64,000 nucleotides of DNA. Origin: Candidatus Collierbacteria bacterium (lineage in GTDB: Bacteria > Patescibacteriota > Microgenomatia > UBA1400 > JACPES01). A program made the translations under genes and the position numbers. Positions 1-64,000 of this stretch are shown one piece after another (positions within the stretch are counted from its first letter, which is position 1; every line of letters starts with the position of its first letter). The notes beneath the pieces were generated by a model. It was given only the letters and a program-made list of their open reading frames with translations, made no database searches and was not told the DNA's origin. The stretch covers positions 473,154 through 537,153 of the forward strand of contig JACPES010000003.1 in NCBI GenBank assembly GCA_016183365.1, read 5' to 3'.

Positions 1-168
1 TCAAATAGTCAGAAGCGATTCAACTTTTGTTACTAGAGTTCTTCCGCCATTTGAAGTTTCTAAAAATACTCCGGGAGGAGCTTTGCAAGAGTTGGCTGAA
101 AAGACCAGGCAAGATATGCAGAAAGCCATTGACAGCCTGCTGAATTATCGAGTGGGATTTAAAGAATA

Positions 169-858
169 TTAAACCTCGGCAAGCATGATGACTCCAAAGT
201 TACAGCTTTCTGGATCGGGGCCGAAATCCGGATCAGTTAGTTTTAACACTGTTAATCCGCATTTTTCATAAAATCTGATCTCTGGTTCTTGCCTTAGGTT
301 GTCTGCTCTTTTGAGTTGGAGATATTCTTGGGCTTTTTGTATTAACTCTGGGGTTGACAAATTGTCTGGATTGATACCTTGGGTAGTAAGACTATCTCTG
401 AATTTTGGCAGTCTGGCTCCCAGCATGAGATATTTACATCCTAAACTTTTTGCCAGTTCAAATTGTTTGGCCACTAACTGTTGTCCGTATCCTTTTCCTT
501 GGGACTCACGTTGAACACCGACCGAAACAACATATAAAGTATTTCCATCCGGTTCGTGTGTATCAATAAAGCCGTTACCGGTAATTTCATCCCAAGTTTT
601 GTGATAATCGTTGATTTTATTGGGGTCGAAATTAATTCTCATAGAAGTGGTGACTCCAACTAATTTGTCATTTTTAGACAGTCCAAATACGCCAGCAGGA
701 AACATTTTAATTCTGGCTTGGAACTTTTCTTTCGGAGCTTGCCAATCAATTGGCCAGGTATTTTTTTCTACCCGATCAATTTCTTCTATATCTGATTCTG
801 TCAATTGCGATATCACAAAACTTGCCATATTGGGAATTTCAACATGATAAAGTTTCAT
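169..858 (-). CDS. GNAT family N-acetyltransferase
   Basis: 229-aa ORF. Motif A-like VVSVGVQRESQGKGYGQQLV, the Q/RxxGxG/A acetyl-CoA site of the GNAT fold. Confidence 0.7.
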   Translation of the reverse strand: MKLYHVEIPNMASFVISQLTESDIEEIDRVEKNTWPIDWQAPKEKFQARIKMFPAGVFGLSKNDKLVGVTTSMRINFDPNKINDYHKTWDEITGNGFIDTHEPDGNTLYVVSVGVQRESQGKGYGQQLVAKQFELAKSLGCKYLMLGARLPKFRDSLTTQGINPDNLSTPELIQKAQEYLQLKRADNLRQEPEIRFYEKCGLTVLKLTDPDFGPDPESCNFGVIMLAEV

Positions 859-908
859 AGCGGATAAATTCTTTGCTGACGGTAAGAAGATAATATATCA
901 TAGGAAGT

Positions 909-2255
909 ATGAGAGTTCATTTTACCGGAATTAAGGGAGTGGGGATGACGGCTTTGGCATTAGCGTATCAGGATGCCGGGTGGGAAGTGCAGGGATCGGA
1001 TACTAAAGATTTCCAAATTACGGATGAGCCGCTTAAAGCCCGGGGAATTAAAGTATTTGAAAAATTTACCCCGCGGAATATCTGGAAATTGAAAAAAATG
1101 GTTTGGGTGCCGGCTGTCGATAAATTGATTTATACCGGAGCCCATCACGGGGCCCAAAATGTGGAAGTTAAATGGGCGGCTTCCCGGGGGGTGCCGGTTA
1201 TGAATTACGCTCAGGCCTTAGGTGAATTTTTTTCCGCCAAAAAACAAATTTGCGTTTGCGGGGTGGGGGGAAAGACCACAGTTTCGGCTATGATTGCCAC
1301 TATTCTTTATGAAACAGGTCAGGATCCATCGTGGATTGTCGGCACCAGCGCCATTTCTTCACTGCCGGCGTCCGGACACTTCGGTAAAGGGGATTGGGCT
1401 GTGATAGAAAGCGATGAATACACGGCTGATCCGGGGGCCGACAAAACTCCTAAATTTATGTATATGAATCCGAAAATTATAGTTTGCACCAATATCCGGC
1501 ATGATCATCCAGATATTTATCCGACAGAACAGGATACGATTCAGGCTTACATAAAGTTTTTTGGAAAGTTGCCAAAAAACGGAATTTTACTGGTTTCGTC
1601 TCAAGTAAAAAATATCGTTGGCGCGTCACCTGATGCCAAAGTTTATGATAACGATCCAAAACTGCAAGAATTAGTCAAGGGAATTATTCAGGTTCCCGGC
1701 GAGTATAACGTTAAAAATGCCATGGCGGCGGTATCAGTAGCTGAATCAATCGACATTCCGAGAAAAAAAGCTTTGGAAGCTTTAACAAAATATACCGGTT
1801 CAAAGCGCAGATTTGAATTGATTGCCGATATCAACGGTGTCAAGGTTTATGACGATTATGCCCATCACCCTCATGAAATAGAGAGCTTGCTTTCTGCCGG
1901 AAGGCAAAAATTTCCGGATAAAAAAATTAAATTTGTATTCCAACCGCATACTTTTTCCAGAACAAAAGCTCTGTTTGATCAATTCGCGGATAGCCTGAAA
2001 GGCGTTGACGAAGTAATTCTGGATCCGATATTTGCCTCGGCCAGAGAAGCGGTTGACACTGAAATCAGTTCTGAAATGCTGGCAAAAAGAATAAATGAAA
2101 CAGGCGGAAAAGCGGTTTTTATCGCCAACCGCCAAAAATTGGTAAAATACTTAATTAAAACCTCAAAACCGGGGGAGGTTATTTTTACCGTCGGCGCCGG
2201 CAACTTGTATGAAATTCATTCTGAACTTAAGCAAGGCTTGGGAAAAACGGATTAA
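909..2255 (+). CDS. murC: UDP-N-acetylmuramate--L-alanine ligase
   Basis: N-terminal Rossmann region HFTGIKGVGMTALALAY, P-loop GVGGKTTVSAMIA, Mur ligase middle and C domains. First gene of the dcw cluster. Confidence 0.8.
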   Translation: MRVHFTGIKGVGMTALALAYQDAGWEVQGSDTKDFQITDEPLKARGIKVFEKFTPRNIWKLKKMVWVPAVDKLIYTGAHHGAQNVEVKWAASRGVPVMNYAQALGEFFSAKKQICVCGVGGKTTVSAMIATILYETGQDPSWIVGTSAISSLPASGHFGKGDWAVIESDEYTADPGADKTPKFMYMNPKIIVCTNIRHDHPDIYPTEQDTIQAYIKFFGKLPKNGILLVSSQVKNIVGASPDAKVYDNDPKLQELVKGIIQVPGEYNVKNAMAAVSVAESIDIPRKKALEALTKYTGSKRRFELIADINGVKVYDDYAHHPHEIESLLSAGRQKFPDKKIKFVFQPHTFSRTKALFDQFADSLKGVDEVILDPIFASAREAVDTEISSEMLAKRINETGGKAVFIANRQKLVKYLIKTSKPGEVIFTVGAGNLYEIHSELKQGLGKTD

Positions 2256-3303
2256 AAGAAACGAAATTCTGGCTCCGTATACGTATTTTAGGATAGGCGG
2301 TCCGGCCGATTATTTTGTAACGGTTAAATCTTCAAAAGAGCTCAAGGAGGTTATTTTGTCGGCCGAAGCTGCAAAGGTGCCCTGGTTTATTTTGGGCGGC
2401 GGCAGCAATATTTTGGTGGGAGATTTTGGATTTAGGGGGTTAGTAATTAAGAATGACGCGGAATCAGCTAATGTTGAGGGCAAGGAATTGACGGCGGAAA
2501 GCGGAATAAAGATGTCAAAATTGGCGGCATTTTCCATTAAGAACGGATTGGCTGGTTTGGAAGTATTCATGTCGGTGCCGGGGACGTTAGGCGGAGCGGT
2601 TTTTAATAATTCTCATTTCAGGCCGGAAAAAAATGAATTTATCGGAAATTTGGTTAAAGAGGCGGAGGTACTATTGATGAATGGAGAGAACCGCCGGCTG
2701 CCATCGGCCGCTCGCATCAGCTCCACTGGGGCGGAGCCGGAATCCACCCCAGTGCGGTCTGTCGCTTCGCGTCCGGCGTGCCGGCAAGTCTTGGATTGGC
2801 ATAGGGAGATCGTTAATAGAGATTGGTTCCGGTTTGGGTATGATTATTCCCGTCTTCACGATGAAACAGGGGTGGTTTTGAACGTAAGATTCAGGTTGAA
2901 AAAATCTGACCCCGAAAAACTCAAGGCCAGATCGTTAGAATTACTCAAGCAGAGAAATAGCCGTCAGCCAATAGGTCAATTAAGCTGTGGGTGCATGTTC
3001 AAAAACCCTGACGGAATGTCTGCCGGACAATTAATTGATGATGCGGGGATGAAAGGTAAAAGAGTGGGCGGAGCCGTGGTTTCCGATAAACATGCCAATT
3101 TTATCGTTAACACCGGCGGGGCTAAAGCAGAAGAAGTGCTAAAATTGATGGATTGGGTAAAAAGAGCCGTCAAAACCAAATCCGGAATTGACTTGGAACC
3201 GGAGATATTTAGAGTGGGAGAGTTTAGTAAAGGCGATCCGAATGATCCAAATCAACATCCGAATGTTCCGAATAGAGAATTCGAATTATTCGGATGTCAT
3301 TAG
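2209..3303 (+). CDS. murB: UDP-N-acetylenolpyruvoylglucosamine reductase (carries in-frame GC-rich insert and C-terminal read-through into a repeat)
   Basis: FAD-binding N-terminus APYTYFRIGGPADYF...FILGGGSNILV and C-terminal MurB domain. True start may lie downstream of 2209, which overlaps murC by 47 nt. Confidence 0.8.
   Translation: MKFILNLSKAWEKRIKRNEILAPYTYFRIGGPADYFVTVKSSKELKEVILSAEAAKVPWFILGGGSNILVGDFGFRGLVIKNDAESANVEGKELTAESGIKMSKLAAFSIKNGLAGLEVFMSVPGTLGGAVFNNSHFRPEKNEFIGNLVKEAEVLLMNGENRRLPSAARISSTGAEPESTPVRSVASRPACRQVLDWHREIVNRDWFRFGYDYSRLHDETGVVLNVRFRLKKSDPEKLKARSLELLKQRNSRQPIGQLSCGCMFKNPDGMSAGQLIDDAGMKGKRVGGAVVSDKHANFIVNTGGAKAEEVLKLMDWVKRAVKTKSGIDLEPEIFRVGEFSKGDPNDPNQHPNVPNREFELFGCH
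2690..2815 (+). repeat. GC-rich structured insertion inside murB, translated in frame
   Basis: Composition shift to GC-rich. Nested palindromes CACTGGGGCGGAGCCGGAATCCACCCCAGTG and GCCGGC elements. Encodes NRRLPSAARISSTGAEPESTPVRSVASRPACRQVLDWH, absent from canonical MurB. Confidence 0.55.
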
Positions 3304-3317
3304 TAGATTGGGATCGC
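3233..3317 (+). repeat. CGAATG-family element (B type) with terminal inverted repeats GCGATCC...GGATCGC; murB C-terminus reads into it
   Basis: GCGATCCGAATGATCCAAATCAACATCCGAATGTTCCGAATAGAGAATTCGAATTATTCGGATGTCATTAGTAGATTGGGATCGC. Confidence 0.75.
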
Positions 3318-3324
3318 TTAAATT

Positions 3325-4581
3325 ATGTCATCATTTATTATAAATGGCGGCAAGCCTTTAATCGGCGCAATAACGGTTTCCGGTAACAAAAACGCGGTTT
3401 TGCCGGCTATGGCCGCGGCTTTATTAACCGATAAGGAAGTAATTCTGGAAAATGTGCCTCATATCAAAGATGTTGAAACTATGGGGGTACTCTTAAACGG
3501 TTTGGGGGCTAAGTTGACTGGTTTAGATACTCCGGTTATAAAAATTACGGCTAAAGATTTAAAACCTAAAGAGCCGGATGAAAAGTTAGTGGCCGATTTA
3601 AGAGCTTCAGTTTTATTGCTGGGTCCGCTTTTATCGAGGTTAGGCCGAACGGTTATCCGTCATCCCGGAGGCGATATCATCGGCCGCCGATCGATAGATG
3701 AACATTTAAAAGCTTTGGAGAAATTGGGAGTAAAAATTGAGATAGAGGGAATTTTAAATAAACTTTCCGTCAAGAAATTACACGGAGCGGATATCCATTT
3801 GACGGAAGCTTCGGTGACGGCGACGGAAAACATTATGATGGCTGCGGTTTTGGCTGAAGGCGAAACCCAAATTACCAATGCCGCCGCCGAACCTCACGTT
3901 CAATGTTTAGGGAGATTACTGAATAAAATGGGGGCCAAGATTGAAGGCGTGGGAACCAGCAGAATTAGTATTCAGGGAGTCAACAGTTTGAGGGGGTGCA
4001 GCCACAAAGTCAGAACCGATCATATCGAGGTTGGGACTTGGGCGATAATGGCGGCAGTGACCGGAGGGGAAATAAACGTTCATGGCGTGGTCAAAGAAGA
4101 TTTGCTGCCGATGAAAGCGATTTTTGAGCCGATGGGAATAGTTATAAAAGAGTTCGATTCATCCGCAAAATTTTCCAGAGGAACTTTAACGGCTTATCCG
4201 GCGGTCAAAACAAATATTTGGCCCGGATTCCCGACGGATTTGATGAGTCCGATGATAGTTTTAGCGACACAGTGCCGGGGAATGACTTTAGCCCATGACT
4301 GGATGTATGAAGGCAGGATGTTTTTTGTGGATAGATTGATTAAAATGGGGGCTAATATAATTGTGGCTGACCCGCATAGGATTATTGTTAACGGTCCGAC
4401 TCCGTTTTATCCAAGACACAGTTCTAGTCCGGATATTCGAGCCGGAGTCGCTTTAGTAATTGCCTCTTTGGCGGCAAACGGAGAGTCCGTAATTGATATG
4501 GCCGAGATCATTGACAGAGGGTATGAAAATTTGGAACAAAGATTAACAGGGTTGGGAGCCGATATCAAACGGATTTCATGA
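3325..4581 (+). CDS. murA: UDP-N-acetylglucosamine 1-carboxyvinyltransferase
   Basis: EPT-fold repeats, N-terminus IINGGKPLIGAITVSGNKNAVLPAMAAALL, 418 aa. Confidence 0.85.
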   Translation: MSSFIINGGKPLIGAITVSGNKNAVLPAMAAALLTDKEVILENVPHIKDVETMGVLLNGLGAKLTGLDTPVIKITAKDLKPKEPDEKLVADLRASVLLLGPLLSRLGRTVIRHPGGDIIGRRSIDEHLKALEKLGVKIEIEGILNKLSVKKLHGADIHLTEASVTATENIMMAAVLAEGETQITNAAAEPHVQCLGRLLNKMGAKIEGVGTSRISIQGVNSLRGCSHKVRTDHIEVGTWAIMAAVTGGEINVHGVVKEDLLPMKAIFEPMGIVIKEFDSSAKFSRGTLTAYPAVKTNIWPGFPTDLMSPMIVLATQCRGMTLAHDWMYEGRMFFVDRLIKMGANIIVADPHRIIVNGPTPFYPRHSSSPDIRAGVALVIASLAANGESVIDMAEIIDRGYENLEQRLTGLGADIKRIS

Positions 4582-4955
4582 ACTTTTTAAAATCATTGGG
4601 GTTTGCTTTAGAAGGATTGCGGGAAATGATTTGGGGGCACAAGAATTTCCGCCTCCAAATTATGATTGGTTTGCTGACGGTTGCCGCCGGGTTTGTCTTT
4701 CAGCTGAATTTTTCGGAATGGATGGCGTTGATATTAATCAGCGGGTTGGTTTTAGTAACGGAGATGGCAAATTCTGCTATTGAAGCAATGGTGGATTTGA
4801 TCACCAAAGAACGTAAGGAGGAAGCCAAAAAAGCTAAGGATATTGCCGCCGGAATGGTACTATTTGTTTCAGGATTATCAATAGTAATCGGAATATTTAT
4901 TTTCGGTCCACATCTTATGAAGCTTTTAACCATTCAGCCATTCCAACCATTTTAA
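4578..4955 (+). CDS. dgkA: diacylglycerol/undecaprenol kinase family membrane protein
   Basis: 125 aa, 3 TM helices, conserved E..ANSAIE..VD motif of prokaryotic DAGK. ATGA overlap with murA. Confidence 0.65.
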   Translation: MNFLKSLGFALEGLREMIWGHKNFRLQIMIGLLTVAAGFVFQLNFSEWMALILISGLVLVTEMANSAIEAMVDLITKERKEEAKKAKDIAAGMVLFVSGLSIVIGIFIFGPHLMKLLTIQPFQPF

Positions 4956-4967
4956 CCATTATTTTAT

Positions 4968-5999
4968 ATGTCATTGCTTTTAACCTTACTTCTCTCATCT
5001 TTTGCCGTCACCGGTCTACTGATCGTGCCATTTATTAATGTACTGTATTCACTGAAGTTTCAACGCCGGGTCCAAAAAACCCGCGACCCTTTAGACCAGC
5101 GGACGCCGATTTTTGACAGATTACACCAAAAGAAAGCCGGAACCCCGGTGGGGGGAGGATTATTGGTTATTTCTGTAGTATCCATATTATTTGCTTTGCT
5201 ATTTCCGATAATGAAACACTTCGGAGTGGTGGTAACTCAAGTTTATCCTTTGGTGGATGAATTGAATATTATTTTTTTCACTTTTATTTCATTCGGATTG
5301 CTGGGGTTGTATGACGATTTGATGAAATTTTTCGACATTGAAAACACCGGATTTTTTGGGTTAAGGTTCAGGTGGAAATTTTTGATTCAAATAATTCTGG
5401 CGTTTATAGTCGCGTCGCTATTGTATTTCAATCTAAAAATAGATATTTTCTATATCCCGTTTATAGGCGTTTTTCGCATCGGGTGGTTATTTATCCCTTT
5501 GGCCGCTTTTGTGATCACCGCTTTTGCCAACGCCTATAACGTGACCGACGGTTTGGACGGATTGGCTTCAGGATTATTAATGATTGCCCTTTTTGCCTTG
5601 TGGTATTTGTCCTCGGCCATTCTGGATACCACATTATCAATGTTTTTAGTTCTGTGGATCGGCAGTCTGATAGCCTTTTTATATTTCAACGTTTTTCCGG
5701 CCAGGATAATGTTGGGAGACGTGGGCGCGTTATCTTTTGGGGCCACTTTGGCCGTAGTGGGGTTGCTGCTGGGAAAAGTGATGGCTATCGTGGTTGTCGG
5801 CGGAATTTTTGTACTTGAAGTAACTTCGTCATTGGGACAATTATTGTCAAAAAAATTCTTGCGAAAAAAACTTTTTCCTGTAGCTCCGGTTCACCTATGG
5901 TTGCAATTATTGAAATGGGAGGAGCCTAAAATAGTAATGCGGGCCTGGTTGGCCGGAATTATTTTGGCGCTTTTCGGAGTCTGGTTGGCGGTGATTTGA
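4968..5999 (+). CDS. mraY: phospho-N-acetylmuramoyl-pentapeptide transferase
   Basis: Polytopic membrane protein with NAYNVTDGLDGLASGL, the MraY/WecA signature. Confidence 0.85.
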   Translation: MSLLLTLLLSSFAVTGLLIVPFINVLYSLKFQRRVQKTRDPLDQRTPIFDRLHQKKAGTPVGGGLLVISVVSILFALLFPIMKHFGVVVTQVYPLVDELNIIFFTFISFGLLGLYDDLMKFFDIENTGFFGLRFRWKFLIQIILAFIVASLLYFNLKIDIFYIPFIGVFRIGWLFIPLAAFVITAFANAYNVTDGLDGLASGLLMIALFALWYLSSAILDTTLSMFLVLWIGSLIAFLYFNVFPARIMLGDVGALSFGATLAVVGLLLGKVMAIVVVGGIFVLEVTSSLGQLLSKKFLRKKLFPVAPVHLWLQLLKWEEPKIVMRAWLAGIILALFGVWLAVI

Positions 6000-6018
6000 A
6001 AAGGACGAAGGATAAAGG

Positions 6019-6711
6019 ATGAAGGACGAAGGAAAAACCAAAATCGGGGTATTTGACAGCGGAGCAGGGGGAAGGCTTATTGCTGACAAGCTGAGAGCAT
6101 TAAAAAATGTAAACGTTATTTATCTTTCAGATCCGGAATATTTCCCCTATGGAACTAAGACGGAGGAAATTATTCAAGATAGGTTGTTGCATTTTGCTAA
6201 ACAATTCAAATTAAAGGGATGCCGGATAGTGGTTATTGCCTGTAATTCCGCCGCCACCAACGGAATCGCTAGTTTAAGAAAAAAATTTTCGGAAATGATT
6301 TTTGTCGGGATTGAGCCGCCGATTAAACCAATTGCCGGAATTACAAAAACAGGAAAAGTCGCGATAATTGGGACTTCGGCGACGATAACTAGTAAGCGAA
6401 GACAAAATCTTCAGGCTCTCTTCGCCAAAAAAATCAAACTCTATAATATTTCATGTCCTGGTTTAGCCGAATATATCGAAGAGCTTGTGAGGAAAGATAT
6501 AAAATGTAGTACAACATTTTATAATAATAAACAGGCAGAGTGGTTAGTCAGAAAATTTCTCGATAAACCAATCGCAGAAGGCGTTGATGTCGTCGGCATA
6601 GCTTGTACCCACTATCCGTATCTTTTCCCTCTGATGCAAGGGCTTTATCCTAAGGTAAAATTTTATGATCCGGCAGATGCCGTAGTTTTGCAAGTCAAAA
6701 GGATGCTATGA
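6019..6711 (+). CDS. murI: glutamate racemase (short form)
   Basis: IGVFDSGAGG and ACNSAAT motifs of Asp/Glu racemases. 230 aa. Start sits inside an AGGACGAAGGA direct repeat. Confidence 0.65.
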   Translation: MKDEGKTKIGVFDSGAGGRLIADKLRALKNVNVIYLSDPEYFPYGTKTEEIIQDRLLHFAKQFKLKGCRIVVIACNSAATNGIASLRKKFSEMIFVGIEPPIKPIAGITKTGKVAIIGTSATITSKRRQNLQALFAKKIKLYNISCPGLAEYIEELVRKDIKCSTTFYNNKQAEWLVRKFLDKPIAEGVDVVGIACTHYPYLFPLMQGLYPKVKFYDPADAVVLQVKRML

Positions 6712-6766
6712 AGTCACGAGTTTTACGTTTCTTGCTCGCTGGCGGCAGCTAGTTTACTTCGCAAAT

Positions 6767-8341
6767 TTGCCAACTTCGCAAAAAGTAAAGCGCGAAACTC
6801 ATGTTGTATATAATGAGGATATGACTCCGTGGAAGAGGTTTTGTCGGGATTGGAAAGGAAAAAGGGTTTTAATTATGGGACTGGGACTTCAGGGCAGAGG
6901 AATTGGGGATGCAAAGTTGTTTTGCGAGGCTGGTTCACATGTAACTGTGACTGATTTAAAAAGTGAATCTCAACTTCAACTTGCGCTTGAACAATTAAAT
7001 GGTCTGTCGATTAGATTTGTGCTCGGGAAACATGAAGAGGAAGATTTTTGGACACACGACATGGTGCTCCAGAATCCTGACGTGCCGTCCAACTCTCCGT
7101 TTTTAGAAGTAGCCAAAAAAGCCGGAATACCGGTTAAAATGGACTCATCTCTTTTTGCCGTCTACTATCCGCTGCCGATAATCGGGATTACCGGGACGCG
7201 GGGGAAGACGACCACTACGATGATGATTTATGAGGTTTTGAAAAAATTATACAAAGGTAGCGTGTATTTGGGAGGGAATATACCGGATAAGGCGACGCTG
7301 GAGTTATTAAAAGAAATTAAAGAGCCTCAGAAGTATGCTTCCTTTGGCTCGTGGTCTACGTCCACGCACCCAAAGAGCGCAACTTTGGGGTTCGGGCGTA
7401 CCGGCGATTTTTTCCGGAGAAAAAAATCGGGTCCGTCCGAAAAAGGCATTGTGGTGTTGGAGTTATCCAGTTGGGAATTACAGGGTTGGCGCGATGAAAA
7501 AATTTCGCCCAATATTTCGGTGTTTACCAATTTCTATCAGGACCATTTGAATCGTTATGCGTCAATGGACGAGTATTTTCAGGATAAATTGGCGATTCTT
7601 CGATATCAGAAAAAAACTGACTGGGCAATTCTAAACGCCGACAATCCATGGACCAAAAAGGCAGCAACGGAAATAAATTCGCGTATCAAATGGTTTTCTT
7701 CCAAAGATTTGCCACAGGAGGCTTTACTTCATGTTCCGGGTGAACACAATCGCGCAAATGCGGCAGCTGCATTGGCAGTAGTTTCTGTGATTGGCGTGGG
7801 GGGAAAAGAAGGATTAGAAATATTGAAAAGATTTAGAGGTGTACCGTTCCGATTGGAAACGATCGCAACGATTGACGGAGTTGAATATATAAACGACACC
7901 ACTTCGACTACTCCGGCGGCCGGAATCGCGGCTCTGCGGGCGATGACAAAACCGGTGGTATTAATTACCGGTGGCTCGAGCAAAAAATTGGATTTAAAAC
8001 CGTTGGCGGAAGAGATCGTTGAAAGTTATAGGAAACACCGGGTTAAGCGGGTGGTTTTGTTAAGGGGAGAAGGGACGGATGAACTAATTGTTTATCTGAA
8101 GGCTTGTGAAGTTTCGTCCTGCAGAGCTGGATCCCGTTCCGCGGGACAAACTTCATACGGGAAACTGATTAACGGGGTTTATGGCGATTTTAAAGTTGCC
8201 GTAACCAGGGCCAGAGATTTGGCAATTTCAGGAGACGCGGTGTTATTGTCGCCGGGTTGCGCCAGCTTTTCCATGTTTAAAAACGAGTTTGACAGAGGCG
8301 AACAATTTAACCAAATCATCCGTAAATGGCAAAAAAAATAA
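6767..8341 (+). CDS. murD: UDP-N-acetylmuramoylalanine--D-glutamate ligase with a ~37-aa in-frame repeat-element insertion
   Basis: KRVLIMGLGLQGRG N-terminus, P-loop GITGTRGKTTTTMMI, Mur ligase C domain. Real start may be the ATG near 6821. Element A copy at ~7335-7447. Confidence 0.8.
   Translation: MPTSQKVKRETHVVYNEDMTPWKRFCRDWKGKRVLIMGLGLQGRGIGDAKLFCEAGSHVTVTDLKSESQLQLALEQLNGLSIRFVLGKHEEEDFWTHDMVLQNPDVPSNSPFLEVAKKAGIPVKMDSSLFAVYYPLPIIGITGTRGKTTTTMMIYEVLKKLYKGSVYLGGNIPDKATLELLKEIKEPQKYASFGSWSTSTHPKSATLGFGRTGDFFRRKKSGPSEKGIVVLELSSWELQGWRDEKISPNISVFTNFYQDHLNRYASMDEYFQDKLAILRYQKKTDWAILNADNPWTKKAATEINSRIKWFSSKDLPQEALLHVPGEHNRANAAAALAVVSVIGVGGKEGLEILKRFRGVPFRLETIATIDGVEYINDTTSTTPAAGIAALRAMTKPVVLITGGSSKKLDLKPLAEEIVESYRKHRVKRVVLLRGEGTDELIVYLKACEVSSCRAGSRSAGQTSYGKLINGVYGDFKVAVTRARDLAISGDAVLLSPGCASFSMFKNEFDRGEQFNQIIRKWQKK
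7335..7447 (+). repeat. Element A copy 1 (two-hairpin ~110-bp repeat), in frame inside murD
   Basis: GGCTCGTGGTCTACGTCCACGC...GGTTCGGGCGTACCGGCGATTTTTTCCGGAGAAAAAAATCGGGTCCGTCCGAAAA. Translated as FGSWSTSTHPKSATLGFGRTGDFFRRKKSGPSEKG. Confidence 0.8.
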
Positions 8342-9420
8342 CTCAAGTCAACCGGGAAAGGGTCAGAAGTTTACAGATTTTAGTTTTACTTTTTTTACTG
8401 TTAGGATTGGGAATGATAATGGTTTACGACTCTTCGGTAGCCGAGGCTCAAAGATTATTCGGTGATAAATTCTATTTTGTTAAACGCCATTTAATTTGGG
8501 TGACGTTGGGAATTGGCTTGATGACTGTGGTTTCTAAAATTCCGACTTCATTTATTAAAAAGTTCAGCCCGCACCTATTTGGTTTAAGCGCGGTATTACT
8601 GGCGGGGGTTTTAATTCCCGGGTTGGGGTCGGCGGCCCAGGGCGCTCGCCGCTGGTTTTACTTAGGAAAATCAATTTATTTTCAACCGTCTGAATTGGTT
8701 AAATTGTCCACGGTACTTTATTTCGCGGTGTGGTTAAAAAATAAACAACGGCTTTCTCACCCCTTGATTTTATTGGGAGTTATAATTTTTTTATTAATCC
8801 TTCAGCCTGATTTCGGGACGGCCATAATTATAACCGCCACCGGTTTTTTGATGATGTTTGTTTCCGGTCTGCCCTATAAAACTATTTTTACTTTAGTTCT
8901 GATTTGCACGCTGGCAGGATTGGGCTTATCCGTCAGTTCGTCCTATAGGCTAGAGAGAATAAAAACTTTTTTAGATCCCACCAAAGATCCTTACGGAAGT
9001 TCCTACCATATTAATCAGGCGTTAATTGCTTTTGGATCTGGAGGATGGTGGGGGTTGGGGTTGGGCAGATCCCGCCAAAAATTCGAATATTTGCCGGAAG
9101 CGTCTACAGATTCAATATTCGCGGTGGCCGGGGAAGAGTTGGGATTGGTAGGAGTAACGGTAATAATCTTAATTTTTATATTGTTGTACTGGCAGTTTTT
9201 TAGAGTGGCATTGAGGGAGAATGACGGCTACCGCAGGTTATTGGCTGTGGGTTTAAGCGGCTGGTTGTCTATTCAAACTTTGGTAAACTTAGGATCATTG
9301 ACGGCTTTAATGCCGATGACCGGCGTCCCATTGCCATTTATTTCATATGGAGGTTCAAGCTTAATAATTCAAATGCTGACATTGGGGATATTGCTTAGAA
9401 TAAACTTAACCCAGAAATGA
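8326..9420 (+). CDS. ftsW: SEDS family peptidoglycan glycosyltransferase FtsW
   Basis: 10-TM SEDS protein (QPDFGTAIII, ALMPMTGVPLPFISYGGSS) between murD and murG. Confidence 0.75.
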   Translation: MAKKITQVNRERVRSLQILVLLFLLLGLGMIMVYDSSVAEAQRLFGDKFYFVKRHLIWVTLGIGLMTVVSKIPTSFIKKFSPHLFGLSAVLLAGVLIPGLGSAAQGARRWFYLGKSIYFQPSELVKLSTVLYFAVWLKNKQRLSHPLILLGVIIFLLILQPDFGTAIIITATGFLMMFVSGLPYKTIFTLVLICTLAGLGLSVSSSYRLERIKTFLDPTKDPYGSSYHINQALIAFGSGGWWGLGLGRSRQKFEYLPEASTDSIFAVAGEELGLVGVTVIILIFILLYWQFFRVALRENDGYRRLLAVGLSGWLSIQTLVNLGSLTALMPMTGVPLPFISYGGSSLIIQMLTLGILLRINLTQK

Positions 9421-10526
9421 AGAACAAAAAACAAAGAACAAAAAACAAAGAACAAAAAACGTTTCTTCTGACCGGAACGCATATCACTCCGGCGGTGGCT
9501 TTAACGCAGGAAATATTTTCCCGTTTCCCGGGGGTCAGGGTAGTTTATATCGGCCGGAAAAAAAATAAGAACGGAGAGAAGTCGGTGGAAAAAGAGGAGA
9601 TAACCAGAATAGGGGCTGAATTTATCCCAATTTCGTTTGCCAAACTTAACCGATTTATATCCATTTCAATTTTAACGGAGTTTCTTAAAATTCCCGGCGG
9701 GTTGATCCGGGGCTTAACCTTGGTTAAGCGAATAAAACCTGATGTAGTGGTGTCTTTTGGAGGTTATACGTCTATTCCGATTATTCTCGCCGCTAAAATA
9801 TCAGGCGTCCCGATTATTGTCCATGAGCAAACTTTAGTCTGGGGGCTGGCCAATAGAATAGCCAGGGGGCTGGCCGATTATTCCGCCATTTCCTGGGCTA
9901 AAACCGCTGATAAAAAGTCAGTTTTAACCGGAAATCCCATACCCGAGGAAATTATTTTGGCCAAAAATAAAAAAATCCAACCAAACATTTTATTTATTAC
10001 CGGCGGCAGTCAGGGATCTCAAACGATTAATCGTTTAGTTGAACCGATATTACCAGTTTTGACCAAATATTTTTTTGTTTATCATCAAACCGGAAGTTTA
10101 GATTCCCACTCCGCCAGCTGGCGGAGTGGAATGACGGAATCGCGGAAAATGAAAAATTACGTTTCTGCGGAGTGGTTTCCGACTCCAATCGTCGCCGAAA
10201 TTTTCCAAAAATCAAAGATTGTGGTCAGTCGGTCAGGAGCTAATACAATTACTTATCTATCCTATTTTGGAATTCCTTCAATATTAATCCCCTTGCCGAT
10301 TTCCGGCGGAGGAGAACAATCGGTCAATGCTAATTTGTTAGCCGAAACCGGTTTGGCCACAGTATTAAATCAGGACGGCTTAACCTCCGAAAAATTATTG
10401 GAGGAGATTCTACGGATTAATAAAAATTATGATAGGATTTGGAAATCGGGAGCTGAAAATGCCGGGCGGCTGATTATTTCCGACTCGGCCGCAAAATTAC
10501 TGGATCTGGTTGCCAAAGTCCTATGA
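9417..10526 (+). CDS. murG: undecaprenyldiphospho-muramoylpentapeptide beta-N-acetylglucosaminyltransferase
   Basis: LLTGTHITPAVAL (GGTGGH-like) and ITGGSQGSQTIN motifs. N-terminus encoded by an AACAAAGAACAAAAAAC microsatellite (KQRTKNKEQK). Confidence 0.8.
   Translation: MKNKKQRTKNKEQKTFLLTGTHITPAVALTQEIFSRFPGVRVVYIGRKKNKNGEKSVEKEEITRIGAEFIPISFAKLNRFISISILTEFLKIPGGLIRGLTLVKRIKPDVVVSFGGYTSIPIILAAKISGVPIIVHEQTLVWGLANRIARGLADYSAISWAKTADKKSVLTGNPIPEEIILAKNKKIQPNILFITGGSQGSQTINRLVEPILPVLTKYFFVYHQTGSLDSHSASWRSGMTESRKMKNYVSAEWFPTPIVAEIFQKSKIVVSRSGANTITYLSYFGIPSILIPLPISGGGEQSVNANLLAETGLATVLNQDGLTSEKLLEEILRINKNYDRIWKSGAENAGRLIISDSAAKLLDLVAKVL
9421..9455 (+). repeat. in-frame microsatellite (AACAAAGAACAAAAAAC)n at the murG N-terminus
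   Basis: Direct tandem copies visible. Confidence 0.7.
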
Positions 10527-11212
10527 TTAAAGTAGTTAAGTTCAGTCGTTCCCTGATTTTTGTCGGACTGGCCGGACTGATTTATTTAGGCACAAAATAT
10601 TTGACTATTCAGACAATTAAATGTCAGGTTGACGATTCGGCTTGTCCGCCGGATGTTTTTGCCGAATTATCCAGGAGTTACGGACAAAACGTCTATAAAG
10701 TCAGCCCCCCGGAACTGGAAGAAAAATTGTTGAAGGCTGATTTCAGATTAAAATCGGTCAAAGTCGGGTTGAGATTCCCCCTGACTTTGGCGGCGGAACT
10801 TAAAACCAGGATTCCGGTGGTTCAGATAGTAGCATCCAAAAATCTGTTTAAGGGATTATTAGTTGATGCGCAGGGAAGAATTGTGGCCGAAAGAGAAGTT
10901 GCAGGATTACCCCTGATAATTTGGAGTGAAATTTCTTCTTTCCTGCCCGGTCAGGATTTGCCAAGGGATTTGGTGTTAGCTATTCCAACCGTAAATGAAA
11001 TTTATTCTCTTTTTTCCCCCGACTCGGTGGAAATATTAAATGAAACGATAATTTTTTATTTGTCTGAAAAGACTAAAGTAAAATATCCGCTGGCCGGACC
11101 AGCTGATAAGTTGGTATCCTTGCAACTCTGGATGAATCAGGCTAGAATAAAGAATCAACCGGCGCCGTCAGAGATTGATTTAAGATTTAATTATCCGGTA
11201 ATTAAAAACTAA
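10523..11212 (+). CDS. ftsQ: cell division protein FtsQ/DivIB-like (POTRA)
   Basis: Single N-terminal TM helix followed by a beta-rich periplasmic domain. Conserved dcw position between murG and ftsA. Sequence is divergent. Confidence 0.5.
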   Translation: MIKVVKFSRSLIFVGLAGLIYLGTKYLTIQTIKCQVDDSACPPDVFAELSRSYGQNVYKVSPPELEEKLLKADFRLKSVKVGLRFPLTLAAELKTRIPVVQIVASKNLFKGLLVDAQGRIVAEREVAGLPLIIWSEISSFLPGQDLPRDLVLAIPTVNEIYSLFSPDSVEILNETIIFYLSEKTKVKYPLAGPADKLVSLQLWMNQARIKNQPAPSEIDLRFNYPVIKN

Positions 11213-12526
11213 TTGCCAAAAAAAGAATATATGGTGAAATCGCAGTCTTTAGTTGGGATAGACATCGGGAGCAGTAAGATTACCACTTTAATCGCTCTTC
11301 GCTCAACAGAAACTCAGAGTATAAATGTGGTTGGAGTAGCTAGTTTGCCTTCAACCGGAGTAAAAAAATCTCAAATCGTAGATATTGACGCTGCCATTAA
11401 GTCCATTACCGCTTCGGTCGAGGCTGCCGAGAGAATGGCGGGGTTATCTATTTCCAAAGCGTTTATAAATATCGGCGGGTCCCTAATTGCCAGCCGGAAC
11501 AGCACCGGGGTGGTGGCTGTATCCGAACCGGAAGGAGAAATTACTGAAAGCGACGTCCGGAGAGTGATCGACTCGGCCCGGGCGGTATCTTTGCCGGCGG
11601 CCCAGGAAGTCCTGCATGTTTTACCGCGGCAATATAAAGTTGACGGTCAGGAAGGGATTAAGGATCCGGTCAGCATGACCGGAGTCAGGTTGGAGGCCGA
11701 AGCCCATTTGGTTTTAGGATCGACCACTTCAATTAGAAATTTAACCAAGTGTGTGACCGAATTAGGGATAGGGGTTGAAGGGTTGGTTTACAGTGGTTTG
11801 GCGGCATCCGAATCGGTCTTGACAGCTACTGAAAAAGAATTGGGAGTAGTTTTGGTAGACATCGGCGGCGGAACTACTTCCATCGCCATTTGGGTTGATG
11901 GATCGTTGGCTCATTCGGCAGTTTTGCCGATTGGGGCTAAAAATATTACCAATGATTTGGCTATAGGCATGAGGTTGGGTTTGGATGTGGCAGAAGAAGT
12001 TAAAAAGCATTTAGGCGATAAACTGAAGGCGCAGGTTTCAGACAAAGAAGAAAAAGACGGAGATTTCAAAGAAGGCGATTTGGATTTAGCCAAATTCGGA
12101 GCCGAAGAGCACATCAAAGCTTCCAGGAAAACTTTGGTCGAGGGAATCATCAGGCCCAGACTCCAAGAAATATTTTCGATGGTGGGGGAGTCGATTAAGG
12201 AATCCGGGTTTGGCGGCAGAACCCCGGCCGGAATAGTGATTACCGGCGGCGGGGCTAAAACTGTCGAGGTTGATACAATTTGTAAAAGGGTATTGTCTAT
12301 GCCCACCAGAGTCGGATCTCCCCATACCCTGAATGGTTTAGTAGACGATGTTCGTCGGGAGCCTGCATACGCGGTGAGCGAGGGTTTGATTTTATACGCC
12401 TCTAAATCGAGCGCTCCGTTGTCCCGAACCGGCGGTGGCATTTCGATTGTCAGGGGAATTACGGATAAGCTGCCAAAAGGAATGTTTGGCCGGGCGATAG
12501 AGTTTGTTAAACAATTCCTTCCATAA
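11213..12526 (+). CDS. ftsA: cell division protein FtsA
   Basis: Actin-fold phosphate-1 motif VGIDIGSSKITTLIA, VLVDIGGGTTSIAIW and GIVITGGGA. TTG start at 11213, or the ATG at 11231. Confidence 0.85.
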   Translation: MPKKEYMVKSQSLVGIDIGSSKITTLIALRSTETQSINVVGVASLPSTGVKKSQIVDIDAAIKSITASVEAAERMAGLSISKAFINIGGSLIASRNSTGVVAVSEPEGEITESDVRRVIDSARAVSLPAAQEVLHVLPRQYKVDGQEGIKDPVSMTGVRLEAEAHLVLGSTTSIRNLTKCVTELGIGVEGLVYSGLAASESVLTATEKELGVVLVDIGGGTTSIAIWVDGSLAHSAVLPIGAKNITNDLAIGMRLGLDVAEEVKKHLGDKLKAQVSDKEEKDGDFKEGDLDLAKFGAEEHIKASRKTLVEGIIRPRLQEIFSMVGESIKESGFGGRTPAGIVITGGGAKTVEVDTICKRVLSMPTRVGSPHTLNGLVDDVRREPAYAVSEGLILYASKSSAPLSRTGGGISIVRGITDKLPKGMFGRAIEFVKQFLP

Positions 12527-12650
12527 GCGATACGAATGGCACGGATAAGCATACGAATGATACGAATATTTGTGTAATTCGTATACGATTCGCCAGCCCG
12601 CCTGGACTTCGTCCATGCGAAGTGGTATCGCTTTTTCGTGGATTAGCATC
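12527..12650 (+). repeat. CGAATG-family element (C type) in the ftsA-ftsZ spacer
   Basis: GCGATACGAATGGCACGGATAAGCATACGAATGATACGAATATTTGTGTAATTCGTATACGATTCGCCAGCCCGCCTGGACTTCGTCCATGCGAAGTGGTATCGC. Confidence 0.7.
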
Positions 12651-12693
12651 GCTACTGGTTTTTGGGTAAACTTCTGTTATACTGGGAGTAAAC

Positions 12694-13815
12694 ATGGGAT
12701 TGGTTAAGCCTGATATCAATACTTTTGCCAAAATTAAAGTCATCGGAGTCGGTGGCGGAGGCAGCAATGCCGTGTCTTCAATGGTGGCCTTAAAAAGCAT
12801 CAAGGGAGTGGATTTTGTGTGCATCAATACCGATGCCCAAGCGTTATTGACCTCGCAGACGCCGATCAAAATTCAAATCGGAGACAATTTAACCAAGGGT
12901 TTGGGGTCCGGCGCCAATCCCGCGGTCGGCAGGCAGGCAGCCGAGGAATCTTACGATAAAATTAAGGATTTATTGTTGGATACGGATATGGTATTTATCA
13001 CCGCCGGAATGGGTGGCGGCACCGGGACCGGCGGAGCTCCGGTTATAGCTCAGATTGCCAAAGAAGTCGGGGCCTTGACAGTAGCGGTGGTCACCAAACC
13101 GTTTATGTTTGAAGGAGCCCGCAGACGGTTGACGGCCGAAGAAGGAATTGAGGAATTAAAGAAGACCGTGGATACTCTGATCGTAATCCCTAACCAAAGA
13201 TTGATGGATGTCATCGACAAAAAGATGACCCTTTTGGAAGCGTTTAGAATCGCCGACTCCATTCTTGGCCAGGGGGTGCAGGGAATTTCCGACCTAATTA
13301 CGATTCCGGGGTTGATTAATGTCGATTTTGCCGATGTCAAAACGATTATGACCGATGCCGGTTCGGCCTTGATGGGGATTGGCAGCGGGACCGGGGAAAA
13401 CCGAGCCGCCATAGCGGCCAGGGCGGCCATCAACAGCTCTCTTTTGGAAGTTAGTCTGGAAGGGGCCAAGGGGATTCTTTACAACATTTATGGCGGTCCT
13501 ACACTATCGATGTTTGAAGTCAATGAAGCTTCTGAAATTATCGCCCAAGCCGCCGATCCGGACGCCAATATTATTTTCGGAGCAACTATTGATGAGGAAA
13601 TGGACGATCAGGTCAGAATTACGGTTATAGGCACCGGATTTGACGTCCACCAACGGACTTTACGCCAGTTTGTATCTACCCAACCTCAAAATCAGAAGTC
13701 TACCAACGGAACCGCCACGATTCAATCCGACGATCAGGATGATGTTACCGGCAACGGTGAGGTAAAAAGTGAAGATGAGTTCGATATTCCCGCCTTTTTG
13801 AGAAGAGGGCGGTAG
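12694..13815 (+). CDS. ftsZ: cell division GTPase FtsZ
   Basis: [14 protein letters not shown], tubulin signature [13 protein letters not shown], acidic C-terminal tail with conserved DIPAFLRR. Confidence 0.95.
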
Positions 13816-13875
13816 GGCGATCCCAATCTAGGAATGCATCCGAATGATCCGAATAATGTAGAATGTGCGAGTGAA
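13816..13875 (+). repeat. CGAATG-family element, partial (left half), ftsZ-downstream
   Basis: GGGCGATCCCAATCTAGGAATGCATCCGAATGATCCGAATAATGTAGAATGTGCG. Confidence 0.55.
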
Positions 13876-14274
13876 GAATTTGGTTCATGCAAAATTATCT
13901 TACGATCTTACCGGAATATTTTTTGCATTCACAACGAGTTGGGAAGATATTGTCGGGAAAAGCAATACGGCGATCGCTTAGAATTGTTATTGCGGGAAGC
14001 TAAATTTGAGTTTTCCCGCGCAGTAGACTTGTCATCATTCGGCCACTCATTAGTTAAAGGTAATCGGGCAGATTTTGTTGTGGATAATAAGATAGTTGTT
14101 GATTTGAAAACAAAGCCGGTAATTACCAAAGAAGATTATAATCAAATGCAACGTTATTTAAAAGGATCCTGGCTTGAATTGGGTTTAATTGTAAATTTCA
14201 GGAATAAGTATCTTAAACCGAAGAGAGTGCTTAATATCGAAAGGTTTCATTCGGATAATTCTGATCGCTTATGA
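13834..14274 (+). CDS. GxxExxY family protein (PD-(D/E)xK-like); N-terminal ~25 aa read from a repeat element
   Basis: C-terminal two-thirds match the GxxExxY family pattern (RADFVVDNKIVVDLKTK ... LGLIVNFRNKYLKPKRV). The 5' end overlaps a CGAATG-family repeat. Confidence 0.45.
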   Translation: MHPNDPNNVECASEEFGSCKIILRSYRNIFCIHNELGRYCREKQYGDRLELLLREAKFEFSRAVDLSSFGHSLVKGNRADFVVDNKIVVDLKTKPVITKEDYNQMQRYLKGSWLELGLIVNFRNKYLKPKRVLNIERFHSDNSDRL

Positions 14275-17200
14275 GAAAATCAGCATTAATGCCGTCACTA
14301 TTCCAGGAAATCCCTCCACATCCTGACTTTATAAAAATAGAGGAGGAATTGTTGGACCATTGGTATCGGGACGGGATTGTTAAAAAATATCTTCATAAAA
14401 ACGATAAATCTCCGACAAAGTTTTCTTTCTTGGACGGGCCGATAACCGCCAATAATCCGATGGGCGTCCATCATGGCCGGGGCCGGTCGTATAAAGATTT
14501 ATGGCAAAAATATCATACCATGAAGGGCGACAGGGGAAGATATCAAAATGGTTTTGATTGTCAGGGGCTATGGGTGGAAGTTGAAGTGGAAAAGGAATTG
14601 GGCTTCAAGAACAAAAAAGAAATATTAACTTACGGAGTGGAGAAATTTGTCCAAAAGTGTCGGGAAAGAGCCTTGAAGTTTGCCGCCGTTCAAACAGAAC
14701 AGAGCAAACGTTTAGGGATGTGGGCTGATTGGGGAAATGATTATTACACCATGTCCGACGAAAACAATTATGCCATCTGGAATTTTCTTAAAGTTTGCCA
14801 TCAGCGGGGATGGATATATAAAGGAAATGATTCGGTGCCGTGGTGTCCACGGTGCGAGACCGCGATTAGTCAACACGAAATGTTGACGGAAGACTATAAG
14901 CAGGTGACGCATAAGGCGATATATTTGGAATTGCCGATAACAAAAAACAAAAAACAAAAAACGAAAAACAAGGAAAATGAATATCTATTGATTTGGACCA
15001 CTACGCCGTGGACGATTCCGGCCAATATTGCGGTGGCGGTGGATGAGAAGCTGGAATATGCGCTGGTAAAAGGCAAAACCGGAGATAAATTTTGGATTGC
15101 CAAAGACGCTGTGGACAGAGTTTTCGGGAGTGAACACCAGGGAATAGTCAAAATCGTTAAGGGAAAAGAATTGGTGGGATTGAAATACCGCGGACCCTTT
15201 GATGATTTGCCGACGGTGAAAAAAGTAGCAGAAGAATTTCCGGATAAATTTCACACCGTTGTTCCGGCTGATCCATTAATTCTGTCGATAACCGTTACCG
15301 ACGGAACAGGATTGGTACATACAGCGGTTTCGGCCGGAAGCGAAGATTTTAAATTGGGTAAGAAGCTTGGTTTGCCGATGGTGCCGGTCATCGCGGATAA
15401 CGCTGATTATTTAGACGGATTAGGATTTTTAACCGGAAAAAATGGCAAGAAGAACCCGGCACTGATTCTGGATTATCTTGCCGAGAGAGATAAGTCAGCC
15501 GGAGAAAACTGGGTTTTTGAAATTCAGGATTATCCACACCGTTATCCGGCGTGCTGGAGGTGTAAAACCGAATTGGTATGGAAAGTGACGGATGAATGGT
15601 ATATAGCGATGGATAAGCCCCAAAAGGAATCTTACTTCGGCTCGTGGTCTACGTCCACGCAGCCGAAGAACGATCCTTCGAGGTTCGGTCGTACCAGCGA
15701 ATTTTTGCAGAGCAAAAATCCGGGTCCGTCCGAAAAATCAAAGACGCTTAGGGAGCAGATGAAAGAAGTGACGAAGCAAATCAGGTGGATACCGGGATTT
15801 GGTTTAGACAGAGAATTGGATTGGTTGAATAATATGCATGATTGGTTGATCTCTAAAAAGAATAGGTTTTGGGGATTGGCTTTGCCGATTTGGGAATGCG
15901 ATAAATGCGGATATTTTGATGTAATCGGGGGAAAAAATGAACTTCGTGAAATGGCTGTGAAAGGATTGGATAAATTTAATGGTCATTCTCCGCATAAACC
16001 ATGGATTGATGAGATAAAAATGAAATGCGATAAATGCGAGTCTATGATGTCACGGATAGAACCGGTGGGAAATCCTTGGTTGGATGCCGGAATAGTTCCG
16101 TTTTCGACACTACCCGAAGATTGGTTTCCGGCGGATTTTATTACGGAGTCTTTTCCCGGCCAGTTTAAAAATTGGTTCTATTCGTTGATAGTTATGTCAA
16201 CTGTTTTGGCCGGAAAAAATCCGTTCAAAACAGTTTTGGGATTTGAATCAGTGGTGGGTGAAGACGGCCGGCCGATGCATAAAAGCTGGGGAAACGCGAT
16301 TAATTTTAACGAAGGGGCCGGCAAAATTGGGGTAGATGTTATGCGCTGGATGTATGCCAAAGTCTCTCCTACTTTTGTTTTACCATTCGGATATAAGACA
16401 GGCGATGAAATCAGGAGAAGATTTTTGCTTATTTTATGGAACTCTTTCAGGTTTTTTGTGACCAATGCCAAGGCGGATGGGTGGAAGCCGCAACGATTTA
16501 CGATTTACGATCCTTCGACAGACTCAGGACAAGTTTTACGGTTTACGAATGTCTTGGATAGATGGATATTGGCACGATTGGATGAAACGATCGAAAAAGT
16601 TACCGATTCATTGGATGACTACCAATCGGCGCCGGCAACAGAGGCCTTGGAAAAATTTACCGAAGATTTTTCAACTTGGTATATCAGAAGATCAAGAGAT
16701 AGGGTAGGGCCAACGGCCGGAGGACAGGATAAAGAAAACTGTTATCAAGCCATGTATTCGGTTTTGACCACTTTGTGCCGGTTGTTGGCCCCGTTTATGC
16801 CGTTTATAACCGACTATATGTATATGAATTTAACCGGAGAAGAATCGGTGCATTTGGCGGAATGGCCGGAGGCAAAAAGCAAAGAGCAAAAAACAAAAAG
16901 CAACCAGGAAATTATTGATCGGATGCGGCAAGTTAGGGAAATAGTGGGGTTAGGTCACGCCCAAAGGAAACTGGCGGGAATTCCTTTGCGCCAACCATTG
17001 TCGTCTATAACCGTTTCCGGTCCTGCTATCAATCCGCCTTTTGAGCAGGAGTTTATCAGTTTGATGGCTGATGAATTAAATGTCGAAAAAGTGATTTTTG
17101 AAACCGGAAGTTCACAGGAGTTAGAAGTTAAGCTAGACACTCAATTAACTTCGGAACTCAAGGTCAAAGGAAGGGCCCGGGAGATTATCCGGACGATCCA

Positions 17201-17345
17201 AAAAATGCGCAAAGAAAAGGGTGTGGGTTTGAGTGATGAAATTTCGGTCGAATTGCCGGAGTGGCCGAAGGAATTTGAAGACCAAATTAAAAAATCCACC
17301 CTAGCTGTTAAGATTGAATTCGGAAAAAAGCCGAAATTGAAATGA
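14271..17345 (+). CDS. ileS: isoleucyl-tRNA synthetase (class I), carrying three in-frame repeat insertions
   Basis: 1024 aa. HIGH-region analogue PITANNPMGVHHGRG, KMSKS-like MHKSWGN, CWRC zinc-knuckle editing/anticodon regions. Valyl-tRNA synthetase cannot be fully excluded by eye. Confidence 0.7.
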   Translation: MRKSALMPSLFQEIPPHPDFIKIEEELLDHWYRDGIVKKYLHKNDKSPTKFSFLDGPITANNPMGVHHGRGRSYKDLWQKYHTMKGDRGRYQNGFDCQGLWVEVEVEKELGFKNKKEILTYGVEKFVQKCRERALKFAAVQTEQSKRLGMWADWGNDYYTMSDENNYAIWNFLKVCHQRGWIYKGNDSVPWCPRCETAISQHEMLTEDYKQVTHKAIYLELPITKNKKQKTKNKENEYLLIWTTTPWTIPANIAVAVDEKLEYALVKGKTGDKFWIAKDAVDRVFGSEHQGIVKIVKGKELVGLKYRGPFDDLPTVKKVAEEFPDKFHTVVPADPLILSITVTDGTGLVHTAVSAGSEDFKLGKKLGLPMVPVIADNADYLDGLGFLTGKNGKKNPALILDYLAERDKSAGENWVFEIQDYPHRYPACWRCKTELVWKVTDEWYIAMDKPQKESYFGSWSTSTQPKNDPSRFGRTSEFLQSKNPGPSEKSKTLREQMKEVTKQIRWIPGFGLDRELDWLNNMHDWLISKKNRFWGLALPIWECDKCGYFDVIGGKNELREMAVKGLDKFNGHSPHKPWIDEIKMKCDKCESMMSRIEPVGNPWLDAGIVPFSTLPEDWFPADFITESFPGQFKNWFYSLIVMSTVLAGKNPFKTVLGFESVVGEDGRPMHKSWGNAINFNEGAGKIGVDVMRWMYAKVSPTFVLPFGYKTGDEIRRRFLLILWNSFRFFVTNAKADGWKPQRFTIYDPSTDSGQVLRFTNVLDRWILARLDETIEKVTDSLDDYQSAPATEALEKFTEDFSTWYIRRSRDRVGPTAGGQDKENCYQAMYSVLTTLCRLLAPFMPFITDYMYMNLTGEESVHLAEWPEAKSKEQKTKSNQEIIDRMRQVREIVGLGHAQRKLAGIPLRQPLSSITVSGPAINPPFEQEFISLMADELNVEKVIFETGSSQELEVKLDTQLTSELKVKGRAREIIRTIQKMRKEKGVGLSDEISVELPEWPKEFEDQIKKSTLAVKIEFGKKPKLK
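14935..14978 (+). repeat. in-frame ACAAAAAAC-type microsatellite in ileS
   Basis: CAAAAAACAAAAAACAAAAAACGAAAAACAAGG, encoding KNKKQKTKNKE. Confidence 0.7.
15633..15738 (+). repeat. Element A copy 2, in frame inside ileS
   Basis: CTTCGGCTCGTGGTCTACGTCCACGCAGCCGAAG...GGTTCGGTCGTACCAGCGAATTTTTGCAGAGCAAAAATCCGGGTCCGTCCGAAAA. Translated as FGSWSTSTQPKNDPSRFGRTSEFLQSKNPGPSEKS. Confidence 0.8.
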
Positions 17346-18409
17346 AAAGTTTAGTCCTCATTCTTCTTGCCTCTTCCATGTTATTAGGTTTGGGGTTAAT
17401 GATGCTTTTGAGCATTGCTCCGGAAAAAGTTCTGCCCCAGGCTCTATTTGCGGTTTTCTCGTTATTGGCGGGTTGGGTAGTTTTTAAGTTGGGGATTAAA
17501 AACCTCTTACCTTTTGTGTGGATAGCTTATATCGGGATCTTGGTTTTATTAATTCTGACTTTGATATACGGAAAAGCCGCCAAGGGTTCTTCCAGATGGA
17601 TTAAGGTGGGTTCCTTCCAGTTCCAGGCCAGCGAGTTGGCCAAACCGATTTTGTTGTTGGCATCAATTAAATTAATAGGATCCGGCTGGCCTATCTCTTC
17701 CAAAAAACAAATCGGATTATTGGTTAAATACGGTCTGGTTTTATTCTTCCCGTTTAGCTTGATCATAGCTCAGCCGGACCTAGGCTCGGCCTTAGTGCTA
17801 ATGGCCATAGCCGCTTGGATTTTTATGGCCACTTCACCACCTAAAGGTTTGTTAATCGGGTTAGGGGTTGCAGGGTTAATTTGTTTACCGTTATCCAAGT
17901 TTGGTCTGAAAGACTATCAATTACTAAGGTTGCAGTCATTTATCAATCCGTATTCTGATCCGTTAGGATCAGGCTATCATGTAATTCAGTCGACAATTGC
18001 AGTAGGATCGGGTGAAATATTCGGCCGGGGTTTGGGTTTCGGGACTCAAGGGAAATTGCGTTTTTTGCCTGAACGTCAAACCGATTTCATTTTTGCCAAT
18101 TTGGTAGAAGAATTGGGATTGGCTGGAGGGGTAACGGTGATAGGGTTGTATTCCATCATAGTCGGGATTTGCTTTTGGGAAGCCGTTAAATCCCGTAAAC
18201 CTACAGAAAGATTGATTTTTTCCGGAATCGGGGTTTGGCTGTTTTTTCAAACTTCGGTAAATATAGCCATGAATTTGGGTATTGTGCCGGTAACAGGGGT
18301 GACTTTACCTTTGTTGTCTTATGGCGGAAGTTCATTACTGTCCTCGGCGATAACTTTGGCTTTAGCCTTTTCGGCAATGAATAATCGTGAATTGGGAAGC
18401 TGGGGTTGA
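17342..18409 (+). CDS. second SEDS family protein (RodA/FtsW paralog)
   Basis: QPDLGSALVLMAIAAWIFMA and LPLLSYGGSSLL motifs, 10 TM helices. Confidence 0.7.
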   Translation: MKSLVLILLASSMLLGLGLMMLLSIAPEKVLPQALFAVFSLLAGWVVFKLGIKNLLPFVWIAYIGILVLLILTLIYGKAAKGSSRWIKVGSFQFQASELAKPILLLASIKLIGSGWPISSKKQIGLLVKYGLVLFFPFSLIIAQPDLGSALVLMAIAAWIFMATSPPKGLLIGLGVAGLICLPLSKFGLKDYQLLRLQSFINPYSDPLGSGYHVIQSTIAVGSGEIFGRGLGFGTQGKLRFLPERQTDFIFANLVEELGLAGGVTVIGLYSIIVGICFWEAVKSRKPTERLIFSGIGVWLFFQTSVNIAMNLGIVPVTGVTLPLLSYGGSSLLSSAITLALAFSAMNNRELGSWG

Positions 18410-18440
18410 AATTTACTTGTCTTTAAGCTATATTTAACGG

Positions 18441-18761
18441 GTGAAATACGCAATAATCAAAGCCGGCGGGTCTCAATATCAGGTTTCCGAAGGTCAAGAA
18501 ATCGATATTTTTAATTTAGATAAGGAAAAAGATGAGGTTATGGTTTTCGATTCAGTGCTATTGGTAAAAGATGAGGAAAGGATATCGATTGGTCAGCCCA
18601 CAGTCAAAGGAACCAGTGTTAAAGGCAAAGTGATCGATCAAATTTTGGGAGATAAAATCAGAATCGCAACTTATAAAGCCAAATCCCGTTATCGCAAGGT
18701 AAAGGGGCATCGTGATCAATTGACCAGAGTATTGATAGAAAATATTGATGTAAAGGACTAA
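18441..18761 (+). CDS. rplU: 50S ribosomal protein L21
   Basis: [21 protein letters not shown]... canonical L21 N-terminus. Confidence 0.9.
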
Positions 18762-18762
18762 A

Positions 18763-19023
18763 ATGGCACATACAAAAGCCGGTGGAAAAACCAGACAGCA
18801 CAAGCAAAGAGCGGGGAAAAGACTGGGCGTTAAAAAATACGGCGGAGAGGAAGTAAATACCGGACAAATAATTCTCAGGCAGCGAGGAATGAGCATTCAT
18901 CCCGGAAAAAATGTCGGATACGGCCGCGATTATACTTTGTTTGCCAAAACCAAAGGTAAAGTAGAATTTTTAATCAGAAAAGGCAAATCAACGGTTTCAG
19001 TTCTTTCCGGAGGATCGGTATGA
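18763..19023 (+). CDS. rpmA: 50S ribosomal protein L27
   Basis: [12 protein letters not shown]...[11 protein letters not shown]...[16 protein letters not shown]. Confidence 0.9.
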
Positions 19024-19853
19024 TGCCGGATTACCGTCAGGTGACTGAATTGTCTATCAATCATCTTCAGCCTAATCCGCTTCAGCCGAGAGGAGCTGTT
19101 TCCGGCGATGAACTTCAAGATTTGGCGGCTTCGATCAGGGAGCATGGAATCTTAGAACCGTTGGTAGTGGCTCATACCCCGGCGGGTTATCAAATCGTGG
19201 CCGGTGAACGGCGGTGGCGGGCGGCTAAAATCGCGGGGTTGGAAACGGTCCCGGTAATAATTAAGGAAACCAGCCCGACCGGGATGTTGGAAATGGCGTT
19301 GGTAGAGAATGTCCAGCGGACCGACCTAAATCCATTAGAACGCGCCAAAGCTTTTGAAAGATTAATGAACGATTTTTCGATGAGTGTGGCTGATATTGCC
19401 AGAAGGATCAGTAAATCTTCATCTTTTGTTTCTAATACTATTCGGTTATTAATTTTGCCGGATGCCGTTAAAGACGGGTTAATCTCCGGATTGATTACTG
19501 AAGGTCACGCCAGAGCCTTGCTGGGAATTCCGGATGTTAAGGAAATGATCGAAGTGTATAAGATCTTACTGAAAGAGTCAGCTAACGTCAGGCGGGCGGA
19601 AGAATTGGCGAGAAGAGTCAAGGAAAAAATGGGTGATCACAGAGCCAGGAATCAGAATCAGCAGTTTATTGTTTCAGATCAGATCGACCTGATGGAAAAA
19701 AACCTGCTAACGGATTTAGCTAAAACCTTGACTAAGGCAAAAGTTAAATTGACCCGTTCACGGGTGGAAACTAAATTGATAATTGTTTTGAAGGGAACTC
19801 CGGAAGAAACAGAAGAGACATTGCAGAGAATAGTTAAAGGCGTTTCGGCCTAG
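19020..19853 (+). CDS. parB: ParB/Spo0J chromosome partitioning protein
   Basis: ParB box LEPLVV...[28 protein letters not shown] region, C-terminal dimerisation region. Confidence 0.8.
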
Positions 19854-20452
19854 TTGCCGATTTTAGCCGGCTGGAAAGCTATAACTCCGACCATATTAGG
19901 CGGCCAATATCTCAACCAGGCTTTGCCGACTATTGCGGATTTTGATATCGGCCCCCAATCTCGGGAGTCGCTGGAACCGGGGCGGTTGTCGCCCATAACT
20001 ATGTATTGGTCTTCGGGAATTATTTTTTCCACTCCTTCGGCCAGGAAACTGCTCCCGGAAAATCCGCCGCTGGTGCCTTTTACCAAATTTTCATAAGGTT
20101 CGATTATTTTATTTCCGTTAATAAATATCTGGCCTTTTTCAACTTTGATTCTTTCTCCGGGCATGGCTACGATCCGCTTTATAAAATCGCAGTTTAATCC
20201 GGTAGGGCAATTAGCTTGGGGCGGGGCGGTAAAAATGACCACGTCGCCTCTTTGGGGGTTGCGGAGTTTATATGTTAGTTTGTCGGTCAGTAAAAATTCT
20301 CCGTCGTGGAGGTTGGGATACATGGAATTGCCGTTTACTTGGTGTGGCTGGGTCACAAACAGATAAATTAAAATTGCTATGGCGGAACTGGACACGAAAA
20401 ATTCTATGATATCAAAAAACCCGGCTAATATTTTTTTCATCCTTAACTGCAT
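19850..20452 (-). CDS. lepB: signal peptidase I
   Basis: Box B GNSMYP (catalytic Ser), box D GDVVIF, box E VMGDNRPGSSDSRDWG. Confidence 0.85.
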   Translation of the reverse strand: MQLRMKKILAGFFDIIEFFVSSSAIAILIYLFVTQPHQVNGNSMYPNLHDGEFLLTDKLTYKLRNPQRGDVVIFTAPPQANCPTGLNCDFIKRIVAMPGERIKVEKGQIFINGNKIIEPYENLVKGTSGGFSGSSFLAEGVEKIIPEDQYIVMGDNRPGSSDSRDWGPISKSAIVGKAWLRYWPPNMVGVIAFQPAKIGN

Positions 20453-20498
20453 TATAATGAAAATTTTGAGTAATTAGCAATGGTAGAATTAGGCAGTT

Positions 20499-20571
20499 GG
20501 ACCCGTAGCGCAGTGGTAGCGCGTTCGGTTCACATCCGAAAGGTCAGAGGTTCGATCCCTCTCGGGTCCAC
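20499..20571 (+). tRNA. tRNA-Val (anticodon CAC)
   Basis: Cloverleaf folded by hand: acceptor GGACCCG/CGGGTCC, anticodon stem TTCGG/CCGAA, loop TTCACAT, T-loop TTCGATC. No encoded CCA. Confidence 0.75.
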
Positions 20572-20863
20572 AAATCGCATTATGGTTAATACTACAACCG
20601 ATCCGCAAAATAAGGTTTTTGATATCGTCAATGAAAAAGACGAAGTTAATAGATAATTCTTCATTTGCGGATGCCGATCGGCAGCGCGAAATGAAAGCTG
20701 TTTGCAGATTTGGGATAGGTAGAATACAATACTTTAGTATGAAAATAAAAATAAAGAAAATCTTAGGTACAGGTCTTTCCGGAGGGGGGAAGAAGAAATT
20801 ATATATGATAAATTTTTAGTCTTTGTTCACTATATCATAAATTCTCCAGTTAGATAATTTAAT

Positions 20864-21598
20864 TTGAATATGGAAATTTGTACCAGGGTTGCGTGTTATC
20901 TTGAAGGAAAAGGCCGGTTGGTGAGTTTTCCTCTCGTGACTTTGGCCGGATTGTCCGATGGTATCAACCCCTGCGCCATCGGGATGATGATTATGCTGCT
21001 GGGGTACTTGGTGGTTTTCCACCGCAAAGAAAAAAAGCAGTTGTTGGTTATCGGTTTGGCTTATATCCTGACGGTCTTCATAACTTATTTAGTTATAGGC
21101 CTCGGGTTTTACCGTTTTGTGTCGGAAATTAATTTATGGGCTACCAAATCGATTCTGAATAAAATATTTGGAAGTTTAATGGTGTTGGCGGGAGCAGTTC
21201 AAATAAAAGACGTATTTTGGCCTGATAGCCCGTTACATTTACGGATTCCGGTTGCGGCCAAAGAAAAATTGCAGGGGCTTATCCGAAAGGCGTCGTTTCC
21301 GGCCACAATTCTTCTGGCTTTTTTGGTGACGCTTTTGGAAACCCCTTGCTCTTTGCCGCTTTACGTTGGGACGGCTAATATTTTGTCTCAATCCGGTTTG
21401 CCCTTAATCGGAGTTGTAGCTTATTTCCTGTACTACAATTTTTTGTTTGTTTTGCCGTTGATTATCATTTTGGGATTGATTCTATTTGGCTACAATTTAA
21501 CTTCAATGAAGGAATGGGAACACAAGGCCGAGAAGTGGATGAAATTAATAATGGGGTTGTTGTTGGTTGGTATGGGTGTGTGGTTGGCAATAAGCTAA
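20864..21598 (+). CDS. CcdA/DsbD-family thiol-disulfide transmembrane protein
   Basis: Polytopic membrane protein with paired cysteine motifs GINPCA and LETPCSLPLY, typical of the DsbD_2/CcdA family. Confidence 0.5.
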   Translation: MNMEICTRVACYLEGKGRLVSFPLVTLAGLSDGINPCAIGMMIMLLGYLVVFHRKEKKQLLVIGLAYILTVFITYLVIGLGFYRFVSEINLWATKSILNKIFGSLMVLAGAVQIKDVFWPDSPLHLRIPVAAKEKLQGLIRKASFPATILLAFLVTLLETPCSLPLYVGTANILSQSGLPLIGVVAYFLYYNFLFVLPLIIILGLILFGYNLTSMKEWEHKAEKWMKLIMGLLLVGMGVWLAIS

Positions 21599-24168
21599 CG
21601 CATTATTTCCAGGGCTTCTTCGAAATAAAGCCGGGCGGAAACGTAATTAATGTAGGAAGCCGATTTCGGAGTGCCCGACATACTTGCTTCCAAAATGTCA
21701 TTTTGACCGGCTTGAGCCGCTTGAGCGGCTATGGACAAACCTCTGGTGGCGGTAGCAGCTTTTTGGTCGGTTTTGGTTTGGGCTTTGGCGGTTAAATTGG
21801 CTAAATCTGAAATTTGTCTTGAGGAATAATTTTTTGAGGCCCTGGCAAAAACTATACTGAAAGCGGATTGTAAGCTCTCAATGGAATCGGACGTCAGCCG
21901 CCTGATTTTAATCGCGTCGGCCGAGCCAAATTGTAAATCTATATCGCCGTTGTTGATGTCGCGGCGCAGCCGGTGAAGCTTGAGTATTGCCTCATGGATA
22001 AATTGTAGCGATGCAGAAGGATTGGAAATATTCTGTTTGGCTGATTGGATTATTTTTTTAATGTCTTGATTTTGGACAGACAAAAGATTTTTAGTTCTTG
22101 ATTGGCCGGAGACGGCGGAAATTTTTGCGGCAGTCTCATCGGCTAAATTGACTGCTTGGCTTAAGTAAGTTTCACCGGTTGAATCTGTAACTGGTGTCAA
22201 ATTGTTAGGGTGGGAAGGATTAAGATTGAAATTCAAAGTTTGGATGTTGTTTTTTGTAATTGCACCGGTATATGTATAAATAGTATCTCCGTTAGGATGG
22301 AATTGAAGAATGTCCAAATGGTAGGCCCCGTTTCCGGTCCCGGTCAGGGTAGCGGTAGCGGTGCCGCTGACAACATTTTCAATAATTATTAGTCCATCAT
22401 TGTCAGAATCCAAGTAATTGGTTCCGTTAAAGGTAACCGAAATGTTAACCGGAGAACGCAAAAAGAATACAGCCAGCCCATTGTTGTTTTCCAGATTATT
22501 TGAAGTGATAGCGGTGGTGGCGGATGAGCCTAACGATTGCAGAATTTGATTAATTCCGGCTGTGCTGGTGACTAAACCCAGATGGTCGGCGGTGACTTCG
22601 GGAACAGACGATGCTTGGTCGTAGCGGCCGCTTGAACGTAAGACGGTTAAGTCGCCAGCGGAGGATCTGATAAACTGCTTTGGTTTACCGTCTTCCCATA
22701 GGTCAAGAGCTTGATCTATCCAATTTCTGGGGGTTATTTTTATTGACGAAAGAGTGTCGGAAGATGAATTCTCTAATCCGGTCATTGTCGTCAATAGCGA
22801 TTTTATTGATGAAAGTCCTGCGTATTGTCCAGGCAGTTGCGGATTACGTTGCAACATTGTGGACTCTGGAATGGTTTGATTCGACTGATTTACCAGATAA
22901 TCAAAGGTGGGTAGGATTTCTTTAACGGCTTTAAAGTCGTTCCTGATTACGTCTTTGGAAGTTAGGAACAATCCGGCTCTGGCATTTAATAATATTTGCA
23001 AGGGAATTCTTTCCGCTGCCGGAAAATCCCAGATTTCTCCGCCCTCCCAAGCGCCGTAAGCCATAGCCGCTCCCTTATGCGGGGAACCGACAGTAATCAA
23101 TTTGGAAACTTTAGCGGAATTATCTTGAGCGTATTTTGAAGATATTAAACCGCCATAGCTATGGCCGACGAGCCTGACTTTGGTGCCGGCGGGCTTACCG
23201 GAAAGGACAGTACTATTTATATATATATTTAGTTGGCCTGCCAGATCGGTGATTTGCTTCCGCCAATCGTAATACCAGATAAAGACGTCGTCGTCGGGGA
23301 TATCTGGGGCGTTGATGATTGATGAGACTAATAAGTCATAGGGATCTAATGATTTGGGCAATGCGGTCCAGTTTGTCGGACAATCCGTGCCGTTGATGAT
23401 AGCGTCTTTGCACCAACTCCCCATCATTCCCGGCAGAATCACGACTGGCCCTGATGCAGGTTCGATACTCGAGACCACGACGTTGTCAAAGTAGACTTCT
23501 GTGTGTGGATCACCGCCAACACCTGCTCTTAGCGCGATTTTTCCTATGTTAAATCCCTTTTGTGCTTGTGGGATGTCTAATACTAAATTACTGTCAATGT
23601 ACACAGAAATGTGATCATTATCAGCAATCATTTTTAAGTGGTATGTATTTCCATTTGTGACTGGGTAAATTGTACTATTTCCACAAGGTGAAAAACACAC
23701 TCCTTCTAGTACTACATTCGAATTGTTAGAACCAACTTGGAAGTGCAATCCGTACCAATTGAAATTAGGTGAACCGCTATACCTGAAAGCCGTATTCTTG
23801 TCTGTACCAGAATTTGGAGGAAGTATCATATCAACTTCATAAATGTAATTGTTCCATCCACCCCAGACTGAATCTTTTGGGGTAAACTCTGTTTGACAAG
23901 GAGAGGGGCCGTAGATGTTAATTCCTATGTGCCCCGAGTCTAAAGTCCAATTCCCATTGCAACTATTTCTTGGAATTTCCCATCGAGTTAATACAGAATT
24001 TAAATCTGGGTCACTAAAATCATCTCGAAATAAGACAACAGCATAAGCATTTTTAGGATCATTTAAAAACATCACGATGAAAGTTATTGAAGTAAGGAGA
24101 ATAAATCTGAAGGTTCGCATTATGATAAGTATAATCTTAAACTTTTCATTATTTGTCAATAGTATCAT
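21595..24168 (-). CDS. secreted multidomain alpha/beta-hydrolase (lipase/esterase-like, GHSYGG nucleophile elbow) with N-terminal ConA/LamG-like lectin domain
   Basis: Signal/TM N-terminus and a beta-sandwich region with paired Cys. Hydrolase core VRLVGHSYGGLISSKYA, a GxSxG nucleophile elbow of the PGAP1/LCAT/lipase-2 type. C-terminal Ser/Thr/Asn-rich beta region and a helical tail. Confidence 0.5.
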   Translation of the reverse strand: MILLTNNEKFKIILIIMRTFRFILLTSITFIVMFLNDPKNAYAVVLFRDDFSDPDLNSVLTRWEIPRNSCNGNWTLDSGHIGINIYGPSPCQTEFTPKDSVWGGWNNYIYEVDMILPPNSGTDKNTAFRYSGSPNFNWYGLHFQVGSNNSNVVLEGVCFSPCGNSTIYPVTNGNTYHLKMIADNDHISVYIDSNLVLDIPQAQKGFNIGKIALRAGVGGDPHTEVYFDNVVVSSIEPASGPVVILPGMMGSWCKDAIINGTDCPTNWTALPKSLDPYDLLVSSIINAPDIPDDDVFIWYYDWRKQITDLAGQLNIYINSTVLSGKPAGTKVRLVGHSYGGLISSKYAQDNSAKVSKLITVGSPHKGAAMAYGAWEGGEIWDFPAAERIPLQILLNARAGLFLTSKDVIRNDFKAVKEILPTFDYLVNQSNQTIPESTMLQRNPQLPGQYAGLSSIKSLLTTMTGLENSSSDTLSSIKITPRNWIDQALDLWEDGKPKQFIRSSAGDLTVLRSSGRYDQASSVPEVTADHLGLVTSTAGINQILQSLGSSATTAITSNNLENNNGLAVFFLRSPVNISVTFNGTNYLDSDNDGLIIIENVVSGTATATLTGTGNGAYHLDILQFHPNGDTIYTYTGAITKNNIQTLNFNLNPSHPNNLTPVTDSTGETYLSQAVNLADETAAKISAVSGQSRTKNLLSVQNQDIKKIIQSAKQNISNPSASLQFIHEAILKLHRLRRDINNGDIDLQFGSADAIKIRRLTSDSIESLQSAFSIVFARASKNYSSRQISDLANLTAKAQTKTDQKAATATRGLSIAAQAAQAGQNDILEASMSGTPKSASYINYVSARLYFEEALEIMR

Positions 24169-24189
24169 TACAGATGATACAATGAAAAA

Positions 24190-24831
24190 ATGAAAAGAAA
24201 CCCCAATACAGCTGATTTTTGGGATGCTTTAGTGGAGAAAGTGGGATCAATCCTTCCCGAAGATTACATTACTAAAGATAGAATAAGGTTAATTACAAAT
24301 TTAATTCCAAATCTTAATATTAAGGTATTAGATATTGGAGTTGGATACGGTTTTTTAGAGAAAGAGCTGGTAAAATCTAATGTTTCAGTTTACGGAATAG
24401 ATATTTCTTTCAACTCTATATTTAGAGCAAAGAGTTTACATAAAGGAATCTTTATTGTTGCATCAGCTAAAGCAATCCCATTCCAAGATAATTTTTTTGA
24501 CGTTGTATGTCTTCCAGAAGTTCTAGAACATTTATATGATTTTGAGTCTACTTTTGTAATGAAGGAAATTAGTAGGATATTGAAGAAGGACGGTAGATTG
24601 ATTATTTCCGTTCCACTATACGATGAAGTTTATTTAGGTCATCCAAGCGGTCATGTGAGGATCTTTACACCAGAGAAACTTTTTAAAGAAGTAAGCGAAC
24701 ATGGATTTACAGTAATAACAGAGAAGTATTTGTTTGCTTTTAAGTCTTTATATCTTATTAAAAGTCTCATTAACAGATTGTTGAAAATTAGGCGTGCGAA
24801 TAATTTAATTATGATGGCGAGTAAACAATGA
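24190..24831 (+). CDS. class I SAM-dependent methyltransferase
   Basis: Motif I VLDIGVGYGFL, motif II VYGIDIS, motif III DVVCLPEVLEHL. Confidence 0.75.
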   Translation: MKRNPNTADFWDALVEKVGSILPEDYITKDRIRLITNLIPNLNIKVLDIGVGYGFLEKELVKSNVSVYGIDISFNSIFRAKSLHKGIFIVASAKAIPFQDNFFDVVCLPEVLEHLYDFESTFVMKEISRILKKDGRLIISVPLYDEVYLGHPSGHVRIFTPEKLFKEVSEHGFTVITEKYLFAFKSLYLIKSLINRLLKIRRANNLIMMASKQ

Positions 24832-25982
24832 ATATTTTGTTTTTGACGCCGAGAAATTCCAAGAAACATTTGGGGGGGGTGGAGGGGCATGTTAGATTGT
24901 TGACGGAGGAATTGGAGAGAAGGGGGCATGAGGTGAGGGAACTAAGTCTTAGTGATATAGAAGTTAAAGAAAATAAAGATAAAAGAAGATTAGGAAAAGT
25001 GGAGGAAAAGACAAACAAAATTAAAGCGTGGATATATTTATGGAAGAAGAGAGATTTATTTAGGTGGGCGGAAGTGGTGCATATTCATGATGTGTTTTGG
25101 TGGTTATTACCATTTTGGTTTTTAAACAGGCTTGGATTGTTAGACGGCAGTTTTAATTCGTTGAACAAAGTTGCCAAACGCGATACGAATGATACGAATA
25201 GGCATGCGAACGACGCGAATAAAGGCAAGATATACACTACTTTTCACGGGTGGGAGGGGGTTTGTCCGCCGACAAGATCGGCGATTTGGCAGAAAAAATT
25301 GGCGCAGAAGTTGAGTCGGGGGACGATTGGAGTGGGGAGATTTTTTAAGAAGTGGTATGGGGTGGAACAGAATAGAGCGGTATGGGGCGTGGTGGACCCG
25401 CGAATAAGTAAGTTGTGTAAATGCCCGACCTTGCCGCGGCAAGGTCGGGCATTTGCTTTCTTTGGGAGATTGGAGAAGGTGAATGGGGCGGAGGTAGTAG
25501 TGGAGGCAATCAGAAAAATAATAGATCATATTAAGGCCAGGCCTTTCCCGGAAAGGCCTGGCCTTTTCAGATATTTTTTTGTCGGGGATGGGAGTTACAG
25601 GCGTGAGGCGGAAAAATTTGGGAAAGTTACCGGAATGGTGAAGGATCCGGAGAAATATTTGGTAGATGCCGATGTGGTGATTACCAGCTCGTATATGTCA
25701 ATGTTAGAAGCGACAGCTAGGGGCAAGTCGGTTATCGCGGTTGCGAATAATGAGTTAAAAAAGGATTATCTAGACGGACATCCGTTAAGAAAATATATTA
25801 AGGTGGTAAAAAATGCAGATGAATTGATTAGAGTAATTAAAGGACTGTATAAAGGCCCGGCCCTGGATTCCCAGGGCCGGGCCTTAAAAGATTTGAGGTC
25901 TGCTTATCTTTGGGCGTTAAAGCAAACACCGGAAAAGTTAGCCGATGCCTATGAATCTTTATGGAAAATTCCAATTAATTAA
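24828..25982 (+). CDS. GT4-family (GT-B) glycosyltransferase containing four in-frame repeat insertions
   Basis: N-terminus ILFLTPRNSKKHLGGVEGHV and C-terminal FFVGDG..., characteristic of GT-B retaining glycosyltransferases. Confidence 0.6.
   Translation: MNILFLTPRNSKKHLGGVEGHVRLLTEELERRGHEVRELSLSDIEVKENKDKRRLGKVEEKTNKIKAWIYLWKKRDLFRWAEVVHIHDVFWWLLPFWFLNRLGLLDGSFNSLNKVAKRDTNDTNRHANDANKGKIYTTFHGWEGVCPPTRSAIWQKKLAQKLSRGTIGVGRFFKKWYGVEQNRAVWGVVDPRISKLCKCPTLPRQGRAFAFFGRLEKVNGAEVVVEAIRKIIDHIKARPFPERPGLFRYFFVGDGSYRREAEKFGKVTGMVKDPEKYLVDADVVITSSYMSMLEATARGKSVIAVANNELKKDYLDGHPLRKYIKVVKNADELIRVIKGLYKGPALDSQGRALKDLRSAYLWALKQTPEKLADAYESLWKIPIN
25165..25215 (+). repeat. CGAATG-unit tract in frame in the GT4 gene
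   Basis: GCGATACGAATGATACGAATAGGCATGCGAACGACGCGAAT, encoding RDTNDTNRHANDAN. Confidence 0.6.
25419..25454 (+). repeat. Element D: 36-nt GC-rich perfect palindrome, in frame in the GT4 gene
   Basis: AAATGCCCGACCTTGCCG|CGGCAAGGTCGGGCATTT. Confidence 0.8.
25533..25565 (+). repeat. Element D: 33-nt perfect palindrome, in frame in the GT4 gene
   Basis: AAGGCCAGGCCTTTCC-C-GGAAAGGCCTGGCCTT. Confidence 0.8.
25852..25884 (+). repeat. Element D: 33-nt perfect palindrome, in frame in the GT4 gene
   Basis: AAGGCCCGGCCCTGG-ATT-CCCAGGGCCGGGCCTT. Confidence 0.8.
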
Positions 25983-26011
25983 TTGATTAATTAATTGGAA
26001 TTTTTGTAATT

Positions 26012-26902
26012 ATGTTAATTAATAATATTTCAATTAGCGTGGTTGTTACGGTAAAAAATGATGAAGCTGGGGTAAAAAGGCTGCTTGAAGATTTGGATAA
26101 GCAAACGGTAAAGCCGGATGAGGTTATTATTGTTAGGTCAGAGGATTACGGTAATTGTACACGTGGTAGGGGCAGAAATATCGGGATCAGGATGGCGAGA
26201 AATGAATTTATCGCGGTGACTGACGCGGGGTGCAGGCCGAGGAGAGATTGGGTGGAGAGAATAACTGCTGGACTGTATAAAGGCCAGGCCTTCGAGTACA
26301 AAGGCCAGGCCTTATTTGTAGTGGCGGGATGGTATCGAGCGGTGGCAGAAACGCCTTGGCAAAAGGTTTTTTTGCCGTATTTAGTGCCGACAATCAAGAA
26401 GGATAAGAAGGAAAAGAGAGGGAAAGGTAAAACATTCTTACCGGCCAGCCGGTCGATTGCTTTTACCAAAAAAGCCTGGGAATTGGTCGGAGGCTATCCG
26501 GAAGAGCCGGTTTCCGGCGGAGAAGATTTGAAATTTGCCGATAAACTCTGCAATCATACCGGGATTAATATAATTTATTCGCCAAAAGCTGTAGTTGATT
26601 GGCCGGTACCGTCGACTTTAACGGAATTTATTAAAGATATGGTTAAACATACCAGGGGGAATTTTGAGGCCGGATATTGGCCGCATATCGTTCGAAATTT
26701 AAATGTGGTAGCAAGGTGGATGATAATGGTGATTTGGCCGTGGTTGATACCGGTGTATTTGATATGGGGGATTACCCGTCTTCATCAAAAAACGGCGAAG
26801 CGATGGCGGATTAGGGACATTGCGATTAGGGTGGTGGCCGACGCGGCGGTATTTTACGGAACGATAATCGGTATAATTGATGGGTGGGTTATAAGAAAAT
26901 AG
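26012..26902 (+). CDS. GT2-family glycosyltransferase with C-terminal TM segments
   Basis: ISVVVTVKNDEAG...VTDAGCRP (GT-A fold DxD region). Hosts one in-frame palindromic insert (KGQAFEYKGQAL). Confidence 0.6.
   Translation: MLINNISISVVVTVKNDEAGVKRLLEDLDKQTVKPDEVIIVRSEDYGNCTRGRGRNIGIRMARNEFIAVTDAGCRPRRDWVERITAGLYKGQAFEYKGQALFVVAGWYRAVAETPWQKVFLPYLVPTIKKDKKEKRGKGKTFLPASRSIAFTKKAWELVGGYPEEPVSGGEDLKFADKLCNHTGINIIYSPKAVVDWPVPSTLTEFIKDMVKHTRGNFEAGYWPHIVRNLNVVARWMIMVIWPWLIPVYLIWGITRLHQKTAKRWRIRDIAIRVVADAAVFYGTIIGIIDGWVIRK
26280..26312 (+). repeat. Element D (CGAGTACA-loop subtype), in frame in the GT2 gene
   Basis: AAGGCCAGGCCTT-CGAGTAC-AAAGGCCAGGCCTT, encoding KGQAFEYKGQAL. Confidence 0.8.
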
Positions 26903-28092
26903 CGATTACGGGCTTCGGGTGGATGACGGCTTTGCGGATTGCCGGCCGCGGAGTGACCATTGCCAAAACCGCGATTTTAGCCAGAATATTATCTCCGGTT
27001 GATTTCGGGCAATTCGGGGCGGCGGCCTTGAGCTTGTCGTTATTTGAAGTTTTGACCGAAACCGGAGTAAATCAGGCCTTAATTTATTCCTACAAAAAGA
27101 CCGAAGAATTGGTTAATTCGGCTTGGACTGTAGCCATAATCAGAGGGGCGACTATTTCGATCCTGATCGCGTTGTCAGCCTGGCCGGTATCGATATTTTT
27201 CTCCGACAACAATTTAATTAAATTAATTCTACTTCTGGCTCTGGTGCCGTTAATTAAAGGATTTATTAACCCGATGGTGGTCGTATTTGTTAAAGAACTG
27301 CAGTTTGAAAAAGAAGCCATGTTCAGATTTAGCCTGTTGATAATTGAGGGATTGACGGCCGTAATTTCTGCCGTTTTCTTAAAGTCGGCCATGGCTTTCG
27401 CCTTGGCGATGATAATAGCCGGAGCGGCAGAAGTAATTCTTTCGTTTATATATTTTAAAATCAGACCGCGGTTGTCGTTTAGTCGCCAATATTTATCTGA
27501 AATTATGAATTACGGGAAATGGATAACATTGTCGGGAATCGCTTATTGGTTTTCAGCGGAATTAGACGATTTTGTGGCCGGAAAATCTTTCGGGATGAAG
27601 ACATTGGGGATATATCAGGCGGCCTATAAAATTTCGACCCTGCCTGTCACGGAAATAGCTGGATCGGTCAATCAGGTTTCATTTCCGGTGATGTCTAAAT
27701 TAAGAGACGAGAAACAAAAGTTTTGGAAAATTTTTATGGGAAGCATCGGGGTGATCGGGGTGATCGGGGTGATCGGGGGATTGGTTTTATGGATATGGCC
27801 CAGAGAGGTGGTTTTAATTTTATTGGGAGATAAGTGGTTAGGAGCGGTGCCATTAATCAGGATTTTGGCGGTATTTGGTTTGGTCAGATCGATTGAGTCA
27901 GGGATACAACCGGTATTTTTGGCTACAGGTAGGCCAAAAGTAGCCACAATCGGAAATTTAATAAAAGTCGTTACCCTTATTTTCGGACTGTGGCTTTTGG
28001 CTCCGTTGGGAATAGAAGGAATAGCTTGGGCGGCGCTGTTGAGCGGATTGTCGGTAATTCCCTACTATTGGTGGAAATTTAGGGAGATATGA
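26884..28092 (+). CDS. Wzx-like polysaccharide flippase (MOP superfamily)
   Basis: About 12 TM helices, polysaccharide biosynthesis protein N-terminus TALRIAGRGVTIAKTAILARILSP. Contains a GVIGVIGVIG microsatellite. Confidence 0.6.
   Translation: MGYKKIAITGFGWMTALRIAGRGVTIAKTAILARILSPVDFGQFGAAALSLSLFEVLTETGVNQALIYSYKKTEELVNSAWTVAIIRGATISILIALSAWPVSIFFSDNNLIKLILLLALVPLIKGFINPMVVVFVKELQFEKEAMFRFSLLIIEGLTAVISAVFLKSAMAFALAMIIAGAAEVILSFIYFKIRPRLSFSRQYLSEIMNYGKWITLSGIAYWFSAELDDFVAGKSFGMKTLGIYQAAYKISTLPVTEIAGSVNQVSFPVMSKLRDEKQKFWKIFMGSIGVIGVIGVIGGLVLWIWPREVVLILLGDKWLGAVPLIRILAVFGLVRSIESGIQPVFLATGRPKVATIGNLIKVVTLIFGLWLLAPLGIEGIAWAALLSGLSVIPYYWWKFREI
27749..27780 (+). repeat. in-frame (GGGGTGATC)3 microsatellite in the flippase gene
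   Basis: GGGGTGATCGGGGTGATCGGGGTGATCGGGGGA, encoding GVIGVIGVIGG. Confidence 0.8.
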
Positions 28093-29957
28093 GGGTTCTA
28101 TTTTTGTCTCCGGTGCATCCGCTGTTAACTCCGGGAAATCCTTTGCCAAAGTGGCAGATGCAAATGAGTTGGGTTAGAGGTTTAGAGAAGGCAGGGGCGG
28201 AGATAAAAGTGGTCAAGTATACGCCAGGGGACGGGGTTAGGCTTAATTGGGCTGATCGGGTTTGGTGGAATTTGAGGGTGATTAGCGAGATTCAAAAAGC
28301 TAGATTGCCATGGTTCGCTAAGGGCGGGCCTAGCAATGACAGGGGAAAATTTAACTTGATTGTTTATTCGCTGGGGGCAGATGTGCTGTTGCCGCAGACG
28401 GTAAAGTTAATTAAATGGTTGACGGGAACGCCATTGGTGATTTTGTCAGGAGTATCACCTATTCTCAACGGTAATCCGCGGGAAAAGGCTACCGCGAAAT
28501 TGGTGGATTTGGCGGCGGTGAATGACGAAAATCATGCCGAAGAATGGATAAAATTAGGGGCTAAAAAAGCAGTGATTCTGCCGATTTCAGCGATGGATCC
28601 GGAATTGCATTGGAATAGAGGCAAGGAGGATCAGGGGGATAAGAAAGATATTGACGTTTTATTTGTTGGGACTTTGACGGAAGAGCGGAAAAGATTTCTA
28701 AACAATTTACGAAAATTGTTGCCGAAATCGATTAATTTATTGATTAAAGAGTTTGGGTGGGAAGAGGAATACGCTGGATTGATGAGCCGGGCCAAAATTG
28801 CGCTTAATCCGATAAGGTCGGAAATGGCGGGAGGGGCTAATTTAAGAATGTTTGAAATTCCGGCGTTTGGGGCTTTGGAATTGGCGAGTAACGGGAAAAA
28901 GGAATGGTTAATGCCGGGAAAGGAAATGCTGGTGTATAAGGATGCGGAAGAGGCGGTGGGGTTGATTGCTAAATATTTAAAAGATGATAAAAGACGGTTA
29001 GAGATGATAAATAGAGGGATGAGAAGAGTAAAAAGAGAACATACATTTAAGGAGAGAGCAGAAAAGTTGATGGAGTTTATCAAGATGGACTTTAATAGGG
29101 CCTTGCCTTCTGGTACAAAGGCCAGGCTTTTAGTTGATGTGTCAGTTTGTATTGTTAATTATAAAGCAGATAAGGAATTAGAGCGGTGTTTGGCGTCGAT
29201 TTCTCAATTTACCAAAGGAATAAATTTTGAAGTAATCGTGATTGATAATTCGTCAGACAATAGGTGGTATTCAGGTGGGAACAATCTGGCATTAGCGCGG
29301 GCAAAAGGAAGATATGTTTTATTTTTAAATCCGGATTGTTATTTAACTGAAAACGCTTTGGCAAAAATGGTTGGGTGGATGGATAAACATCCCGAGGTTG
29401 GAACTGGTGAGCCGAGGCAGGTTTATGACGATGGTGAAATCGCGCCGACAGGTTCACTTTTGCCGGTATGGTGGGTGGATTTAGTGGAATTAACCGAGTT
29501 AAGCCGGTGGTTCGGGAGCGTGGGGAGAAAGGGCAGGTTGGGTAGACTTGGTAAAATCAGTGAGGTTAGGCAAGAGAATTTAGACAGGCGGAAGAATTGG
29601 CAGACGGAGGTAGTCTCCGGGGCGGCAATGATTGTCAGAAAGAGGATTTTGGACGAGATCGGCGGTTTTGATGAGAAACTTAAACTTTATTACACTGATG
29701 TTGATTTGTGCAGGCGGATTTTGGTGGCGGATTATCAGGTTTGGCATGTGGGGGAGTTTAAACTTGGCCATTCCACCGGAAGAAGCACAGATAAAATAAA
29801 ATGGGATGATCTGTATGATATTTATGCCGGGGATGGGGGAAATTACTATTCTAAATGGGGGAAAGAGTTTGGTGGAAAAATATTATTTTGTGGGATGAAG
29901 GTGAATAAAGCAATATTAAGAATAGGGCATGCGTTGATGACAAAGAAAGTGTTATGA
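28089..29957 (+). CDS. bifunctional glycosyltransferase (CgeB-like GT N-domain plus GT2 C-domain)
   Basis: N-half resembles CgeB/Glyco_trans_1_2 (DVLFVGTL...RKRFL). C-half is GT-A (CIVNYKADKELERCLASI...VIVIDNSSDN...LFLNPDCYL). Confidence 0.55.
   Translation: MRVLFLSPVHPLLTPGNPLPKWQMQMSWVRGLEKAGAEIKVVKYTPGDGVRLNWADRVWWNLRVISEIQKARLPWFAKGGPSNDRGKFNLIVYSLGADVLLPQTVKLIKWLTGTPLVILSGVSPILNGNPREKATAKLVDLAAVNDENHAEEWIKLGAKKAVILPISAMDPELHWNRGKEDQGDKKDIDVLFVGTLTEERKRFLNNLRKLLPKSINLLIKEFGWEEEYAGLMSRAKIALNPIRSEMAGGANLRMFEIPAFGALELASNGKKEWLMPGKEMLVYKDAEEAVGLIAKYLKDDKRRLEMINRGMRRVKREHTFKERAEKLMEFIKMDFNRALPSGTKARLLVDVSVCIVNYKADKELERCLASISQFTKGINFEVIVIDNSSDNRWYSGGNNLALARAKGRYVLFLNPDCYLTENALAKMVGWMDKHPEVGTGEPRQVYDDGEIAPTGSLLPVWWVDLVELTELSRWFGSVGRKGRLGRLGKISEVRQENLDRRKNWQTEVVSGAAMIVRKRILDEIGGFDEKLKLYYTDVDLCRRILVADYQVWHVGEFKLGHSTGRSTDKIKWDDLYDIYAGDGGNYYSKWGKEFGGKILFCGMKVNKAILRIGHALMTKKVL
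29097..29130 (+). repeat. Element D (degenerate CTGGTACA-loop subtype) in the bifunctional GT gene
   Basis: GGGCCTTGCCTT-CTGGTAC-AAAGGCCAGGCTTT. Confidence 0.55.
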
Positions 29958-30712
29958 AATTGACTGCAATAGTTTTGATTGGGCAAAATGACAAGATGAA
30001 AGCTAAACAGGCAATAGATTCTTTGTCGTTTGCGGATGAAATAATTGTAGTTAAGGAAAAATTTCCGATTAATGATTTTGGCGAAGTCAGGAATAGGGCT
30101 TTGGATAGGGCTAAAGGAGAATGGGTGTTGTTTGTGGATAGTGATGAAAAAGTGACGCAACAACTCGCTAGAGAAATCAAGCGAGTTATCAAATTTTCAA
30201 GCCAAGGTTATTTTTTACAGCGACAAGATAAATTTCTTGGTAGGTGGTTGAAGCATGGGGAGACGGCCAGTGTCAAATTGTTGAGATTAGCTAAAAAAAA
30301 TGCCGGCCGATGGGTTAGGCCGGTGCATGAAGTATGGAAGGTTAAGGGCGAAACAGGGGAATTGAAGAATCCCCTATTGCATTATTCTCATGAAGCGGTC
30401 GAAGGGATGGTTGAGAAATTAGACAGATATAGCGGGATGGAGGCGGGGTATAAAAATAGACAAATGGTTAGATGGTTAGAATGGTTAAAATGGCTGAACT
30501 GTATTCGATTAATATCGTTTCCTGTAGGCAAATTCGTCCTTAACTATTTTTTTCGTCTGGGGTTTTTGGACGGGATGGAGGGATTTATCCACGCCGGAAT
30601 GATGAGCGGGCATTCGTTTTTGGTACGAGCGAAGCTCTTAAAGCGGTACGAATCTACCTGCCAGATTTCGCATGGACGAAGTCCAGATGGGCGGGCGAAT
30701 TCATCCGAATGA
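29954..30712 (+). CDS. GT2-family glycosyltransferase (LPS-core-type)
   Basis: LTAIVLIGQNDK...VLFVDSDEKV (DxD). C-terminal 18 aa read through a CGAATG-family repeat. Confidence 0.6.
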   Translation: MKLTAIVLIGQNDKMKAKQAIDSLSFADEIIVVKEKFPINDFGEVRNRALDRAKGEWVLFVDSDEKVTQQLAREIKRVIKFSSQGYFLQRQDKFLGRWLKHGETASVKLLRLAKKNAGRWVRPVHEVWKVKGETGELKNPLLHYSHEAVEGMVEKLDRYSGMEAGYKNRQMVRWLEWLKWLNCIRLISFPVGKFVLNYFFRLGFLDGMEGFIHAGMMSGHSFLVRAKLLKRYESTCQISHGRSPDGRANSSE

Positions 30713-30725
30713 TACGAATAAATAA
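30630..30725 (-). repeat. CGAATG-family element (C type) in inverted orientation, spanning the GT2 3' end and the ligase 5' end
   Basis: Reverse complement ATTCGTATCATTCGGATGAATTCGCCCGCCCATCTGGACTTCGTCCATGCGAAATCTG matches 12570-12630. Confidence 0.7.
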
Positions 30726-31914
30726 ATTGATGGGATTACTATTTTTAGTCGGGTGGGTGGCGGGGCAAATTACCAGATGGCATGGGAGTTTTCCGGTGAC
30801 GATTCTTGATATGGCGGTGGGGGGAATAGTGATTACGGGAGGGATAAAAGGAGTAAAGAGGATTAAAGGGGTAGGTTTGATATTAATAGCGTCGTGGATT
30901 TTAAGTTTGAGATTATTTTCTTTGGAGCAATCTGTTTCGGGAGGGCTTTATCTTTTAAGGTTTTTGGGGTATTTGTGGATCATTGCCAATGCTGATAAAT
31001 TGTTGGCTCCGGTTAAGAAACTGATTGTACCGGCTTTTTGGATTTTCGTGATTTTTGCTTGGATTCAATACTTGTTTTTGCCGGATACCAGATTTTTGCT
31101 TCAATACGGATGGGATGAGCATTATTATCGGATGATCGGAACGGTGCTGGATCCGAATTATTTGGGGGTGATGTTGGGGATGGTGGGGATATATTTAATA
31201 TACAAATATACAAATAGACAAATAGACAAATGGGGGAAAATATTATTGGCGTTTACTTTTGGCGGATTGGCGCTGACTTATTCTAGAGCGAGTTGGATGG
31301 CGGTTTTAGTATCTGGTATCTGGTATATGGTATATGGGTTGAGCCCCAGCACTACGCTTACTTGCTCCCGTGGTTTACATCCACGCGTCGCAAGAGCGCG
31401 AGTGCGGGGTTCGGGCGTACCAACTGATTTTTCTGGAGAAAAATCAGGGTTCGTCCGAAGGGGATTAGGGATATTGGGCATACTGGGTGTAGTTGCAATA
31501 CTCGGAATATGGTTCATGGCGCCAAAACCCGGTGGGGAAGGAATTAATTTATGGAGGACCAGTTCGATTGAGCAGAGAATTGAAAGTTGGCGGGAGGGAA
31601 TAAATGTTTGGCGGGAACATCCGTGGGTTGGAGTGGGATTTAATAACTATGCAGCGGCTAGAGATAAAGTACCAGAAGAAAGAAATCATGCTGAGAACGC
31701 GCCGAGCAGTAGCTGGATTTTGCTATTGGCGACGACGGGGATTATAGGAATGGGTTGGTTAGCGATGGTTGGATGGTTGGCAGTCAGAAATTCAAATAGA
31801 TTGCTGGTGGGGATTTTGGTGATGATCGGAATTCACTCAATTTTGAATAATACCATTTTTTATCCACCAATTTTGGGTTTATTAGCTATGATTAAGGTTG
31901 CCAACGCAGAGTAA
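30709..31914 (+). CDS. O-antigen ligase/polymerase-like (Wzy_C domain) membrane protein with in-frame Element A insertion
   Basis: Multi-TM protein with Wzy_C hallmark LALTYSRASWMAVLV and a periplasmic loop. Confidence 0.55.
   Translation: MIRINKLMGLLFLVGWVAGQITRWHGSFPVTILDMAVGGIVITGGIKGVKRIKGVGLILIASWILSLRLFSLEQSVSGGLYLLRFLGYLWIIANADKLLAPVKKLIVPAFWIFVIFAWIQYLFLPDTRFLLQYGWDEHYYRMIGTVLDPNYLGVMLGMVGIYLIYKYTNRQIDKWGKILLAFTFGGLALTYSRASWMAVLVSGIWYMVYGLSPSTTLTCSRGLHPRVARARVRGSGVPTDFSGEKSGFVRRGLGILGILGVVAILGIWFMAPKPGGEGINLWRTSSIEQRIESWREGINVWREHPWVGVGFNNYAAARDKVPEERNHAENAPSSSWILLLATTGIIGMGWLAMVGWLAVRNSNRLLVGILVMIGIHSILNNTIFYPPILGLLAMIKVANAE
31345..31462 (+). repeat. Element A copy 3 (subfamily 2), in frame inside the O-antigen-ligase-like gene
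   Basis: AGCACTACGCTTAC...CGCGAGTGCGGGGTTCGGGCGTACCAACTGATTTTTCTGGAGAAAAATCAGGGTTCGTCCGAAG. Translated as ...RVRGSGVPTDFSGEKSGFVRRG. Confidence 0.75.
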
Positions 31915-32614
31915 TTTTTTTCTCGGTTTGGTTTTCGGCTTTATCTTTGGCTAAAATCGTAATTTCATTTTCACCTTCATGGAGTTGAAATTTAGACGAA
32001 AACGAGCCATCTGATTGGACTGAAACGTATCTATTGTTGAGAATCAACGAGGTTTCAGCCTCTGTTTTGCCGTTGATTTCCACCGTTTTTTGATCCTGGC
32101 CGTGAAGAATCGATCCGTCCGACGGAGACTCTATTGTCAGCACAGGTGATTCATCATCGAGGTTAATAGTGATTGATTGGGATTCTTTGCTTTCATTTAA
32201 AGAGGTGTCGGTGTATTTAATCGAAACAAAATTGTCACCCTTGTTCAATTGAATTTTAGTTTCAAAATAACCATCCGAGTCGGATTCTGATGAACCTGTC
32301 AAACTGCCGTTAATAGTTAAAGATACTTTAGCCCTCGGACTGGCATAACCGCTGATAGCTATTTGGGCGCTATTTGTGGCAATGGGAGTTGAATTTATGA
32401 CCGGCGCGGGTAAAAGCCGTTTTTGTTCCTGGGAAACGGGCTGGTTTTTCGGAGCTAAGAAAATGGCCATTTTCACCAGCAATTCCAAACCGAATTTGAC
32501 GGAAATAAAACCAATGGCTAATATTATGATTAAAGAAAACAATATTAGCCTTGAAGTTTTTCTTCTTTCGACATCGGCTAAGCGGGAACGGGGCCTGCGT
32601 CTAGAAAATCTCAT
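31892..32614 (-). CDS. membrane-anchored protein with Ig-like (Big) beta-sandwich repeats
   Basis: Basic N-terminus, single TM helix, then repeated beta-sandwich-like segments (SGYASPRAKVSLTINGS ... VEINGKTEAETSLILNN). Confidence 0.35.
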   Translation of the reverse strand: MRFSRRRPRSRLADVERRKTSRLILFSLIIILAIGFISVKFGLELLVKMAIFLAPKNQPVSQEQKRLLPAPVINSTPIATNSAQIAISGYASPRAKVSLTINGSLTGSSESDSDGYFETKIQLNKGDNFVSIKYTDTSLNESKESQSITINLDDESPVLTIESPSDGSILHGQDQKTVEINGKTEAETSLILNNRYVSVQSDGSFSSKFQLHEGENEITILAKDKAENQTEKKITLRWQP

Positions 32615-33058
32615 ATTAATTAGTATACCAATTTGAGCGGAGAAAACCGGATTCTATCACGGTCATGCGACCTGGCGCCATATTGAATGATATGACGGAA
32701 GCCGACACAGCGTCAATGAGATTTATTAAAGATAAATAAAGCTTAACAATTGCTATTTTTTCGCGCAACAAGCTCTCCGCCCGTATTTTTCCATACTGTC
32801 AATTATTCGTGTACAGGGTTTTTGACATCATCGAATATAAAAGCAATACTTCAATTATTTAAATAATTGAAGTAATTATAGATATCTTTTAAAGTTGGTG
32901 GCAAGAACTAAGATAAGGCTACTGAATAAGGCAAATCACTTTGGAGCCCCCTGTCGGAATAGTCCCGCGAAGCCCCGTACCGACTGGTATAGGGCAAAGC
33001 GGGATATGGCTCCGCCAGAGACACACATCGGCGTTGTATTTGTTTATCGAGACACTTG

Positions 33059-33131
33059 AGCCAAGAGTGGGGATCGGACCCACGACCCCCGCTTTACGAA
33101 AGCGGTGCTCTACCAACTGAGCTATCTTGGC
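33059..33131 (-). tRNA. tRNA-Thr (anticodon CGU)
   Basis: Reverse complement folds as GCCAAGA/TCTTGGC acceptor, D-arm GCTCAGTTGGTAGAGC, anticodon loop TTCGTAA, T-loop TTCGATC. Confidence 0.8.
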
Positions 33132-33155
33132 AATTGTATTATTATAGAGCTGAAT

Positions 33156-34394
33156 ATGGTTTATTCCAATCACCGGAGATTAATTGTCGGATTATCAGCC
33201 GGAATTTTAATTATATTTGTATTCTTAAATTCTTTGTTTTTTAAACTATTGGTTAATTCCCCGCAGGTTTTCGGTTTATATCAGCCAAAGAAGGTCTTAG
33301 TTTTGCTTCAAAATAACCGCGAACTCCGTCCCACCGGCGGTTTTATGGGATCTTACACCACATTCACTTTTGATAAATTCAAAATCAAGGATTTCCGAAC
33401 ATACGATATTTACGATGCTGACGGCCATGTTTCGAACTATATAACTCCGCCAGAAGCCATCCAGACCGCTTTCCAACTTGGTTCCTGGAGGTTGAGGGAC
33501 GCTAATTGGAGTCCTGATTTCCCTCAATCGGCCAAAACCATTTTATGGTTCTTTGAGCAAGCCGGAATAGAAAACCCCGATATCTTTGCAGCTGTTAATT
33601 TATCAGCCGTCGAAAAAGTGTTTAAGATTTTATCTCACGATTTATATCTTAGCGATTACAACCTTAATGTTTCAGTCGAAACTTTATGGGATATTACCCA
33701 ACAACGCTCTCAAGCTGATTTTTTCCCCGGATCTAAGCAGAAAAAGGAGTTTATTTATGATTTGTCTAAGGAATTGATAAATGAATTTGGCAAATTGTCT
33801 GTCTTTCAAAAAATCAAATTGTTAAACACATTAACCGGTTTGTTCAAAATAAAGGACATTCAAATTTATTCCGCTAATTCTAGAATTCAGAAAACTTTTA
33901 CTGATCTAGAATGGGATGGAAGTTTAAAAAAACCGCTTTGCCCTAGTTTAATTCCATTTTGCACTCCGGAAAGGATTGAAATTGTCGAGGCCAATTTAGG
34001 ATCTAATAAATCCAATTGTTGCGTTACCCGGAAGGTAAAACTTGAAGTTGAGGAAAACGGTCAAACCATAAATCATAAGCTAAAAATCACTTTTTCTAAT
34101 CAGGATAATGACCAAAATAAAAAGTGGGGGGGTAGATATCTAGCTAATGTCAGGCTATTTGTTAATGATGAAGAGATGAAAAAATGGGTTAACATTTTGC
34201 CTGGATCGGAGCAAACCATTGATTTTGATTATCAACTAAATGCCGGTAACAGCTTTTTTTCTACGCTTTTCTTAACCATCCAAAAACAATCAGGGGTTGA
34301 TAAACTGCCAATAGATATTTTCTTCAAAAACGGTTTGGTCAACGGTCAAAGACACTTTGAAATAACTTCTGACAAGAATTTATGGTTGTTGTAA
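33156..34394 (+). CDS. DUF4012-like membrane-anchored protein
   Basis: N-terminal TM helix, then ELRPTGGFMGSYTTF, the motif I associate with DUF4012. Start moved to the ATG at 33156 because the listed ORF start overlaps tRNA-Thr. Confidence 0.45.
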   Translation: MVYSNHRRLIVGLSAGILIIFVFLNSLFFKLLVNSPQVFGLYQPKKVLVLLQNNRELRPTGGFMGSYTTFTFDKFKIKDFRTYDIYDADGHVSNYITPPEAIQTAFQLGSWRLRDANWSPDFPQSAKTILWFFEQAGIENPDIFAAVNLSAVEKVFKILSHDLYLSDYNLNVSVETLWDITQQRSQADFFPGSKQKKEFIYDLSKELINEFGKLSVFQKIKLLNTLTGLFKIKDIQIYSANSRIQKTFTDLEWDGSLKKPLCPSLIPFCTPERIEIVEANLGSNKSNCCVTRKVKLEVEENGQTINHKLKITFSNQDNDQNKKWGGRYLANVRLFVNDEEMKKWVNILPGSEQTIDFDYQLNAGNSFFSTLFLTIQKQSGVDKLPIDIFFKNGLVNGQRHFEITSDKNLWLL

Positions 34395-34413
34395 AATCAA
34401 CTGACTACAAATT

Positions 34414-34484
34414 GCGGGTGTAGTTCACTGGTAGAATGCTACCTTCCCAAGGTGGAGAAGTGGGTCCGATTCCCATCACCCGCT
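34414..34484 (+). tRNA. tRNA-Gly (anticodon CCC)
   Basis: Acceptor GCGGGTG/CACCCGC, anticodon stem CTACC/GGTGG, loop TTCCCAA, T-loop TCCGATT (slightly atypical). Confidence 0.65.
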
Positions 34485-34519
34485 CCCGAGTCTAACTCGG
34501 TTTATCCGAGGGAGATGAG

Positions 34520-34545
34520 GAGGGAAGTCTGACTTCCCCATTTTA
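34520..34545 (+). terminator. rho-independent terminator-like hairpin after tRNA-Gly
   Basis: GGGAAGTC-T-GACTTCCC stem followed by ATTTT. Confidence 0.4.
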
Positions 34546-34756
34546 CTGTATATAATTTATAAAAACGTTAGACGTTTCAATTTTTATAAAAGATCGTAAG
34601 CATTGGAATAAGTTAGTAGAAAAACTTCGGGCAGAAGGAAGTGAATCGGCGACAAAATGTCACGGTTTGAAAATGTTGGTTGTTGACGGAAAAGCGTGTA
34701 GATTGGCAATGCTATAGCATAGTCAATCTACAATAAATTAATCTAAAGATAGATAT

Positions 34757-35368
34757 TTATTTAGGCAGGGAGAGCTTTGTGCCGGAGATGAGCAGGTTTG
34801 GGTTACGGCCGATTTTGGCCTTGTTTAGTTGATAAATTTTAACCCATTGATAGCCATCTCCGTAAACATTAACAGCGATTTTCCAAAGTGAATCATTGGA
34901 TTTAACAATATATTCTGATTCAGGTTGAATTTTAGTTTCAGCCGCCGTAATTTCCACTTTTATTTCTTTACCATCCATTACGGTTTGTTTTTTGGGCATG
35001 GTATCAGGGATAATCAATTTTTGGCCTGTTTCAATTAAATTTGCATTTTTTATTTTATTGGCGGCAGAGATATCCACCCAATTATAACCCGACTTAAAAT
35101 ACTTTTCAGAGATTGACCATAATGTTTCTCCGGATTGAACTTCATGGACATTGGTTGCAGAAGTAGCGCCGTTTACCCGATTTAAGTCTTCAGTTTTTAT
35201 TTCAGAAATGTCAACATCGTTTTGAGGAAGTTGAGTTGAGGGCTTGCTCTTGAAATAATTGAATAAAAGGCTGCCGATGGTGATTACAACGGCTACTCCC
35301 ATCAAAGTGGAAATTAAAGATTCGTTGGATCTTATATTTTTAAGGAGAGATTTAATTTTTTGTTCCAT
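34757..35368 (-). CDS. LysM-domain peptidoglycan-binding protein (two LysM repeats, N-terminal TM)
   Basis: Two copies of the LysM pattern (HEVQSGETLWSISEKY...GQKLIIP and YIVKSNDSLWKIAVNVYGDG...GTKLSLP). Confidence 0.75.
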   Translation of the reverse strand: MEQKIKSLLKNIRSNESLISTLMGVAVVITIGSLLFNYFKSKPSTQLPQNDVDISEIKTEDLNRVNGATSATNVHEVQSGETLWSISEKYFKSGYNWVDISAANKIKNANLIETGQKLIIPDTMPKKQTVMDGKEIKVEITAAETKIQPESEYIVKSNDSLWKIAVNVYGDGYQWVKIYQLNKAKIGRNPNLLISGTKLSLPK

Positions 35369-35453
35369 AATGAAAGTAGGTACTTTCGCTGACGAAACTA
35401 ACTACTTTCGGATAGTAAATAATACGAAGGTAAATGTCAAGAGGGGAAATTTG

Positions 35454-35527
35454 CGGGGCCGACGGGATTCGAACCCGCGACCTCCTGCGTGACAGGCAGG
35501 CGCTCTAACCAACTGAGCTACGACCCC
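35454..35527 (-). tRNA. tRNA-Asp (anticodon GUC)
   Basis: Reverse complement GGGGTCGTAGCTCAGTTGGTTAGAGCGCCTGCCTGTCACGCAGGAGGTCGCGGGTTCGAATCCCGTCGGCCCCG. Anticodon loop CTGTCAC. Confidence 0.85.
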
Positions 35528-35571
35528 ACATTTACAGTTTATGATACCATTTTTGGGAGGAGAAGAAGCTT

Positions 35572-37374
35572 ATGGTAGCGGTTTCTAACAATCAATCTAT
35601 CGCCAAAATGCTGTTTGAGGTGGCGGCGGTTTTGGAAGTGACCGGAGGCGACCGATTCAGAATTCGGGCTTATCGGGAAGCGGCCAACTCGATCGAGACT
35701 TATCCGGTCGAAGTCCGTGATTTGTGGGAGCACAGGAATTTAGGAGATGTGGCCGGAGTAGGAAAAGCTATGGCCGGTTATTTGGATGAATTTTTTAGGA
35801 CCGGAAAGGTAAAACATTTTGATTCTATTAAAAAGAAAGTCCCGGCCGGAATGTTTCCTTTGCTTAATGTGAGTGAGATCGGGCCTAAGACGGCTTTTGT
35901 CCTTTCTAAAGAGCTGGGGTTAGTTAAGGCCCAAATTGCGATTGATAAGCTTAAAAGAGCTGCTACGGACGGTGAGATAGCCAAGATTGAAGGCTTCGGG
36001 GAAGAATCTCAAGCAAAGATTTTATCCGCTATCAAGGAAGCCGAGTCGAGAGAAAATAAGATACTTTTACCTGTGGCCCAAGAGTTGGCAGATAAAGTTA
36101 TTGGCTATCTCCAAAAACAGCCCGGGATTATTAAAGTCGAGGCTTTGGGTAGTTTGAGAAGAAAATCTGCTTTAGTCGGAGATATAGATATAGGCGTTGC
36201 CGTTTCAAACCCGAAAGCAATCGCGGAAAGTTTTATCAAATTTCCTGAATTTATCAAGATATTGGCAACCGGAGACAAAGTTTGCCGGGCGATTCACCGC
36301 ACCGGACGGCAAGTTGACTTAAAAATTGAGCCGTTGGAAAGTTTTGGTTCTATGTTGCAACATTTTACGGGGAGTAAGGAACATAATATTGCTTTGAGGG
36401 AGTACGCGCTGAAAAAAGGTTACTCGTTGTCGGAGCATGGGGTTAGAGAACAGAAAGCAGAGAACAGAGAACAGGAATCAGGAAACAAGAAACAGGGAAT
36501 AAGAAGGTTCGGAACGGAAGAAGAATTTTATAAAGCCCTCGGCATGCCGTGGATTCCGCCGGAATTGCGGGAAAATCGCGGAGAGATTGAAGTCGGCTTA
36601 TCAGGCAAACTTCCAAAGTTGCTGGAATTATTAGATATCAAAGGCGATTTTCATACCCATTCTGATTTTGATATTGAAACCAGCCATGATACCGGAGCTT
36701 CAGGTTTAATTGATCTGGTAAATACTGCTAAAAGATTGGGATACGAATACATCGCTGTATCTGATCACAATCCGTCTACTTCAAATCACAATCATAATCA
36801 AATAATAGACCTTATAAAGCGGAGAAATGATTATATTGATAAATTTATTTCATCTCATGAAATGGATGTGAAAATAAAAATATTTAAATCCCTCGAAATA
36901 GATATATCCGGCGATGGATCAATCGCTATTCCAGATTCGGCATTGGAGCTTTTGGATTTTGGCATAATTTCAATTCACAGTCAGTTTGTTGCCGACGAGA
37001 GCAAGCAAACGGCCAGAATTTTAAGAGCTCTTTCACATCCTAAAGTCAAAATACTGGGCCATCCGACTGGCAGGCAGCTCTTAAAACGGAACGGAATCAA
37101 TTGCGATTGGGATAAAATATTTGATTTTTGCTCCCAAAAAAATATTTGGTTGGAAGCTAACGGAAATCCGTTTAGAATGGATTTGCCGGATCAATTAATC
37201 CAGAAGGCAAAGAATTTTGGGGTTAAATTTACTTTGGGTACAGACAGCCATAATTTCAGTCAGATGGAGTATATGCCGTCCGGAGTTTCGTTGGCAAGAA
37301 GGGGATGGCTTGAGAAGAAAGACGTGATAAACTGTTTGGAATATAATGAAGTAAAAGAAAAGTTAAAAGGCTGA
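35572..37374 (+). CDS. polX: DNA polymerase X family with C-terminal PHP phosphoesterase domain
   Basis: HhH motifs, nucleotidyltransferase motif GSLRRKSALVGDIDIGV, PHP motif FHTHSDFD. A 20-aa Q/E/K/N-rich microsatellite insert sits between the domains. Confidence 0.8.
   Translation: MVAVSNNQSIAKMLFEVAAVLEVTGGDRFRIRAYREAANSIETYPVEVRDLWEHRNLGDVAGVGKAMAGYLDEFFRTGKVKHFDSIKKKVPAGMFPLLNVSEIGPKTAFVLSKELGLVKAQIAIDKLKRAATDGEIAKIEGFGEESQAKILSAIKEAESRENKILLPVAQELADKVIGYLQKQPGIIKVEALGSLRRKSALVGDIDIGVAVSNPKAIAESFIKFPEFIKILATGDKVCRAIHRTGRQVDLKIEPLESFGSMLQHFTGSKEHNIALREYALKKGYSLSEHGVREQKAENREQESGNKKQGIRRFGTEEEFYKALGMPWIPPELRENRGEIEVGLSGKLPKLLELLDIKGDFHTHSDFDIETSHDTGASGLIDLVNTAKRLGYEYIAVSDHNPSTSNHNHNQIIDLIKRRNDYIDKFISSHEMDVKIKIFKSLEIDISGDGSIAIPDSALELLDFGIISIHSQFVADESKQTARILRALSHPKVKILGHPTGRQLLKRNGINCDWDKIFDFCSQKNIWLEANGNPFRMDLPDQLIQKAKNFGVKFTLGTDSHNFSQMEYMPSGVSLARRGWLEKKDVINCLEYNEVKEKLKG
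36440..36500 (+). repeat. in-frame GAACAGA/GAAACAAGAAACAG purine-rich repeat tract in polX
   Basis: GAACAGAAAGCAGAGAACAGAGAACAGGAATCAGGAAACAAGAAACAGGG. Confidence 0.65.
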
Positions 37375-37420
37375 AAGGTTAAAAAGGTTGAAAAGGTTAG
37401 AAAGGTTGAAAGAGAGGCGG
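37370..37420 (+). repeat. intergenic (AAAGGTTGAAA)n tract between polX and lemA; a related copy lies at 59375-59405
   Basis: GGCTGAAAGGTTAAAAAGGTTGAAAAGGTTAGAAAGGTTGAAAGAG. Confidence 0.6.
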
Positions 37421-37430
37421 TGATAATTTT

Positions 37431-38018
37431 ATGAATTTAACAGTAATTTTAATAGCCTTAGCAGTAATAGCTTTAGGCTACATAGTTTCCACATATAATT
37501 CGTTTCAGACGATTAAAACCAGAATTAAAGCCAGCATTCAGGAGATTGGCAATCAGTTGAAAAGACAGACGGATTTAATTCCAAATCTGGAAACCAGTGT
37601 TAAGGGATACCTGAAACACGAGAAGTCGATTTTTGACAAACTGACTGATGCCCGGAAATCCGTGTCGGAAGCGGTGAAAACCGGTAATTTAAATAACGCC
37701 CAAGACGCGGCCGGAAAGCTGACCCAATTGATTCCGGCATTGCAGGTTTTGGTTGAGAGTAACCCGGAACTTAAGGCGAATACGACTGTCGCCAGTTTGA
37801 TGGATGAACTAAGGGATACTTCCGACAAAGTGATGTATTCTAGACGGACATTAATTGATTTAACGGCTGATTACAACCAAATGCTGGTGACTTTCCCCTC
37901 CAATATGGTTGGTAATTTATTCGGGATGAAGCAAGAAAAGGGCTTGGAGATGCCGGAAAGCGGAGAATTTTTGAAGGTGTCGGCAGATGAGACAAAGAGC
38001 CCGAAAGTGGAACTGTAA
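37431..38018 (+). CDS. lemA: LemA family protein
   Basis: N-terminal TM helix plus YNSFQTIKTRIKASIQEIGNQLKRQTDLIPNL, the LemA signature. Confidence 0.8.
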   Translation: MNLTVILIALAVIALGYIVSTYNSFQTIKTRIKASIQEIGNQLKRQTDLIPNLETSVKGYLKHEKSIFDKLTDARKSVSEAVKTGNLNNAQDAAGKLTQLIPALQVLVESNPELKANTTVASLMDELRDTSDKVMYSRRTLIDLTADYNQMLVTFPSNMVGNLFGMKQEKGLEMPESGEFLKVSADETKSPKVEL

Positions 38019-38020
38019 TA

Positions 38021-38107
38021 GCGATCCGAATGATTCTAATAATCATCCGAATGTTCCGAATAGAAGAAATTCGGATAATTCGAATGTCATTCGTGGATTT
38101 GGATCGC
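38021..38107 (+). repeat. CGAATG-family element (B type) in the lemA-htpX spacer
   Basis: GCGATCCGAATGATTCTAATAATCATCCGAATGTTCCGAATAGAAGAAATTCGGATAATTCGAATGTCATTCGTGGATTTGGATCGC, co-linear with the 3233-3317 copy. Confidence 0.8.
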
Positions 38108-38115
38108 GTTGATGT

Positions 38116-39072
38116 ATGACCAATGTCTATGAACAAGTTGACGCGAACAAGCGAAAAAGTGCCTTGGTAGTGGTGCTTTTTTCGATAGTAACAGCTGTGT
38201 CCGTTTATTTTATCTCCTTAGGATTAAGTTATTATTTAGGGAATTTGTCCCGCGGAGCAGGATCTGGCTTCTCCAGAGGAGGATTTGGGGTATTTGGTTT
38301 CGCATTGATAATTTCCGGTCTAGCCAGTTTTGCCGGGTATTGGTTTAGCGATAAGATTGTGTTGGGAATTTCCGGAGCCAGACCGGCTGACCGGAAACGT
38401 GACTTTCTTTTTTATACCGTGGCAGAAAACATGAGTTTGGTAGCTCAAGTTCCGATGCCGAAACTCTATGTGATCGACGATACTGCTCCAAATGCTTTTG
38501 CCACCGGCCGTGACCCCCAGCACGCGGTAATATGCGCTACTAGCGGAATTTTAGTGAAACTCAATCGAACTGAATTGGAGGGTGTGATTGCTCACGAAAT
38601 GTCGCACGTTCAAAATTACGATACCAGATTAATGTCGGTTGTTTCCGTTTTGGTCGGGACAGTAGTGCTTCTGGGAGATCTTTTTATCCGAGCCAGTTGG
38701 TGGGGGGGAAGGGGCCGGAGCGATCGTGAAGATCGGGGGACGGGAGCAGTTTTCATTGTCATCGGGCTAATTTTTGCGATTCTGTCTCCGATTGTAGCCC
38801 AGTTAATTCAGTTGGCTATCAGCCGCAAAAGGGAGCTATTGGCCGACGCGTCTGCGGTGAAACTGACCCGCCAACCAGAGGGATTGTTAAAAGCTTTGGT
38901 GAAAATTTCCGCGGATCGGGAACCTTTGGAAGCGGCCAATAAGGCAACGGCGCATTTGTATATCATGAACCCGTTGAAAAATCGGCATGACGCGGTGGGA
39001 TGGTTCGCGGGGTTGTTTAATACCCATCCTCCGTTAGCGGAGAGGGTTAAACAACTGAAAGCGATGACGTAG
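38116..39072 (+). CDS. htpX: HtpX-family M48 zinc metalloprotease
   Basis: HEMSHVQNYD (HExxH) and downstream Glu, 4 TM segments. Conserved LemA-HtpX pairing. Confidence 0.8.
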   Translation: MTNVYEQVDANKRKSALVVVLFSIVTAVSVYFISLGLSYYLGNLSRGAGSGFSRGGFGVFGFALIISGLASFAGYWFSDKIVLGISGARPADRKRDFLFYTVAENMSLVAQVPMPKLYVIDDTAPNAFATGRDPQHAVICATSGILVKLNRTELEGVIAHEMSHVQNYDTRLMSVVSVLVGTVVLLGDLFIRASWWGGRGRSDREDRGTGAVFIVIGLIFAILSPIVAQLIQLAISRKRELLADASAVKLTRQPEGLLKALVKISADREPLEAANKATAHLYIMNPLKNRHDAVGWFAGLFNTHPPLAERVKQLKAMT

Positions 39073-39106
39073 ATAGAAAAAGATGAATTGGTGATATCAT
39101 AGCTTC

Positions 39107-40744
39107 ATGGGTTCTTCGATAACAAAACAACAAGTTCAGCACGTGGCGAAACTGGCCAATCTTCAACTTTCTGAAGAAGAATTAGAGCTTTACACCAAGC
39201 AGATTAAGGATATCGTAGGTTATGTCGAGCAACTTGATAAGGTTAAAGTCGACGGAGTGAAACCGACTTATCAGACGTTAGATGGTATGGTTAATGTTTG
39301 GCGGGAAGATGAAGTCGGGATGAGTTTGAGCCAGAATGAAGCGTTGTCGCAAGCTAAAAGAATTGTGGATGGGTATTTTGTAGCCGCTCCAGCACTACGT
39401 TTGCCACTCCCCCTGATCAAATCGGGACGTCGTGGTGTCGCGAGTGCGGAATTCGGGCGTACCAGCGAATTTTTTCAGAGCAAGAATTCGGGTCTGTCCG
39501 AAAATAAATATAACGCGATTTTGACGGAGGTGGATGAAAAGGGAGCGGTTGGGCATAAGGATTTGTTTTTGACAAAGGGGGTCAGAAGCAGCGCAGGATC
39601 AAATGTCTTGCGGGAATATTTGCCGCAATATTCTTCAACCGTAGTTGAACTTTTGGAGAAAGCCGGATTTAAGACAAAATATAAGTTGAATTGCGACGCT
39701 TGGGCCCATGGCAGTAGCGGAGAAAATTCTGATTTTGGGTCGACAAAAAATCCGTGGAATGAGGAATTTACTCCCGGCGGGTCGTCCAGCGGGTCGGCCG
39801 CGGCGGTAGCCGCCGGACTGGTGGATGTCGCCACCGGCACCGATACCGGCGGGTCGATTCGGCTGCCGGCCAGTTTTTGCAACTTGGTGGGATTAAAGTC
39901 GACTTACGGGGCATTGAGCCGGTATGGAATTGTGGCGATGGCGTCGAGTTTGGATTCACCGGGAGTAATTGGGAAATCAGTTAGAGAGGTGAAGAAAGTT
40001 TTCAAAGTGATGGCGGGGAAGGATGAAAGGGATGCGACCAGTCTGGATAGTGTAAAAAGGCCCGGCCTTGTTTTAACAAGGCCGGGCATTATCAGAATTG
40101 GAATTCCAAAGGAATATTTTGATAAAGGGATTGATTTGGAAGTTAGACAAGCGGTCATGACAGCGGTTAAAATTTTGGAGAAGAACGGGTTTAAGATTCA
40201 GGAAATTTCTTTACCGAATTCAAAATACGGAATCGCGGTTTATTACTTGGTCCAAACCACCGAAGTTTCCAGCAATTTAGGCCGATACGATGGTATTCGG
40301 TATGGTTTCGGGCGAGAAAGTTTCGGGGCCGAGGCGAAGCGGCGAATTATGCTGGGGACATTTGCCTCGTCGGCCGGATATTCCGCCAAGTTTTTTGAGA
40401 AAGCCGCTAAGGTGAGAACCTTGATAATTCAGGATTTTGAAAAGGCGTTTAATTCGTCGGCTGACGGAGTGGACGTGATTTTAGGGCCGGTGTCGTCGAC
40501 ACCGCCGTTTAAATTGGGAGAAAAAGCCAATGATCCTTTAACCATGTATTTGTCGGATATTTTGACGGTGTCGGTGAATTTGGCCGGATTGCCGGCGTTG
40601 GCGTTGCCTTGCGGTTTTTCGAAACATAACTTACCGATCGGAATGCAGTTGATAGGGCCACGGTGGTCGGAAAATTTATTGTTTGACGTTGGTGAAGTTT
40701 ATCAAAGTTTGACCAAGTGGCACACCAAAAAGCCACAGGTTTAA
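39107..40744 (+). CDS. gatCA: Glu/Asp-tRNA amidotransferase subunits C and A, translationally fused through an Element A repeat copy
   Basis: Residues 1-95 are GatC (QVQHVAKLANLQLSEEELELYTKQ...). Residues ~130-545 are GatA with the amidase signature GGSSSGSAAAVAAGLVDVATGTDTGGSIRLPA. The frame is continuous across the repeat at ~39392-39505. Confidence 0.75.
   Translation: MGSSITKQQVQHVAKLANLQLSEEELELYTKQIKDIVGYVEQLDKVKVDGVKPTYQTLDGMVNVWREDEVGMSLSQNEALSQAKRIVDGYFVAAPALRLPLPLIKSGRRGVASAEFGRTSEFFQSKNSGLSENKYNAILTEVDEKGAVGHKDLFLTKGVRSSAGSNVLREYLPQYSSTVVELLEKAGFKTKYKLNCDAWAHGSSGENSDFGSTKNPWNEEFTPGGSSSGSAAAVAAGLVDVATGTDTGGSIRLPASFCNLVGLKSTYGALSRYGIVAMASSLDSPGVIGKSVREVKKVFKVMAGKDERDATSLDSVKRPGLVLTRPGIIRIGIPKEYFDKGIDLEVRQAVMTAVKILEKNGFKIQEISLPNSKYGIAVYYLVQTTEVSSNLGRYDGIRYGFGRESFGAEAKRRIMLGTFASSAGYSAKFFEKAAKVRTLIIQDFEKAFNSSADGVDVILGPVSSTPPFKLGEKANDPLTMYLSDILTVSVNLAGLPALALPCGFSKHNLPIGMQLIGPRWSENLLFDVGEVYQSLTKWHTKKPQV
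39392..39505 (+). repeat. Element A copy 4 (subfamily 2), bridging gatC and gatA in frame
   Basis: AGCACTACGTTTGCC...CGCGAGTGCGGAATTCGGGCGTACCAGCGAATTTTTTCAGAGCAAGAATTCGGGTCTGTCCGAAAA. Translated as ...AEFGRTSEFFQSKNSGLSENK. Confidence 0.8.
40057..40090 (+). repeat. Element D copy, in frame in the gatA portion
   Basis: AAGGCCCGGCCTTGTT-TT-AACAAGGCCGGGCATT. Confidence 0.75.
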
Positions 40745-40786
40745 ATTGCTAACAATGAAACAATATAACAATTCAGCAATATATTT

Positions 40787-42172
40787 ATGACCGGAAGTTT
40801 TAACTATATCCCCATCATTGGCCTAGAAATACACGTCGAGTTGAAGTCGAATTCCAAGATGTTTTGCGGATGCAGAAATGATCCGTTCGGAGCTTCAAAA
40901 CCTAATATTTATACTTGTCCTGTTTGCTTGGGATTGCCGGGAGCTCTGCCGGTACCGAATAAGAAAGCGATTGAATCAACCGTAAAATTAGGCTTAGGTT
41001 TGGGTTGTGAAATAAATAGAGAATCGCGGTTTGACCGGAAACATTATTTTTATCCCGATTTGCCGAAAGGATATCAGATTAGCCAATACGAGAGGCCATT
41101 CGCGACGAATGGAAGGTTACAGGTTACAGGTTACAGGTTAGAAAAGAAAACAGTAAGAATACGGAGGGTGCATTTGGAGGAGGATACGGGGAAATTGTTA
41201 CATCGAAAAATAAACGGCGAGGAAGTTTCATTGATTGACTTTAATCGATCGGGAGTTCCACTTGTCGAAATTGTGACTGAACCGGATATTAGGTCAGCTG
41301 AAGAAGCCAAAGAAACTGCCAAAAAAATTCACCGGATTGTCAGATCTTTGGAAGTTTCCGATGCGGATATGGAGAAGGGGTCAATGAGACTAGAGGCGAA
41401 TATTAGTATGTTTAAAGGCCTGGCCTTCGAGTACAAAGGCCAGGCCTTACCGAACTATAAGGTGGAGATCAAGAATATAAATTCATTCCGGTTTTTGGAG
41501 AGAGCGATTGAAGAAGAGATTGAGAGGCAGAGGAAAATTTTGGAATCAGGAAAAGAAGTTAAGCAGGAGACCAGAGGCTGGGATACTCAATCTATGACTT
41601 CTAAATCCCAAAGGACTAAAGAAGAAGCCGCGGATTACCGGTATTTTCCGGAACCGGATATCCCGCCGATTTCTTTGTCAGATGATTGGATATCAAAAAT
41701 CAAAACTCAAATCTCGAAACTTCCGGAAGAAATATATGAAGAATTGATTAGAGCCGGAGTGGCGGAACAAGCCGCAAGGATAATTTCGGCGAATAAAGAT
41801 TTGGCAGCAAAGGTACAAGAAAGTACAATAAAGTACAATAAAGTACAAAAAGATGAGGAATTAGAGGCAAAAGAAATCGGAAATTTTGGGAACTGGGTAC
41901 TGCATCATCAGCTGGAAGTCAGGGAAAAGCCGGCAGAGGAACTGATCTATTTATTTAAGCAAGGGAAAGAGGGGATAGTTTCCGATTCGGAGCAGCTTGA
42001 GGGATGGGTTTTGGGAGTAATCGAAGATAATCCTCGAGCGGTGGCTGATTTTAAGGCCGGAAAACAGCAGGCGATTGGATTTTTGATTGGACAAGTCCAA
42101 CGTTTGGCAGGGGGTAAGGCGGATGTCAAAAAAGTTAAAGAAATTTTGCTAGAAAAAATTACGAATAAATAA
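40787..42172 (+). CDS. gatB: Glu/Asp-tRNA amidotransferase subunit B
   Basis: IIGLEIHVELKSNSKMFCGC N-terminus, GatB/YqeY C-terminal domain. Contains three in-frame repeat inserts. Confidence 0.85.
   Translation: MTGSFNYIPIIGLEIHVELKSNSKMFCGCRNDPFGASKPNIYTCPVCLGLPGALPVPNKKAIESTVKLGLGLGCEINRESRFDRKHYFYPDLPKGYQISQYERPFATNGRLQVTGYRLEKKTVRIRRVHLEEDTGKLLHRKINGEEVSLIDFNRSGVPLVEIVTEPDIRSAEEAKETAKKIHRIVRSLEVSDADMEKGSMRLEANISMFKGLAFEYKGQALPNYKVEIKNINSFRFLERAIEEEIERQRKILESGKEVKQETRGWDTQSMTSKSQRTKEEAADYRYFPEPDIPPISLSDDWISKIKTQISKLPEEIYEELIRAGVAEQAARIISANKDLAAKVQESTIKYNKVQKDEELEAKEIGNFGNWVLHHQLEVREKPAEELIYLFKQGKEGIVSDSEQLEGWVLGVIEDNPRAVADFKAGKQQAIGFLIGQVQRLAGGKADVKKVKEILLEKITNK
41111..41140 (+). repeat. 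in-frame (AGGTTAC)4 microsatellite in gatB
   Basis: GGTTACAGGTTACAGGTTACAGGTTA, encoding LQVTGYRL. Confidence 0.8.
41414..41447 (+). repeat. Element D (CGAGTACA-loop subtype), in frame in gatB
   Basis: AAGGCCTGGCCTT-CGAGTAC-AAAGGCCAGGCCTT, encoding KGLAFEYKGQAL. Nearly identical to the copy at 26280. Confidence 0.85.
41812..41852 (+). repeat. in-frame (AAAGTACAAT)n microsatellite in gatB
   Basis: AAGGTACAAGAAAGTACAATAAAGTACAATAAAGTACAAAAAG. Confidence 0.8.
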
Positions 42173-42250
42173 AATAAAATGGTTACAATGGCTAAAAGGA
42201 CTACAATGGCTAAACTAAACCTATAACCATTCTAACCATTCTGACCATTT
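42170..42250 (+). repeat. intergenic direct-repeat tract (ACAATGGCTAAA and AACCATTCT units) between gatB and dnaE
   Basis: GGTTACAATGGCTAAAAGGACTACAATGGCTAAACTAAACCTATAACCATTCTAACCATTCTGACCATTT. Confidence 0.6.
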
Positions 42251-45200
42251 ATGTCTTTCGTCCATCTCCACGTCCATTCAGAATACTCCCTTTTAGACGG
42301 TTTGCCGAAAATCGCCAAACTGATAAAAAGAGCCAAGGAGTTAAAAATGCCGGCTTTGGCCATCACCGACCACGGGGCAATGTACGGAGCGGTCAAGTTT
42401 TATAACGCCGCGATGGAGTCGGATATCAAACCGATTATCGGGGTGGAGGCGTATATGGCCCAAAGAAGCCGGTTTGACAAGGAAGTTTCGGTGGATAAGG
42501 AATTAAGACATCAGTTGCTGCTGGCTAAAAATGAAACCGGTTATAAAAATTTAATGAAGTTGGTAACTCAAGCCAATTTGGAAGGTTTTTATTATAAGCC
42601 GCGGATTGACAGAGAATTGTTAAAAATTTATCACGAAGGGATTATTGCCACCTCCAGCTGTTTACAGGGAGAAATTCCCCGCTTGATATTAAAAAGTCAG
42701 ATGGATGAGGCTAAATCAACCCTTAAGTGGTACCTGGATGTTTTTGGCGAAAATTATTATCTGGAACTGCAAAAGCACGTCAATATTCCGGAACTGGAAA
42801 TGGTTAATTCTCAATTGATAAAGTTTTCCCGGGAATTCGGAGTGCCTTTGGTAGCTACCAACGACGTCCATTATATTAATGCCGATGATGCCGAAGCTCA
42901 AGACGCTTTATTGGCGGTAGGGACCAAAAAATTGCTGACTGACAAAGACCGGTTGACAATGATCGCTTCGCCGGATTTTTATTTAAAAACCGCAGCGGAA
43001 ATGGAAAAAATGTTTTCCGACAATCCGGAAGCTTTGAGTAATACCCTTAAAATTGCCGACAAGTGTCAGGTTAGCCTGCAATCCGGAAAATGGATTTTGC
43101 CCCGATATCCGTTAGATCGGGGGGAAACCCCCGAATTGGCTTTGGCCAGAATGACCGAAGAGGGATTAAACTCAAGATTTGGACAAGTTTCAGACCAAAT
43201 AAAGCAGAGAGTGGATTATGAATTGGGAATAATTTGCCGCAAGGGCTTTGCCACTTATTTTCTGATTGTTCAGGATTTTGTCAATTGGGCTAAAAATGAA
43301 GGAATCAGGGTAGGTCCCGGCAGGGGCAGCGTTGCCGGTTCGTTGGTGGCTTATGGATTGAGAATAACATCTATAAATCCGCTGGAACATAATATCCCGT
43401 TTGAAAGATTTATGAATCCTGACCGGCCGACCCCGCCGGACATTGATATGGATTTTGCCGATGACCGCCGGGATGAAGTTATCCATTATGTGACCCAAAA
43501 ATACGGCCAAGAAAAAGTGGCCCAGATAATCACTTTCGGGACGATGGAGGCCAGGCAGGCGGTACGGGATATCGGCCGGGTAATGAATGTGGCCTATTCA
43601 ACCTGCGATAAATTGGCTAAATTGATTCCCTTGAAATCAGGCTTAAGAGAAGCGATCAATTCCAGCCTGGAAATGCAGGAGATGGGCCGGGATCCGCAAA
43701 TCGCCAAATTATTCGGGTTGGTGGAAAAAGTGGAAGGAGTTACCCGCCACGCTTCGACTCACGCCGCCGGCGTAGTCATCGCCGATAAAGATATTACCGA
43801 ATACACCCCGGTCCAGAAAGAAACCGGCAGCGACCGGATTATGACCCAATATGATATGTACAGTTTGGATCTAAATGTTTCGGACAAAGCCATCGGGCTA
43901 TTGAAAATGGACTTTTTGGGACTAAGGAATTTGACGATTTTAGGCCGGGCGGTTGAGCTGGTAAAAGAATACGAAAAAGTTGACGTCGATTTGTCGGAAA
44001 TTCCGCTGGATGAACCGTTGGTTTATGAGCTGATATCCAGCGGGGAAACTACCGGAATATTTCAGTTGGAAAGCCAGGGAATGAGGCGGTTGGCCCGGAA
44101 TCTTAAACCGACTAAATTCAGCGATATAACCGCGATGGTGGCTTTGTTCAGGCCCGGGCCGATGGAACTGATTGACGATTTTATTGAAGGTAAAAAACAT
44201 CCGGATAAAATTAAATATTTACATCAGGCTTTAAAACCGATTTTGGCTCCGACTTACGGAGTGGCGGTTTATCAGGAGCAATGCATGCAAATCGCCAATC
44301 AGGTGGCCGGTTATTCCATGGCCGAGGCCGATAATTTACGCCGTGCCATCGGCAAAAAGAAACGTTCAATCATGCAGATTGAAAAAAAGAAATTTATTGC
44401 CGGAGCCGCAAAAAATAATTACTCTAAAGAGGTGGCAGATAAAATTTGGGGATTTATCGAAAAATTCGTCGGGTACGGTTTCAACATTCCCCATTCCGTC
44501 AGTTACGCCATGATCGCTTATCAAACGGCTTATATGAAAATTAAATATCCGGTGGAATATATGACGGCGATGCTGACGGCCGAAAGCCGGTCTATATCCG
44601 GTCCGAATAGAGATTTTAAAATGGCCCAAGGGGTAAATGAATGCCGCAGGCTGGGAATTGCGGTTTTACCTCCTGACATTAATAAATCTTTGGAAGATTT
44701 TTCCATCGATAGTTTTGCCGACAGCCTGCAGTTTAAGGCAATAAGATTCGGATTGGCGGCTATAAAAAATATTGGATCGGCGGCGGTAAATTCAATTTTG
44801 GATGAAAGGAAAAAAGGGGAATTTACCTCATTGCCGAATTTTTTGAGCCGGGCTGATTCTCAAAAAGTAAATAAAAAAGTAATTGAAAGTCTGATAAAAG
44901 TCGGAGCCTTGGATTCATTCGGTAAAAAAACTTCCCAACTGTCGGTTCTGGATGAATTGAGATTACAAATCGCGGCTAGACAAAAATTAGCAGATTCCGG
45001 ACAGGGGAGTTTGTTTGCGGATTTTGAGGGAGAGGCTAAAACAAACAGTCAATTGGCGATGCCGGATTTAGCGGAATTTCCGGCCGAAGATTTAGCGAAT
45101 TTTCAAAAAGAATTATTGGGGATTTATTTAAGCGATAATCCGATGGTTAAACTTCTGGAACCGGTTACAAATTTAATTACTGATAGAGCCATGGATTTAA

Positions 45201-45721
45201 CCGAAGAATCGACCGGGAAAATGGTGATCATGGCCGGAGTCGTTACCCGGTCGCGGACGGTTCAGACTAAGAGATCAAATCAAACCATGTGTTTTGCCAG
45301 CGTAGAAGATGAAACCGGCAGTATCGAAGCGGTGGTTTTTCCGTCTATTTATGAAAAGGTCGGCCAATGTTTTGTTAAGGACAGCGCGGTTTTAGTTTCA
45401 GGGAAAATTGATTTCAAAGAAGATAAATTGCATTTGATAGTCGATAAAGCCATAGATCTTAGGAGTAGTCCAAGTTCTGATCAATTGGCTGTTTTTTCCA
45501 AGAATATCAATTTCGGATCGGCTAAAACCATTTCAATTTCCCGGGGAACCCCAAAATCCGTTTTGTCATCTTTAGCTTCGCTTTTAAAAAGCCACTCTGG
45601 TCCGGTTAGGGTTAAAGTCCTGTTGCCAAATAGCGACGGGTCGGTAAAAACTTTGGATTTGCCGTATGGGGTGAATTGGGCGGAGGTTGAAAGGGAAGTC
45701 CAATCTCTGATAAAATCCTAA
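42251..45721 (+). CDS. dnaE: DNA polymerase III alpha subunit
   Basis: PHP N-terminus FVHLHVHSEYSLLDG, polymerase core, OB-fold C-terminus. 1156 aa. Confidence 0.9.
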   Translation: MSFVHLHVHSEYSLLDGLPKIAKLIKRAKELKMPALAITDHGAMYGAVKFYNAAMESDIKPIIGVEAYMAQRSRFDKEVSVDKELRHQLLLAKNETGYKNLMKLVTQANLEGFYYKPRIDRELLKIYHEGIIATSSCLQGEIPRLILKSQMDEAKSTLKWYLDVFGENYYLELQKHVNIPELEMVNSQLIKFSREFGVPLVATNDVHYINADDAEAQDALLAVGTKKLLTDKDRLTMIASPDFYLKTAAEMEKMFSDNPEALSNTLKIADKCQVSLQSGKWILPRYPLDRGETPELALARMTEEGLNSRFGQVSDQIKQRVDYELGIICRKGFATYFLIVQDFVNWAKNEGIRVGPGRGSVAGSLVAYGLRITSINPLEHNIPFERFMNPDRPTPPDIDMDFADDRRDEVIHYVTQKYGQEKVAQIITFGTMEARQAVRDIGRVMNVAYSTCDKLAKLIPLKSGLREAINSSLEMQEMGRDPQIAKLFGLVEKVEGVTRHASTHAAGVVIADKDITEYTPVQKETGSDRIMTQYDMYSLDLNVSDKAIGLLKMDFLGLRNLTILGRAVELVKEYEKVDVDLSEIPLDEPLVYELISSGETTGIFQLESQGMRRLARNLKPTKFSDITAMVALFRPGPMELIDDFIEGKKHPDKIKYLHQALKPILAPTYGVAVYQEQCMQIANQVAGYSMAEADNLRRAIGKKKRSIMQIEKKKFIAGAAKNNYSKEVADKIWGFIEKFVGYGFNIPHSVSYAMIAYQTAYMKIKYPVEYMTAMLTAESRSISGPNRDFKMAQGVNECRRLGIAVLPPDINKSLEDFSIDSFADSLQFKAIRFGLAAIKNIGSAAVNSILDERKKGEFTSLPNFLSRADSQKVNKKVIESLIKVGALDSFGKKTSQLSVLDELRLQIAARQKLADSGQGSLFADFEGEAKTNSQLAMPDLAEFPAEDLANFQKELLGIYLSDNPMVKLLEPVTNLITDRAMDLTEESTGKMVIMAGVVTRSRTVQTKRSNQTMCFASVEDETGSIEAVVFPSIYEKVGQCFVKDSAVLVSGKIDFKEDKLHLIVDKAIDLRSSPSSDQLAVFSKNINFGSAKTISISRGTPKSVLSSLASLLKSHSGPVRVKVLLPNSDGSVKTLDLPYGVNWAEVEREVQSLIKS

Positions 45722-45722
45722 A

Positions 45723-47441
45723 GTGCGGCAAGTAAAATATATTTTTATTTCCGGCGGAGTGCTTTCCGGGTTAGGAAAAGGAATTGCTTCAGCCTCCATC
45801 GGTTTTTTATTAAAATCCCGTGGGATAAAAGTTACTCCGGTTAAGTGCGAAAACTATCTGAATATTGACTCGGGACTGATTAATCCGATTGAGCACGGCG
45901 ACCCCTTTTTGTGCGAAGACGGAACGGAATCCGATATGGATTTAGGAACTTATGAAAGATTTTTAGACCAAAATATGGGTTGGGAAAATTTTGTGACCAT
46001 GGGTCAAATTTACCGTCAGGTGATTGAAGATGAACGGAACTATAAATATAAAGGCGAAGATGTCGAAGCCATTCCTCATGTGGTAAATGAAATAATCAGG
46101 CGGATTAAATTGGCCGGAGAAAAGACTAAAGCCGATATAGTCTTAGTGGAATTGGGCGGAACTACCGGTGAATATCAAAATGTTTTGTATTATGAAGCGG
46201 CCCGGGAAATGAAACTGGAGGATTTGCGTAATGACCATGGGCACAAGGTTATTCATATTCATGTTAGCTATTTGCCGATTCCTAAACATCTAGGCGAGCC
46301 AAAAACTAAGCCCACTCAATTGTCTATTAGGACTTTAATGGGGATGGGGATTCAGCCGGATTTTCTGATCGCCAGGTGCGAGAAAGAAATTGATGCCAGA
46401 AGAAAATATTTGTTGTCTTTAACTTGCAATTTGAGGGACGAAAATATAGTTTCCAGTCCTGACGTGTCTTCGGTTTATCAGGTACCCTTAGGTTTTAAAA
46501 AACAAAATTTAGATATCAGAATTCTTAAGGCTTTAAATCTTCAGACGGGTAAATCAAGCTTAAACGAATGGAATAAATTGGTTAATTCTATTTCTTCCCC
46601 TAAAAAACATCAGTTGAAAATCGCGATAGTTGGCAAATATTTCAAAACCGGCCGGGAATTTATGCTGGGCGATTCTTATGCCGCTTTGTTTGAGGCTTTA
46701 AAACACGCCGCCTGGGGGCAAGCGTTTGGTCTGAATCTAAAGTGGATCAGCGCGGAGGAAGTTGAAGAAAAAGACGCTAAAAAACTGTTATCAGGGGTAG
46801 ACGGCATAGTTGTTCCCATCGGATGGGGAAAACGGGGAGCGGAAGGAAAAATTTCAGCCGTTCATTATGCCCGGATTAACAAAGTACCGTTTTTAGGTTT
46901 ATGTTATGGGATGCAATTGGCTTGCGTAGAGTTTGCCCGTTATGAATTGGGGCTGAAGGATGCCAACACCTCGGAAAATGATCCGACCACTTCCAATCCG
47001 ATAATTCATGACATTCTCGAAAGAGCTGAACTTATGACCATAAAAAGCCGGGGGGTGGCGATGAGACTAGGAGGATGGGATTTTAAAGTTAAGCCAGGCA
47101 CAATTCTTGATCACATTTATTCCAAACATAATTTATACATTAATTCAAAAGACAGGGTCGGATCAGTCCGCCACCGTCATCGGTTTGAGTTTAACAACGA
47201 TTATATTCAAGATTTAGAAAAGAAAGGAATGGTGATTTCGGCTATGTCGGTAAAAGGGAATTTTGTGGACTGGGTCGAACTGCCTCAATCAATCCATCCT
47301 TTTTTTATCGGGACTCAAGGCCATCCGGAGTATTCTTCAAGGCCCTTAAAACCCCATCCGGTATTTCTGGAATTCCTCAAAGCCTGTTATAATAATCAAT
47401 TACCTTGTCATTCCCGCGAAACCGGGAAACTATTTATATAG
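45723..47441 (+). CDS. pyrG: CTP synthase
   Basis: KYIFISGGVLSGLGKGIASASIG synthetase N-terminus and GATase C domain (GLCYGMQL). 572 aa, with about a 25-aa C-terminal extension. Confidence 0.85.
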   Translation: MRQVKYIFISGGVLSGLGKGIASASIGFLLKSRGIKVTPVKCENYLNIDSGLINPIEHGDPFLCEDGTESDMDLGTYERFLDQNMGWENFVTMGQIYRQVIEDERNYKYKGEDVEAIPHVVNEIIRRIKLAGEKTKADIVLVELGGTTGEYQNVLYYEAAREMKLEDLRNDHGHKVIHIHVSYLPIPKHLGEPKTKPTQLSIRTLMGMGIQPDFLIARCEKEIDARRKYLLSLTCNLRDENIVSSPDVSSVYQVPLGFKKQNLDIRILKALNLQTGKSSLNEWNKLVNSISSPKKHQLKIAIVGKYFKTGREFMLGDSYAALFEALKHAAWGQAFGLNLKWISAEEVEEKDAKKLLSGVDGIVVPIGWGKRGAEGKISAVHYARINKVPFLGLCYGMQLACVEFARYELGLKDANTSENDPTTSNPIIHDILERAELMTIKSRGVAMRLGGWDFKVKPGTILDHIYSKHNLYINSKDRVGSVRHRHRFEFNNDYIQDLEKKGMVISAMSVKGNFVDWVELPQSIHPFFIGTQGHPEYSSRPLKPHPVFLEFLKACYNNQLPCHSRETGKLFI

Positions 47442-47516
47442 ATTACGGATTCCTCAATAGTCGGGCAGGCAAGTCCGAAATGACAGAAAAAACGACTTAT
47501 GGAATAGTTTCATTAT

Positions 47517-47969
47517 ATGTCTTTACAGACTATTGTTTGCAATACTACTGTTAATATAGGAGATAGCGTCATCATCGGACAAAGAATCCGTGAAGGCGAG
47601 AAGGATAGAATTCAAAATTTTTCCGGAGTAGTTATCGCTATAAAAGGAGAAAAAAGTGAAAGGACCTTTACGATTCGGCGAATTGCGGCCGCAGCCATCG
47701 GGGTGGAAAAAATCTTTCCGGTAGATATGCCCGGTTTGGTTTCGGTTAAAATTGTGAAACAAGCCGCGGTCAGAAGAAGCAAGTTGTATTTTTTAAGAGA
47801 AAGAATCGGTAAAGCGGCGTTGCAATTACCTGAAAAGAAAACGAAGCCCCGTACCTCGCATGGTGCGCTGGTAAAGACCGTAAAAGCCAATGAAAACAAA
47901 CAAAAACGAGCTAAAAATTTTGGGAAGCCTGGGGGAAGAGGACGCCAGAAAATATCTTCAAAAAAATAA
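47517..47969 (+). CDS. rplS: 50S ribosomal protein L19 with lysine-rich C-terminal extension
   Basis: GDSVIIGQRIREGEKDRIQNFSGVVIAIKG...RRSKLYFLR. Confidence 0.8.
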   Translation: MSLQTIVCNTTVNIGDSVIIGQRIREGEKDRIQNFSGVVIAIKGEKSERTFTIRRIAAAAIGVEKIFPVDMPGLVSVKIVKQAAVRRSKLYFLRERIGKAALQLPEKKTKPRTSHGALVKTVKANENKQKRAKNFGKPGGRGRQKISSKK

Positions 47970-48282
47970 AGGATTTAAGTTTATAGCTCGCAATTTTCGG
48001 ACTCAATGGGGAGAATTGGATTTGATTATGGAAGAAGGTAAGACTGTGGTGTTTGTGGAGGTTAAGGCCAGAGTAACTCCGTCCCTGGGTTCTCCTTTGG
48101 AATATATTGATCCTACTAAAATCCGCCATTTAAAAAAGGCTATTGATTTTTACTTAAGTCGTAAAGAGTGGGAAGACAGATCGTGTAGATTGGATGCGGT
48201 GGGACTGGTGTACGAGATTGGAACGGATGAAGGATACCTGCTTAAAGATATCGAATATGTTCAGGATTTGACCGGGTGGTAA
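47890..48282 (+). CDS. yraN: YraN family (UPF0102) endonuclease-like protein
   Basis: GELDLIMEEGKTVVFVEVKAR PD-(D/E)xK core. Overlaps the rplS 3' end, so the true start may be internal. Confidence 0.65.
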   Translation: MKTNKNELKILGSLGEEDARKYLQKNKGFKFIARNFRTQWGELDLIMEEGKTVVFVEVKARVTPSLGSPLEYIDPTKIRHLKKAIDFYLSRKEWEDRSCRLDAVGLVYEIGTDEGYLLKDIEYVQDLTGW

Positions 48283-48303
48283 AAGAAAGTGCAAAGTTCA
48301 AAG

Positions 48304-48837
48304 CTAAAGTATTGATATATTATCTCCAACTTCAATGCTCCAGGACTCGGCGTCGCCGGCTTTAAGTTCTAAAACATAGTCAACCGGACGGGGAGACGGA
48401 TAATTGATTAATTGATTGTCGGAAATTCCCGCCACCGGCGGGGGAACATTTTTTTCGATTCCGGTAATTTTTCCATTTGAAATCCAGACAATATCCAGAG
48501 GTATCAGCATATCTTTCATCCAAAAAGAGATTTGACGGGAAGGGTTAATGATGAATAACATACCGTCGGATCCGATTTCGCTCCGGCCGGAAAGTCCGAG
48601 TTGGATTTCATCAGGGATGGAAACTGTTTCCACCGAAAGCTCGTTTTCACCGATTTTTATAGAGTTAAATTTAGGGTTAGAGATAGTTTGAGCCGGAGTT
48701 TGAGCCGGGGATAAAGAAGGTGTAACGGCTAAAAATGGGGATGGAGAAATGGTGGGTTTTACCAAGAAAATCCTAGAGCTGAAAAGCAATCCGATTATGG
48801 CGGCCAATGAAAATAGAAGGAAACGGGTTTTTTTCAT
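48304..48837 (-). CDS. DUF192-domain secreted protein
   Basis: Signal peptide, then ISFWMKDMLIPLDIVWISNGKITGIE matching the DUF192/COG1430 core. Confidence 0.6.
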   Translation of the reverse strand: MKKTRFLLFSLAAIIGLLFSSRIFLVKPTISPSPFLAVTPSLSPAQTPAQTISNPKFNSIKIGENELSVETVSIPDEIQLGLSGRSEIGSDGMLFIINPSRQISFWMKDMLIPLDIVWISNGKITGIEKNVPPPVAGISDNQLINYPSPRPVDYVLELKAGDAESWSIEVGDNISIL

Positions 48838-49029
48838 ATATGCTTAACACCCGCGACTGTTTTCAGTCGCCTTCGACGACTGCTTGAAGTATAATAAATT
48901 TATGAATGGATATCTAGCAATAATCAGAGCTGCAATTTTTGAGGTATGGCTGTTTCTGTCCTAAAAGCTGCTTTGTCAACTTTAAGGCCGGGTCTTTTGG
49001 AATGATTAGAAAGGATTGAGTAAATACTT

Positions 49030-52000
49030 ATGACTCATCGATCTCAAATTAAAGTTCTCTCGTTTGCTATCGTAATATTAATTACTCTAACCACGGTGAC
49101 TTTCACCTTTGCCTTTCCAGACCAGCAATCATCAGTGCGCGGCCAAGCCGGCGACCTATGGGCGGATGTGGTTTTAGGAAAAATTGATTTCAATCAATCC
49201 GGTCCGAATCAGGTTGTCCCTTTTAAGGTCTTTAATCCCGGAGGTGTTATCGTTGACCGCACTATTCGGCCCAACCGTGTGTATGTCTGGGATGGCGGCA
49301 ACAGTAGGATTTTGGGGTACTCATCGCTTGGCGTGTGTGCTAATGACGCAGCCATTGCATGTACGGCACACTCGGATTGTGCTGGATCATCGTGCGTATT
49401 TACCCCGAACAAACCAGCAGATCTGGTTTTAGGCCAGCCGTCTGGTTATGATTATTCGGCGTGCAACAATGACAGTAATATGGAAAATTACCCAAACCGC
49501 AAGCCCGCTTCAGCAAGCACGTTGTGTTCGTTGCCACCATGGGCAAATAGTCCACTTGAAGCAGGTTCATTTGTCAGCATGGACATTGACGCAGAATCAA
49601 ATCTCTATGTACCGGATTATTACAACAATCGTGTTTTGAAATTCAATAATCCATTTGCGACAGATACAGTGGCCGATGAAGTGTGGGGACAGGATAATTT
49701 TACCGGACATAAGTGTAACAAAACGAGTGATGATTTTCACTACGGGTTTAAAGCAAATCCAACGGAAAGTTCACTCTGTCTAGGATGGAGTACGTTTGTG
49801 GGAGGCGTTGATATCGATGCCAACGGTCATATGTGGGTAGCTGATGCAGGCAATAACCGAATCGTTCGATTTCCTAAACAAGAAGACGGAACGATTGCGA
49901 AATCAGCCGATGTGGTATTTGGTCAACCAGATTTTCACACAAATCTATCTGGATTCGGGCCCAACCAAATGAACCAACCAGCGGCGGTGCGCGTCGATCC
50001 TAATACCGGCTGGGTGTATGTGGCTGATTATTATTTGGATTCTGACCCTAACTTCTCGGACAGAAACAGTCGTGTGCTCGTATTTAAACCACCATTTACC
50101 AATGGTATGAATTACTCCGCGCTGTTTGGTTCACAATTCAAGAGACCAGCCAGTATTGAGTTTGATCCAGGAGGCGAGGGCGTATGGATATCAGATTCAA
50201 GTAACTACATGGTGGAGCTCTGGGATTATGAAGGAACGACTGTCAAAAAAGTCTTGTTCAAAGATACCTATCAGCCAAATGGTCAGTGCGGTCTTTCATC
50301 AAGCGTCAGTTGCAGTAATCTAAAACCAGACGGCAGTTGTAATTACAATATGTGCGATGTGAGAGGATCATTGGGGATAGATAGTGATAACAATCTCTTT
50401 ATTACGTCTTCAATATTCAATCAGGATACATGGAGGTTTGAGGCTCCTATTCCGACCCCAGTTGCAGGAAAAGTATACGGCAATTCCTACCAATTACATT
50501 ATCCACCGGACGGGCGCAATTACCAAAGCGCAAATGGTCCTTTTTCGCCACGGGGTATAGTGATAAAAAATAATCAATTAATTCTTTCCGATGGATACAA
50601 GATCGTATTTTGGAATGATCTTACCAGCTTAACCAATGGTAAACCGGCGGATGGCTTTATCGGCGTCTCTTCATTCCAAGATCGCGACCCGTGGGCAATT
50701 CAGAGGATAGCAGCTGATGATCAAGGACACTTACTGGTTGCGCGCAAAGCTACCATTGATCTCTATCAACTTCCACTAACGAGCGGCAAGCAACCTGTAC
50801 ATAATGGCATAATTAGCTATGAAACTCCCCTACCTGTATTTGGCGGCGGAACTATAAGCTGGGGATTTGATGATTATTTTTCCGGACATGACATTGATCC
50901 AACCGGTATGTACCTGTGGCTTGCCCAACCTGGGAAAAATAGGGTCATTCGGGTGCGTAATCCCTTCACCAGTCCCGTAGTTGATGCGATCCTTGGCCAA
51001 ACCGACACGGAGGGAAGTTACTGCAACAGAATCCAAATTAACGATACCGGTGATGTTCCGCAGGGGCAGACCCCAAATACTATCTGTATGGCCGGAGCAG
51101 TCAAGCTTGATCGGGAGGGTAACGTGTGGGTATCAGACAGCAGCCTCGAGCTTGACGGTAACAAGCGAATACTTAAATTTAATGCGAACCGGTTTATGAA
51201 TCTCTCCACAGCAGTCTACGCGCCAAATGCAGATCTTGTTTCACCGCGTGTCGCTGCCTGGGAAATGGCATTTGATACTTTTAACCGAATGGCTGTAGGT
51301 TATTCCGGTATCGTTGAGGAAAACCCTTTTCCTGGACTTTATGTCAACCCAACTGAATCGCTTTCCACCACCAAAGAACCTGACGTCCGCCTCAAGGATT
51401 TCTTTTCTCACGGATATTCTTCAGCTTTTGACGACAATAACAATCTTTATATCGCCGATTTGAACCGTGGTCGGATACTTATGTATCTTGATCCTTTAAG
51501 GGATTATCCTACACCACCTCCCTCTCCCGTGACTGTAACTTTGACTGCGATTGAGGATACATTTATTACCAGTTCTTCACCAACAACTACTAAAGGCAAT
51601 GAAAAATACCTGAGGATCAACTCAAGTTCTGACAGACGCGCTTTGGTGCGGTTTGATGCTTCAGCGATTCCTACCGGTGCAACCATTCTATCTGCAACTT
51701 TCAAGCTTTACAATAAAGAGGGGTCTGCGGTCGCCGGAGCAGTCTACCGCGTCAATGGCTCGTGGAGCGAATCAACTACGTACTACAATAATGCGCCTGC
51801 CATTGGCACAAAGATCGCCGATTTCCCCAATCCGGTAACTGTTAACACTTGGAAAGAGGCAGAGGTGGCCAGCGCCGTGGATCCGGGAGGTAATGTTGAT
51901 TTTTACTTAGCGACCTCAATCACAGACGGGGCTGATTACCGATCTTCGGAAGGTGGGACGGAAAAGCCGACTCTGGCAATTGTTTACCTGAGTGATTTGT

Positions 52001-52506
52001 CTCCTTCGTCATCACCAACGTCAGGTATTTTACCAATAACTACCACACTTAACCCAGTAGCTGATACGTTTGTACGAAGTGATTCACCCAATAAGACATC
52101 GGGTGGTACTGCATCAAAACTTACCGTTGACGGATCACCGATAAAAGTGTCCTACCTTAAGTTTGATCTTTCATCGCTAGCAGGAAAAACCATTACCGAT
52201 GTCAAGCTTAAATTCCGGGTCAGCGGGTCATCGGCTCATACCCAAACAATAAAATTCGTATCCGATACTTCCTGGGGCGAAAAAACGATGACCTACAACA
52301 ATCGGCCGTCTTTATCTACGCTTCTTAATTCATTGACGAACGGAAAATCTAATATCTGGTATGAATTGCCGATTACATCACCTGAAGTGATTTCTCAAGC
52401 TGGTTTACTTTTATCTTTGGGTATTGATTCATCGGAAAACGACGATTTAGAGATTAATTCCCGCGAGTCTTCCTACCACCCGGAGTTGATAGTCACGTAC
52501 CACTAA
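49030..52506 (+). CDS. large secreted protein: Cys-rich N-region, NHL-type beta-propeller repeats, two C-terminal DNRLRE/CBM96-like beta-sandwich domains
   Basis: Signal peptide. Recurring NNR[VI]xxF/GxNRVxxV blades (NNRVLKF, NNRIVRF, NSRVLVF, KNRVIRV, NKRILKF, RGRILMY). C-terminal tandem DTF[IV].S..P....G....L...S....R.L.[RK]FD.S repeats. Confidence 0.5.
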   Translation: MTHRSQIKVLSFAIVILITLTTVTFTFAFPDQQSSVRGQAGDLWADVVLGKIDFNQSGPNQVVPFKVFNPGGVIVDRTIRPNRVYVWDGGNSRILGYSSLGVCANDAAIACTAHSDCAGSSCVFTPNKPADLVLGQPSGYDYSACNNDSNMENYPNRKPASASTLCSLPPWANSPLEAGSFVSMDIDAESNLYVPDYYNNRVLKFNNPFATDTVADEVWGQDNFTGHKCNKTSDDFHYGFKANPTESSLCLGWSTFVGGVDIDANGHMWVADAGNNRIVRFPKQEDGTIAKSADVVFGQPDFHTNLSGFGPNQMNQPAAVRVDPNTGWVYVADYYLDSDPNFSDRNSRVLVFKPPFTNGMNYSALFGSQFKRPASIEFDPGGEGVWISDSSNYMVELWDYEGTTVKKVLFKDTYQPNGQCGLSSSVSCSNLKPDGSCNYNMCDVRGSLGIDSDNNLFITSSIFNQDTWRFEAPIPTPVAGKVYGNSYQLHYPPDGRNYQSANGPFSPRGIVIKNNQLILSDGYKIVFWNDLTSLTNGKPADGFIGVSSFQDRDPWAIQRIAADDQGHLLVARKATIDLYQLPLTSGKQPVHNGIISYETPLPVFGGGTISWGFDDYFSGHDIDPTGMYLWLAQPGKNRVIRVRNPFTSPVVDAILGQTDTEGSYCNRIQINDTGDVPQGQTPNTICMAGAVKLDREGNVWVSDSSLELDGNKRILKFNANRFMNLSTAVYAPNADLVSPRVAAWEMAFDTFNRMAVGYSGIVEENPFPGLYVNPTESLSTTKEPDVRLKDFFSHGYSSAFDDNNNLYIADLNRGRILMYLDPLRDYPTPPPSPVTVTLTAIEDTFITSSSPTTTKGNEKYLRINSSSDRRALVRFDASAIPTGATILSATFKLYNKEGSAVAGAVYRVNGSWSESTTYYNNAPAIGTKIADFPNPVTVNTWKEAEVASAVDPGGNVDFYLATSITDGADYRSSEGGTEKPTLAIVYLSDLSPSSSPTSGILPITTTLNPVADTFVRSDSPNKTSGGTASKLTVDGSPIKVSYLKFDLSSLAGKTITDVKLKFRVSGSSAHTQTIKFVSDTSWGEKTMTYNNRPSLSTLLNSLTNGKSNIWYELPITSPEVISQAGLLLSLGIDSSENDDLEINSRESSYHPELIVTYH

Positions 52507-52817
52507 TTTGCAAGTCATTCTGAAAAGTTAATAATTATAATATCTTTGAAACTTTAATTTTATATATTTTCTTTATAGTATAGTTATAGATTGTCTATGG
52601 GTAAGAAGATATCCAGGCAAAGTCGTAAAAATGAAGAAGGTTAAATGATTCAAATCAATTAACCTTGGCGCATAGTTATTTAGCTTGCGAGTTTCGTGCG
52701 TCTGTGATTTTGGGTATTACGCTTCAATTATTTGCTATGATGTTTATATGGTCAAGGCTTTGCAATGGTTGGGTTTTATGCTTTTAATTCCCCTTTGATA
52801 CCCTGGATGTTTCGGAG

Positions 52818-53009
52818 TTGCAATCAGGAAATATATTCGAAGAATGGACTCAGAAGGGCGAAAAATCTTATCATTTTCCTGGCTGTATCCAATACAATAC
52901 TACTAGGATTGAAAAATATCGGAGAGAACAATGGTTTTGCACTGAGGCCGAAGCCAAAAATGCCGGGTACGTCAAATCCGATGGTTGCTTCGACAAATCG
53001 TTTAAATAA
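52818..53009 (+). CDS. small Ada-like Zn-binding domain protein
   Basis: YHFPGC......FCTEAEAKNAGYVKSDGC resembles the Ada N-terminal metal-binding motif (YHRPGC...F.S.EEA.AAGYRPC..C). Short and uncertain. Confidence 0.3.
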   Translation: MQSGNIFEEWTQKGEKSYHFPGCIQYNTTRIEKYRREQWFCTEAEAKNAGYVKSDGCFDKSFK

Positions 53010-53081
53010 CTCTCACTATTTTATCACTTCAAACTAGAGAAAAAAGATTTTTGGCGATAAACTTGGTAAAATATACTGTCT

Positions 53082-53154
53082 GGGTCCATAGCTCAGGGGT
53101 AGAGCAGCGACCTTTTAAGTCGCGTGCCGTGGGTTCGATTCCCACTGGACCCAC
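53082..53154 (+). tRNA. tRNA-Lys (anticodon UUU)
   Basis: GGGTCCA/TGGACCC acceptor, anticodon stem GCGAC/GTCGC, loop CTTTTAA, T-loop TTCGATT. Confidence 0.85.
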
Positions 53155-53160
53155 CTAAAA

Positions 53161-53232
53161 GGCTCCATCGTCTACCGGTTAGGACATCAGGTTTTCATCC
53201 TGAAAATCGGGGTTCGATTCCCCGTGGAGTCA
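53161..53232 (+). tRNA. tRNA-Glu (anticodon UUC)
   Basis: GGCTCCA/TGGAGTC acceptor, anticodon stem TCAGG/CCTGA, loop TTTTCAT, T-loop TTCGATT. Confidence 0.75.
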
Positions 53233-53567
53233 CAAAAAAAGAAATCGAAGATTCGCAAGGTGGAGCGCTCGCAACGCCCCCGCTCGTTGCGAGCTAACAA
53301 AGTGAGGTTCGAATTTTTCGAAAAACGGTCACCACTATCACAACTGATGTGCTCGAGCGTACGACTTTTGATAGAAACAGAATTACTTGCTGTCAAAGGC
53401 CTATACGCCAGCCTGTTTAAAATCCAATCCGGCGACGTCGATAAGCTCAAAGACTGGGATTTGGTGGGGTAAACTACTCCACCACCAGCGTCCCCTTCAT
53501 ATAAGGATGCGGGGTGCAGTGAAACCCATAGCTCCCCGATTTAGTTGGGGCGGCGATTTTTTTTCAT

Positions 53568-54272
53568 TTAATTCACCCCCTCATCGCCAATTAATTCTAT
53601 AGTTTTTATCAAAACCGGATCAACCGGCCCAGATCCTTCGTCTCCGGAGATGGTCGCAGCTTCCGCGATTTTATCAACAGTGTCCATTCCCTCCACGACT
53701 TTTCCAAAAATTACATAATTTTTGGGCAAAGGATAATCCTGGTGCATGATAAAAAACTGGCTGCCGTTGGTGTTTGGTCCGGCATTGGCCATAGCCACGG
53801 TGCCGCGGGTATATTCCCCTTCAAACGGTTCATCCGCAAAATTGTATCCGGGACCGCCCGAACCATTTCCTTTAGGATCCCCGCCCTGAATCATAAAACC
53901 TTTAATTACCCGGTGAAAAATAGTGCCGTTATAAAAATTACTTTGAGACAATTTAATAAAATTGGCAATAGTAACAGGGGTACTACCAAAATTGAATTTA
54001 ATAGTAATATCGCCGGCAGAAGTATGCAGAATTGCCATAGATTGTTTAGCGGCAGGAATTGTCGGAACAATTATTGTCGGGGTCGGACTTAATGTTGATT
54101 CAGCGTTCGGGATAGCCGACTGATTGGAAGTTGAATCTAGGATATTTGGAGAGGTCAGTTTGTCTGTTGGCTTGTTTGACATAAGGTTATTATTCTTATC
54201 AAATTTCAAAAATACTAAACTGACTGTAACTGCTAAGCCTACTAAAATCAAGACCAAAGAAGTTTTATTCAT
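53568..54272 (-). CDS. ppiB: cyclophilin-type peptidyl-prolyl cis-trans isomerase, membrane-anchored/secreted
   Basis: FHRVIKGFMIQGGDP...GGPGY...FADE cyclophilin core. N-terminal TM plus low-complexity linker. Confidence 0.85.
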   Translation of the reverse strand: MNKTSLVLILVGLAVTVSLVFLKFDKNNNLMSNKPTDKLTSPNILDSTSNQSAIPNAESTLSPTPTIIVPTIPAAKQSMAILHTSAGDITIKFNFGSTPVTIANFIKLSQSNFYNGTIFHRVIKGFMIQGGDPKGNGSGGPGYNFADEPFEGEYTRGTVAMANAGPNTNGSQFFIMHQDYPLPKNYVIFGKVVEGMDTVDKIAEAATISGDEGSGPVDPVLIKTIELIGDEGVN

Positions 54273-54876
54273 GGTTTTTGGGGTCCCGTCTGTCTTTTAC
54301 AAAATGGATTATGGCCGGTAAAACAGAGGCTAAAATTATAACACCGATGATTGGTAACAAGTATTTATCCGCGTTGGGAATGACAGACCCCAGAAAGTAT
54401 CCCAGCAGTGTCAAACCAAAAGACCACAATAATCCTCCGATGACATTGTAGGTTATAAACGAACCGTAATGCATATCGGCCATTCCGGCCACAATCGGAG
54501 CAAAAGTCCTGATGGCCGGCATAAACCGGGCCAATATTAATGTTTTGCCGCCGTGGCGGTCATAAAAACGTTTGGCCGCTTCCAAATGACTTTTTTGGAA
54601 GAAAAATGACTCTTTTTGTTTAACTAGCCAGCTTCCGAATTTCCTTCCGGTCCAAAACCCAATACTATCTCCGCCAATCGCACCTAATGTTATTAGGGGT
54701 AAAAGAATCCAAATATTAAAAATCTTTTGTGAGGCTAAAAATCCGGCGGTGAACAGGAGGCTGTCTCCGGGTAAGAAAAAACCGAAAAATAAGCCTGATT
54801 CGGCAAAAGCCATTCCGAAAATTCCCAAATAGCCGATGGAGGTAATTAAGGATTGAAGATCGTAGCCGAAGAGCAT
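54265..54876 (-). CDS. DedA/VTT-family membrane protein
   Basis: FLPGDSLLFTAGFLAS motif of DedA proteins. Confidence 0.75.
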   Translation of the reverse strand: MLFGYDLQSLITSIGYLGIFGMAFAESGLFFGFFLPGDSLLFTAGFLASQKIFNIWILLPLITLGAIGGDSIGFWTGRKFGSWLVKQKESFFFQKSHLEAAKRFYDRHGGKTLILARFMPAIRTFAPIVAGMADMHYGSFITYNVIGGLLWSFGLTLLGYFLGSVIPNADKYLLPIIGVIILASVLPAIIHFVKDRRDPKNHE

Positions 54877-54970
54877 AACGGATATGGTAACATATTTCTA
54901 TCATCTATTTTCTCATGGTTGCCGGGGTTGCCGTTCCGACGCATTTTGTGTATAATAAAAACTTGTAATT

Positions 54971-55357
54971 ATGCCAAGCAACCCTAAAACCTTGGTGGCG
55001 ACGACTTCAGATCCTCGCTACCAGGAACTTTTTTTTGATTGGCTTTCAGCGCGCAAACTATCCGCTAACCATGTGCGGATAGCGGTAGCCGGGTGCGTTA
55101 AAGACCGGGAAGCCATTATGAAAAGCATCCGTCAAGCCAAAAAAAGTTACGGTATTCAAAAAGTGGTATTAATCAATGCCTTGGGTGACAAAGCTTATTC
55201 CGAACGTAAATTTGCTAATCTAGACTTGGAAAAAGAAGCTCACCGCAATGACCTTAAAAATACTGCTGCGGCCATCAAAGCCGAATCCCCCGAGATGCAA
55301 GTCGAGCTTTTCTTAATTGACGGTAAACATAAATTTGAACAAATCCCTCCTCAATAA
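54971..55357 (+). CDS. hypothetical soluble protein immediately upstream of the atp operon
   Basis: 128-aa ORF with no motif I can assign. Good coding periodicity. Confidence 0.4.
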   Translation: MPSNPKTLVATTSDPRYQELFFDWLSARKLSANHVRIAVAGCVKDREAIMKSIRQAKKSYGIQKVVLINALGDKAYSERKFANLDLEKEAHRNDLKNTAAAIKAESPEMQVELFLIDGKHKFEQIPPQ

Positions 55358-55380
55358 CAGGAGGGATTTTTATTTAACAC

Positions 55381-56121
55381 ATGGCCTCTGCCATACACAT
55401 ATCGATCGCCGCTGAACCATTATTTAATCTTGGCCCTTTGGCGGTAACCAATTCTTTGGTTACCAGCTGGTTGGTAGTTTCGGCTTTAAGTTTATTGGCG
55501 ATTTATGTCGGCAGGAATTTAAAGAAAATTCCCTCGTATCTTCAAATATTAGTGGAAATTCCGGTTTCAGGGATTTATGATTTAGCCAATAATATAACCG
55601 GATCCAGGGCCAAAGTATTTTTCCCGTTCGTCTTTACCGCTTTTATTTATATAATTTTTTCCAATTGGATCGGTTTGGTTCCCGGAGTCGGAACAATATT
55701 CCTCAAAATCGGAGAACACGGGGCGGAAAAAGCCCCTTTACTGCGGGCTCCGACCGCGGATATTAATACCACTTTGGCTTTGGCTCTTTTGAGCGTCGGT
55801 TTGGTTCAATATTACGGTTTAAAGACCTTAGGCGTGGAATATGTTAAAAAGTTCTTTAACTTTAAAAACCCGATTTTGACTTTTGTCGGAATACTCGAAT
55901 TGGTCAGTGAAATCTCCAAAATTATTAGTTTCGCTTTCCGGCTTTTTGGAAACATATTTGCCGGAGAAGTATTGCTGGTGGTAACATCGTTTTTGGTCCC
56001 GTTTTTGGTGCCGGCGCCTTTTTACGGATTGGAGCTTTTTGTCGGATTTATTCAGGCCCTGGTGTTTAGTATGCTAACATTGGTATTCTTAAATCTAGCA
56101 ACAACTCATGCGGAATATTAA
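55381..56121 (+). CDS. atpB: F0F1 ATP synthase subunit a
   Basis: FAFRLFGNIFAGEVLL (conserved Arg of subunit a), 5-6 TM helices. Confidence 0.85.
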   Translation: MASAIHISIAAEPLFNLGPLAVTNSLVTSWLVVSALSLLAIYVGRNLKKIPSYLQILVEIPVSGIYDLANNITGSRAKVFFPFVFTAFIYIIFSNWIGLVPGVGTIFLKIGEHGAEKAPLLRAPTADINTTLALALLSVGLVQYYGLKTLGVEYVKKFFNFKNPILTFVGILELVSEISKIISFAFRLFGNIFAGEVLLVVTSFLVPFLVPAPFYGLELFVGFIQALVFSMLTLVFLNLATTHAEY

Positions 56122-56361
<240 letters not shown>

Positions 56362-56367
56362 AAAATT

Positions 56368-56862
56368 ATGGAAAAATTGGGTATTAACGCATATCAGCTT
56401 TTAGCCCAAGGGGTAAACTTCTTAATTTTGATGTTTATCCTGAAAAAATTTCTCTTAAAGCCATTGCTGGCTTTATTGGAGAAGAGAAAGGCGTCGATTG
56501 TAGATCTGGCTCAAACGGAAGAGGATTTGGCCAAAAGAATTAAAGATGCGCAAGCAAAAGATCAGCAGGTGTTGAAGCAGGCTAAAATTAAAGCCGACGA
56601 GATTATTAAACAGGCTCAAAATAAAGCCAGAAAAGAAACGGCGGAAATTTTAGCCGCAGCCCGGCAGGAATCAAAGAAAGTTTTGGATCAAGCGGATATA
56701 GACGCCAAATCGGAGTCCGAAAAAGCCAAAACCCGCCTACAAGTTATGGTAATTAAGGAGGCCGCGGCATTAGCCAATCGGGCTTTGTCCGAGGTTTTAT
56801 CAAAAGAAGACCAGCAGAAAATTACCGAAGTTCAAATAGCCAAACTGGTTAAAGGAAAATAA
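56368..56862 (+). CDS. atpF: F0F1 ATP synthase subunit b
   Basis: N-terminal TM helix followed by a long charged coiled coil. Confidence 0.75.
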
Positions 56863-56863
56863 T

Positions 56864-58507
56864 ATGCCTGACGCCTTAATCCGCTCCAGGGTAATAATAA
56901 GTCCCGACGAGCTTATCAAAGTTAAGAAACACTTGGGAGTAAGTTCTATTAAAAATGAGATTGACGCTTCAATCCCGGCTGGGTTTTTGGCGGAAATCGG
57001 AGATAAAATCTTCGATTTTACGATAGATATAAATCAGGCCAGCCATCGTCAAAAAGAGTATAGCATCGGCAGAATTACTCTGATCGGGGATGGTGTGGCT
57101 GAAGCGGATGGATTGTCGGAAGCTATGATGGGAGAAATTGTCGAAATTGAAGATAAAACCAGGGGTTTAGTTTTAAATTTATCCGTAAAAAGCGCCGGAA
57201 TCGTGATTTTAGGGGATAATTCTCGGATTAAGCCTGGCGATTTGGTAAAAACCACCGGCCGGCTTTTATCTATTCCGGTGGGGCAGGAAGTTTTGGGCCG
57301 GGTGATTGATCCTTTGGGCCAACCTCTGGACGGAAAACCTGAATTTTTGCCCCAAAAATTCAATCCGTTGGAAAAGATCGCTCCGGGGGTGATGGCCAGA
57401 CAATCGGTTTCAGTCCCTTTACAAACCGGAATTAAGGCGATTGACGGCATGATTCCGATCGGCCGGGGCCAAAGAGAGCTGATTATCGGCGACCGCCAAA
57501 CCGGAAAAACTTCGATTGCTTTATCCACAATTATCAATCAAAAAAATGAAGGCGTGTTTTGCGTCTACGTCGCCATAGGCCAAAAACGCTCCAATATAGC
57601 CCAATTTATCGCTGTTTTAGAAAAATTCGGGGCCATGTCTCATACGGTAGTGGTGGCGGCTTCGGCCTCTAATTCTCCAGCGATGCAGTATTTGGCCCCT
57701 TATGCCGGCTGCGCTATCGGCGAATATTTTTTAGAAAAAGGCCAGGACGCTTTGGTGATCTATGATGATTTAAGCAAACACTCGTGGGCTTACCGTCAGA
57801 TTAGTTTGCTTTTGCGACGTCCGTCAGGCCGCGAAGCCTATCCGGGAGATATCTTTTACGCCCATTCTCGGCTTTTGGAAAGGTCATGCCGCTTAAATCA
57901 AAAATCCGGCGGGGGATCATTGACCGCAATGCCTGTAATCGAAACCCAGGCCGGTGATTTATCCGCTTATATCCCGACTAACGTTATTAGCATTACCGAT
58001 GGCCAAATTTATTTGGAATCCGATTTGTTCAACTCCGGCCAAAAACCGGCCATTAACGTTGGCAATTCTGTCAGCCGGGTGGGCGGAGCGGCTCAAATCA
58101 AGGCCATAAAACAAGTTGCCGGCAGATTGAGGTTGGATTTGGCTCAATACCGCGAACTACAGGCTTTTGCCCAGTTTGCTTCCGATTTGGACGAAAGAAC
58201 CAAGAAGGACTTGAACCGAGGAGCTAAATTGACGGAGTTATTGAAACAGGACCGAGACGATCCGATGCCGGTTGAGAGGCAAGTAGTTTCAATCTGGGCC
58301 GGGACTAACGGAATTTTAGACGATTTGGATTTAGGCAAGATTAAAAATTTCGAAAATCATTTATTAGCTTATGTCGAGCGGCATAATCCGGAAATATTTG
58401 AAAAGATCGCTAAGGAAAAACTTTTGAGTCCCGAAACCATTGAAAAATTGTCCAAAATAGTCAGAGATGCCAAGCAGGTGTATATACAGGAGGAAAATGG
58501 CGACTAA
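56864..58507 (+). CDS. atpA: F0F1 ATP synthase subunit alpha with ~55-aa N-terminal extension
   Basis: P-loop [12 protein letters not shown], alpha signature. The extension [24 protein letters not shown]... precedes the normal alpha N-terminus. Confidence 0.85.
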
Positions 58508-59369
58508 CCGCGAATTAAAGCGCAGGATAAAATCAGCCGGAAATATCAGCAAAATTACCAAAGCGATGGAAGCTGTGGCTGCCAGTAAAATGAAAAAAGC
58601 TCAAGACGTAGCGACGGCCGGAGTTTCTTATGAGGCATTAATGAAAAAAATGGTTTCCAACATCATTAGATTTTCCAGCATCGTCAATCATCCCTTAATT
58701 TCTGTGACAGCCGACCGGGAACTTTTACCGTCTCTAATAATTATAATCTCTCCAGATAGAGGTTTATGCGGTTCTTTGCCGACCGGAACATTTAGAAAAG
58801 CCGAAACAGAAATTAGGCGAAAGTCTAATCAGGATAAAGTTATAGTAGTGGGAAAAAAGGCCGTAGTTTATGCCCGCCGGACCGATTGGAACATTTTAGC
58901 CAGTTTTGATTCATTGGGAGATAAGCCGGTTTTATCCGATACCTCGGCTATTGGGGCTATCGCGATTGAAGAGTATGAACAAAAGCGGGTGGGGGGAATT
59001 AGTTTGGTGTATCCTAAATTTATTTCAACCCTGAACCAAGAAGCGGTCATCGAAAACATTTTGCCGGTAAAGTTAATCTCTGAAATGCCGGAGGTCCGGA
59101 TTCTCCAGCCGAAGTACATTTTCGAGCCAACAGCCGCAGATTTATTATCTGAACTATTGCCGGCTTATGTCAGACTGTCAATTTATCAGGCGGTTTTATC
59201 CGCTAAAGCTTCCGAGCAATCCGCCAGGATGATTGCGATGAAAAATGCTTCGGATAACGCCCGAGAGATAAGAGGCCTATTGCAATTGTCATATAATCAA
59301 AACCGCCAGAAAGCTATTACCGCAGAAATCGCGGATATCGTCACGTCCAGTATGGCGGTGGTGAATTAG
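58497..59369 (+). CDS. atpG: F0F1 ATP synthase subunit gamma
   Basis: [45 protein letters not shown] 8 nt upstream of the ATG at 58497. The ORF track's 58467 start is upstream of it. Confidence 0.85.
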
Positions 59370-60818
<1,449 letters not shown>

Positions 60819-60936
60819 TACGTTAAGCTGAAAGCATTGCGGGTAGGAAAGCGGGAACCTATTTAAATAGATTCCCGATCAGGTCGGGAACGACAAGCGG
60901 ATTCCGGGTTTAAGGCCGGAAAGACAGTATTAATCC

Positions 60937-61350
60937 ATGAATCAATTACTTCATCTATCTTTAGCTACCCCTTCACGTCAAGTTTTGGATATTGAAGATG
61001 TTGAGATAGTCAACGCTCCGGCGGAAATGGGAGATGTTGGCATCCTGCCGAATCATGCTCCGTTTTTATCAAAACTGCGGGACGGAGTTATAAATTACAA
61101 GGTCGGCGGGAATAATTTTTACGTCGGGGTTAACGGGGCATTTATGGATGTGGCGGAGAATCAAGTCACCATAATTTCCGAGGCCGCGATTTTACCTGAA
61201 GACGCCGATTTAGCCAGAGCCCAGGAAGCCAAAGATAAAGCCAAAGCGGAACTGGAAAAAAAGCTGGAAGGAACGGATTTCCAAATGGTAGAAGCGGAAT
61301 TGAGACGAGCATTATTGGAATTGAAATTGCTGGAACATATTAAAAAATGA
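60937..61350 (+). CDS. atpC: F0F1 ATP synthase subunit epsilon
   Basis: N-terminal beta-sandwich plus C-terminal helical hairpin, LPNHAP motif. Confidence 0.8.
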   Translation: MNQLLHLSLATPSRQVLDIEDVEIVNAPAEMGDVGILPNHAPFLSKLRDGVINYKVGGNNFYVGVNGAFMDVAENQVTIISEAAILPEDADLARAQEAKDKAKAELEKKLEGTDFQMVEAELRRALLELKLLEHIKK

Positions 61351-61416
61351 ACAAGAATCAAGAAACAAGAAACAATGAAATTCATTGTTCTTTGCTTCCT
61401 GTTTCCTGTTTCTTAT
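61351..61416 (+). terminator. long imperfect hairpin after atpC, built from AACAAGAAACAA repeats
   Basis: AACAAGAATCAAGAAACAAGAAACAATGAA / TTCATTGTTCTTTGCTTCCTGTTTCCTGTTTCTT inverted repeat. Confidence 0.4.
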
Positions 61417-61417
61417 A

Positions 61418-61891
61418 ATGGTCATTTTAGGCATTGATCCCGGATTTGCCAGAATGGGTTGGGGAGTAATAAGCAAAACCGGAGCCAAATTTTCTTTAAT
61501 AGATTACGGTTGTTTAGAGACTCCGGTGAAAACCAGCCTTTCAAACAGGCTGGAGAAGATCTTCGACGGTCTTTCTAAGGTTTTAAAAAAAATTAAGCCC
61601 GATTTAGCCGGTATAGAAACTCTTTTTTTTAACACCAATGCTAAAACGGCTGTGTCTGTGGGGGAGGTTCGAGGGGTAATTCTATTGGCCTTGAAGAAGT
61701 ACGGAGTCAAAGTCATAGATGTGACTCCGCTTCAGGTTAAACAGTCGGTAGCTGGCTACGGCCGGGCAGAAAAAGTTCAAGTTCAAAAAATGGTGAAGAT
61801 TTTATTGTCGCTATCAGAAATTCCCAAGCCGGATGATGCCGCCGACGCCCTAGCCATAGCTCTTGCCACAGGATCAATTTATCGAGTGTAA
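61418..61891 (+). CDS. ruvC: Holliday junction resolvase RuvC
   Basis: MVILGIDPGFARMGWGVI...ADALAIAL. Start set at the ATG at 61418; the upstream ORF extension lies within the hairpin. Confidence 0.85.
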   Translation: MVILGIDPGFARMGWGVISKTGAKFSLIDYGCLETPVKTSLSNRLEKIFDGLSKVLKKIKPDLAGIETLFFNTNAKTAVSVGEVRGVILLALKKYGVKVIDVTPLQVKQSVAGYGRAEKVQVQKMVKILLSLSEIPKPDDAADALAIALATGSIYRV

Positions 61892-61938
61892 AGTATCAGA
61901 TACTTTAATGCCTTTCAGTCAATGTTATACTTGAAATC

Positions 61939-62517
61939 GTGATTGGGTATCTTAAGGGAAAGTTATTATCTAAATCCGGAAAACAAATTTTGGTAGAAAC
62001 CGGCGGAGTCGGATATGAAGTGATTTCTTCGGCCGCAATTCTGAATTCCGGATTCAGCATCGGTCAAGAAATAGAAGTATATATTTATACTCATGTTAGA
62101 GAAGATCAGTTGACTCTGTTCGGTTTTTCATCGGTTAAAGAAAAGGAGATTTTTCAACAATTGATTGCGGTTTCAGGAGTCGGATCAAAAACTGCGATGA
62201 ACATCATTTCGGCCGGCGGCCCGGAGAATGTCACTAAGGCTATTTTGGATTCCGATGTCGGCTGGTTTGCTGGGATTTCCGGTATCGGCAAGAAAACAGC
62301 TCAAAGAATTATAATTGATTTGAAAGGAAAAATCGGTGGCCAGGAATTGGATTTATCCGATGAAGGGATGAAGGCTAAAAGCGAATTGATAGCGGCTCTA
62401 AAATCAATGGGTTTTTCTCTCAAAGAAATTTCGTCCCATATCCAGACTATTGACTTTAACGCTCCGCTTTCAGACCAGATCAGAATGGCTTTGAAAAATT
62501 TAGGTAAAAATGGATAA
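61939..62517 (+). CDS. ruvA: Holliday junction branch migration protein RuvA
   Basis: MIGYLKGKL...GGVGYEV OB-fold N-terminus, HhH pair. Confidence 0.85.
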
Positions 62518-63523
62518 AAAAAATAAGAATTTTGATCAGGAATTGTTGGATTCGTCGTTAAGGCCAAAAAAGCTACGGGAATTTTTCGGCCAAAAAAAGA
62601 TTCTGGAAAATTTAGTGATTTCTTTAAACGCGGCTTTAGAGAGAAAAGAGGCTTTGGATCATATCCTTTTATATGGCCCGCCGGGGTTGGGGAAAACTAC
62701 TTTAGGCCATATTATCGCCAGCGAGATGGGGGTAAATATCCGGATTACTTCCGGTCCGGCTATTGAACGGGCGGGGGATTTGGCCAGTATTCTGACCAAT
62801 TTAGAACCCAACGATATTTTATTTATTGACGAGGTCCATCGTTTGAGCAAGGTAGTGGAGGAAACTTTATATCCGGCGATGGAGGATTTCGCTCTGGACA
62901 TTGTTTTGGGCAAAGGTCCTTCCGCCAGAACCGTTAGGCTAGATTTGCCCCGGTTTACGATCATCGGAGCCACCACTAAAGCCGGAATGTTGAGTTCACC
63001 GATGCGGGACAGATTCGGAATTATCCACCGCTTGGGGTTTTATACTTCCAAAGAATTAGAGCAGGTGGTTAAAAGGTCGTCTAAAATTTTAAATGTCAGC
63101 TTAGACCATGATAGCGCTGATGAAATTGCCCGCCGCAGCCGCGGCACCCCCAGAATCGCCAACAGGTTGCTAAAAAGAGTTAGGGACTACGCCCAGGTTA
63201 AAAATCAGGGTAAAATCGATCAATCAATAGTCAGAGGAGCTTTGGCGATGTTGGAAATTGACGAACTTGGATTGGACGAATCCGACCGCAGGATACTGAT
63301 AGCCATCATCGAAAAGCATGGGGGCGGGCCGGTGGGGTTGGAGACCATCGCCGCCACCATTCACGAAGACCTGGACACCATTTGCGATATTTACGAACCT
63401 TTTTTAATGCAGCTTGGTTTTTTGAAACGGACCCCTAGAGGTCGGAAGGCGACTAAAAAGGCTTACCAACACCTCGGCGTGCCATACCCTCAACAGAGAT
63501 CGCAACAAGAGCCACTAATTTAA
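62510..63523 (+). CDS. ruvB: Holliday junction branch migration ATPase RuvB
   Basis: [12 protein letters not shown], Walker [11 protein letters not shown], sensor motifs. Confidence 0.9.
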
Positions 63524-63538
63524 TGGAAAGGTCGTCTG

Positions 63539-64000
63539 ATGAAATTTTTACTTCGATTACTAATAATATTTATTGTTCTTGGATTTTCGTCGCCGATTGT
63601 TTCTTTTGCCAATAACGGTAATAAACTCGGAGTGCATATTTTGGAAACAGAAGAAATAGTCGAAATTTCCAAGCTTTTACCATCCGGCGGCTTTGTGACG
63701 GTCCCGATCAGGCTGGATCAATTGGACAAAAACAAATGGCAAAAGTTTTTCGACGAGGCTAATAGGCGCGGATTTATCCCGATCGTCAGACTGGCTACCA
63801 GTCATAACGGCAGTTTTTGGGAAAGACCGACCAAGTATAATATTGTCACTTTTTCTAAGTTTTTTTCCGAACTCGATTGGCACCGGGATAAACTAATAGT
63901 CATCGCTTTTAACGAGCCCAATCACGCTCCGGAATGGGGAGGAAGAGTTGATCCAACCAATTATGGCAACAGCCTGACGTTTTTAGTCAACTGGTTAGAA
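63539..64000 (+). CDS. secreted glycoside-hydrolase-like protein, 3'-truncated by the window edge
   Basis: Signal peptide MKFLLRLLIIFIVLGFSSPIVSFA, then a TIM-barrel-like region with the NEPN catalytic-acid-type motif (IAFNEPNHAPEWGG) seen in GH5-like families. Open to the window edge. Confidence 0.4.
   Translation, partial: MKFLLRLLIIFIVLGFSSPIVSFANNGNKLGVHILETEEIVEISKLLPSGGFVTVPIRLDQLDKNKWQKFFDEANRRGFIPIVRLATSHNGSFWERPTKYNIVTFSKFFSELDWHRDKLIVIAFNEPNHAPEWGGRVDPTNYGNSLTFLVNWLE

Follow-up and report, generated by a model that had tools for sequence, protein, structure and literature searches.

Results

Repeat Loci in the Window

The window (the whole stretch of DNA analysed, 64 kb of a Candidatus Collierbacteria bacterium contig) contained arrays of (A/T)T(C/A)CGAAT units at six loci, all outside rRNA, and at no others. 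The motif ATMCGAATG occurred 12 times compared with 1.5 expected, a count reached in none of 100 shuffles. A profile made from 174 repeat arms of other genomes only, when run on the 64 kb, recovered precisely these six loci (eight arms, E of 4e-10 to 1e-5), with nothing below E = 0.07 in the rest of the window. All six lie within a few bases of the positions given in a preliminary description of this DNA.

Three of the loci, A1, A2 and C1, are complete palindromes of 85–126 nt with no ORF and no strand assigned. Each consists of four units, a short loop and four inverted units, ends in GCGAY...RTCGC, and folds into a long hairpin (z = -5.8, -4.0 and -4.5, respectively). A1 (3233–3317, 85 nt) lies in the murB/murA spacer and ends in GCGAT/ATCGC; its left arm (3233–3274) and right arm (3278–3317) matched the profile with E = 8.5e-10 and 8e-8, and its internal palindrome spans 3277–3301. 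A2 (38021–38107, 87 nt) lies between lemA (stop codon 38016–38018) and an M48 peptidase gene (ATG at 38116). The earlier reading of A1 and A2 as co-linear copies with GCGATCC...GGATCGC ends and an internal palindrome was confirmed. C1 (12527–12652, 126 nt; its end had been placed at 12650) is of the ATACGAAT unit type and sits immediately 3' of the ftsA stop codon, and its right arm is broken by a nested GC-rich module at about 12593–12630.

Two further loci are solo arms on the forward strand. C2 (30643–30720), previously given as a copy at 30630–30725, matched the profile at 30642–30657 and 30696–30720; between these two matches lies a GC-rich module of 38 nt (30658–30695), which is inverted relative to that of C1 and occupies the equivalent arm position. 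The two C-type copies share sequence in opposite orientations, as had been proposed: CTGGACTTCGTCCATGCGAA is common to 12602–12621 and, inverted, 30667–30686, and 34 nt align at 91%. G (25180–25221) is a degenerate left arm (E = 8e-7) lying in frame within a GT4 glycosyltransferase gene (24828–25982), where it translates as RDTNDTNRHANDANK; an in-frame tract had been noted here at 25165–25215. G is an insertion relative to most GT4 homologues and is also found in P0122 and P0124, and L202 has a clean arm at this site. The ATACGAAT-type copies C1, C2 and G have no matching nuclease copy within the window.

The GxxExxY Nuclease Gene

The sixth locus is a full-length element of 452 bp (13817–14268, forward strand), in which a left arm (13817–13855) and a shortened right arm (14248–14268) surround a GxxExxY nuclease gene. 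The preliminary description had recognised the repeat here as a partial copy at 13816–13875, which is the left arm of this element, and in finding no visible transposase in the window had missed the full-length member, whose product is a nuclease and not a recognised transposase. The gene runs on the forward strand from a GTG at 13871 to a stop codon at 14272–14274. The annotated ORF (13834–14274) matched PF13366 (1.7e-18, 67.5 bits, cut-off 22) and TIGR04256 (5.7e-18, 65.4 bits, cut-off 35) and no other family. The window copy is defective, with a T7 to T6 frameshift at 13919–13924 and a right arm that is short by 21 nt (two units). Because of the frameshift, the annotated start falls within the left arm; the repeat therefore supplies the annotated N-terminus, as had been suggested, but only by way of this defect. 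An intact homologue, encoding P0002, is present in L116.

The residues D68, K80 and K82 (P0003 numbering), which are of catalytic type, were invariant across 40 homologues, and the predicted structure has a PD-(D/E)XK fold (pLDDT 88.7). Neither P0002 nor P0003 matched the PADLOC models of known anti-phage defence systems, and a Bacteroides homologue gave one match, to PDC-M36A (E = 0.0025). Full-length elements in general measure about 450–480 bp and hold a single gene of 125–140 aa between two inverted arms. With gene contexts taken from simple ORF calls, 66 of 68 GxxExxY genes pointed the same way as the gene upstream; in 43 cases both neighbours shared the orientation of the nuclease gene, and in none were both opposed to it.

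Arms Across Genomes

The arm family is present in many Patescibacteria (CPR) lineages and in 23S rRNA, and is thus not confined to this genome. The 19-mer CATMCGAATGWTMCGAATA matched more than 112 GTDB genome stretches, and 269 arms were found compared with 18 in shuffled sequence. Full arms were present at 86 of 98 loci labelled CPR, unclassified or 'Gammaproteobacteria MAG', while 12 of 14 loci labelled as other phyla held the bare pattern alone. Each arm measures approximately 40 nt, comprises four units of 9–12 nt and ends in GCGAY...RTCGC, and the arms occur in inverted pairs. The variable position of the unit shows covariation (CG with AU) in the hairpin formed by the consensus, and the unit type agrees between left and right arms (chi-square 126, p = 3e-26).

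Loop length was bimodal in 153 arm pairs, with 92 loops shorter than 70 nt and 51 of 300–480 nt; the loci had been picked either by arm pattern or by protein, which biases the proportion of short copies relative to long ones. All 51 long loops contained a GxxExxY gene, and none carried any other cargo. The sampled loci thus held 92 short elements, a form that measures 70–126 bp. In a sample picked by protein only, at least three canonical units were present on each side in 41 of 71 genes. Six genes that were read individually (L137, L167, L172, L192, L197 and L199) had no canonical units and carried variant units instead.

Insertion Sites and Empty Sites

Insertions were located in AT-rich sequence where two genes meet, frequently no more than 3 nt away from a stop codon, and also in protein loops. 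Three window sites were empty in relatives: the A1 site at murB|murA (empty sequence TAATTATG) in L207, L205 and L206; the C1 site at ftsA|ftsZ in L116, where the flanks are 95% identical, and in L205 and L206; and the ftsZ|ileS site of the full-length element in L205 and L206. No target-site duplication was detected at 54 elements (boundary offsets 0–4, lengths 2–4; counts equal to those of shuffled pairings), nor in the comparisons of empty and filled sites that were read. This absence fits no standard transposition pathway, and precise deletion, as opposed to insertion, could explain part of the presence and absence among relatives. Solo arms within genes persist in a hydrophilic reading frame (DTN/DPN); arms in frame were identified in the GT4 gene, at the ends of the GT2 gene and murB, and in IleS of L116.

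A single 23S rRNA gene contained six ORF-less copies, situated in the terminal hairpin loops of helices. The 23S copies of L032 sit at Rfam LSU model positions ~161–169, 277–291 and 583/584, and two of the six copies are cleanly missing from the related 23S gene L073. Separately, tandem-unit inserts made of unrelated units were observed at similar kinds of site, in L204 (murB|murA) and in the 23S gene of L073.

Discussion

Interpretation of the Six Loci

We consider it probable (roughly 0.7) that a single family of selfish elements, spread through Patescibacteria and partnered by a nuclease, accounts for all six loci, with copies at three different stages of decay. From the association of arms and gene we infer that the element is mobilised by the GxxExxY nuclease. 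The full-length member, in its frameshifted window copy, is a candidate for the autonomous partner that the preliminary description had proposed to seek elsewhere. The short form would consist of the two arms minus the gene and would multiply as such, presumably on nuclease supplied in trans, and the solo arms would be remnants. The nuclease may bind the units of the arms that flank its gene and cut at the ends of the element, at the foot of the hairpin or cruciform, or at targets, with the move finished by host repair or ligation; its gene would depend for its expression on host operon read-through. At the RNA level, the arms would pair to give a long hairpin, which may make insertions in rRNA and operons tolerable, in parallel with the classical 23S intervening sequences, which RNase III cleaves. 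To our knowledge, no strand-transfer chemistry is known for a lone 125-aa PD-(D/E)XK enzyme.

The trans mobilisation of short copies has an alternative that we regard as unlikely, in which only the nuclease-bearing form moves and the short and solo copies are scars of deletion in place. In L166, a long copy and two short ones have identical arms, which deletion in situ would explain equally well, and the decay of the window's long copy, with its deleted arm units and frameshift, and the further decay of the solo arms also suit this explanation. However, A1 and A2 share one arm-to-arm junction although they occupy different loci, and they are 86% identical to each other over their full length, junction included, and only 76–79% identical to the arm of the long copy. 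The short copies of L005 and L042 are likewise nearly identical at separate loci, including their loops. Such shared junctions speak against scars, because independent deletions would give differing breakpoints, and the six ORF-less copies within one 23S rRNA gene also count against them.

It is improbable that the palindromes are operon RNA serving the host, as mRNA-stabilising hairpins, terminators or processing sites. The strong hairpin folds are in keeping with such a role, as are the location of most copies between co-oriented genes (48 of 81) and their closeness to stop codons. Nevertheless, sense and antisense strands did not differ in folding energy (-34.8 and -34.5 kcal/mol, p = 0.75), G-U pairs numbered 98 and 90, and copies were also present between divergent genes (L097 and L026 are examples), within ORFs and within 23S rRNA. 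The terminator function raised in the preliminary description was not borne out: no copy scored as an intrinsic terminator, no terminator-like site coincided with any copy and there was no strand bias. No Rfam family was matched; only tRNAs reached the gathering score in the window, and nothing relevant was found over A1 at E up to 10 or over four other loci at E up to 1. Furthermore, the corresponding junctions lack copies in L116 (~95% nucleotide identity) and in relatives with 82–96% MurA protein identity.

Still more doubtful is the explanation that a DNA-binding protein of the host, with a nucleoid, regulatory or uptake-sequence-like role, binds the unit arrays, and that GxxExxY is regulated by them only incidentally. 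The spacing of the units at 9–12 nt, the 21-nt phasing of unit pairs and the conservation of the unit sequence across a wide phylogenetic distance would be expected of binding sites. The units are, however, nearly confined to arms (13 of the 16 AT[CA]CGAAT octamers of the window lie inside the six loci) and are not dispersed like uptake sequences, and the arms end in GCGAY/RTCGC every time and are paired in inverted orientation. The units also change on both arms together and are wholly different around GxxExxY in other phyla, and the sites are polymorphic among close relatives. The explanation that the copies are assembly artefacts, or low-complexity or slippage sequence arising independently without common descent, is hardly credible: inserts of unrelated units at like sites make some slippage-like origin in the lineage conceivable, but A1 is unchanged in three independent Logan assemblies, records from 12 contigs contain the same ORF with its frameshift, the copies are insertion polymorphisms with empty sites in relatives, and the external profile matched at E = 1e-9 to 1e-10, with termini and unit order conserved through many genomes.

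Comparison with Known Systems

REP/BIME sequences are short extragenic palindromes that occur in many copies without target-site duplication, and the gene of the presumed mobilising nuclease, RAYT (REP-associated tyrosine transposase, IS200/IS605-like), lies between inverted repeats; from lineage to lineage, the repeat and its enzyme change together. The CPR nuclease gene likewise lies between inverted arms, and the elements have many copies and no target-site duplication. The relation of REPs to the nuclease gene that they flank is a better analogy than a terminator. However, the enzyme here is a 125-aa PD-(D/E)XK nuclease and not an HUH/Y1 transposase (only PF13366 and TIGR04256 were matched), the arm is of ~40 nt with four units as opposed to a REP, an imperfect palindrome of 20–40 nt with a conserved GTAG-type tetranucleotide head, which was not found, the form with the nuclease is polymorphic and present in multiple copies in its own right, and copies are found in rRNA and ORFs as well. 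The elements were thus not assigned to the REP/RAYT system.

Miniature inverted-repeat elements such as Correia/NEMIS, ERIC, BOX and RUP have ends in common with a longer, coding element (PMC10969869). The designation of the copies as a miniature inverted-repeat family holds in that they are small (<~600 bp), multi-copy and mostly non-coding, have terminal inverted repeats, fill operon spacers and enter gene ends, with occasional ORF fusion. They are not classical MITEs, since target-site duplication was absent in 54 elements. A longer element with the ends of the short copies does exist, but it encodes a PD-(D/E)XK nuclease and not a recognised transposase. The arms are built of units in tandem, and the family spans a superphylum where MITEs span a genus or family. 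Rickettsia palindromic elements (RPEs) are repeats of a reduced genome whose in-frame gene insertions are tolerated as hydrophilic peptides (PMC10969869). The arms here are similarly found in frame, yet they are unrelated to RPEs in sequence and host, are mostly intergenic and have a nuclease-carrying form, whereas RPEs have no known coding partner.

The 23S intervening sequences are sporadic hairpin inserts in terminal loops, some with a small loop ORF (PMC11270868). The rRNA copies resemble them in being hairpin inserts in terminal loops, including a helix-25-type site, and in being sporadic among relatives; this definition (a terminal-loop insert absent in relatives) applies to the L032 copies only. 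The arm family differs in lying mainly outside rRNA and in its ORF, which belongs to PF13366 and not to 23S_rRNA_IVP (PF05635). A survey of CPR rRNA insertions mentions neither the arm repeat nor PDDEXK_3.

Integron attC sites were also considered and rejected: the ends are GCGAY/RTCGC with no GTTRRRY core, the copies are scattered among housekeeping genes, no integrase was identified by Pfam among ten ORFs adjoining window copies, and the arm-flanked ORFs matched only PF13366. Free-standing homing endonuclease genes include the PD-(D/E)XK enzyme I-Ssp6803I. They are comparable in that a very small nuclease gene lies between unrelated co-oriented host genes and is present or absent among close relatives; in contrast to the elements here, with many unrelated sites, they have one cognate target and neither unit arms nor ORF-less derivatives.

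GxxExxY Genes Outside CPR

The CPR GxxExxY profile matched 6,554 clusters at 50% identity (PF13366/TIGR04256). The GxxExxY genes of Bacteroides, Sphingomonas, Treponema and Gemmatirosa have an equivalent layout with other unit sequences; in Bacteroides, the arm type of that lineage also occurs in short and solo form immediately 3' of stop codons, and in two non-CPR cases the flanking repeats were direct and not inverted. The arm-flanked layout suggests a function for this widespread family. At odds that we would put a little short of even, GxxExxY proteins may be the nucleases of an unrecognised, multi-phylum class of miniature selfish elements of ~450 bp, with lineage-specific arms of 8–12-nt units, no target-site duplication, host read-through expression and ORF-less remnants. 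As part of the same tentative proposal, the remnants would be palindromes and solo arms in gene junctions, rRNA hairpin loops and protein loops, and some of the short 'intervening sequences' of CPR rRNA would be such remnants.

If this is true, mobility would be conferred by a minimal PD-(D/E)XK nuclease and no known transposase family, and a large family of small nucleases, annotated as of 'unknown function' in many phyla and often multi-copy per genome, would gain its first functional context. Recurrent insertions in the spacers, rRNA loops and protein reading frames of the highly reduced Patescibacteria genomes would be explained, and classical 23S rRNA intervening sequences would be tied to REP/MITE-type repeats. 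Should the nuclease move the element, it would represent a new enzymatic route to DNA mobility, with an element of ~450 bp and an enzyme of 125 aa.

Effects on Gene Calls

The insertions distort gene calls, giving a longer murB, false Wzy-like and GxxExxY starts and many 'fusion proteins' in databases. The murB gene, previously described as extended by 21 aa, runs 25 codons past the ...GEF* end of its relatives in L207, L205 and L206. The extension of the GT2 gene, which had been put at 18 aa, amounts to its final 23 codons and stop codon (30710–30712), all supplied by the C2 arm, and the called start of the Wzy-like ORF (ATG at 30709) also comes from C2.

Repeat Family and Its Anatomy in the Window

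The motif ATMCGAATG occurs 12 times in the 64-kb window against an expectation of 1.5, and 13 of the 16 AT[CA]CGAAT octamers fall within six loci. The preliminary description had reported a repeat family at these loci and proposed a profile search; this was run with an arm profile trained on 174 arms, all from genomes other than that of the window. The profile returned exactly the same six loci, comprising eight arms with E values of 4e-10 to 1e-5, and found no further match below E = 0.07 in the 64 kb. The motif excess, the octamer clustering and the external profile matches together confirm that the family is real and lies where it was described.

A complete element is bounded by GCGAY and RTCGC; in between, four direct units of 9-12 nt are followed by a short loop and then by four inverted units, with (A/T)T(C/A)CGAAT as the unit core. 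The complete elements A1 (3233-3317), A2 (38021-38107) and C1 (12527-12652) each form a long imperfect hairpin (z = -5.8, -4.0 and -4.5, respectively). The described termini (GCGATCC...GGATCGC) and inner palindrome were both present on checking, as was the shared block, which measures 34 nt and lies at 12588-12621 and, inverted, at 30667-30700. C2 (30643-30720) is a single arm, and G (25180-25221) is a degenerate single arm within the GT4 gene. There are two unit types in the window: A1, A2 and the long copy have ATCCGAAT units, and C1, C2 and G have ATACGAAT units. The right arm of C1 contains a nested GC-rich module; this 38-nt module (12593-12630) recurs in C2 (30658-30695) at the matching arm position and in the opposite orientation. 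Short GC-rich hairpins nested within arms or loops were also seen in loci from other genomes (L020, L022, L067, L077, L099 and L113), with sequences that vary from genome to genome.

Full-Length Element

The repeat at 13816, previously taken for a partial copy, is present but is not partial: it is the left end of a full-length element (13817-14268) that also has a right arm. The left arm begins at 13817, immediately 3' of the ftsZ stop codon, and the last base of the right arm (CATTCGGATAATTCTGATCGC) is 14268, three bases 5' of the ileS ATG. The product of the 13834-14274 ORF belongs to the GxxExxY family of PD-(D/E)XK nucleases (PF13366, 1.7e-18; TIGR04256, 5.7e-18). While no transposase had been considered visible in the window, the long copy thus encodes a candidate partner for the short ones.

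L116, a locus from a relative with ~95% nucleotide identity, has the element at the equivalent place; there the ORF (P0002) is intact and the right arm has four units. Relative to L116, a T7 run in the window copy is one T shorter (13919-13924), the right arm lacks 21 nt, and GTG replaces ATG. The annotated nuclease protein starts within the left arm because of this frameshift, which is how the arm comes to supply the N-terminus that had been attributed to it. The database record of the frameshifted ORF, labelled Candidatus Collierbacteria, covers 12 contigs, so the ORF is not peculiar to the window's assembly.

Distribution in Other Genomes

GTDB species genomes were scanned with the 19-mer CATMCGAATGWTMCGAATA, and at least 112 stretches were found; the taxon labels of the records were used as written. 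Among the matches listed, 74 loci carried Patescibacteria-type labels (Parcubacteria, Saccharibacteria, Doudna-, Staskawicz-, Roizman-, Magasanik-, Moran-, Lipton-, Sungii-, Zambryskii-, Jackson-, Nomura-, Taylor- and Falkowbacteria), 17 came from third-party MAGs with the record label 'Gammaproteobacteria', and seven were unclassified. Full arms surrounded the match in 86 of these 98 listed loci. Under other phylum labels, 12 of the 14 listed loci were bare 19-mers without arms, close to the chance expectation, and were rejected as chance matches.

For the wider comparison, loci were picked by arm pattern or by protein, and gene contexts were based on simple ORF calls. The fetched loci contained 269 arms, compared with 18 in shuffles. 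The unit varies by genome (CCGAAT, ACGAAT, GCGAAT, ACTAAT, CCGGAT, ACGAAC and others), and the two arms of an element covary: their unit type is concordant (chi-square 126, p = 3e-26), and in a 28-sequence alignment CG exchanges with AU at the variable unit position.

Rfam searches with the gathering score and with permissive E-values left the element unmatched; in the window they matched tRNAs only, and in the other loci they matched rRNA, tRNAs and a cobalamin riboswitch. The element sequences were not found in any paper searched, most subscription journals lying outside the search, and the literature found there on MITE/REP in CPR, GxxExxY, PF13366 and TIGR04256 describes neither the repeat nor a mobile role.

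Association with the GxxExxY Nuclease Gene

The element is bounded and exists in long, short and solo forms, of which the long form is strictly tied to one nuclease family. Among 153 left-then-right arm pairs, the loop was shorter than 70 nt and ORF-less in 92 and measured 300-480 nt in 51, and all 51 of the latter contained a GxxExxY gene. No other cargo was found between the arms of these pairs; the few larger intervals were ordinary host genes between separate arms. A second sample, drawn from a metagenome scan, used the protein as its sole selection criterion; of the 71 genes for which both flanks were available, 41 had three or more canonical units on either side. Those genes without canonical units that were read (L137, L167, L172, L192, L197 and L199) had arms of variant units.

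The orientation of the ORF is biased. In 66 of 68 cases the nuclease gene had the orientation of the gene upstream; in 43 it matched both neighbours, and in none did it oppose both. This bias indicates that the ORF is probably expressed by read-through and under selection. A 40-sequence alignment shows the acidic and lysine residues of the motif to be conserved, and the AlphaFold model (pLDDT 88.7) has a minimal PD-(D/E)XK fold. Foldseek against the PDB gave weak generic PD-(D/E)XK matches (lambda exonuclease, Cas4, Hjc and splicing endonuclease; E 2.5e-3 or worse), and sequence search gave no solved relatives.

Searching with the CPR profile of GxxExxY by itself gave 6,554 matching clusters (50% identity), many called as fusions with adjoining genes. 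Many database proteins with the domain (P0361-P0405) are 270-900 aa long, with the domain terminal or internal; such entries are probably gene calls that run through an arm into the adjoining host gene.

Non-CPR GxxExxY genes were drawn from a plasmid collection. They lie between host genes that are co-oriented and unrelated; inverted tandem-unit arms flank most of the nuclease genes. In Bacteroides finegoldii (L210), arms with CAGAGGAC units at 328-357 and 770-799 (90% identical) end in TTCAC...GTGAA, and the element lies between radA and the next gene. Arms were likewise found in Bernardetia (L211; 363-390 and 786-813, 86%, CACAGAGA units), in Sphingomonas between fabD and fabG (L213; 362-386 and 774-798, 92%, CGCGAAGG units), in Treponema (L209; 331-358 and 764-791, 71%) and in Gemmatirosa (L214; 280-308 and 764-792, 76%), where the element adjoins an ORF-less perfect palindrome of 3+3 units. 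The flanking repeats are direct, not inverted, in Fusobacteria (L212) and Persicobacter (L203). The Bacteroides arm is a multi-copy repeat, with complete ORF-less palindromes in the gmd|fcl spacer and in the spacer separating dnaN from an exonuclease gene, and solo arms immediately 3' of the stop codons of lpxA and lptB. Units nearly identical to CAGAGGAC are also present in Gemmatirosa; among the non-CPR records (including L215-L219), those of Bacteroides and Gemmatirosa showed CAGAGGAC units as ORF-less palindromes or as solo arms after stop codons.

Gain and Loss of Copies

Copies have been recently gained or lost at many unrelated sites without target-site duplication. The murB|murA junction is empty, reading TAATTATG, in three relatives (L207, MurA 96% identical; L205, 89%; L206, 82%). 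The ftsA|ftsZ site is empty in L116, L205 and L206, and ftsZ|ileS lacks the long element in L205 and L206. In a further relative (L204, MurA 90% identical), murB|murA (~9915-10000), the junction that holds A1 in the window and nothing in the other relatives, is occupied by an unrelated insert of 87 nt in which GCATGAAA appears four times.

A1 and A2 are 86% identical over the whole element, including the arm-to-arm junction, and only 76-79% identical to the arm of the long copy. Within one genome, the short copies L005 and L042 occupy different loci and are almost identical. The short form therefore multiplies as the short form. The arms of two short elements and of a long element on one 2.2-kb contig (L166) are identical. 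No target-site duplication was found at any boundary offset in 54 elements, the flanks being merely A/T-rich. Of 130 genes running into an element, 50 (~40%) stop -1 to +3 nt from its end; some copies sit between divergent genes.

Copies in Host Genes and 23S rRNA

Copies are tolerated in protein loops and in rRNA loops. The murB ORF is extended as described, by 25 codons past the ...GEF* end of its relatives and not by 21 aa; similarly, an arm does form the end of the GT2 ORF, supplying its last 23 codons where 18 aa had been claimed. The ATG called for the Wzy-like ORF lies within C2. The in-frame tract noted in the GT4 gene is a solo arm, read as RDTNDTNRHANDANK; P0122 and P0124 also carry this insertion (as a clean arm in L202), and most other homologues lack it. 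The IleS of L116 has an in-frame solo arm (L116 7046-7085) read as ESDTNLRIHPNDTNRP; the corresponding loop of the window IleS (~16440-16520) has a different insert of TTTACGA units. All arms found within ORFs have the left-arm orientation and are read in its hydrophilic frame. These in-frame copies resemble Rickettsia palindromic elements (PMC10969869).

The 4,355-nt 23S rRNA gene of L032 contains six short elements. Its Rfam alignment covers the first three, which it locates inside insertions in terminal hairpin loops (model positions ~161-169, 277-291 and 583/584). Two of the six are cleanly missing from the related L073 gene, and the rRNA copies behave as 23S intervening sequences (IVSs). 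Opposite the CGAAT-type elements at L032 2975-3075 and 4040-4130, L073 (reverse strand) has palindromes of other tandem units (GCGGAT; AAATAGAA), which suggests that there may be several element families of one common design. Further large inserts in the L032 gene (e.g., 3140-3400; 272 nt at model position ~229) lie outside this family. A survey of CPR rRNA insertions reported many short non-intron inserts at IVS-type sites, and mentions neither a CGAAT-unit repeat nor PDDEXK_3 (PMC11270868).

Interpretation and Alternatives

We favour the reading of the family as a selfish element, with a probability of about 0.7. The closest working analogy is REP/RAYT, in which a nuclease gene also lies between inverted copies of a dispersed palindrome without duplication; the enzyme there belongs to another family, and the repeats are built differently. 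The short copies are MITE-like, in keeping with the miniature inverted-repeat family first proposed, but lack the target-site duplication of MITEs.

That the nuclease is the agent of mobility is a tentative proposal. The enzyme, expressed via read-through, would recognise the repeated units of its own arms and cut at the element ends or at the base of an extruded hairpin, and host repair would finish the move. The RNA hairpin may render insertions harmless, by analogy with the RNase III processing of IVSs. On a wider reading, the family may represent a new, nuclease-based class of mobile element.

RNA pairing alone is a poor explanation of the tandem-unit design, which is kept across phyla while the unit sequence tracks the protein lineage. 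A strand-specific RNA was rejected because both strands fold equally well: for 49 elements located between co-oriented genes, folding energies were -34.8 (sense) and -34.5 kcal/mol (antisense; p = 0.75), with 98 and 90 G-U pairs, respectively. A terminator role, raised in the preliminary description, was also rejected; no window copy scores as an intrinsic terminator, and terminator-like sites do not overlap the copies. Carriage by phages was rejected on a single match to the pattern in 2.9 million viral contigs, where it is nearly absent. TIGR-Tas arrays were rejected because the units are conserved and variable spacers absent, integron attC sites and DNA-uptake sequences on sequence and unit distribution, and defence-system membership because no defence-system model matched the nuclease protein.

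Other Repeats in the Window

Pairs of the palindrome AAGGCCNGGCCTT form a second family with seven copies, all inside ORFs (25409-25453, 25522-25566, 25841-25885, 26269-26313, 29086-29130, 40046-40090 and 41404-41448). Several score as terminator-like hairpins within genes, and the motif encodes KGPAL- or KGQAL-type peptides in GT4 and homologous proteins. A 122-nt family also lies inside genes (7323-7444, 15616-15737, 31342-31463 and 39439-39504), adding in frame 40 aa to MurD (aa 187-226) and 28 aa to IleS (aa 453-480); both insertions are missing from the L205 and L116 orthologues. Tracts of the AACAAAAAAC type are present at 9409-9469, 14939-14971, 16871-16903, 36449-36502 and 61343-61375, and the tract at 14939-14971 coincides with an IleS insertion, KNKKQKTK, seen in comparison with L116. 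The tandem-unit repeat ATGGTTAGAATGGTTAAAATGG occurs in both orientations, at 4924-4959 (-), 30449-30498 (+) and 42227-42251 (-).

Follow-up and report, generated by a model that had tools for sequence, protein, structure and literature searches.

Protein-coding genes of Candidatus Collierbacteria (Microgenomates, CPR) carry, in frame, copies of a small palindromic repeat that probably represents a lineage-restricted family of non-autonomous, selfish elements. We analyzed a stretch of 64 kb (the window) that had been predicted to contain a dispersed two-hairpin repeat in frame within conserved genes, and found, in agreement with that prediction, copies in unrelated genes with intact open reading frames (ORFs) and covarying stems. 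The host had been correctly recognized as a CPR organism: the GatCA protein encoded in the window is 100% identical to a Candidatus Collierbacteria protein in NCBI.

There were four co-linear copies of the element in the window, all on the + strand as predicted. Covariance-model (CM) matches were 101-133 bits (E 2e-22 to 2.5e-30), and a pattern for the right hairpin had four mismatch-free matches, compared to ~1.3 expected by chance even with up to three mismatches (≤3). Each copy was inside an uninterrupted ORF, with Pfam identifying the hosts as MurD, IleS, Wzy_C, and GatC plus Amidase. Copy 1 is in murD (ORF 6767/6875-8341) at 7323..7444 (132.6 bits), with the left hairpin at 7325-7390, the right hairpin at 7391-7441, the translation EPQKYASFGSWSTSTHPKSATLGFGRTGDFFRRKKSGPSEK, and an RNA fold energy of -44 kcal/mol. 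Copy 2 is in ileS (ORF 14271-17345) at 15616..15737 (127.7 bits), with hairpins at 15618-15683 (left) and 15684-15734 (right), the translation KPQKESYFGSWSTSTQPKNDPSRFGRTSEFLQSKNPGPSEK, and a fold z-score of -5.9. The left edges of these two copies had originally been set 10-17 nt too far to the right. Copy 3 is in a gene for an O-antigen-ligase-like membrane protein with a Wzy_C domain (ORF 30709-31914) at 31342..31462 (133.3 bits; right hairpin 31410-31459; fold z-score -5.9). It is translated in another register (SPSTTLTCSRGLHPRVARARVRGSGVPTDFSGEKSGFVRRG), giving an Arg-rich loop flanked by two hydrophobic segments. Copy 4, the most diverged of the four and altered at the apex of the left hairpin, is in a natively fused gatCA gene (ORF 39107-40744) at 39385..39505 (100.9 bits; right hairpin 39452-39502; translation APALRLPLPLIKSGRRGVASAEFGRTSEFFQSKNSGLSEN).

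Copy 4 does not lie at a gatC-gatA junction, as had been thought. It is in the interdomain linker of a GatC-GatA fusion native to Microgenomates (GatC at residues 21-92 and Amidase at 151-525 by Pfam), and spans no two genes. Fused homologs of 510-546 aa are common and the fusion is widespread in relatives without the element. We considered the element as the cause of the fusion and ruled this out, as the fusion is ancestral in Microgenomates.

The four copies are co-oriented on the G-rich, probably leading, strand. Their pairwise identity within this one genome was 65-81%, which does not look like the result of a recent burst. Searches of the window, and of ~20 kb of same-strain DNA flanking it, found no additional copies.

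The element consists of two adjacent, back-to-back extended hairpins of ~66 and ~51 nt, with a total length of 113-120 nt (typically ~117). The left hairpin begins with CCCCAG, ends with CGGGG, and is conserved at its apex, CGTGGTCTACGTCCACG. The right hairpin has an invariant base, TTCGGGCGTACC / GGTCCGTCCGAA, that includes one fixed G-T wobble and one fixed T/C mismatch. We aligned 17 copies, four from the window and 13 from other loci, representing 15 independent sites and including two orthologous pairs. In this alignment, 96.8% of pair cells were paired, compared to 81% after shuffling and 30-55% when the partners were slid, and double compensatory changes were present at 19 of the 39 pairs. 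The covariation score was 0.415 versus 0.118, and none of 500 shuffles reached 0.415. RNA fold energies were -44 to -62 kcal/mol, with z-scores of -2.2 to -5.9. All 17 copies had the same 12 pairs at the base of the right hairpin, even at the third-codon positions of TTC GGG CGT ACC. Based on these results, we conclude that it is the nucleotides and their pairing that are conserved in the element, and not the peptide.

The alignment changed the original description of the left half of the element. The small left palindrome that had been noticed does exist, as merely the apex of the nested ~66-nt hairpin, and the sequence taken for an alternative palindrome in a second subfamily (CGCGAGTGCGG) is instead the 3' arm of the outer stem of the left hairpin. 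Rather than two subfamilies, there are several variants, distinguished for the most part by compensatory changes in the left hairpin.

The element is present in other genes and genomes of the same lineage. The 13 further loci came from Collierbacteria MAGs and metagenomes. Sense copies were in fmt (L009), LCP (L004), gatB (L012), GT2 (L015), and murC (L017). Two copies were antisense and in frame in membrane glycosyltransferase-like proteins (L021, L025), and four were in intergenic spacers (L013, L020, L024, L027), each abutting an upstream stop codon. The antisense and intergenic copies indicate that the restriction to the coding strand first proposed was a small-sample effect. Among the detected copies, in-gene placement dominated (12 of 16 independent sites), and a frame-specific peptide profile added more hosts: another GT2, an HD-domain protein, and SufC. 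A scan of a genome collection with the right-hairpin pattern gave ten matches; two were genuine, both from one Collierbacteria MAG, and we rejected the other eight as unrelated GC-rich palindromes. There was no match to this pattern in viral contigs. Neither the window IleS nor the GT2 protein P0244 matched any record exactly, and a profile of five element peptides, too short for the word filter, had no match in a word-indexed database of 5.8 billion proteins.

The distribution of copies and their recovery from separate assemblies bear on the possibility that the segments are native, vertically inherited loops or assembly chimeras made by the repeat. Chimeras across the repeat do occur: one protein (P0247) joins the N-terminus of GT2 to the C-terminus of fmt exactly inside the element. 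For each copy in the window, however, both flanks belong to the same gene, and the same junctions were recovered in independent assemblies from several runs. Seven independent Logan contigs had an identical murD-plus-element sequence, and an NCBI MAG encodes the GatCA protein. The same 117-nt sequence was in at least 15 unrelated contexts, intergenic spacers included, and the closest MurD orthologs do not have it. We consider this explanation largely refuted already and scarcely credible.

Host proteins without the insert have short loops at the corresponding positions. As predicted, the inserts were absent from canonical homologs. MurD relatives without the element include P0002 (the closest, 76% identical), P0010, P0011, P0013, P0015, P0018, and P0019, and have a short loop, KEVQ-x-GIVVLELSS, at the site. 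Of two other MurD relatives, P0003 has the element and P0004 has another variant of it, offset by a few codons. The presence or absence of the element was discordant with the MurD tree. The murD loop is 120 nt longer in the window than in an ortholog (L033), and the window MurD has ~40 extra residues relative to positions 148-158 of PDB 3lk7. Similarly, the window IleS has 47 residues opposite four residues (408-411) of the T. thermophilus IleRS (1ile). One metagenome ileS ortholog (L011) has the same copy at the same site, and other ileS orthologs have unrelated short loops there. We tested the ileS-site loops of L029, L033, and L031 as decayed elements and found alignments no better than those of shuffles (the fraction of shuffles reaching the local-alignment score was 0.25, 0.89, and 0.06, respectively).

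The segments encoded by the element are predicted to be disordered and permissive surface loops or linkers. In AlphaFold models, residues 150-189 of MurD (pLDDT 26-39) and residues 95-130 of GatCA (pLDDT 30-37) had no secondary structure, and the remainder of each model was confident. The sites are short turns in the solved MurD and IleRS structures. These results are consistent with the original placement of the inserts in loops. In other lineages, these loops are occupied by hairpin families unrelated to this one.

The frames used by the element are those without stop codons. All four copies had been thought to be read in the same frame, and this did not hold for the copy in the O-antigen-ligase-like gene. 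The right hairpin is read as FGRT... in MurD, IleS, and GatCA, and one register off (GSGVPTDFSGEK) in the O-antigen-ligase copy, which cannot use the FGRT frame because there is a stop codon in it. A left hairpin shorter by 1 nt puts the left half of the GatCA copy in a register unlike that of murD and ileS. Each of the 11 full in-gene copies was in a frame free of stop codons in that copy (joint probability ~0.01 with random frames), which argues for translation; intergenic copies had stops in three to six frames. Stop codons were depleted in four of the six frames of the family: each forward frame and one reverse frame were stop-free in 11-13 of the 17 copies, compared to ~4 expected from shuffles. 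The element is therefore unusually tolerable inside genes.

Frame use also followed the properties of the peptide. Nine of ten sense copies were in the most hydrophilic frame. Frame A had a GRAVY of -0.9 to -1.3 and a net charge of 0 to +5; other open frames had a net charge of +7 to +12 or included a hydrophobic stretch. The hydrophilic, near-neutral frame (...FGRTSEFFQSKNSGPSEK) predominated in soluble enzymes, and strongly basic frames were in membrane proteins only. Targeting of insertion to one register, as once suggested, is thus not needed: frame use follows the stop-free frames of each subfamily and the most hydrophilic peptide. The ribosome probably reads straight through the element, which would add a disordered loop of 38-41 residues (~40) to the host protein.

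We considered whether the host proteins might in fact be uninterrupted, with the element lost ahead of translation either as an intron-like RNA or through excision from the DNA. CPR bacteria are known for insertions in their rRNA genes, and the element is a compact and strongly structured RNA or DNA with covariation, both of which fit removal. However, every in-gene copy is open and restores the downstream frame, neither of which is needed for excision, and the stop-free part alone is improbable by chance. An Rfam 15 scan of the window found no curated structured RNA at the elements, with only six tRNAs reaching the gathering threshold, and there was no match of the elements to a ribozyme or intron family even at E up to 10 (there were chance miRNA-like matches at E 0.5-10). 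In addition, the ends of the element are in separate, mutually unpaired hairpins, and therefore no splice-junction helix can be drawn. We believe that removal before translation is very unlikely.

Orthologous copies of the element had diverged far less than the coding DNA around them. Between the window and L029, the murD copies were identical at 113 of 117 positions (96.6%) with flanks of ~65% identity; between the window and L011, the ileS copies were identical at 111 of 117 positions (94.9%) with flanks of 72-88%. These values strain the interpretation of the element as selfish DNA, because an old neutral insert would be expected to accumulate changes no more slowly than its flanks. We considered and rejected a recombination tract as the cause of the murD identity with L029: the gene is a mosaic, yet the 60-nt flanks were 73-82% identical and no relative was specifically closer.

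There is a small but appreciable chance that this protein-less element is either re-targeted to the same codon of orthologs, in a homing-like manner, or under purifying selection at the level of nucleotides. Either would explain copies of murD and ileS that are 95-97% identical amid flanks of 65-85%, even in the adjoining 60 nt, and would also explain a presence and absence that departs from the MurD tree. Selection in place could reflect a functional nucleic-acid module, such as an mRNA hairpin with a role in pacing translation or in transcript stability, or a site in the DNA to which a host protein binds. Consistent with such a module, the base of the right hairpin was invariant in 17 of 17 copies, and six of the ten differences in the murD and ileS pairs were at unpaired positions or were wobble-compatible, though about two thirds of positions are paired. 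However, the window ileS copy has three pair-breaking changes relative to L011, and the element peptide was less conserved than its flanks in GT2 (~77% versus 85%, L015 compared to P0244) and in fmt (~63% versus 76%, L009 compared to P0247). Close orthologs do well without the element, and unrelated hairpin families occupy the same loops in other lineages. We also compared RNA and DNA pairing: besides the one invariant G-T, the numbers of G-U and A-C at variable pairs were symmetric (8 versus 9), giving no sign of strand-specific RNA pairing. Selection of the element as a module is, in our view, improbable.

There were no terminal inverted repeats in the element: each terminus pairs locally, CCCCAG... 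on the left with CGGGG of the left hairpin and ...CCGAA on the right with TTCGG, and there is no pairing between the two termini. The target-site duplication that had been predicted was not found; the 12-nt flanks of the 17 copies shared at most 2-4 nt, inconsistently, and one pair (murD) allowed a clean comparison of filled and empty sites. There was no signal of guide-like identity or complementarity of the flanks (mean 5.5 nt with a copy's own interior versus 5.6-5.7 with those of other copies). We therefore infer mobility solely from the distribution of the copies. There was a weak purine bias 5' of the left end, with G at -1 in 11 and A at -2 in 10 of the 17 copies; (T)(A)AG preceded CCCC in about half of this small sample, a preference confounded with the Lys and Glu codons of surface loops. 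No transposase or partner gene, including the Y1/HUH type, was found among essentially all ORFs of the 64-kb window using Pfam. There were no solo left or right hairpins bracketing a gene in 398 kb of related DNA, and no related autonomous IS with matching ends in the window or ~400 kb of related loci.

For a selfish palindromic element, we propose that copies spread to new sites through a process that probably recognizes the invariant hairpin base, with the stems needing pairing only. In a gene-dense genome, genes would provide most landing sites. A copy would survive if its frame has no stop codon, if its net length preserves the downstream frame, and if the 38-41 added residues end up in a linker, in a permissive loop at the surface, or in a loop connecting transmembrane helices.

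The element behaves much like the Rickettsia palindromic elements (RPEs), as originally suggested. The RPEs (RPE-1 and its related families), described by Ogata et al. (2000; summarized in PMC10969869), are dispersed repeats of ~100-150 bp in a small genome, with many copies in frame in unrelated housekeeping genes, encoding a peptide of ~40 residues at fold-compatible positions, and with no transposase of their own. The Collierbacteria element is similar: it is dispersed, hairpin-forming, in the same size class, and in frame at predicted permissive positions of unrelated genes, with an encoded peptide of ~40 residues and no transposase of its own seen. In contrast to RPEs, it is in an unrelated phylum (CPR/Patescibacteria) of free-living or epibiotic groundwater bacteria, is built of two hairpins in tandem, with a 12-bp hairpin base that does not vary, shares its loops with several unrelated hairpin families, and has antisense in-frame copies in membrane proteins. 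By this analogy, the element appears RPE-like in functional class, and membership by descent in RPE-1 to RPE-10 seems implausible.

Other known repeats share fewer properties with the element. Classical MITEs (Correia/NEMIS, ERIC, BOX, RUP) are occasionally intragenic and form in-frame fusions (PMC10969869). Like them, the Collierbacteria element is short, non-coding, structured, and multi-copy; unlike them, its ends are not mutual inverted repeats, no target-site duplication or parent IS was found, and its copies are mostly in genes. Palindrome-associated elements derived from IS200/IS605 and REP/BIME elements are mobilized by Y1 (HUH) transposases and function in imperfect hairpins. The imperfect hairpins with fixed mismatches, the lack of a target-site duplication, the weak 5' bias, and the shared strand of the four window copies are similar to these, whereas the two hairpins are unlike each other and no TnpA or RAYT gene was seen. 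A link to IS200/IS605 or REP/RAYT may be regarded as a lead. Classes of REPs have been described (PMC3733652), and REPs are extragenic by definition. Nematomorph mitochondrial genes contain coding palindromes, hairpin-forming inverted repeats that are translated with essential genes (PMC6649704). These are likewise embedded in essential protein-coding genes, but they are long, perfect, and organellar, and not a dispersed family of near-identical short elements.

To our knowledge, in-frame selfish DNA in protein-coding genes is textbook material essentially from Rickettsia. A literature search found no report of such an in-frame element family in CPR bacteria, and we conclude that a palindromic in-frame element is new for CPR. 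An independent and structurally different family in CPR would mean that in-frame selfish DNA recurs in small, gene-dense genomes. If site-specific re-insertion or function in place lies behind the conservation of orthologous copies, the element would represent a novel kind of mobile or regulatory nucleic acid. The family maps permissive loops of essential enzymes (MurD, MurC, IleS, GatB, Fmt, and the GatCA linker), and the repeated occupation of the same loops by different hairpin families makes this a clean case in which to study how insertions are selected against and how they serve as raw material for protein evolution. For annotation, these repeats lengthen CPR proteins, may pass for lineage-specific domains, and can seed assembly chimeras such as P0247.

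The two-hairpin element, a repeat of ~117 nt, was present in four copies in the window, all on the + strand and all within uninterrupted ORFs as determined by ORF reading. A covariance model trained on 17 members of the family placed the copies at 7323-7444 in murD, 15616-15737 in ileS, 31342-31462 in an O-antigen-ligase-like gene (Wzy_C), and 39385-39505 in gatCA (GatC plus Amidase), with host genes identified by Pfam. The copies scored 101-133 bits (E values of 2e-22 to 2.5e-30). Alignment of the window copies revealed ~120 nt common to all four regions, and a search of the window with the right-hairpin pattern gave four exact matches, with ~1.3 chance matches expected even at three mismatches. 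These results bear out the original prediction of four co-linear copies. A repeat finder recovered the element in the window as two families, D2 and D4. The covariance model detected no fifth copy in the window or in ~20 kb of same-strain flanking DNA.

Comparisons with homologs indicate that the two-hairpin segments are insertions and not native sequence. In an alignment of 26 MurD proteins, the segment was found in the window protein and one homolog (P0003), and a different variant was found a few codons away from the window site in another (P0004). The segment was missing from the closest relative (P0002, 76% identical), and P0002, P0010, P0011, P0013, P0015, P0018, and P0019 have KEVQ-x-GIVVLELSS instead. 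The murD loop DNA in the window was 120 nt longer than that in L033, a related Collierbacteria locus. Compared to solved structures, window MurD has ~40 extra residues opposite 11 residues of MurD (3lk7) and window IleS has 47 residues opposite 4 residues of IleRS (1ile). The predicted absence of the segment from canonical homologs thus held for both structures and for several close MurD orthologs. We also considered the possibility that the copies are assembly chimeras. Several independent assemblies share the same element junctions, which argues against this. An NCBI Candidatus Collierbacteria protein, encoded on a 588-kb contig, matches the window GatCA protein with 100% identity, and window MurD is present in seven Logan contigs. 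Separately, a 267-aa protein in the representative library (P0247) combines the N-terminus of a GT2 with the C-terminus of fmt, with the join falling exactly inside the two-hairpin element, and is either a chimera formed across the repeat during metagenome assembly or the product of real recombination between copies.

The copy expected at a gatC-gatA junction does lie between GatC and GatA, but the site is the linker of one fused protein. We rejected the notion that the element created this junction: in Microgenomates the GatC-GatA fusion is ancestral, and its variable linker contains the element. In the window (39107-40744) and homologs P0122-P0203, GatC and GatA form a single polypeptide throughout Microgenomates (Collier-, Woese-, and Beckwithbacteria), with a highly variable linker and a GatA part that is missing about the first 54 positions of the Pfam Amidase model.

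Folding predicted two adjacent hairpins in every copy. The left hairpin is nested and spans ~66 nt, from CCCCAG to CGGGG, with CGTGGTCTACGTCCACG at its apex; the small left palindrome described originally is present in the sequence but is merely this apex. The right hairpin is ~51 nt with a base of TTCGGGCGTACC / GGTCCGTCCGAA. Among 17 copies, standard pairs made up 96.8% of pair cells, compared to 81% when columns were shuffled and 30-55% when partners were slid, and 19 of the 39 pairs had changes on both sides. The covariation score was 0.415 versus 0.118, and none of 500 shuffles reached 0.415. Quasi-palindrome template switching could yield part of this compensatory pattern without selection. 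The 12 basal pairs of the right hairpin were invariant, including a fixed G-T wobble, and a fixed T/C mismatch lies alongside. The third-codon positions of TTC GGG CGT ACC, at the base of the right hairpin, were likewise invariant, indicating that the constraint is on nucleotides and not on the peptide. Counts of G-U and A-C at variable pairs were symmetric (8 versus 9) and therefore do not distinguish pairing at the RNA level from that at the DNA level. An Rfam search found no family matching the element.

Indirect evidence, from sequence and structural models, suggests that the element may be read through into host protein. All 11 full in-gene copies were in a frame that is stop-free for that copy (joint probability of ~0.01 if frames were chosen at random). 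Copies with a TGA in the register that reads the right hairpin as FGRT were all in other frames, antisense, or intergenic, and the intergenic copies of the family had stops in three to six of the six frames. Stops were depleted family-wide, with each forward frame and a single reverse frame open in 11-13 of the 17 copies (~4 expected). AlphaFold models of MurD and GatCA were confident overall, and the encoded segments had pLDDT of 26-39 and no secondary structure. Together with the insertions relative to 3lk7 and 1ile, this supports the predicted placement in loops.

The FGRT frame was used at nine of the ten sense in-gene sites, a bias beyond that predicted from stop avoidance alone (roughly 6e-4, by hand calculation from the listed open frames). 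The peptide in this frame is the most hydrophilic and least charged (GRAVY of -0.9 to -1.3, net charge of 0 to +5), and the other frames give peptides that are strongly basic (+7 to +12) or have a hydrophobic stretch. Basic frames were found only in membrane proteins, between hydrophobic segments. The claim that all copies use one frame did not hold: the O-antigen ligase copy is in another frame, and the register in which the left half is read differs between variants. Because of these differing registers, an insertion mechanism that targets one register, as had been proposed, is not supported. Selection on tolerability is a simpler account of the frame bias.

The two-hairpin family is lineage-restricted, based on pattern scans and the distribution of its peptide. 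In the scans, genuine copies were found in only two places: a Collierbacteria MAG (L004, L009) and a few metagenome contigs, most of which came from sample Ga0209211. Viral contigs gave no matches. Sense copies in the FGRT frame were in murD (window and L029, and another variant in L031), ileS (window and L011), gatCA, fmt, an LCP gene (a partial copy), gatB, GT2, and murC; the sense copy in another frame was that in the O-antigen ligase gene. A search of 1.84 billion representative proteins with a frame-specific peptide profile identified three further hosts: another GT2, an HD-domain protein, and SufC. The expectation that all copies are on the coding strand of genes failed beyond the window. 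Two large membrane proteins (L021, L025) have antisense copies, using the single stop-free reverse frame, and intergenic copies directly follow the upstream stop codon in L020 (the rplF-rplR spacer), L024, L027, and probably L013. The LCP-family copy (L004, 4099-4183) is truncated at its 5' end, comprising the right hairpin and the final 14 nt of the left one, and is in frame; partial copies can therefore persist inside genes.

Same-site copies in murD and ileS were nearly identical between lineages, compared to 65-81% identity among copies of one genome. The murD elements of the window and L029 were identical at 113 of 117 positions, versus ~65% overall in the flanks and 73-82% in the adjacent 60 nt. 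For ileS (window and L011), the element was identical at 111 of 117 positions and the flanks were 72-88% identical. There was no tract of raised identity around the murD element, though window murD is a recombination mosaic. In the GT2 and fmt orthologous pairs, the element peptide was less conserved than the flanks. The murD and ileS identities could reflect nucleotide-level constraint in place, repeated insertion at the same site, or unsampled donors. Compared to L029 and L031-L034, the nearest relative of window murD (6875-8341) switches along the gene, indicating recombination among Collierbacteria lineages: the 5' end is L029/L033-like, 7583-7880 is L031/L032/L034-like (82-85%), and the 3' end is L033-like (85-88%).

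The two-hairpin element is functionally similar to Rickettsia palindromic elements (PMC10969869), as predicted, with in-frame copies in unrelated genes and in permissive loops. It differs in its two-hairpin architecture and in its Collierbacteria host, which belongs to an unrelated phylum. Unlike in classical MITEs, neither terminus is an inverted repeat of the other and the flanks of the copies have no target-site duplication. There was no guide-like complementarity between flanks and element, no transposase gene in the 64-kb window, and no gene bracketed by a hairpin pair across 398 kb of related sequence. Literature searches turned up no published account of elements like these from CPR bacteria. 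Sequence in the left flank tends towards (T)(A)AG, and all four window copies have one orientation, on the G-rich strand. As a lead, these features are compatible with a Y1/HUH-like system that acts on single strands and recognises hairpins. GC skew of the + strand was strong and uniform across the window (1-64000; 0.10-0.36, reaching 0.36 over the 24-32 kb glycosyltransferase cluster), and ~89% of the coding DNA is on this strand.

Several unrelated families of hairpins are found in these same permissive loops, in MurD, IleS, GatB, and the GatCA linker. A second family, AAAGGCCNGGCC...GGCCNGGCCTTT with stems of 13-18 bp, is inside ORFs of three glycosyltransferase genes, gatCA, and gatB (25409-25453, 25522-25566, 25841-25885, 26269-26313, 29086-29130, 40046-40090, and 41404-41448), and is read in different frames (KGLAFEYKGQA, KRPGLVLTRPG). 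Its gatB copy is in the same GatB loop as the two-hairpin element in L012, and in relatives a member of this family (KARPLTTKARPF) takes the place in the GatCA linker that the two-hairpin element has in the window. Window murD contains a further hairpin-coded insert, EVSSCRAGSRSAGQTS (8107-8155; MurD residues 413-429, AlphaFold pLDDT below 50), that is common to P0002, P0006, and P0007; the palindromic inserts of other lineages at this place are different (EVSQTS..VCETS, SLDPSARRRLLAQDD).

Two other kinds of repeat were found in the window. An A-rich low-complexity repeat, AACAAAAAACAAAGAAC (9409-9469, 14939-14971, 16871-16903, 36449-36502, and 61343-61375), is translated as KNKKQKTKN-like stretches, twice within IleS, and the motif is also in P0247. 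Direct repeats of the CGAATGATCCGAAT type (families D6 and D7; 3227-3276, 12521-12570, 13832-13856, 25174-25223, 30697-30721, and 38015-38064) are mostly at gene ends or junctions, some overlapping start or stop codons. A D7 repeat is at the start of a PD-(D/E)XK nuclease gene (PF13366; 13834-14274) between ftsZ and ileS. In the otherwise syntenic L029 and L033, ftsZ is directly followed by ileS, and the nuclease gene is likely a separate mobile insertion.

Follow-up and report, generated by a model that had tools for sequence, protein, structure and literature searches.

What are the GC-rich palindromes that lie within protein-coding genes of a CPR bacterium, gatA and gatB among them, and how did they come to sit there? 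In a 64-kb stretch of Candidatus Collierbacteria DNA (the whole of which we call the window), a first-pass annotation had placed seven such palindromes in glycosyltransferase and amidotransferase genes. We found all seven present, each inside a long open reading frame (ORF; three in a single GT4 gene), with all five host ORFs left open across their copies (Table 1). The copies are GC-rich (56–66%) relative to their surroundings (38–44%), as had been reported.

Table 1 Host genes and hairpin-repeat copies in the window
Feature	Coordinates	Strand	Domains, or peptide and loop
GT4-family glycosyltransferase, three copies	24828..25982	+	Pfam PF13439, PF13692
Diverged copy, slot 3 of GT4	25420..25453		Peptide KCPTLPRQGRAF
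Canonical perfect 33-nt copy, slot 4 of GT4	25533..25565		Peptide KARPFPERPGL, frame 1
Canonical copy, slot 5 of GT4	25852..25885		Peptide KGPALDSQGRAL
GT2-family glycosyltransferase	26012..26902	+	Pfam PF00535
Copy in GT2	26280..26313		Peptide KGQAFEYKGQAL, loop CGAGTACA
Glyco_trans_1_2 and GT2 fusion	28089..29957	+	Pfam PF13524, PF00535
Decaying copy, GT1_2/GT2 fusion	29097..29130		Peptide RALPSGTKARL
gatC-gatA fusion	39107..40744	+	Pfam GatC and Amidase
Copy in gatC-gatA fusion	40057..40090		Peptide RPGLVLTRPGI, frame 2
gatB	40787..42172	+	Pfam GatB_N and GatB_Yqey
Canonical copy in gatB	41415..41448		Peptide KGLAFEYKGQAL, loop CGAGTACA

Window copies are about 33–37 nt long and are built from a 13-nt arm (AAGG-CCNGG-CCTT), a loop of 7–8 nt, and a second 13-nt arm. 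Since the cores measure 33 nt in one copy and 34 nt in six, the divisibility by three ascribed to them hangs on the boundaries chosen; likewise, their supposed sense-strand placement is an empty claim, because the two strands of a palindrome read almost alike, and the AAGG suspected of being a target site is the conserved end of the arm itself. Five copies are canonical (25533, 25852, 26280, 40057, and 41415), one is diverged (25420), and one is decaying (29097). The single form proposed for all seven does not cover copy 25420, whose arms read AATGCCCGACCTT and AAGGTCGGGCATT around the loop GCCGCGGC (palindrome reaching 25417–25456); what ties it to the family is a pair of compensated double changes, seen against the GGTC-type arms of a related locus (L103). 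Perfect hairpins, described for every copy, are formed by 25420, 25533, 25852 (one compensated arm change, CCCT/AGGG; stem 25850–25887), and 41415, whereas 26280 has an A:A mismatch in the centre of the arm, 40057 one arm mismatch (GCATT), and 29097 three departures from the consensus. As only two of the seven copies show the perfect arm consensus, the repeat family may be inactive in this genome.

The motif GGCCNGGCC occurs nine times in the window against 0.79 expected, a count reached in 0 of 100 shuffles, and the half-site AAGGCCNGGCCTT (up to two mismatches) matches 18 times against 2.8 expected, with 14 of these matches being arms of the seven copies. In six copies, the folding energy runs from −20 to −36 kcal/mol for RNA and from −12 to −22 kcal/mol for DNA (z = −4 to −9); copy 29097 reaches −15 and −7 kcal/mol, respectively (z = −1.4), and its shuffles fold equally well. 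All six frames of the arm are free of stop codons. Copies 26280 and 41415–41448 sit in unrelated genes and are near-identical (33/34 positions, loop included), as previously noticed. In AlphaFold2 models, the inserts are predicted to be short additions in surface loops between structural elements, with lowered pLDDT: the GT4 insert of copy 25533 forms a loop (residues 238–247), and that of gatB a coil between strands 200–211 and 226–231 (pLDDT ~61). Compared with solved GatB structures, the gatB loop has 6 extra residues; against solved GatA structures, we found no net length gain for the gatA insert.

Measured against distant homologues, the copies are insertions, and they turn over between relatives. 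Aligned GT4 proteins contain five to six hypervariable slots, which are filled in the Collierbacteria clade (341–408 aa) and all empty in distant homologues (315–337 aa). The orthologue in Candidatus Collierbacteria JACRNH01 lacks copy 25533, a clean insertion of 33 nt; in that genome, slot 3 is filled (copy at c3 7416), slot 5 holds a 37-nt copy with another central N and another loop, and the GT2 site carries a AAGGTACAA repeat in place of the hairpin. Comparison with the syntenic JACRNH01 contig gives two sites common to both genomes and about seven lineage-specific ones. The gatB copy is common to the window and two relatives (L105 and L106), and the gatA copy has two intact arms in L106, with other repeats in the slot of further relatives. 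Both copies are also present in a relative whose gatA/gatB DNA has diverged by 26% (by 53% at fourfold-degenerate sites), so that the recent mobility previously suggested was an overstatement. We found no clean pair of filled and empty sites among near-identical strains, nor any target-site duplication that was consistent. Signal in the flanks is weak (58% have T at −6; TCAATA is the most frequent hexamer).

The first-pass annotation drew no link to a transposase; in relatives, a Y1 gene (IS200-like, RAYT-type) lies between like hairpins. On the syntenic JACRNH01 contig, a 234-aa ORF matches Pfam Y1_Tnp (29.8 bits; cut-off 23), and its sole NCBIfam match is the REP-associated tyrosine transposase, at 24 bits against a RAYT cut-off of 80. 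The HUH (NHFHFL) and Tyr (RYIHRN) motifs are invariant in 14 homologues, a profile of which aligns to ISDra2 TnpA in the PDB at both motifs; that profile did not find E. coli TnpA-REP, and direct sequence comparison matched the transposase itself to no solved structure. A family hairpin lies on either side of the ORF, with inverted outer flanks (GCCACAA/TTGTGGC). By tblastn, we recovered 15 further homologues (32–90% identity) from loci that had been retrieved for their palindrome alone; AAGG-N5-CCTT hairpins flank at least 11 of these homologues within ~20–60 nt. Arm interiors at the transposase loci are lineage-specific (CCNGG, TTACA/TGTAA, or CACTT/AAGTG). The transposase family comprises at least 4,900 matching proteins (PF01797 on all among the matches listed), with the named matches coming mostly from Patescibacteria and many lying on ~1-kb contigs; one source labels a family protein ‘REP element-mobilizing transposase RayT’.

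Transposase and hairpins are thus associated, and the 234-aa protein, an IS200-like HUH/Tyr (Y1) transposase of the RAYT type, is of a kind that probably mobilises the hairpin repeats. While the 64-kb window contains no Y1 transposase, we infer that its genome still carries one. A Y1 transposase flanked by hairpins is the architecture of a REPtron, arguing that the elements are REP/REPIN-like; with a REP-associated-type transposase between the hairpins of relatives, they would represent a known sort of selfish DNA rather than a new mechanism. We consider it likely that the palindromes are non-autonomous, REP/REPIN-like hairpin elements of CPR bacteria (Patescibacteria), moved by a Y1 transposase of this hairpin-flanked type. 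The element would be a doublet of two AAGG-N5-CCTT arms (N5 being CCNGG in the window) around a short variable loop, with one small HUH/Tyr transposase gene, bordered by like hairpins, as the putative mobiliser. By analogy with IS200/IS605 and RAYT, the hairpin would be recognised in single-stranded DNA by the enzyme, which would cleave at the hairpin's base and then copy the element or move it. As the genomes are ~90% coding, landing sites would mostly be genes, and an insertion would survive selection only if its length were a multiple of three, it brought in no stop codon, and it fell in a surface loop. The in-frame state of the copies would then be a filter on survivors. After insertion, loops would evolve fast with arms remaining complementary; the central N is complementary between arms in 98 of 111 copies, and where both partners of a pair are off consensus, 43 pairs are complementary and 3 are not. 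Counting against the overall explanation are the lack of a Y1 transposase in the window, core lengths of 32–38 nt that are not multiples of three, and some 90 distinct loops among 111 copies, a diversity that one master copy pasting itself would not yield. Each arm is nearly palindromic on its own, so that an arm pair also forms direct repeats, which can slip and leave a solo arm; a 24-nt deletion between two related loci (L103 and L104) left exactly one. The arms do, then, serve as slippage or recombination substrates, the latter as had been proposed earlier.

Exact elements occur in 94 genome loci, mostly of Collier-, Davies-, Gottesman-, and Woykebacteria, Parcubacteria, and Saccharibacteria, and in at least 120 metagenome loci. 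The copies favour neither genes nor a particular frame or strand, contrary to the bias that had been suspected: in three data sets, evaluated with crude ORF-based gene calls, the intragenic share falls below coding density (85% versus 92%, 75% versus 86%, and 57% versus 87%), and every arm frame is used (19:14:6). The dispersed, mobile-type family that the first-pass annotation had envisaged, surviving in frame in unrelated genes, is supported, and its suggestion of protospacers is not: spacing is irregular, and none of 2.9 million viral contigs scanned carried an element.

The closest known systems are the REP/REPIN and RAYT pairs (REPtrons) of Proteobacteria (PMC3116915, PMC3337134, PMC5581495, PMC3733652), likewise GC-rich palindromes of 20–40 nt whose inverted doublets form hairpins, scattered in many copies per genome, with a small HUH/Tyr transposase gene between inverted repeats, repeat variants that track the transposase by lineage, and lasting persistence, during which stems are conserved and loops vary. 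Unlike REPtrons, the present family has the arm motif AAGG-N5-CCTT with no GTAG or CGTC tag found at its hairpins, a very compact doublet (13-nt arms, 0–12-nt spacer), and a CPR host of ~90% coding density; unlike extragenic REPs, 57–85% of its copies are intragenic (7/7 in the window). Its transposase passes the Pfam Y1_Tnp cut-off, fails that of NCBIfam RAYT, and by profile aligns best to ISDra2 TnpA rather than E. coli TnpA-REP.

Rickettsia palindromic elements (RPE) and intragenic REPs (PMC3733652; PMC1779305) are also palindromes that sit in frame in numerous unrelated genes, essential ones included, within a reduced genome, and RPE add a peptide at the protein surface with no apparent need for a protein-level function. 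RPE differ in their alphaproteobacterial hosts, unrelated sequences, greater length (100–150 bp for RPE-1), and CGTC tag (RPE-4 and RPE-6). No dedicated transposase is known for RPE-4 and RPE-6. For RPE, see also Ogata et al. 2000; Claverie & Ogata 2003. Mobile GC-rich clusters of fungal mitochondria (yeast GC42; PMC4478555) are similarly sporadic hairpins of ~30–45 nt in an AT-richer genome, with stems far steadier than loops and with gain, loss, and merger. They offer an analogy only, being organellar, mostly intergenic, marked by an AG target-site duplication, and associated with no known transposase. IS200/IS605 transposases recognise hairpins on single strands and insert without target duplication, and in the present family, likewise, we found no consistent one. 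These elements and their gene-less derivatives (PATEs) share the HUH/Tyr transposase superfamily (ISDra2 TnpA, 2XM3/2XMA), but their left-end and right-end hairpins differ from each other and their target is a defined one of 4–5 nt, in contrast to a single symmetric doublet.

Could the host instead keep the hairpins as nucleic-acid structures, either in mRNA (ribosome pausing at domain boundaries, RNase sites) or as bulk DNA signals (gyrase as for REPs, uptake sequences), their intragenic position following from the near absence of intergenic space? Orthologous arms are conserved far above nearby coding DNA: exact arms were present on both sides in 58 of 134 orthologous-site comparisons, with flanks 28% diverged, and window and L106 arms differ by one change in 52 nt against a 26% background (empirical chance ~1.4% and 5.5% for the individual results). 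Such intact arms, with their compensated changes (43 pairs against 3), would also fit a host function, as would the stable RNA hairpins and the placement of inserts between secondary-structure elements; REPIN-RAYT systems, too, have been argued to persist vertically over millions of years (PMC8049555, PMC5581495). Yet presence and absence turn over rapidly (62 of the 134 comparisons find the site empty or filled by other repeats), sister lineages fill slots with unrelated palindromes or tandem repeats, specificity for gene, frame, and position is absent, decay is tolerated (29097; mismatched 26280 and 40057), and single-arm mismatches are mostly non-G:U (20 G:T versus 62 other), making host retention an unlikely explanation.

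A transposase might also be dispensable if palindromes arose or were renewed locally at fragile, permissive slots through template switching during replication, cleavage of hairpin tips followed by error-prone repair (a PolX gene lies nearby), or short-patch recombination between strains. Consistent with this, hypervariable slots hold many unrelated short palindromes and tandem repeats, and the GT4 genes of relatives look mosaic. Orthologous loops vary in sequence and length, some being flipped: among the 58 exact-arm pairs, the loop is identical in only 8 and of different length in 22. In 12 of the 13 non-complementary central-N pairs the two bases are identical, as if one arm had been duplicated. 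However, we find local renewal improbable to a high degree, as it gives no account of a single 13-nt arm consensus across several candidate phyla and leaves unexplained both the near-identity of copies 26280 and 41415 and the repeated hairpin pairs around the Y1 gene with co-varying arm interiors.

While some library or assembly errors can yield palindromes, assembly, adapter, or chimera artefacts (a concern of the first-pass annotation) can be dismissed with near certainty: the gatB insert occurs in an NCBI genome (a Candidatus Collierbacteria protein encoded on a contig of 588 kb is 100% identical to GatB of the window), in six Logan assemblies made independently from different runs, and in one ENA and one JGI contig, with ordinary divergence between relatives, every copy leaves its ORF open, and hundreds of copies are spread over independent genome bins and metagenomes.

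Seven GC-rich hairpins lie at the seven window positions listed in the first-pass annotation, all within ORFs: three in a GT4 glycosyltransferase gene and one each in a GT2 gene, a glycosyltransferase (GT) fusion, a gatC–gatA fusion and gatB (see table). The family exceeds chance expectation, with GGCCNGGCC observed nine times in the window (0.79 expected) and the half-site (up to two mismatches) 18 times (2.8 expected), counts that none of the shuffled sequences reached. The original observation holds, although its details call for correction, and reading it as a frame or strand bias is wrong. Described as perfect palindromes, the copies have a perfect stem in only four of seven cases, and only two match the consensus perfectly, so the family may be decaying in this genome. 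Likewise, the claim that their length is divisible by three rests on the choice of boundaries, because the cores measure 33 or 34 nt, and a location on the "sense strand" is void for a near-perfect palindrome. With the exception of the copy at 29097, predicted folds are stable, ranging from −20 to −36 kcal/mol as RNA and from −12 to −22 kcal/mol as DNA. In an Rfam search of the window, only six tRNAs reached the gathering score and no RNA family matched the hairpins. Nor are these assembly artefacts, since the insert in gatB turns up again in six Logan assemblies and in one contig each from ENA and JGI. The window belongs to a Candidatus Collierbacteria (Candidate Phyla Radiation, CPR; Microgenomates) genome. 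An NCBI contig of 588 kb encodes proteins 100% identical to its GatB and GT4 (an exact-protein look-up for the flippase gave no record).

Coordinates of hairpins, other repeats and associated features in the window
Feature	Window position	Host or placement	Description
Canonical hairpins (five)	25533–25565, 25852–25885, 26280–26313, 40057–40090, 41415–41448		two 13-nt arms AAGGCCNGGCCTT, 7–8-nt loop
Altered-arm hairpin	25420–25453		arms changed yet fully complementary
Decaying hairpin	29097–29130		
CGATTTTTTCCGGAGAAAAAAATCG repeat	7323–7444, 15616–15737, 31342–31463, 39439–39504	MurD-like ligase, IleRS, O-antigen-ligase-like gene, gatC–gatA linker	66–122 nt, internal hairpin; in frame in four + strand ORFs
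CGAATGATNCGAAT-type repeat	3227–3276, 12521–12570, 13832–13856, 25174–25223, 30697–30721, 38015–38064	gene starts and ends, GT4 slot 2	tandem-like; TNDTN / PNDPN
PD-(D/E)XK (PDDEXK_3) nuclease gene	13834–14274		first codons are a CGAATGATNCGAAT-type copy
ACAAATAGACAAATAG repeat	30449–30475, 31199–31233	in frame in several genes	encodes (T)NRQIDK
AAAGTACAAT-type tandem repeat	41816–41863	gatB	peptide KVQESTIKYNKVQKD
GC-rich palindrome	10104–10131	murG-like ORF 9417–10526	TCCCACTCCGCCAGCTGGCGGAGTGGAA
AT-rich palindrome	25965–26004	across GT4 stop codon and GT4–GT2 spacer	perfect, 40 nt, 19-bp arms (AAAATTCCAATTAATTAATTGATTAATTAATTGGAATTTT)
gatC–gatA ORF	39107–40744		545 aa
Core-genome stretches	1–21600, 55381–61350		

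The arm is stop-free in all six frames owing to its sequence and self-complementarity (AAG GCC NGG CCT T; A AGG CCN GGC CTT; AA GGC CNG GCC TT), and the inserts would encode peptides such as KGLAFEYKGQAL. Copies in the window occupy all three reading frames, and the 39 intragenic copies in Collierbacteria DNA divide 19:14:6. Based on crude, ORF-based gene calls, genes harbor 39 of 46 copies in Collierbacteria DNA (85%, at a coding density of 92%), 102 of 136 in metagenome loci (75% at 86%) and 62 of 108 in genome loci (57% at 87%). No preference for genes, strand or frame was found: insertion or retention of the elements is roughly random, or slightly more successful in intergenic DNA, and their in-frame status is what selection lets survive where the genome is about 90% coding.

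The element is widespread. Scanning one genome per species for the exact pattern returned 94 loci, and among the richest genomes was that of JACRNH01, a Candidatus Collierbacteria relative, with 21 loci and about 40 copies in 189 kb of its DNA. Further rich genomes included Daviesbacteria, an unclassified bin, a Bdellovibrionales bin, Gottesman- and Woykebacteria, Parcubacteria and Saccharibacteria, while metagenomes contributed at least 120 loci.

Within host proteins, the insertions fall in loops. Distant GT4 homologues (up to 45% identity, 315–337 aa) carry no variable segment; those of the Collierbacteria clade (341–408 aa) possess five to six hypervariable slots, filled either by palindrome-encoded peptides (KGPAL..QGRAL, KGQAFEYKGQAL, KGPTL..QGRTL) or by other repeat peptides (NRQIDK, YKDYK, TNDTN). 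AF2 models show the GatB insert as a coil that joins strands 200–211 and 226–231 (pLDDT about 61 vs. 88–92 in adjacent blocks), and the three GT4 inserts occupy loops 197–207, 238–247 and 342–345, with a dip in pLDDT at each. Compared with solved structures, the insert loop of the window's GatB is 6 aa longer and its GatA shows no net length gain. Site occupancy turns over between relatives. Contig 3 of JACRNH01 is syntenic with the window from 18.5 to 48.8 kb, and two GT4 sites are filled in both, differing in central N, loop and length. The copy at 25533 is a clean 33-nt insertion at a site empty in JACRNH01, two copies are exclusive to JACRNH01, and at the 26280, gatA and gatB sites that genome carries other simple repeats instead of the hairpin. 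Among near-identical strains no filled-versus-empty polymorphism emerged, six same-strain Logan contigs showing identical gene lengths, and an all-against-all BLAST of 228 loci yielded a single pair. In this pair (L103 and L104, with GT4 genes about 91% identical), a 24-nt deletion leaves one solo arm. The arms therefore act as direct repeats in slippage, which bears out the early suggestion of a recombination substrate.

Across 134 comparisons of orthologous sites, exact arms were present on both sides in 58, where the 40-nt flanks are 28% diverged; another 14 had variant arms, and 62 held other repeats or were empty. The central N pair differs in 27 of the 58 exact-arm pairs, and their loops match exactly in eight, are flipped in two, differ in length in 22 and show 38% divergence in 26. 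Stem pairing is mostly kept: the central N is complementary between arms in 98 of 111 exact copies (and identical in 12 of the other 13), and a search for compensated changes that set no pairing requirement returned 166 matches against three in shuffled DNA, with 43 complementary versus three non-complementary cases where both partners were off consensus. There are about ten independent arm variants, the constant parts being AAGG and CCTT at the two ends of each arm; family-wide, cores span 32–38 nt and loops are highly diverse. Conserved stems with fast-changing loops have an analogy in mitochondrial GC clusters (PMC4478555). L106, the locus of a relative, shares the copies that the window has in gatA and gatB; divergence across these two genes amounts to 26% overall and 53% at fourfold sites, yet the arms differ by one change in 52 nt. 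Because window–L106 identity is patchy, we replaced a simple binomial test of arm conservation (p = 3e-6) by an empirical window test, which puts the chance at about 1.4% for 26 of 26 matching positions and about 5.5% for 25 of 26.

A flank logo of 250 copies gave a weak signal—T at −6 (58%), A/T-rich positions and TCAATA as the commonest hexamer—and no consistent target-site duplication; the AAGG proposed earlier as a target is, together with CCTT, simply the end of an arm. A MITE derived from a DDE transposon is disfavored by this lack of duplication, by the whole element being one hairpin and by the absence of a DDE transposase from the window. Restriction-site avoidance or a decoy function is not borne out either, as GGCC outside the elements occurs at 0.79 of expectation, no lower than other 4-mer palindromes. 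A scan of 2.9 million viral contigs recovered no element, which, along with the irregular start-to-start gaps in the window (113, 319, 428, 2817, 10960 and 1358 nt), argues against the suggested protospacers, a phage origin and CRISPR repeats. We dropped a parS- or dif-like site because the copies are dispersed across many contigs and genes.

A transposase gene accompanies the hairpins in related genomes. In L081, a locus of JACRNH01, two family hairpins 740 bp apart bracket a 234-aa ORF—one 36 nt ahead of the start codon, the other overlapping the stop codon—and have inverted outer flanks (GCCACAA / TTGTGGC); the 13-mer flanking the gene has 73 occurrences in the JACRNH01 DNA examined. The ORF passes the Pfam Y1_Tnp cut-off (29.8 bits vs. 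23), and its sole match in the NCBIfam library is the REP-associated tyrosine transposase (REP_Tyr_transpos), scoring 24 bits where the cut-off is 80. The HUH and catalytic Tyr motifs are unchanged in 14 of 14 homologues, and a profile of these matches the IS200/IS605 transposase ISDra2 TnpA in the PDB with both motifs aligned, leaving E. coli TnpA-REP unmatched; a single-sequence PDB search with the L081 protein gave no match. By tblastn over palindrome-carrying DNA—informative because this DNA was chosen for the palindrome and not for the transposase gene—we retrieved 15 further homologues (32–90% identity), at least 11 of which have AAGG-N5-CCTT hairpins within some 20–60 nt on one or both sides. 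Arm interiors vary with lineage: Collier-, Davies- and Parcubacteria share CCNGG with the Bdellovibrionales bin, three loci (L185, L213, L062) have TTACA/TGTAA, and a Gottesmanbacteria locus (L046) has CACTT/AAGTG. At least 4,900 proteins make up the family, the named ones being mostly Patescibacteria, and JGI calls one RayT. Many homologues sit on contigs of about 1 kb, and the hairpin elements may break assemblies. The L081-type arrangement is the REPtron architecture of REP/REPIN–RAYT systems (PMC3116915, PMC3337134, PMC5581495). No Y1 transposase was found in the 64-kb window itself. Its two core stretches are ordinary, containing the division and cell-wall (dcw) cluster (murC/B/A-like, mraY, murD, ftsW, murG, ftsA, ftsZ), ileS, parB, a signal peptidase gene, the ATP synthase operon, ruvC and six tRNAs, with no transposase or integrase seen.

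The best explanation, and in our judgment a probable one, is a CPR variant of the REPIN–RAYT system, its copies surviving chiefly as in-frame insertions in loops. The Y1 transposase would, by analogy with IS200/IS605 and RAYT enzymes, recognize the hairpin on single-stranded DNA, cut near its foot and spread the doublet without target duplication; selection would then purge copies that shift the frame, add a stop codon or disturb the fold. REP/REPIN–RAYT systems are known as extragenic and mainly proteobacterial. Shared with them are a short palindromic doublet that forms a hairpin, many dispersed copies, a Y1 transposase gene (in related genomes) with the repeats on either side in inverted orientation, and repeat variants that follow the transposase lineage. 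In contrast, the present family has a CPR host, a transposase scoring below the cut-off of the curated RAYT model, a largely intragenic location and no conserved GTAG/CGTC tag at the palindrome end; only the transposase-adjacent subfamily has a GTGG, 2 nt from the hairpin foot (TTGTGGC). Rickettsia palindromic elements (RPEs) also insert in frame into unrelated coding genes at structurally permissive sites but differ by description, RPE-1 being 100–150 bp long and RPE-4/6 CGTC-tagged, whereas the Candidatus Collierbacteria elements are 33–37 nt and lack CGTC. In-frame survival has its nearest precedent in RPEs and intragenic REPs (PMC3733652), and the principle is to that extent already known; within the literature collection searched, there was no report of intragenic palindromes in CPR bacteria.

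A farther-reaching proposal, which we think unlikely, is that CPR hairpins of the REPIN–RAYT type moved wholesale from intergenic space into coding DNA and, with the other slot repeats, became a main generator of lineage-specific surface loops in conserved, including essential, proteins (GatA, GatB, MurD, IleRS, DnaE-neighbor genes), their arms being kept at orthologous sites as host-useful single-stranded DNA or mRNA structures and not just tolerated. The preferred reading of a REPIN–RAYT variant surviving as loop insertions already places a REPtron architecture in ultra-small genomes with almost no intergenic space, where most copies sit in frame within genes, and so shows the fate of REPINs when intergenic refuges are absent. 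It offers a possible concrete source for many unexplained, low-complexity loop insertions of CPR proteins; such repeats lengthen proteins, break profile matches and confuse alignments. The transposase–hairpin pair, with its co-varying arm interiors, is also a tractable system for biochemistry.

Other repeats occupy the same kinds of site. In JACRNH01, a (GGAAAA)5 hexanucleotide repeat fills the exact gatB slot of the window hairpin (L101 10622–10660) and a purine-rich, AAGG-containing stretch the gatA slot, both of about the same length as the window inserts. A further widespread palindromic repeat (..GAGATTGCCGCGC..TCGCTCGCAATGAC..; peptides like IATSRRRVEARNDK and ARSEATWQSR) appears in these slots in other relatives, namely the gatA slot of L107, L133 (orthologue of L018 6187) and the GatB homologues P0022, P0023 and P0026. 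As the same slots hold differing repeats across relatives, several unrelated repeat families compete for permissive sites.

Peptides similar to those of the CGATTTTTTCCGGAGAAAAAAATCG family (..GFGRTSDFF..KSG..) occur in GatB and GT4 slots of relatives. The gatC–gatA linker contains a 66-nt copy of this repeat, so a stop-free repeat insertion possibly bridged the two genes; the JACRNH01 fusion is 530 aa long. In relatives, the ACAAATAGACAAATAG repeat occupies GT4 and GT-fusion slots, among others, as in the GT4 gene of JACRNH010000003.1 (7511–7570). A peptide nearly the same as KVQESTIKYNKVQKD is encoded in the O-antigen-ligase-like gene of JACRNH01, and in the hairpins at 26280 and 41415 the loop (CGAGTACA plus AAGG) resembles the AAAGTACAAT-type repeat of gatB. 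Finally, the core CCGCCAGCTGGCGG of the GC-rich palindrome in the murG-like ORF also makes up the interior of certain AAGG...CCTT hairpins at metagenome loci (L224, L178), which hints at merged or chimeric palindromes.
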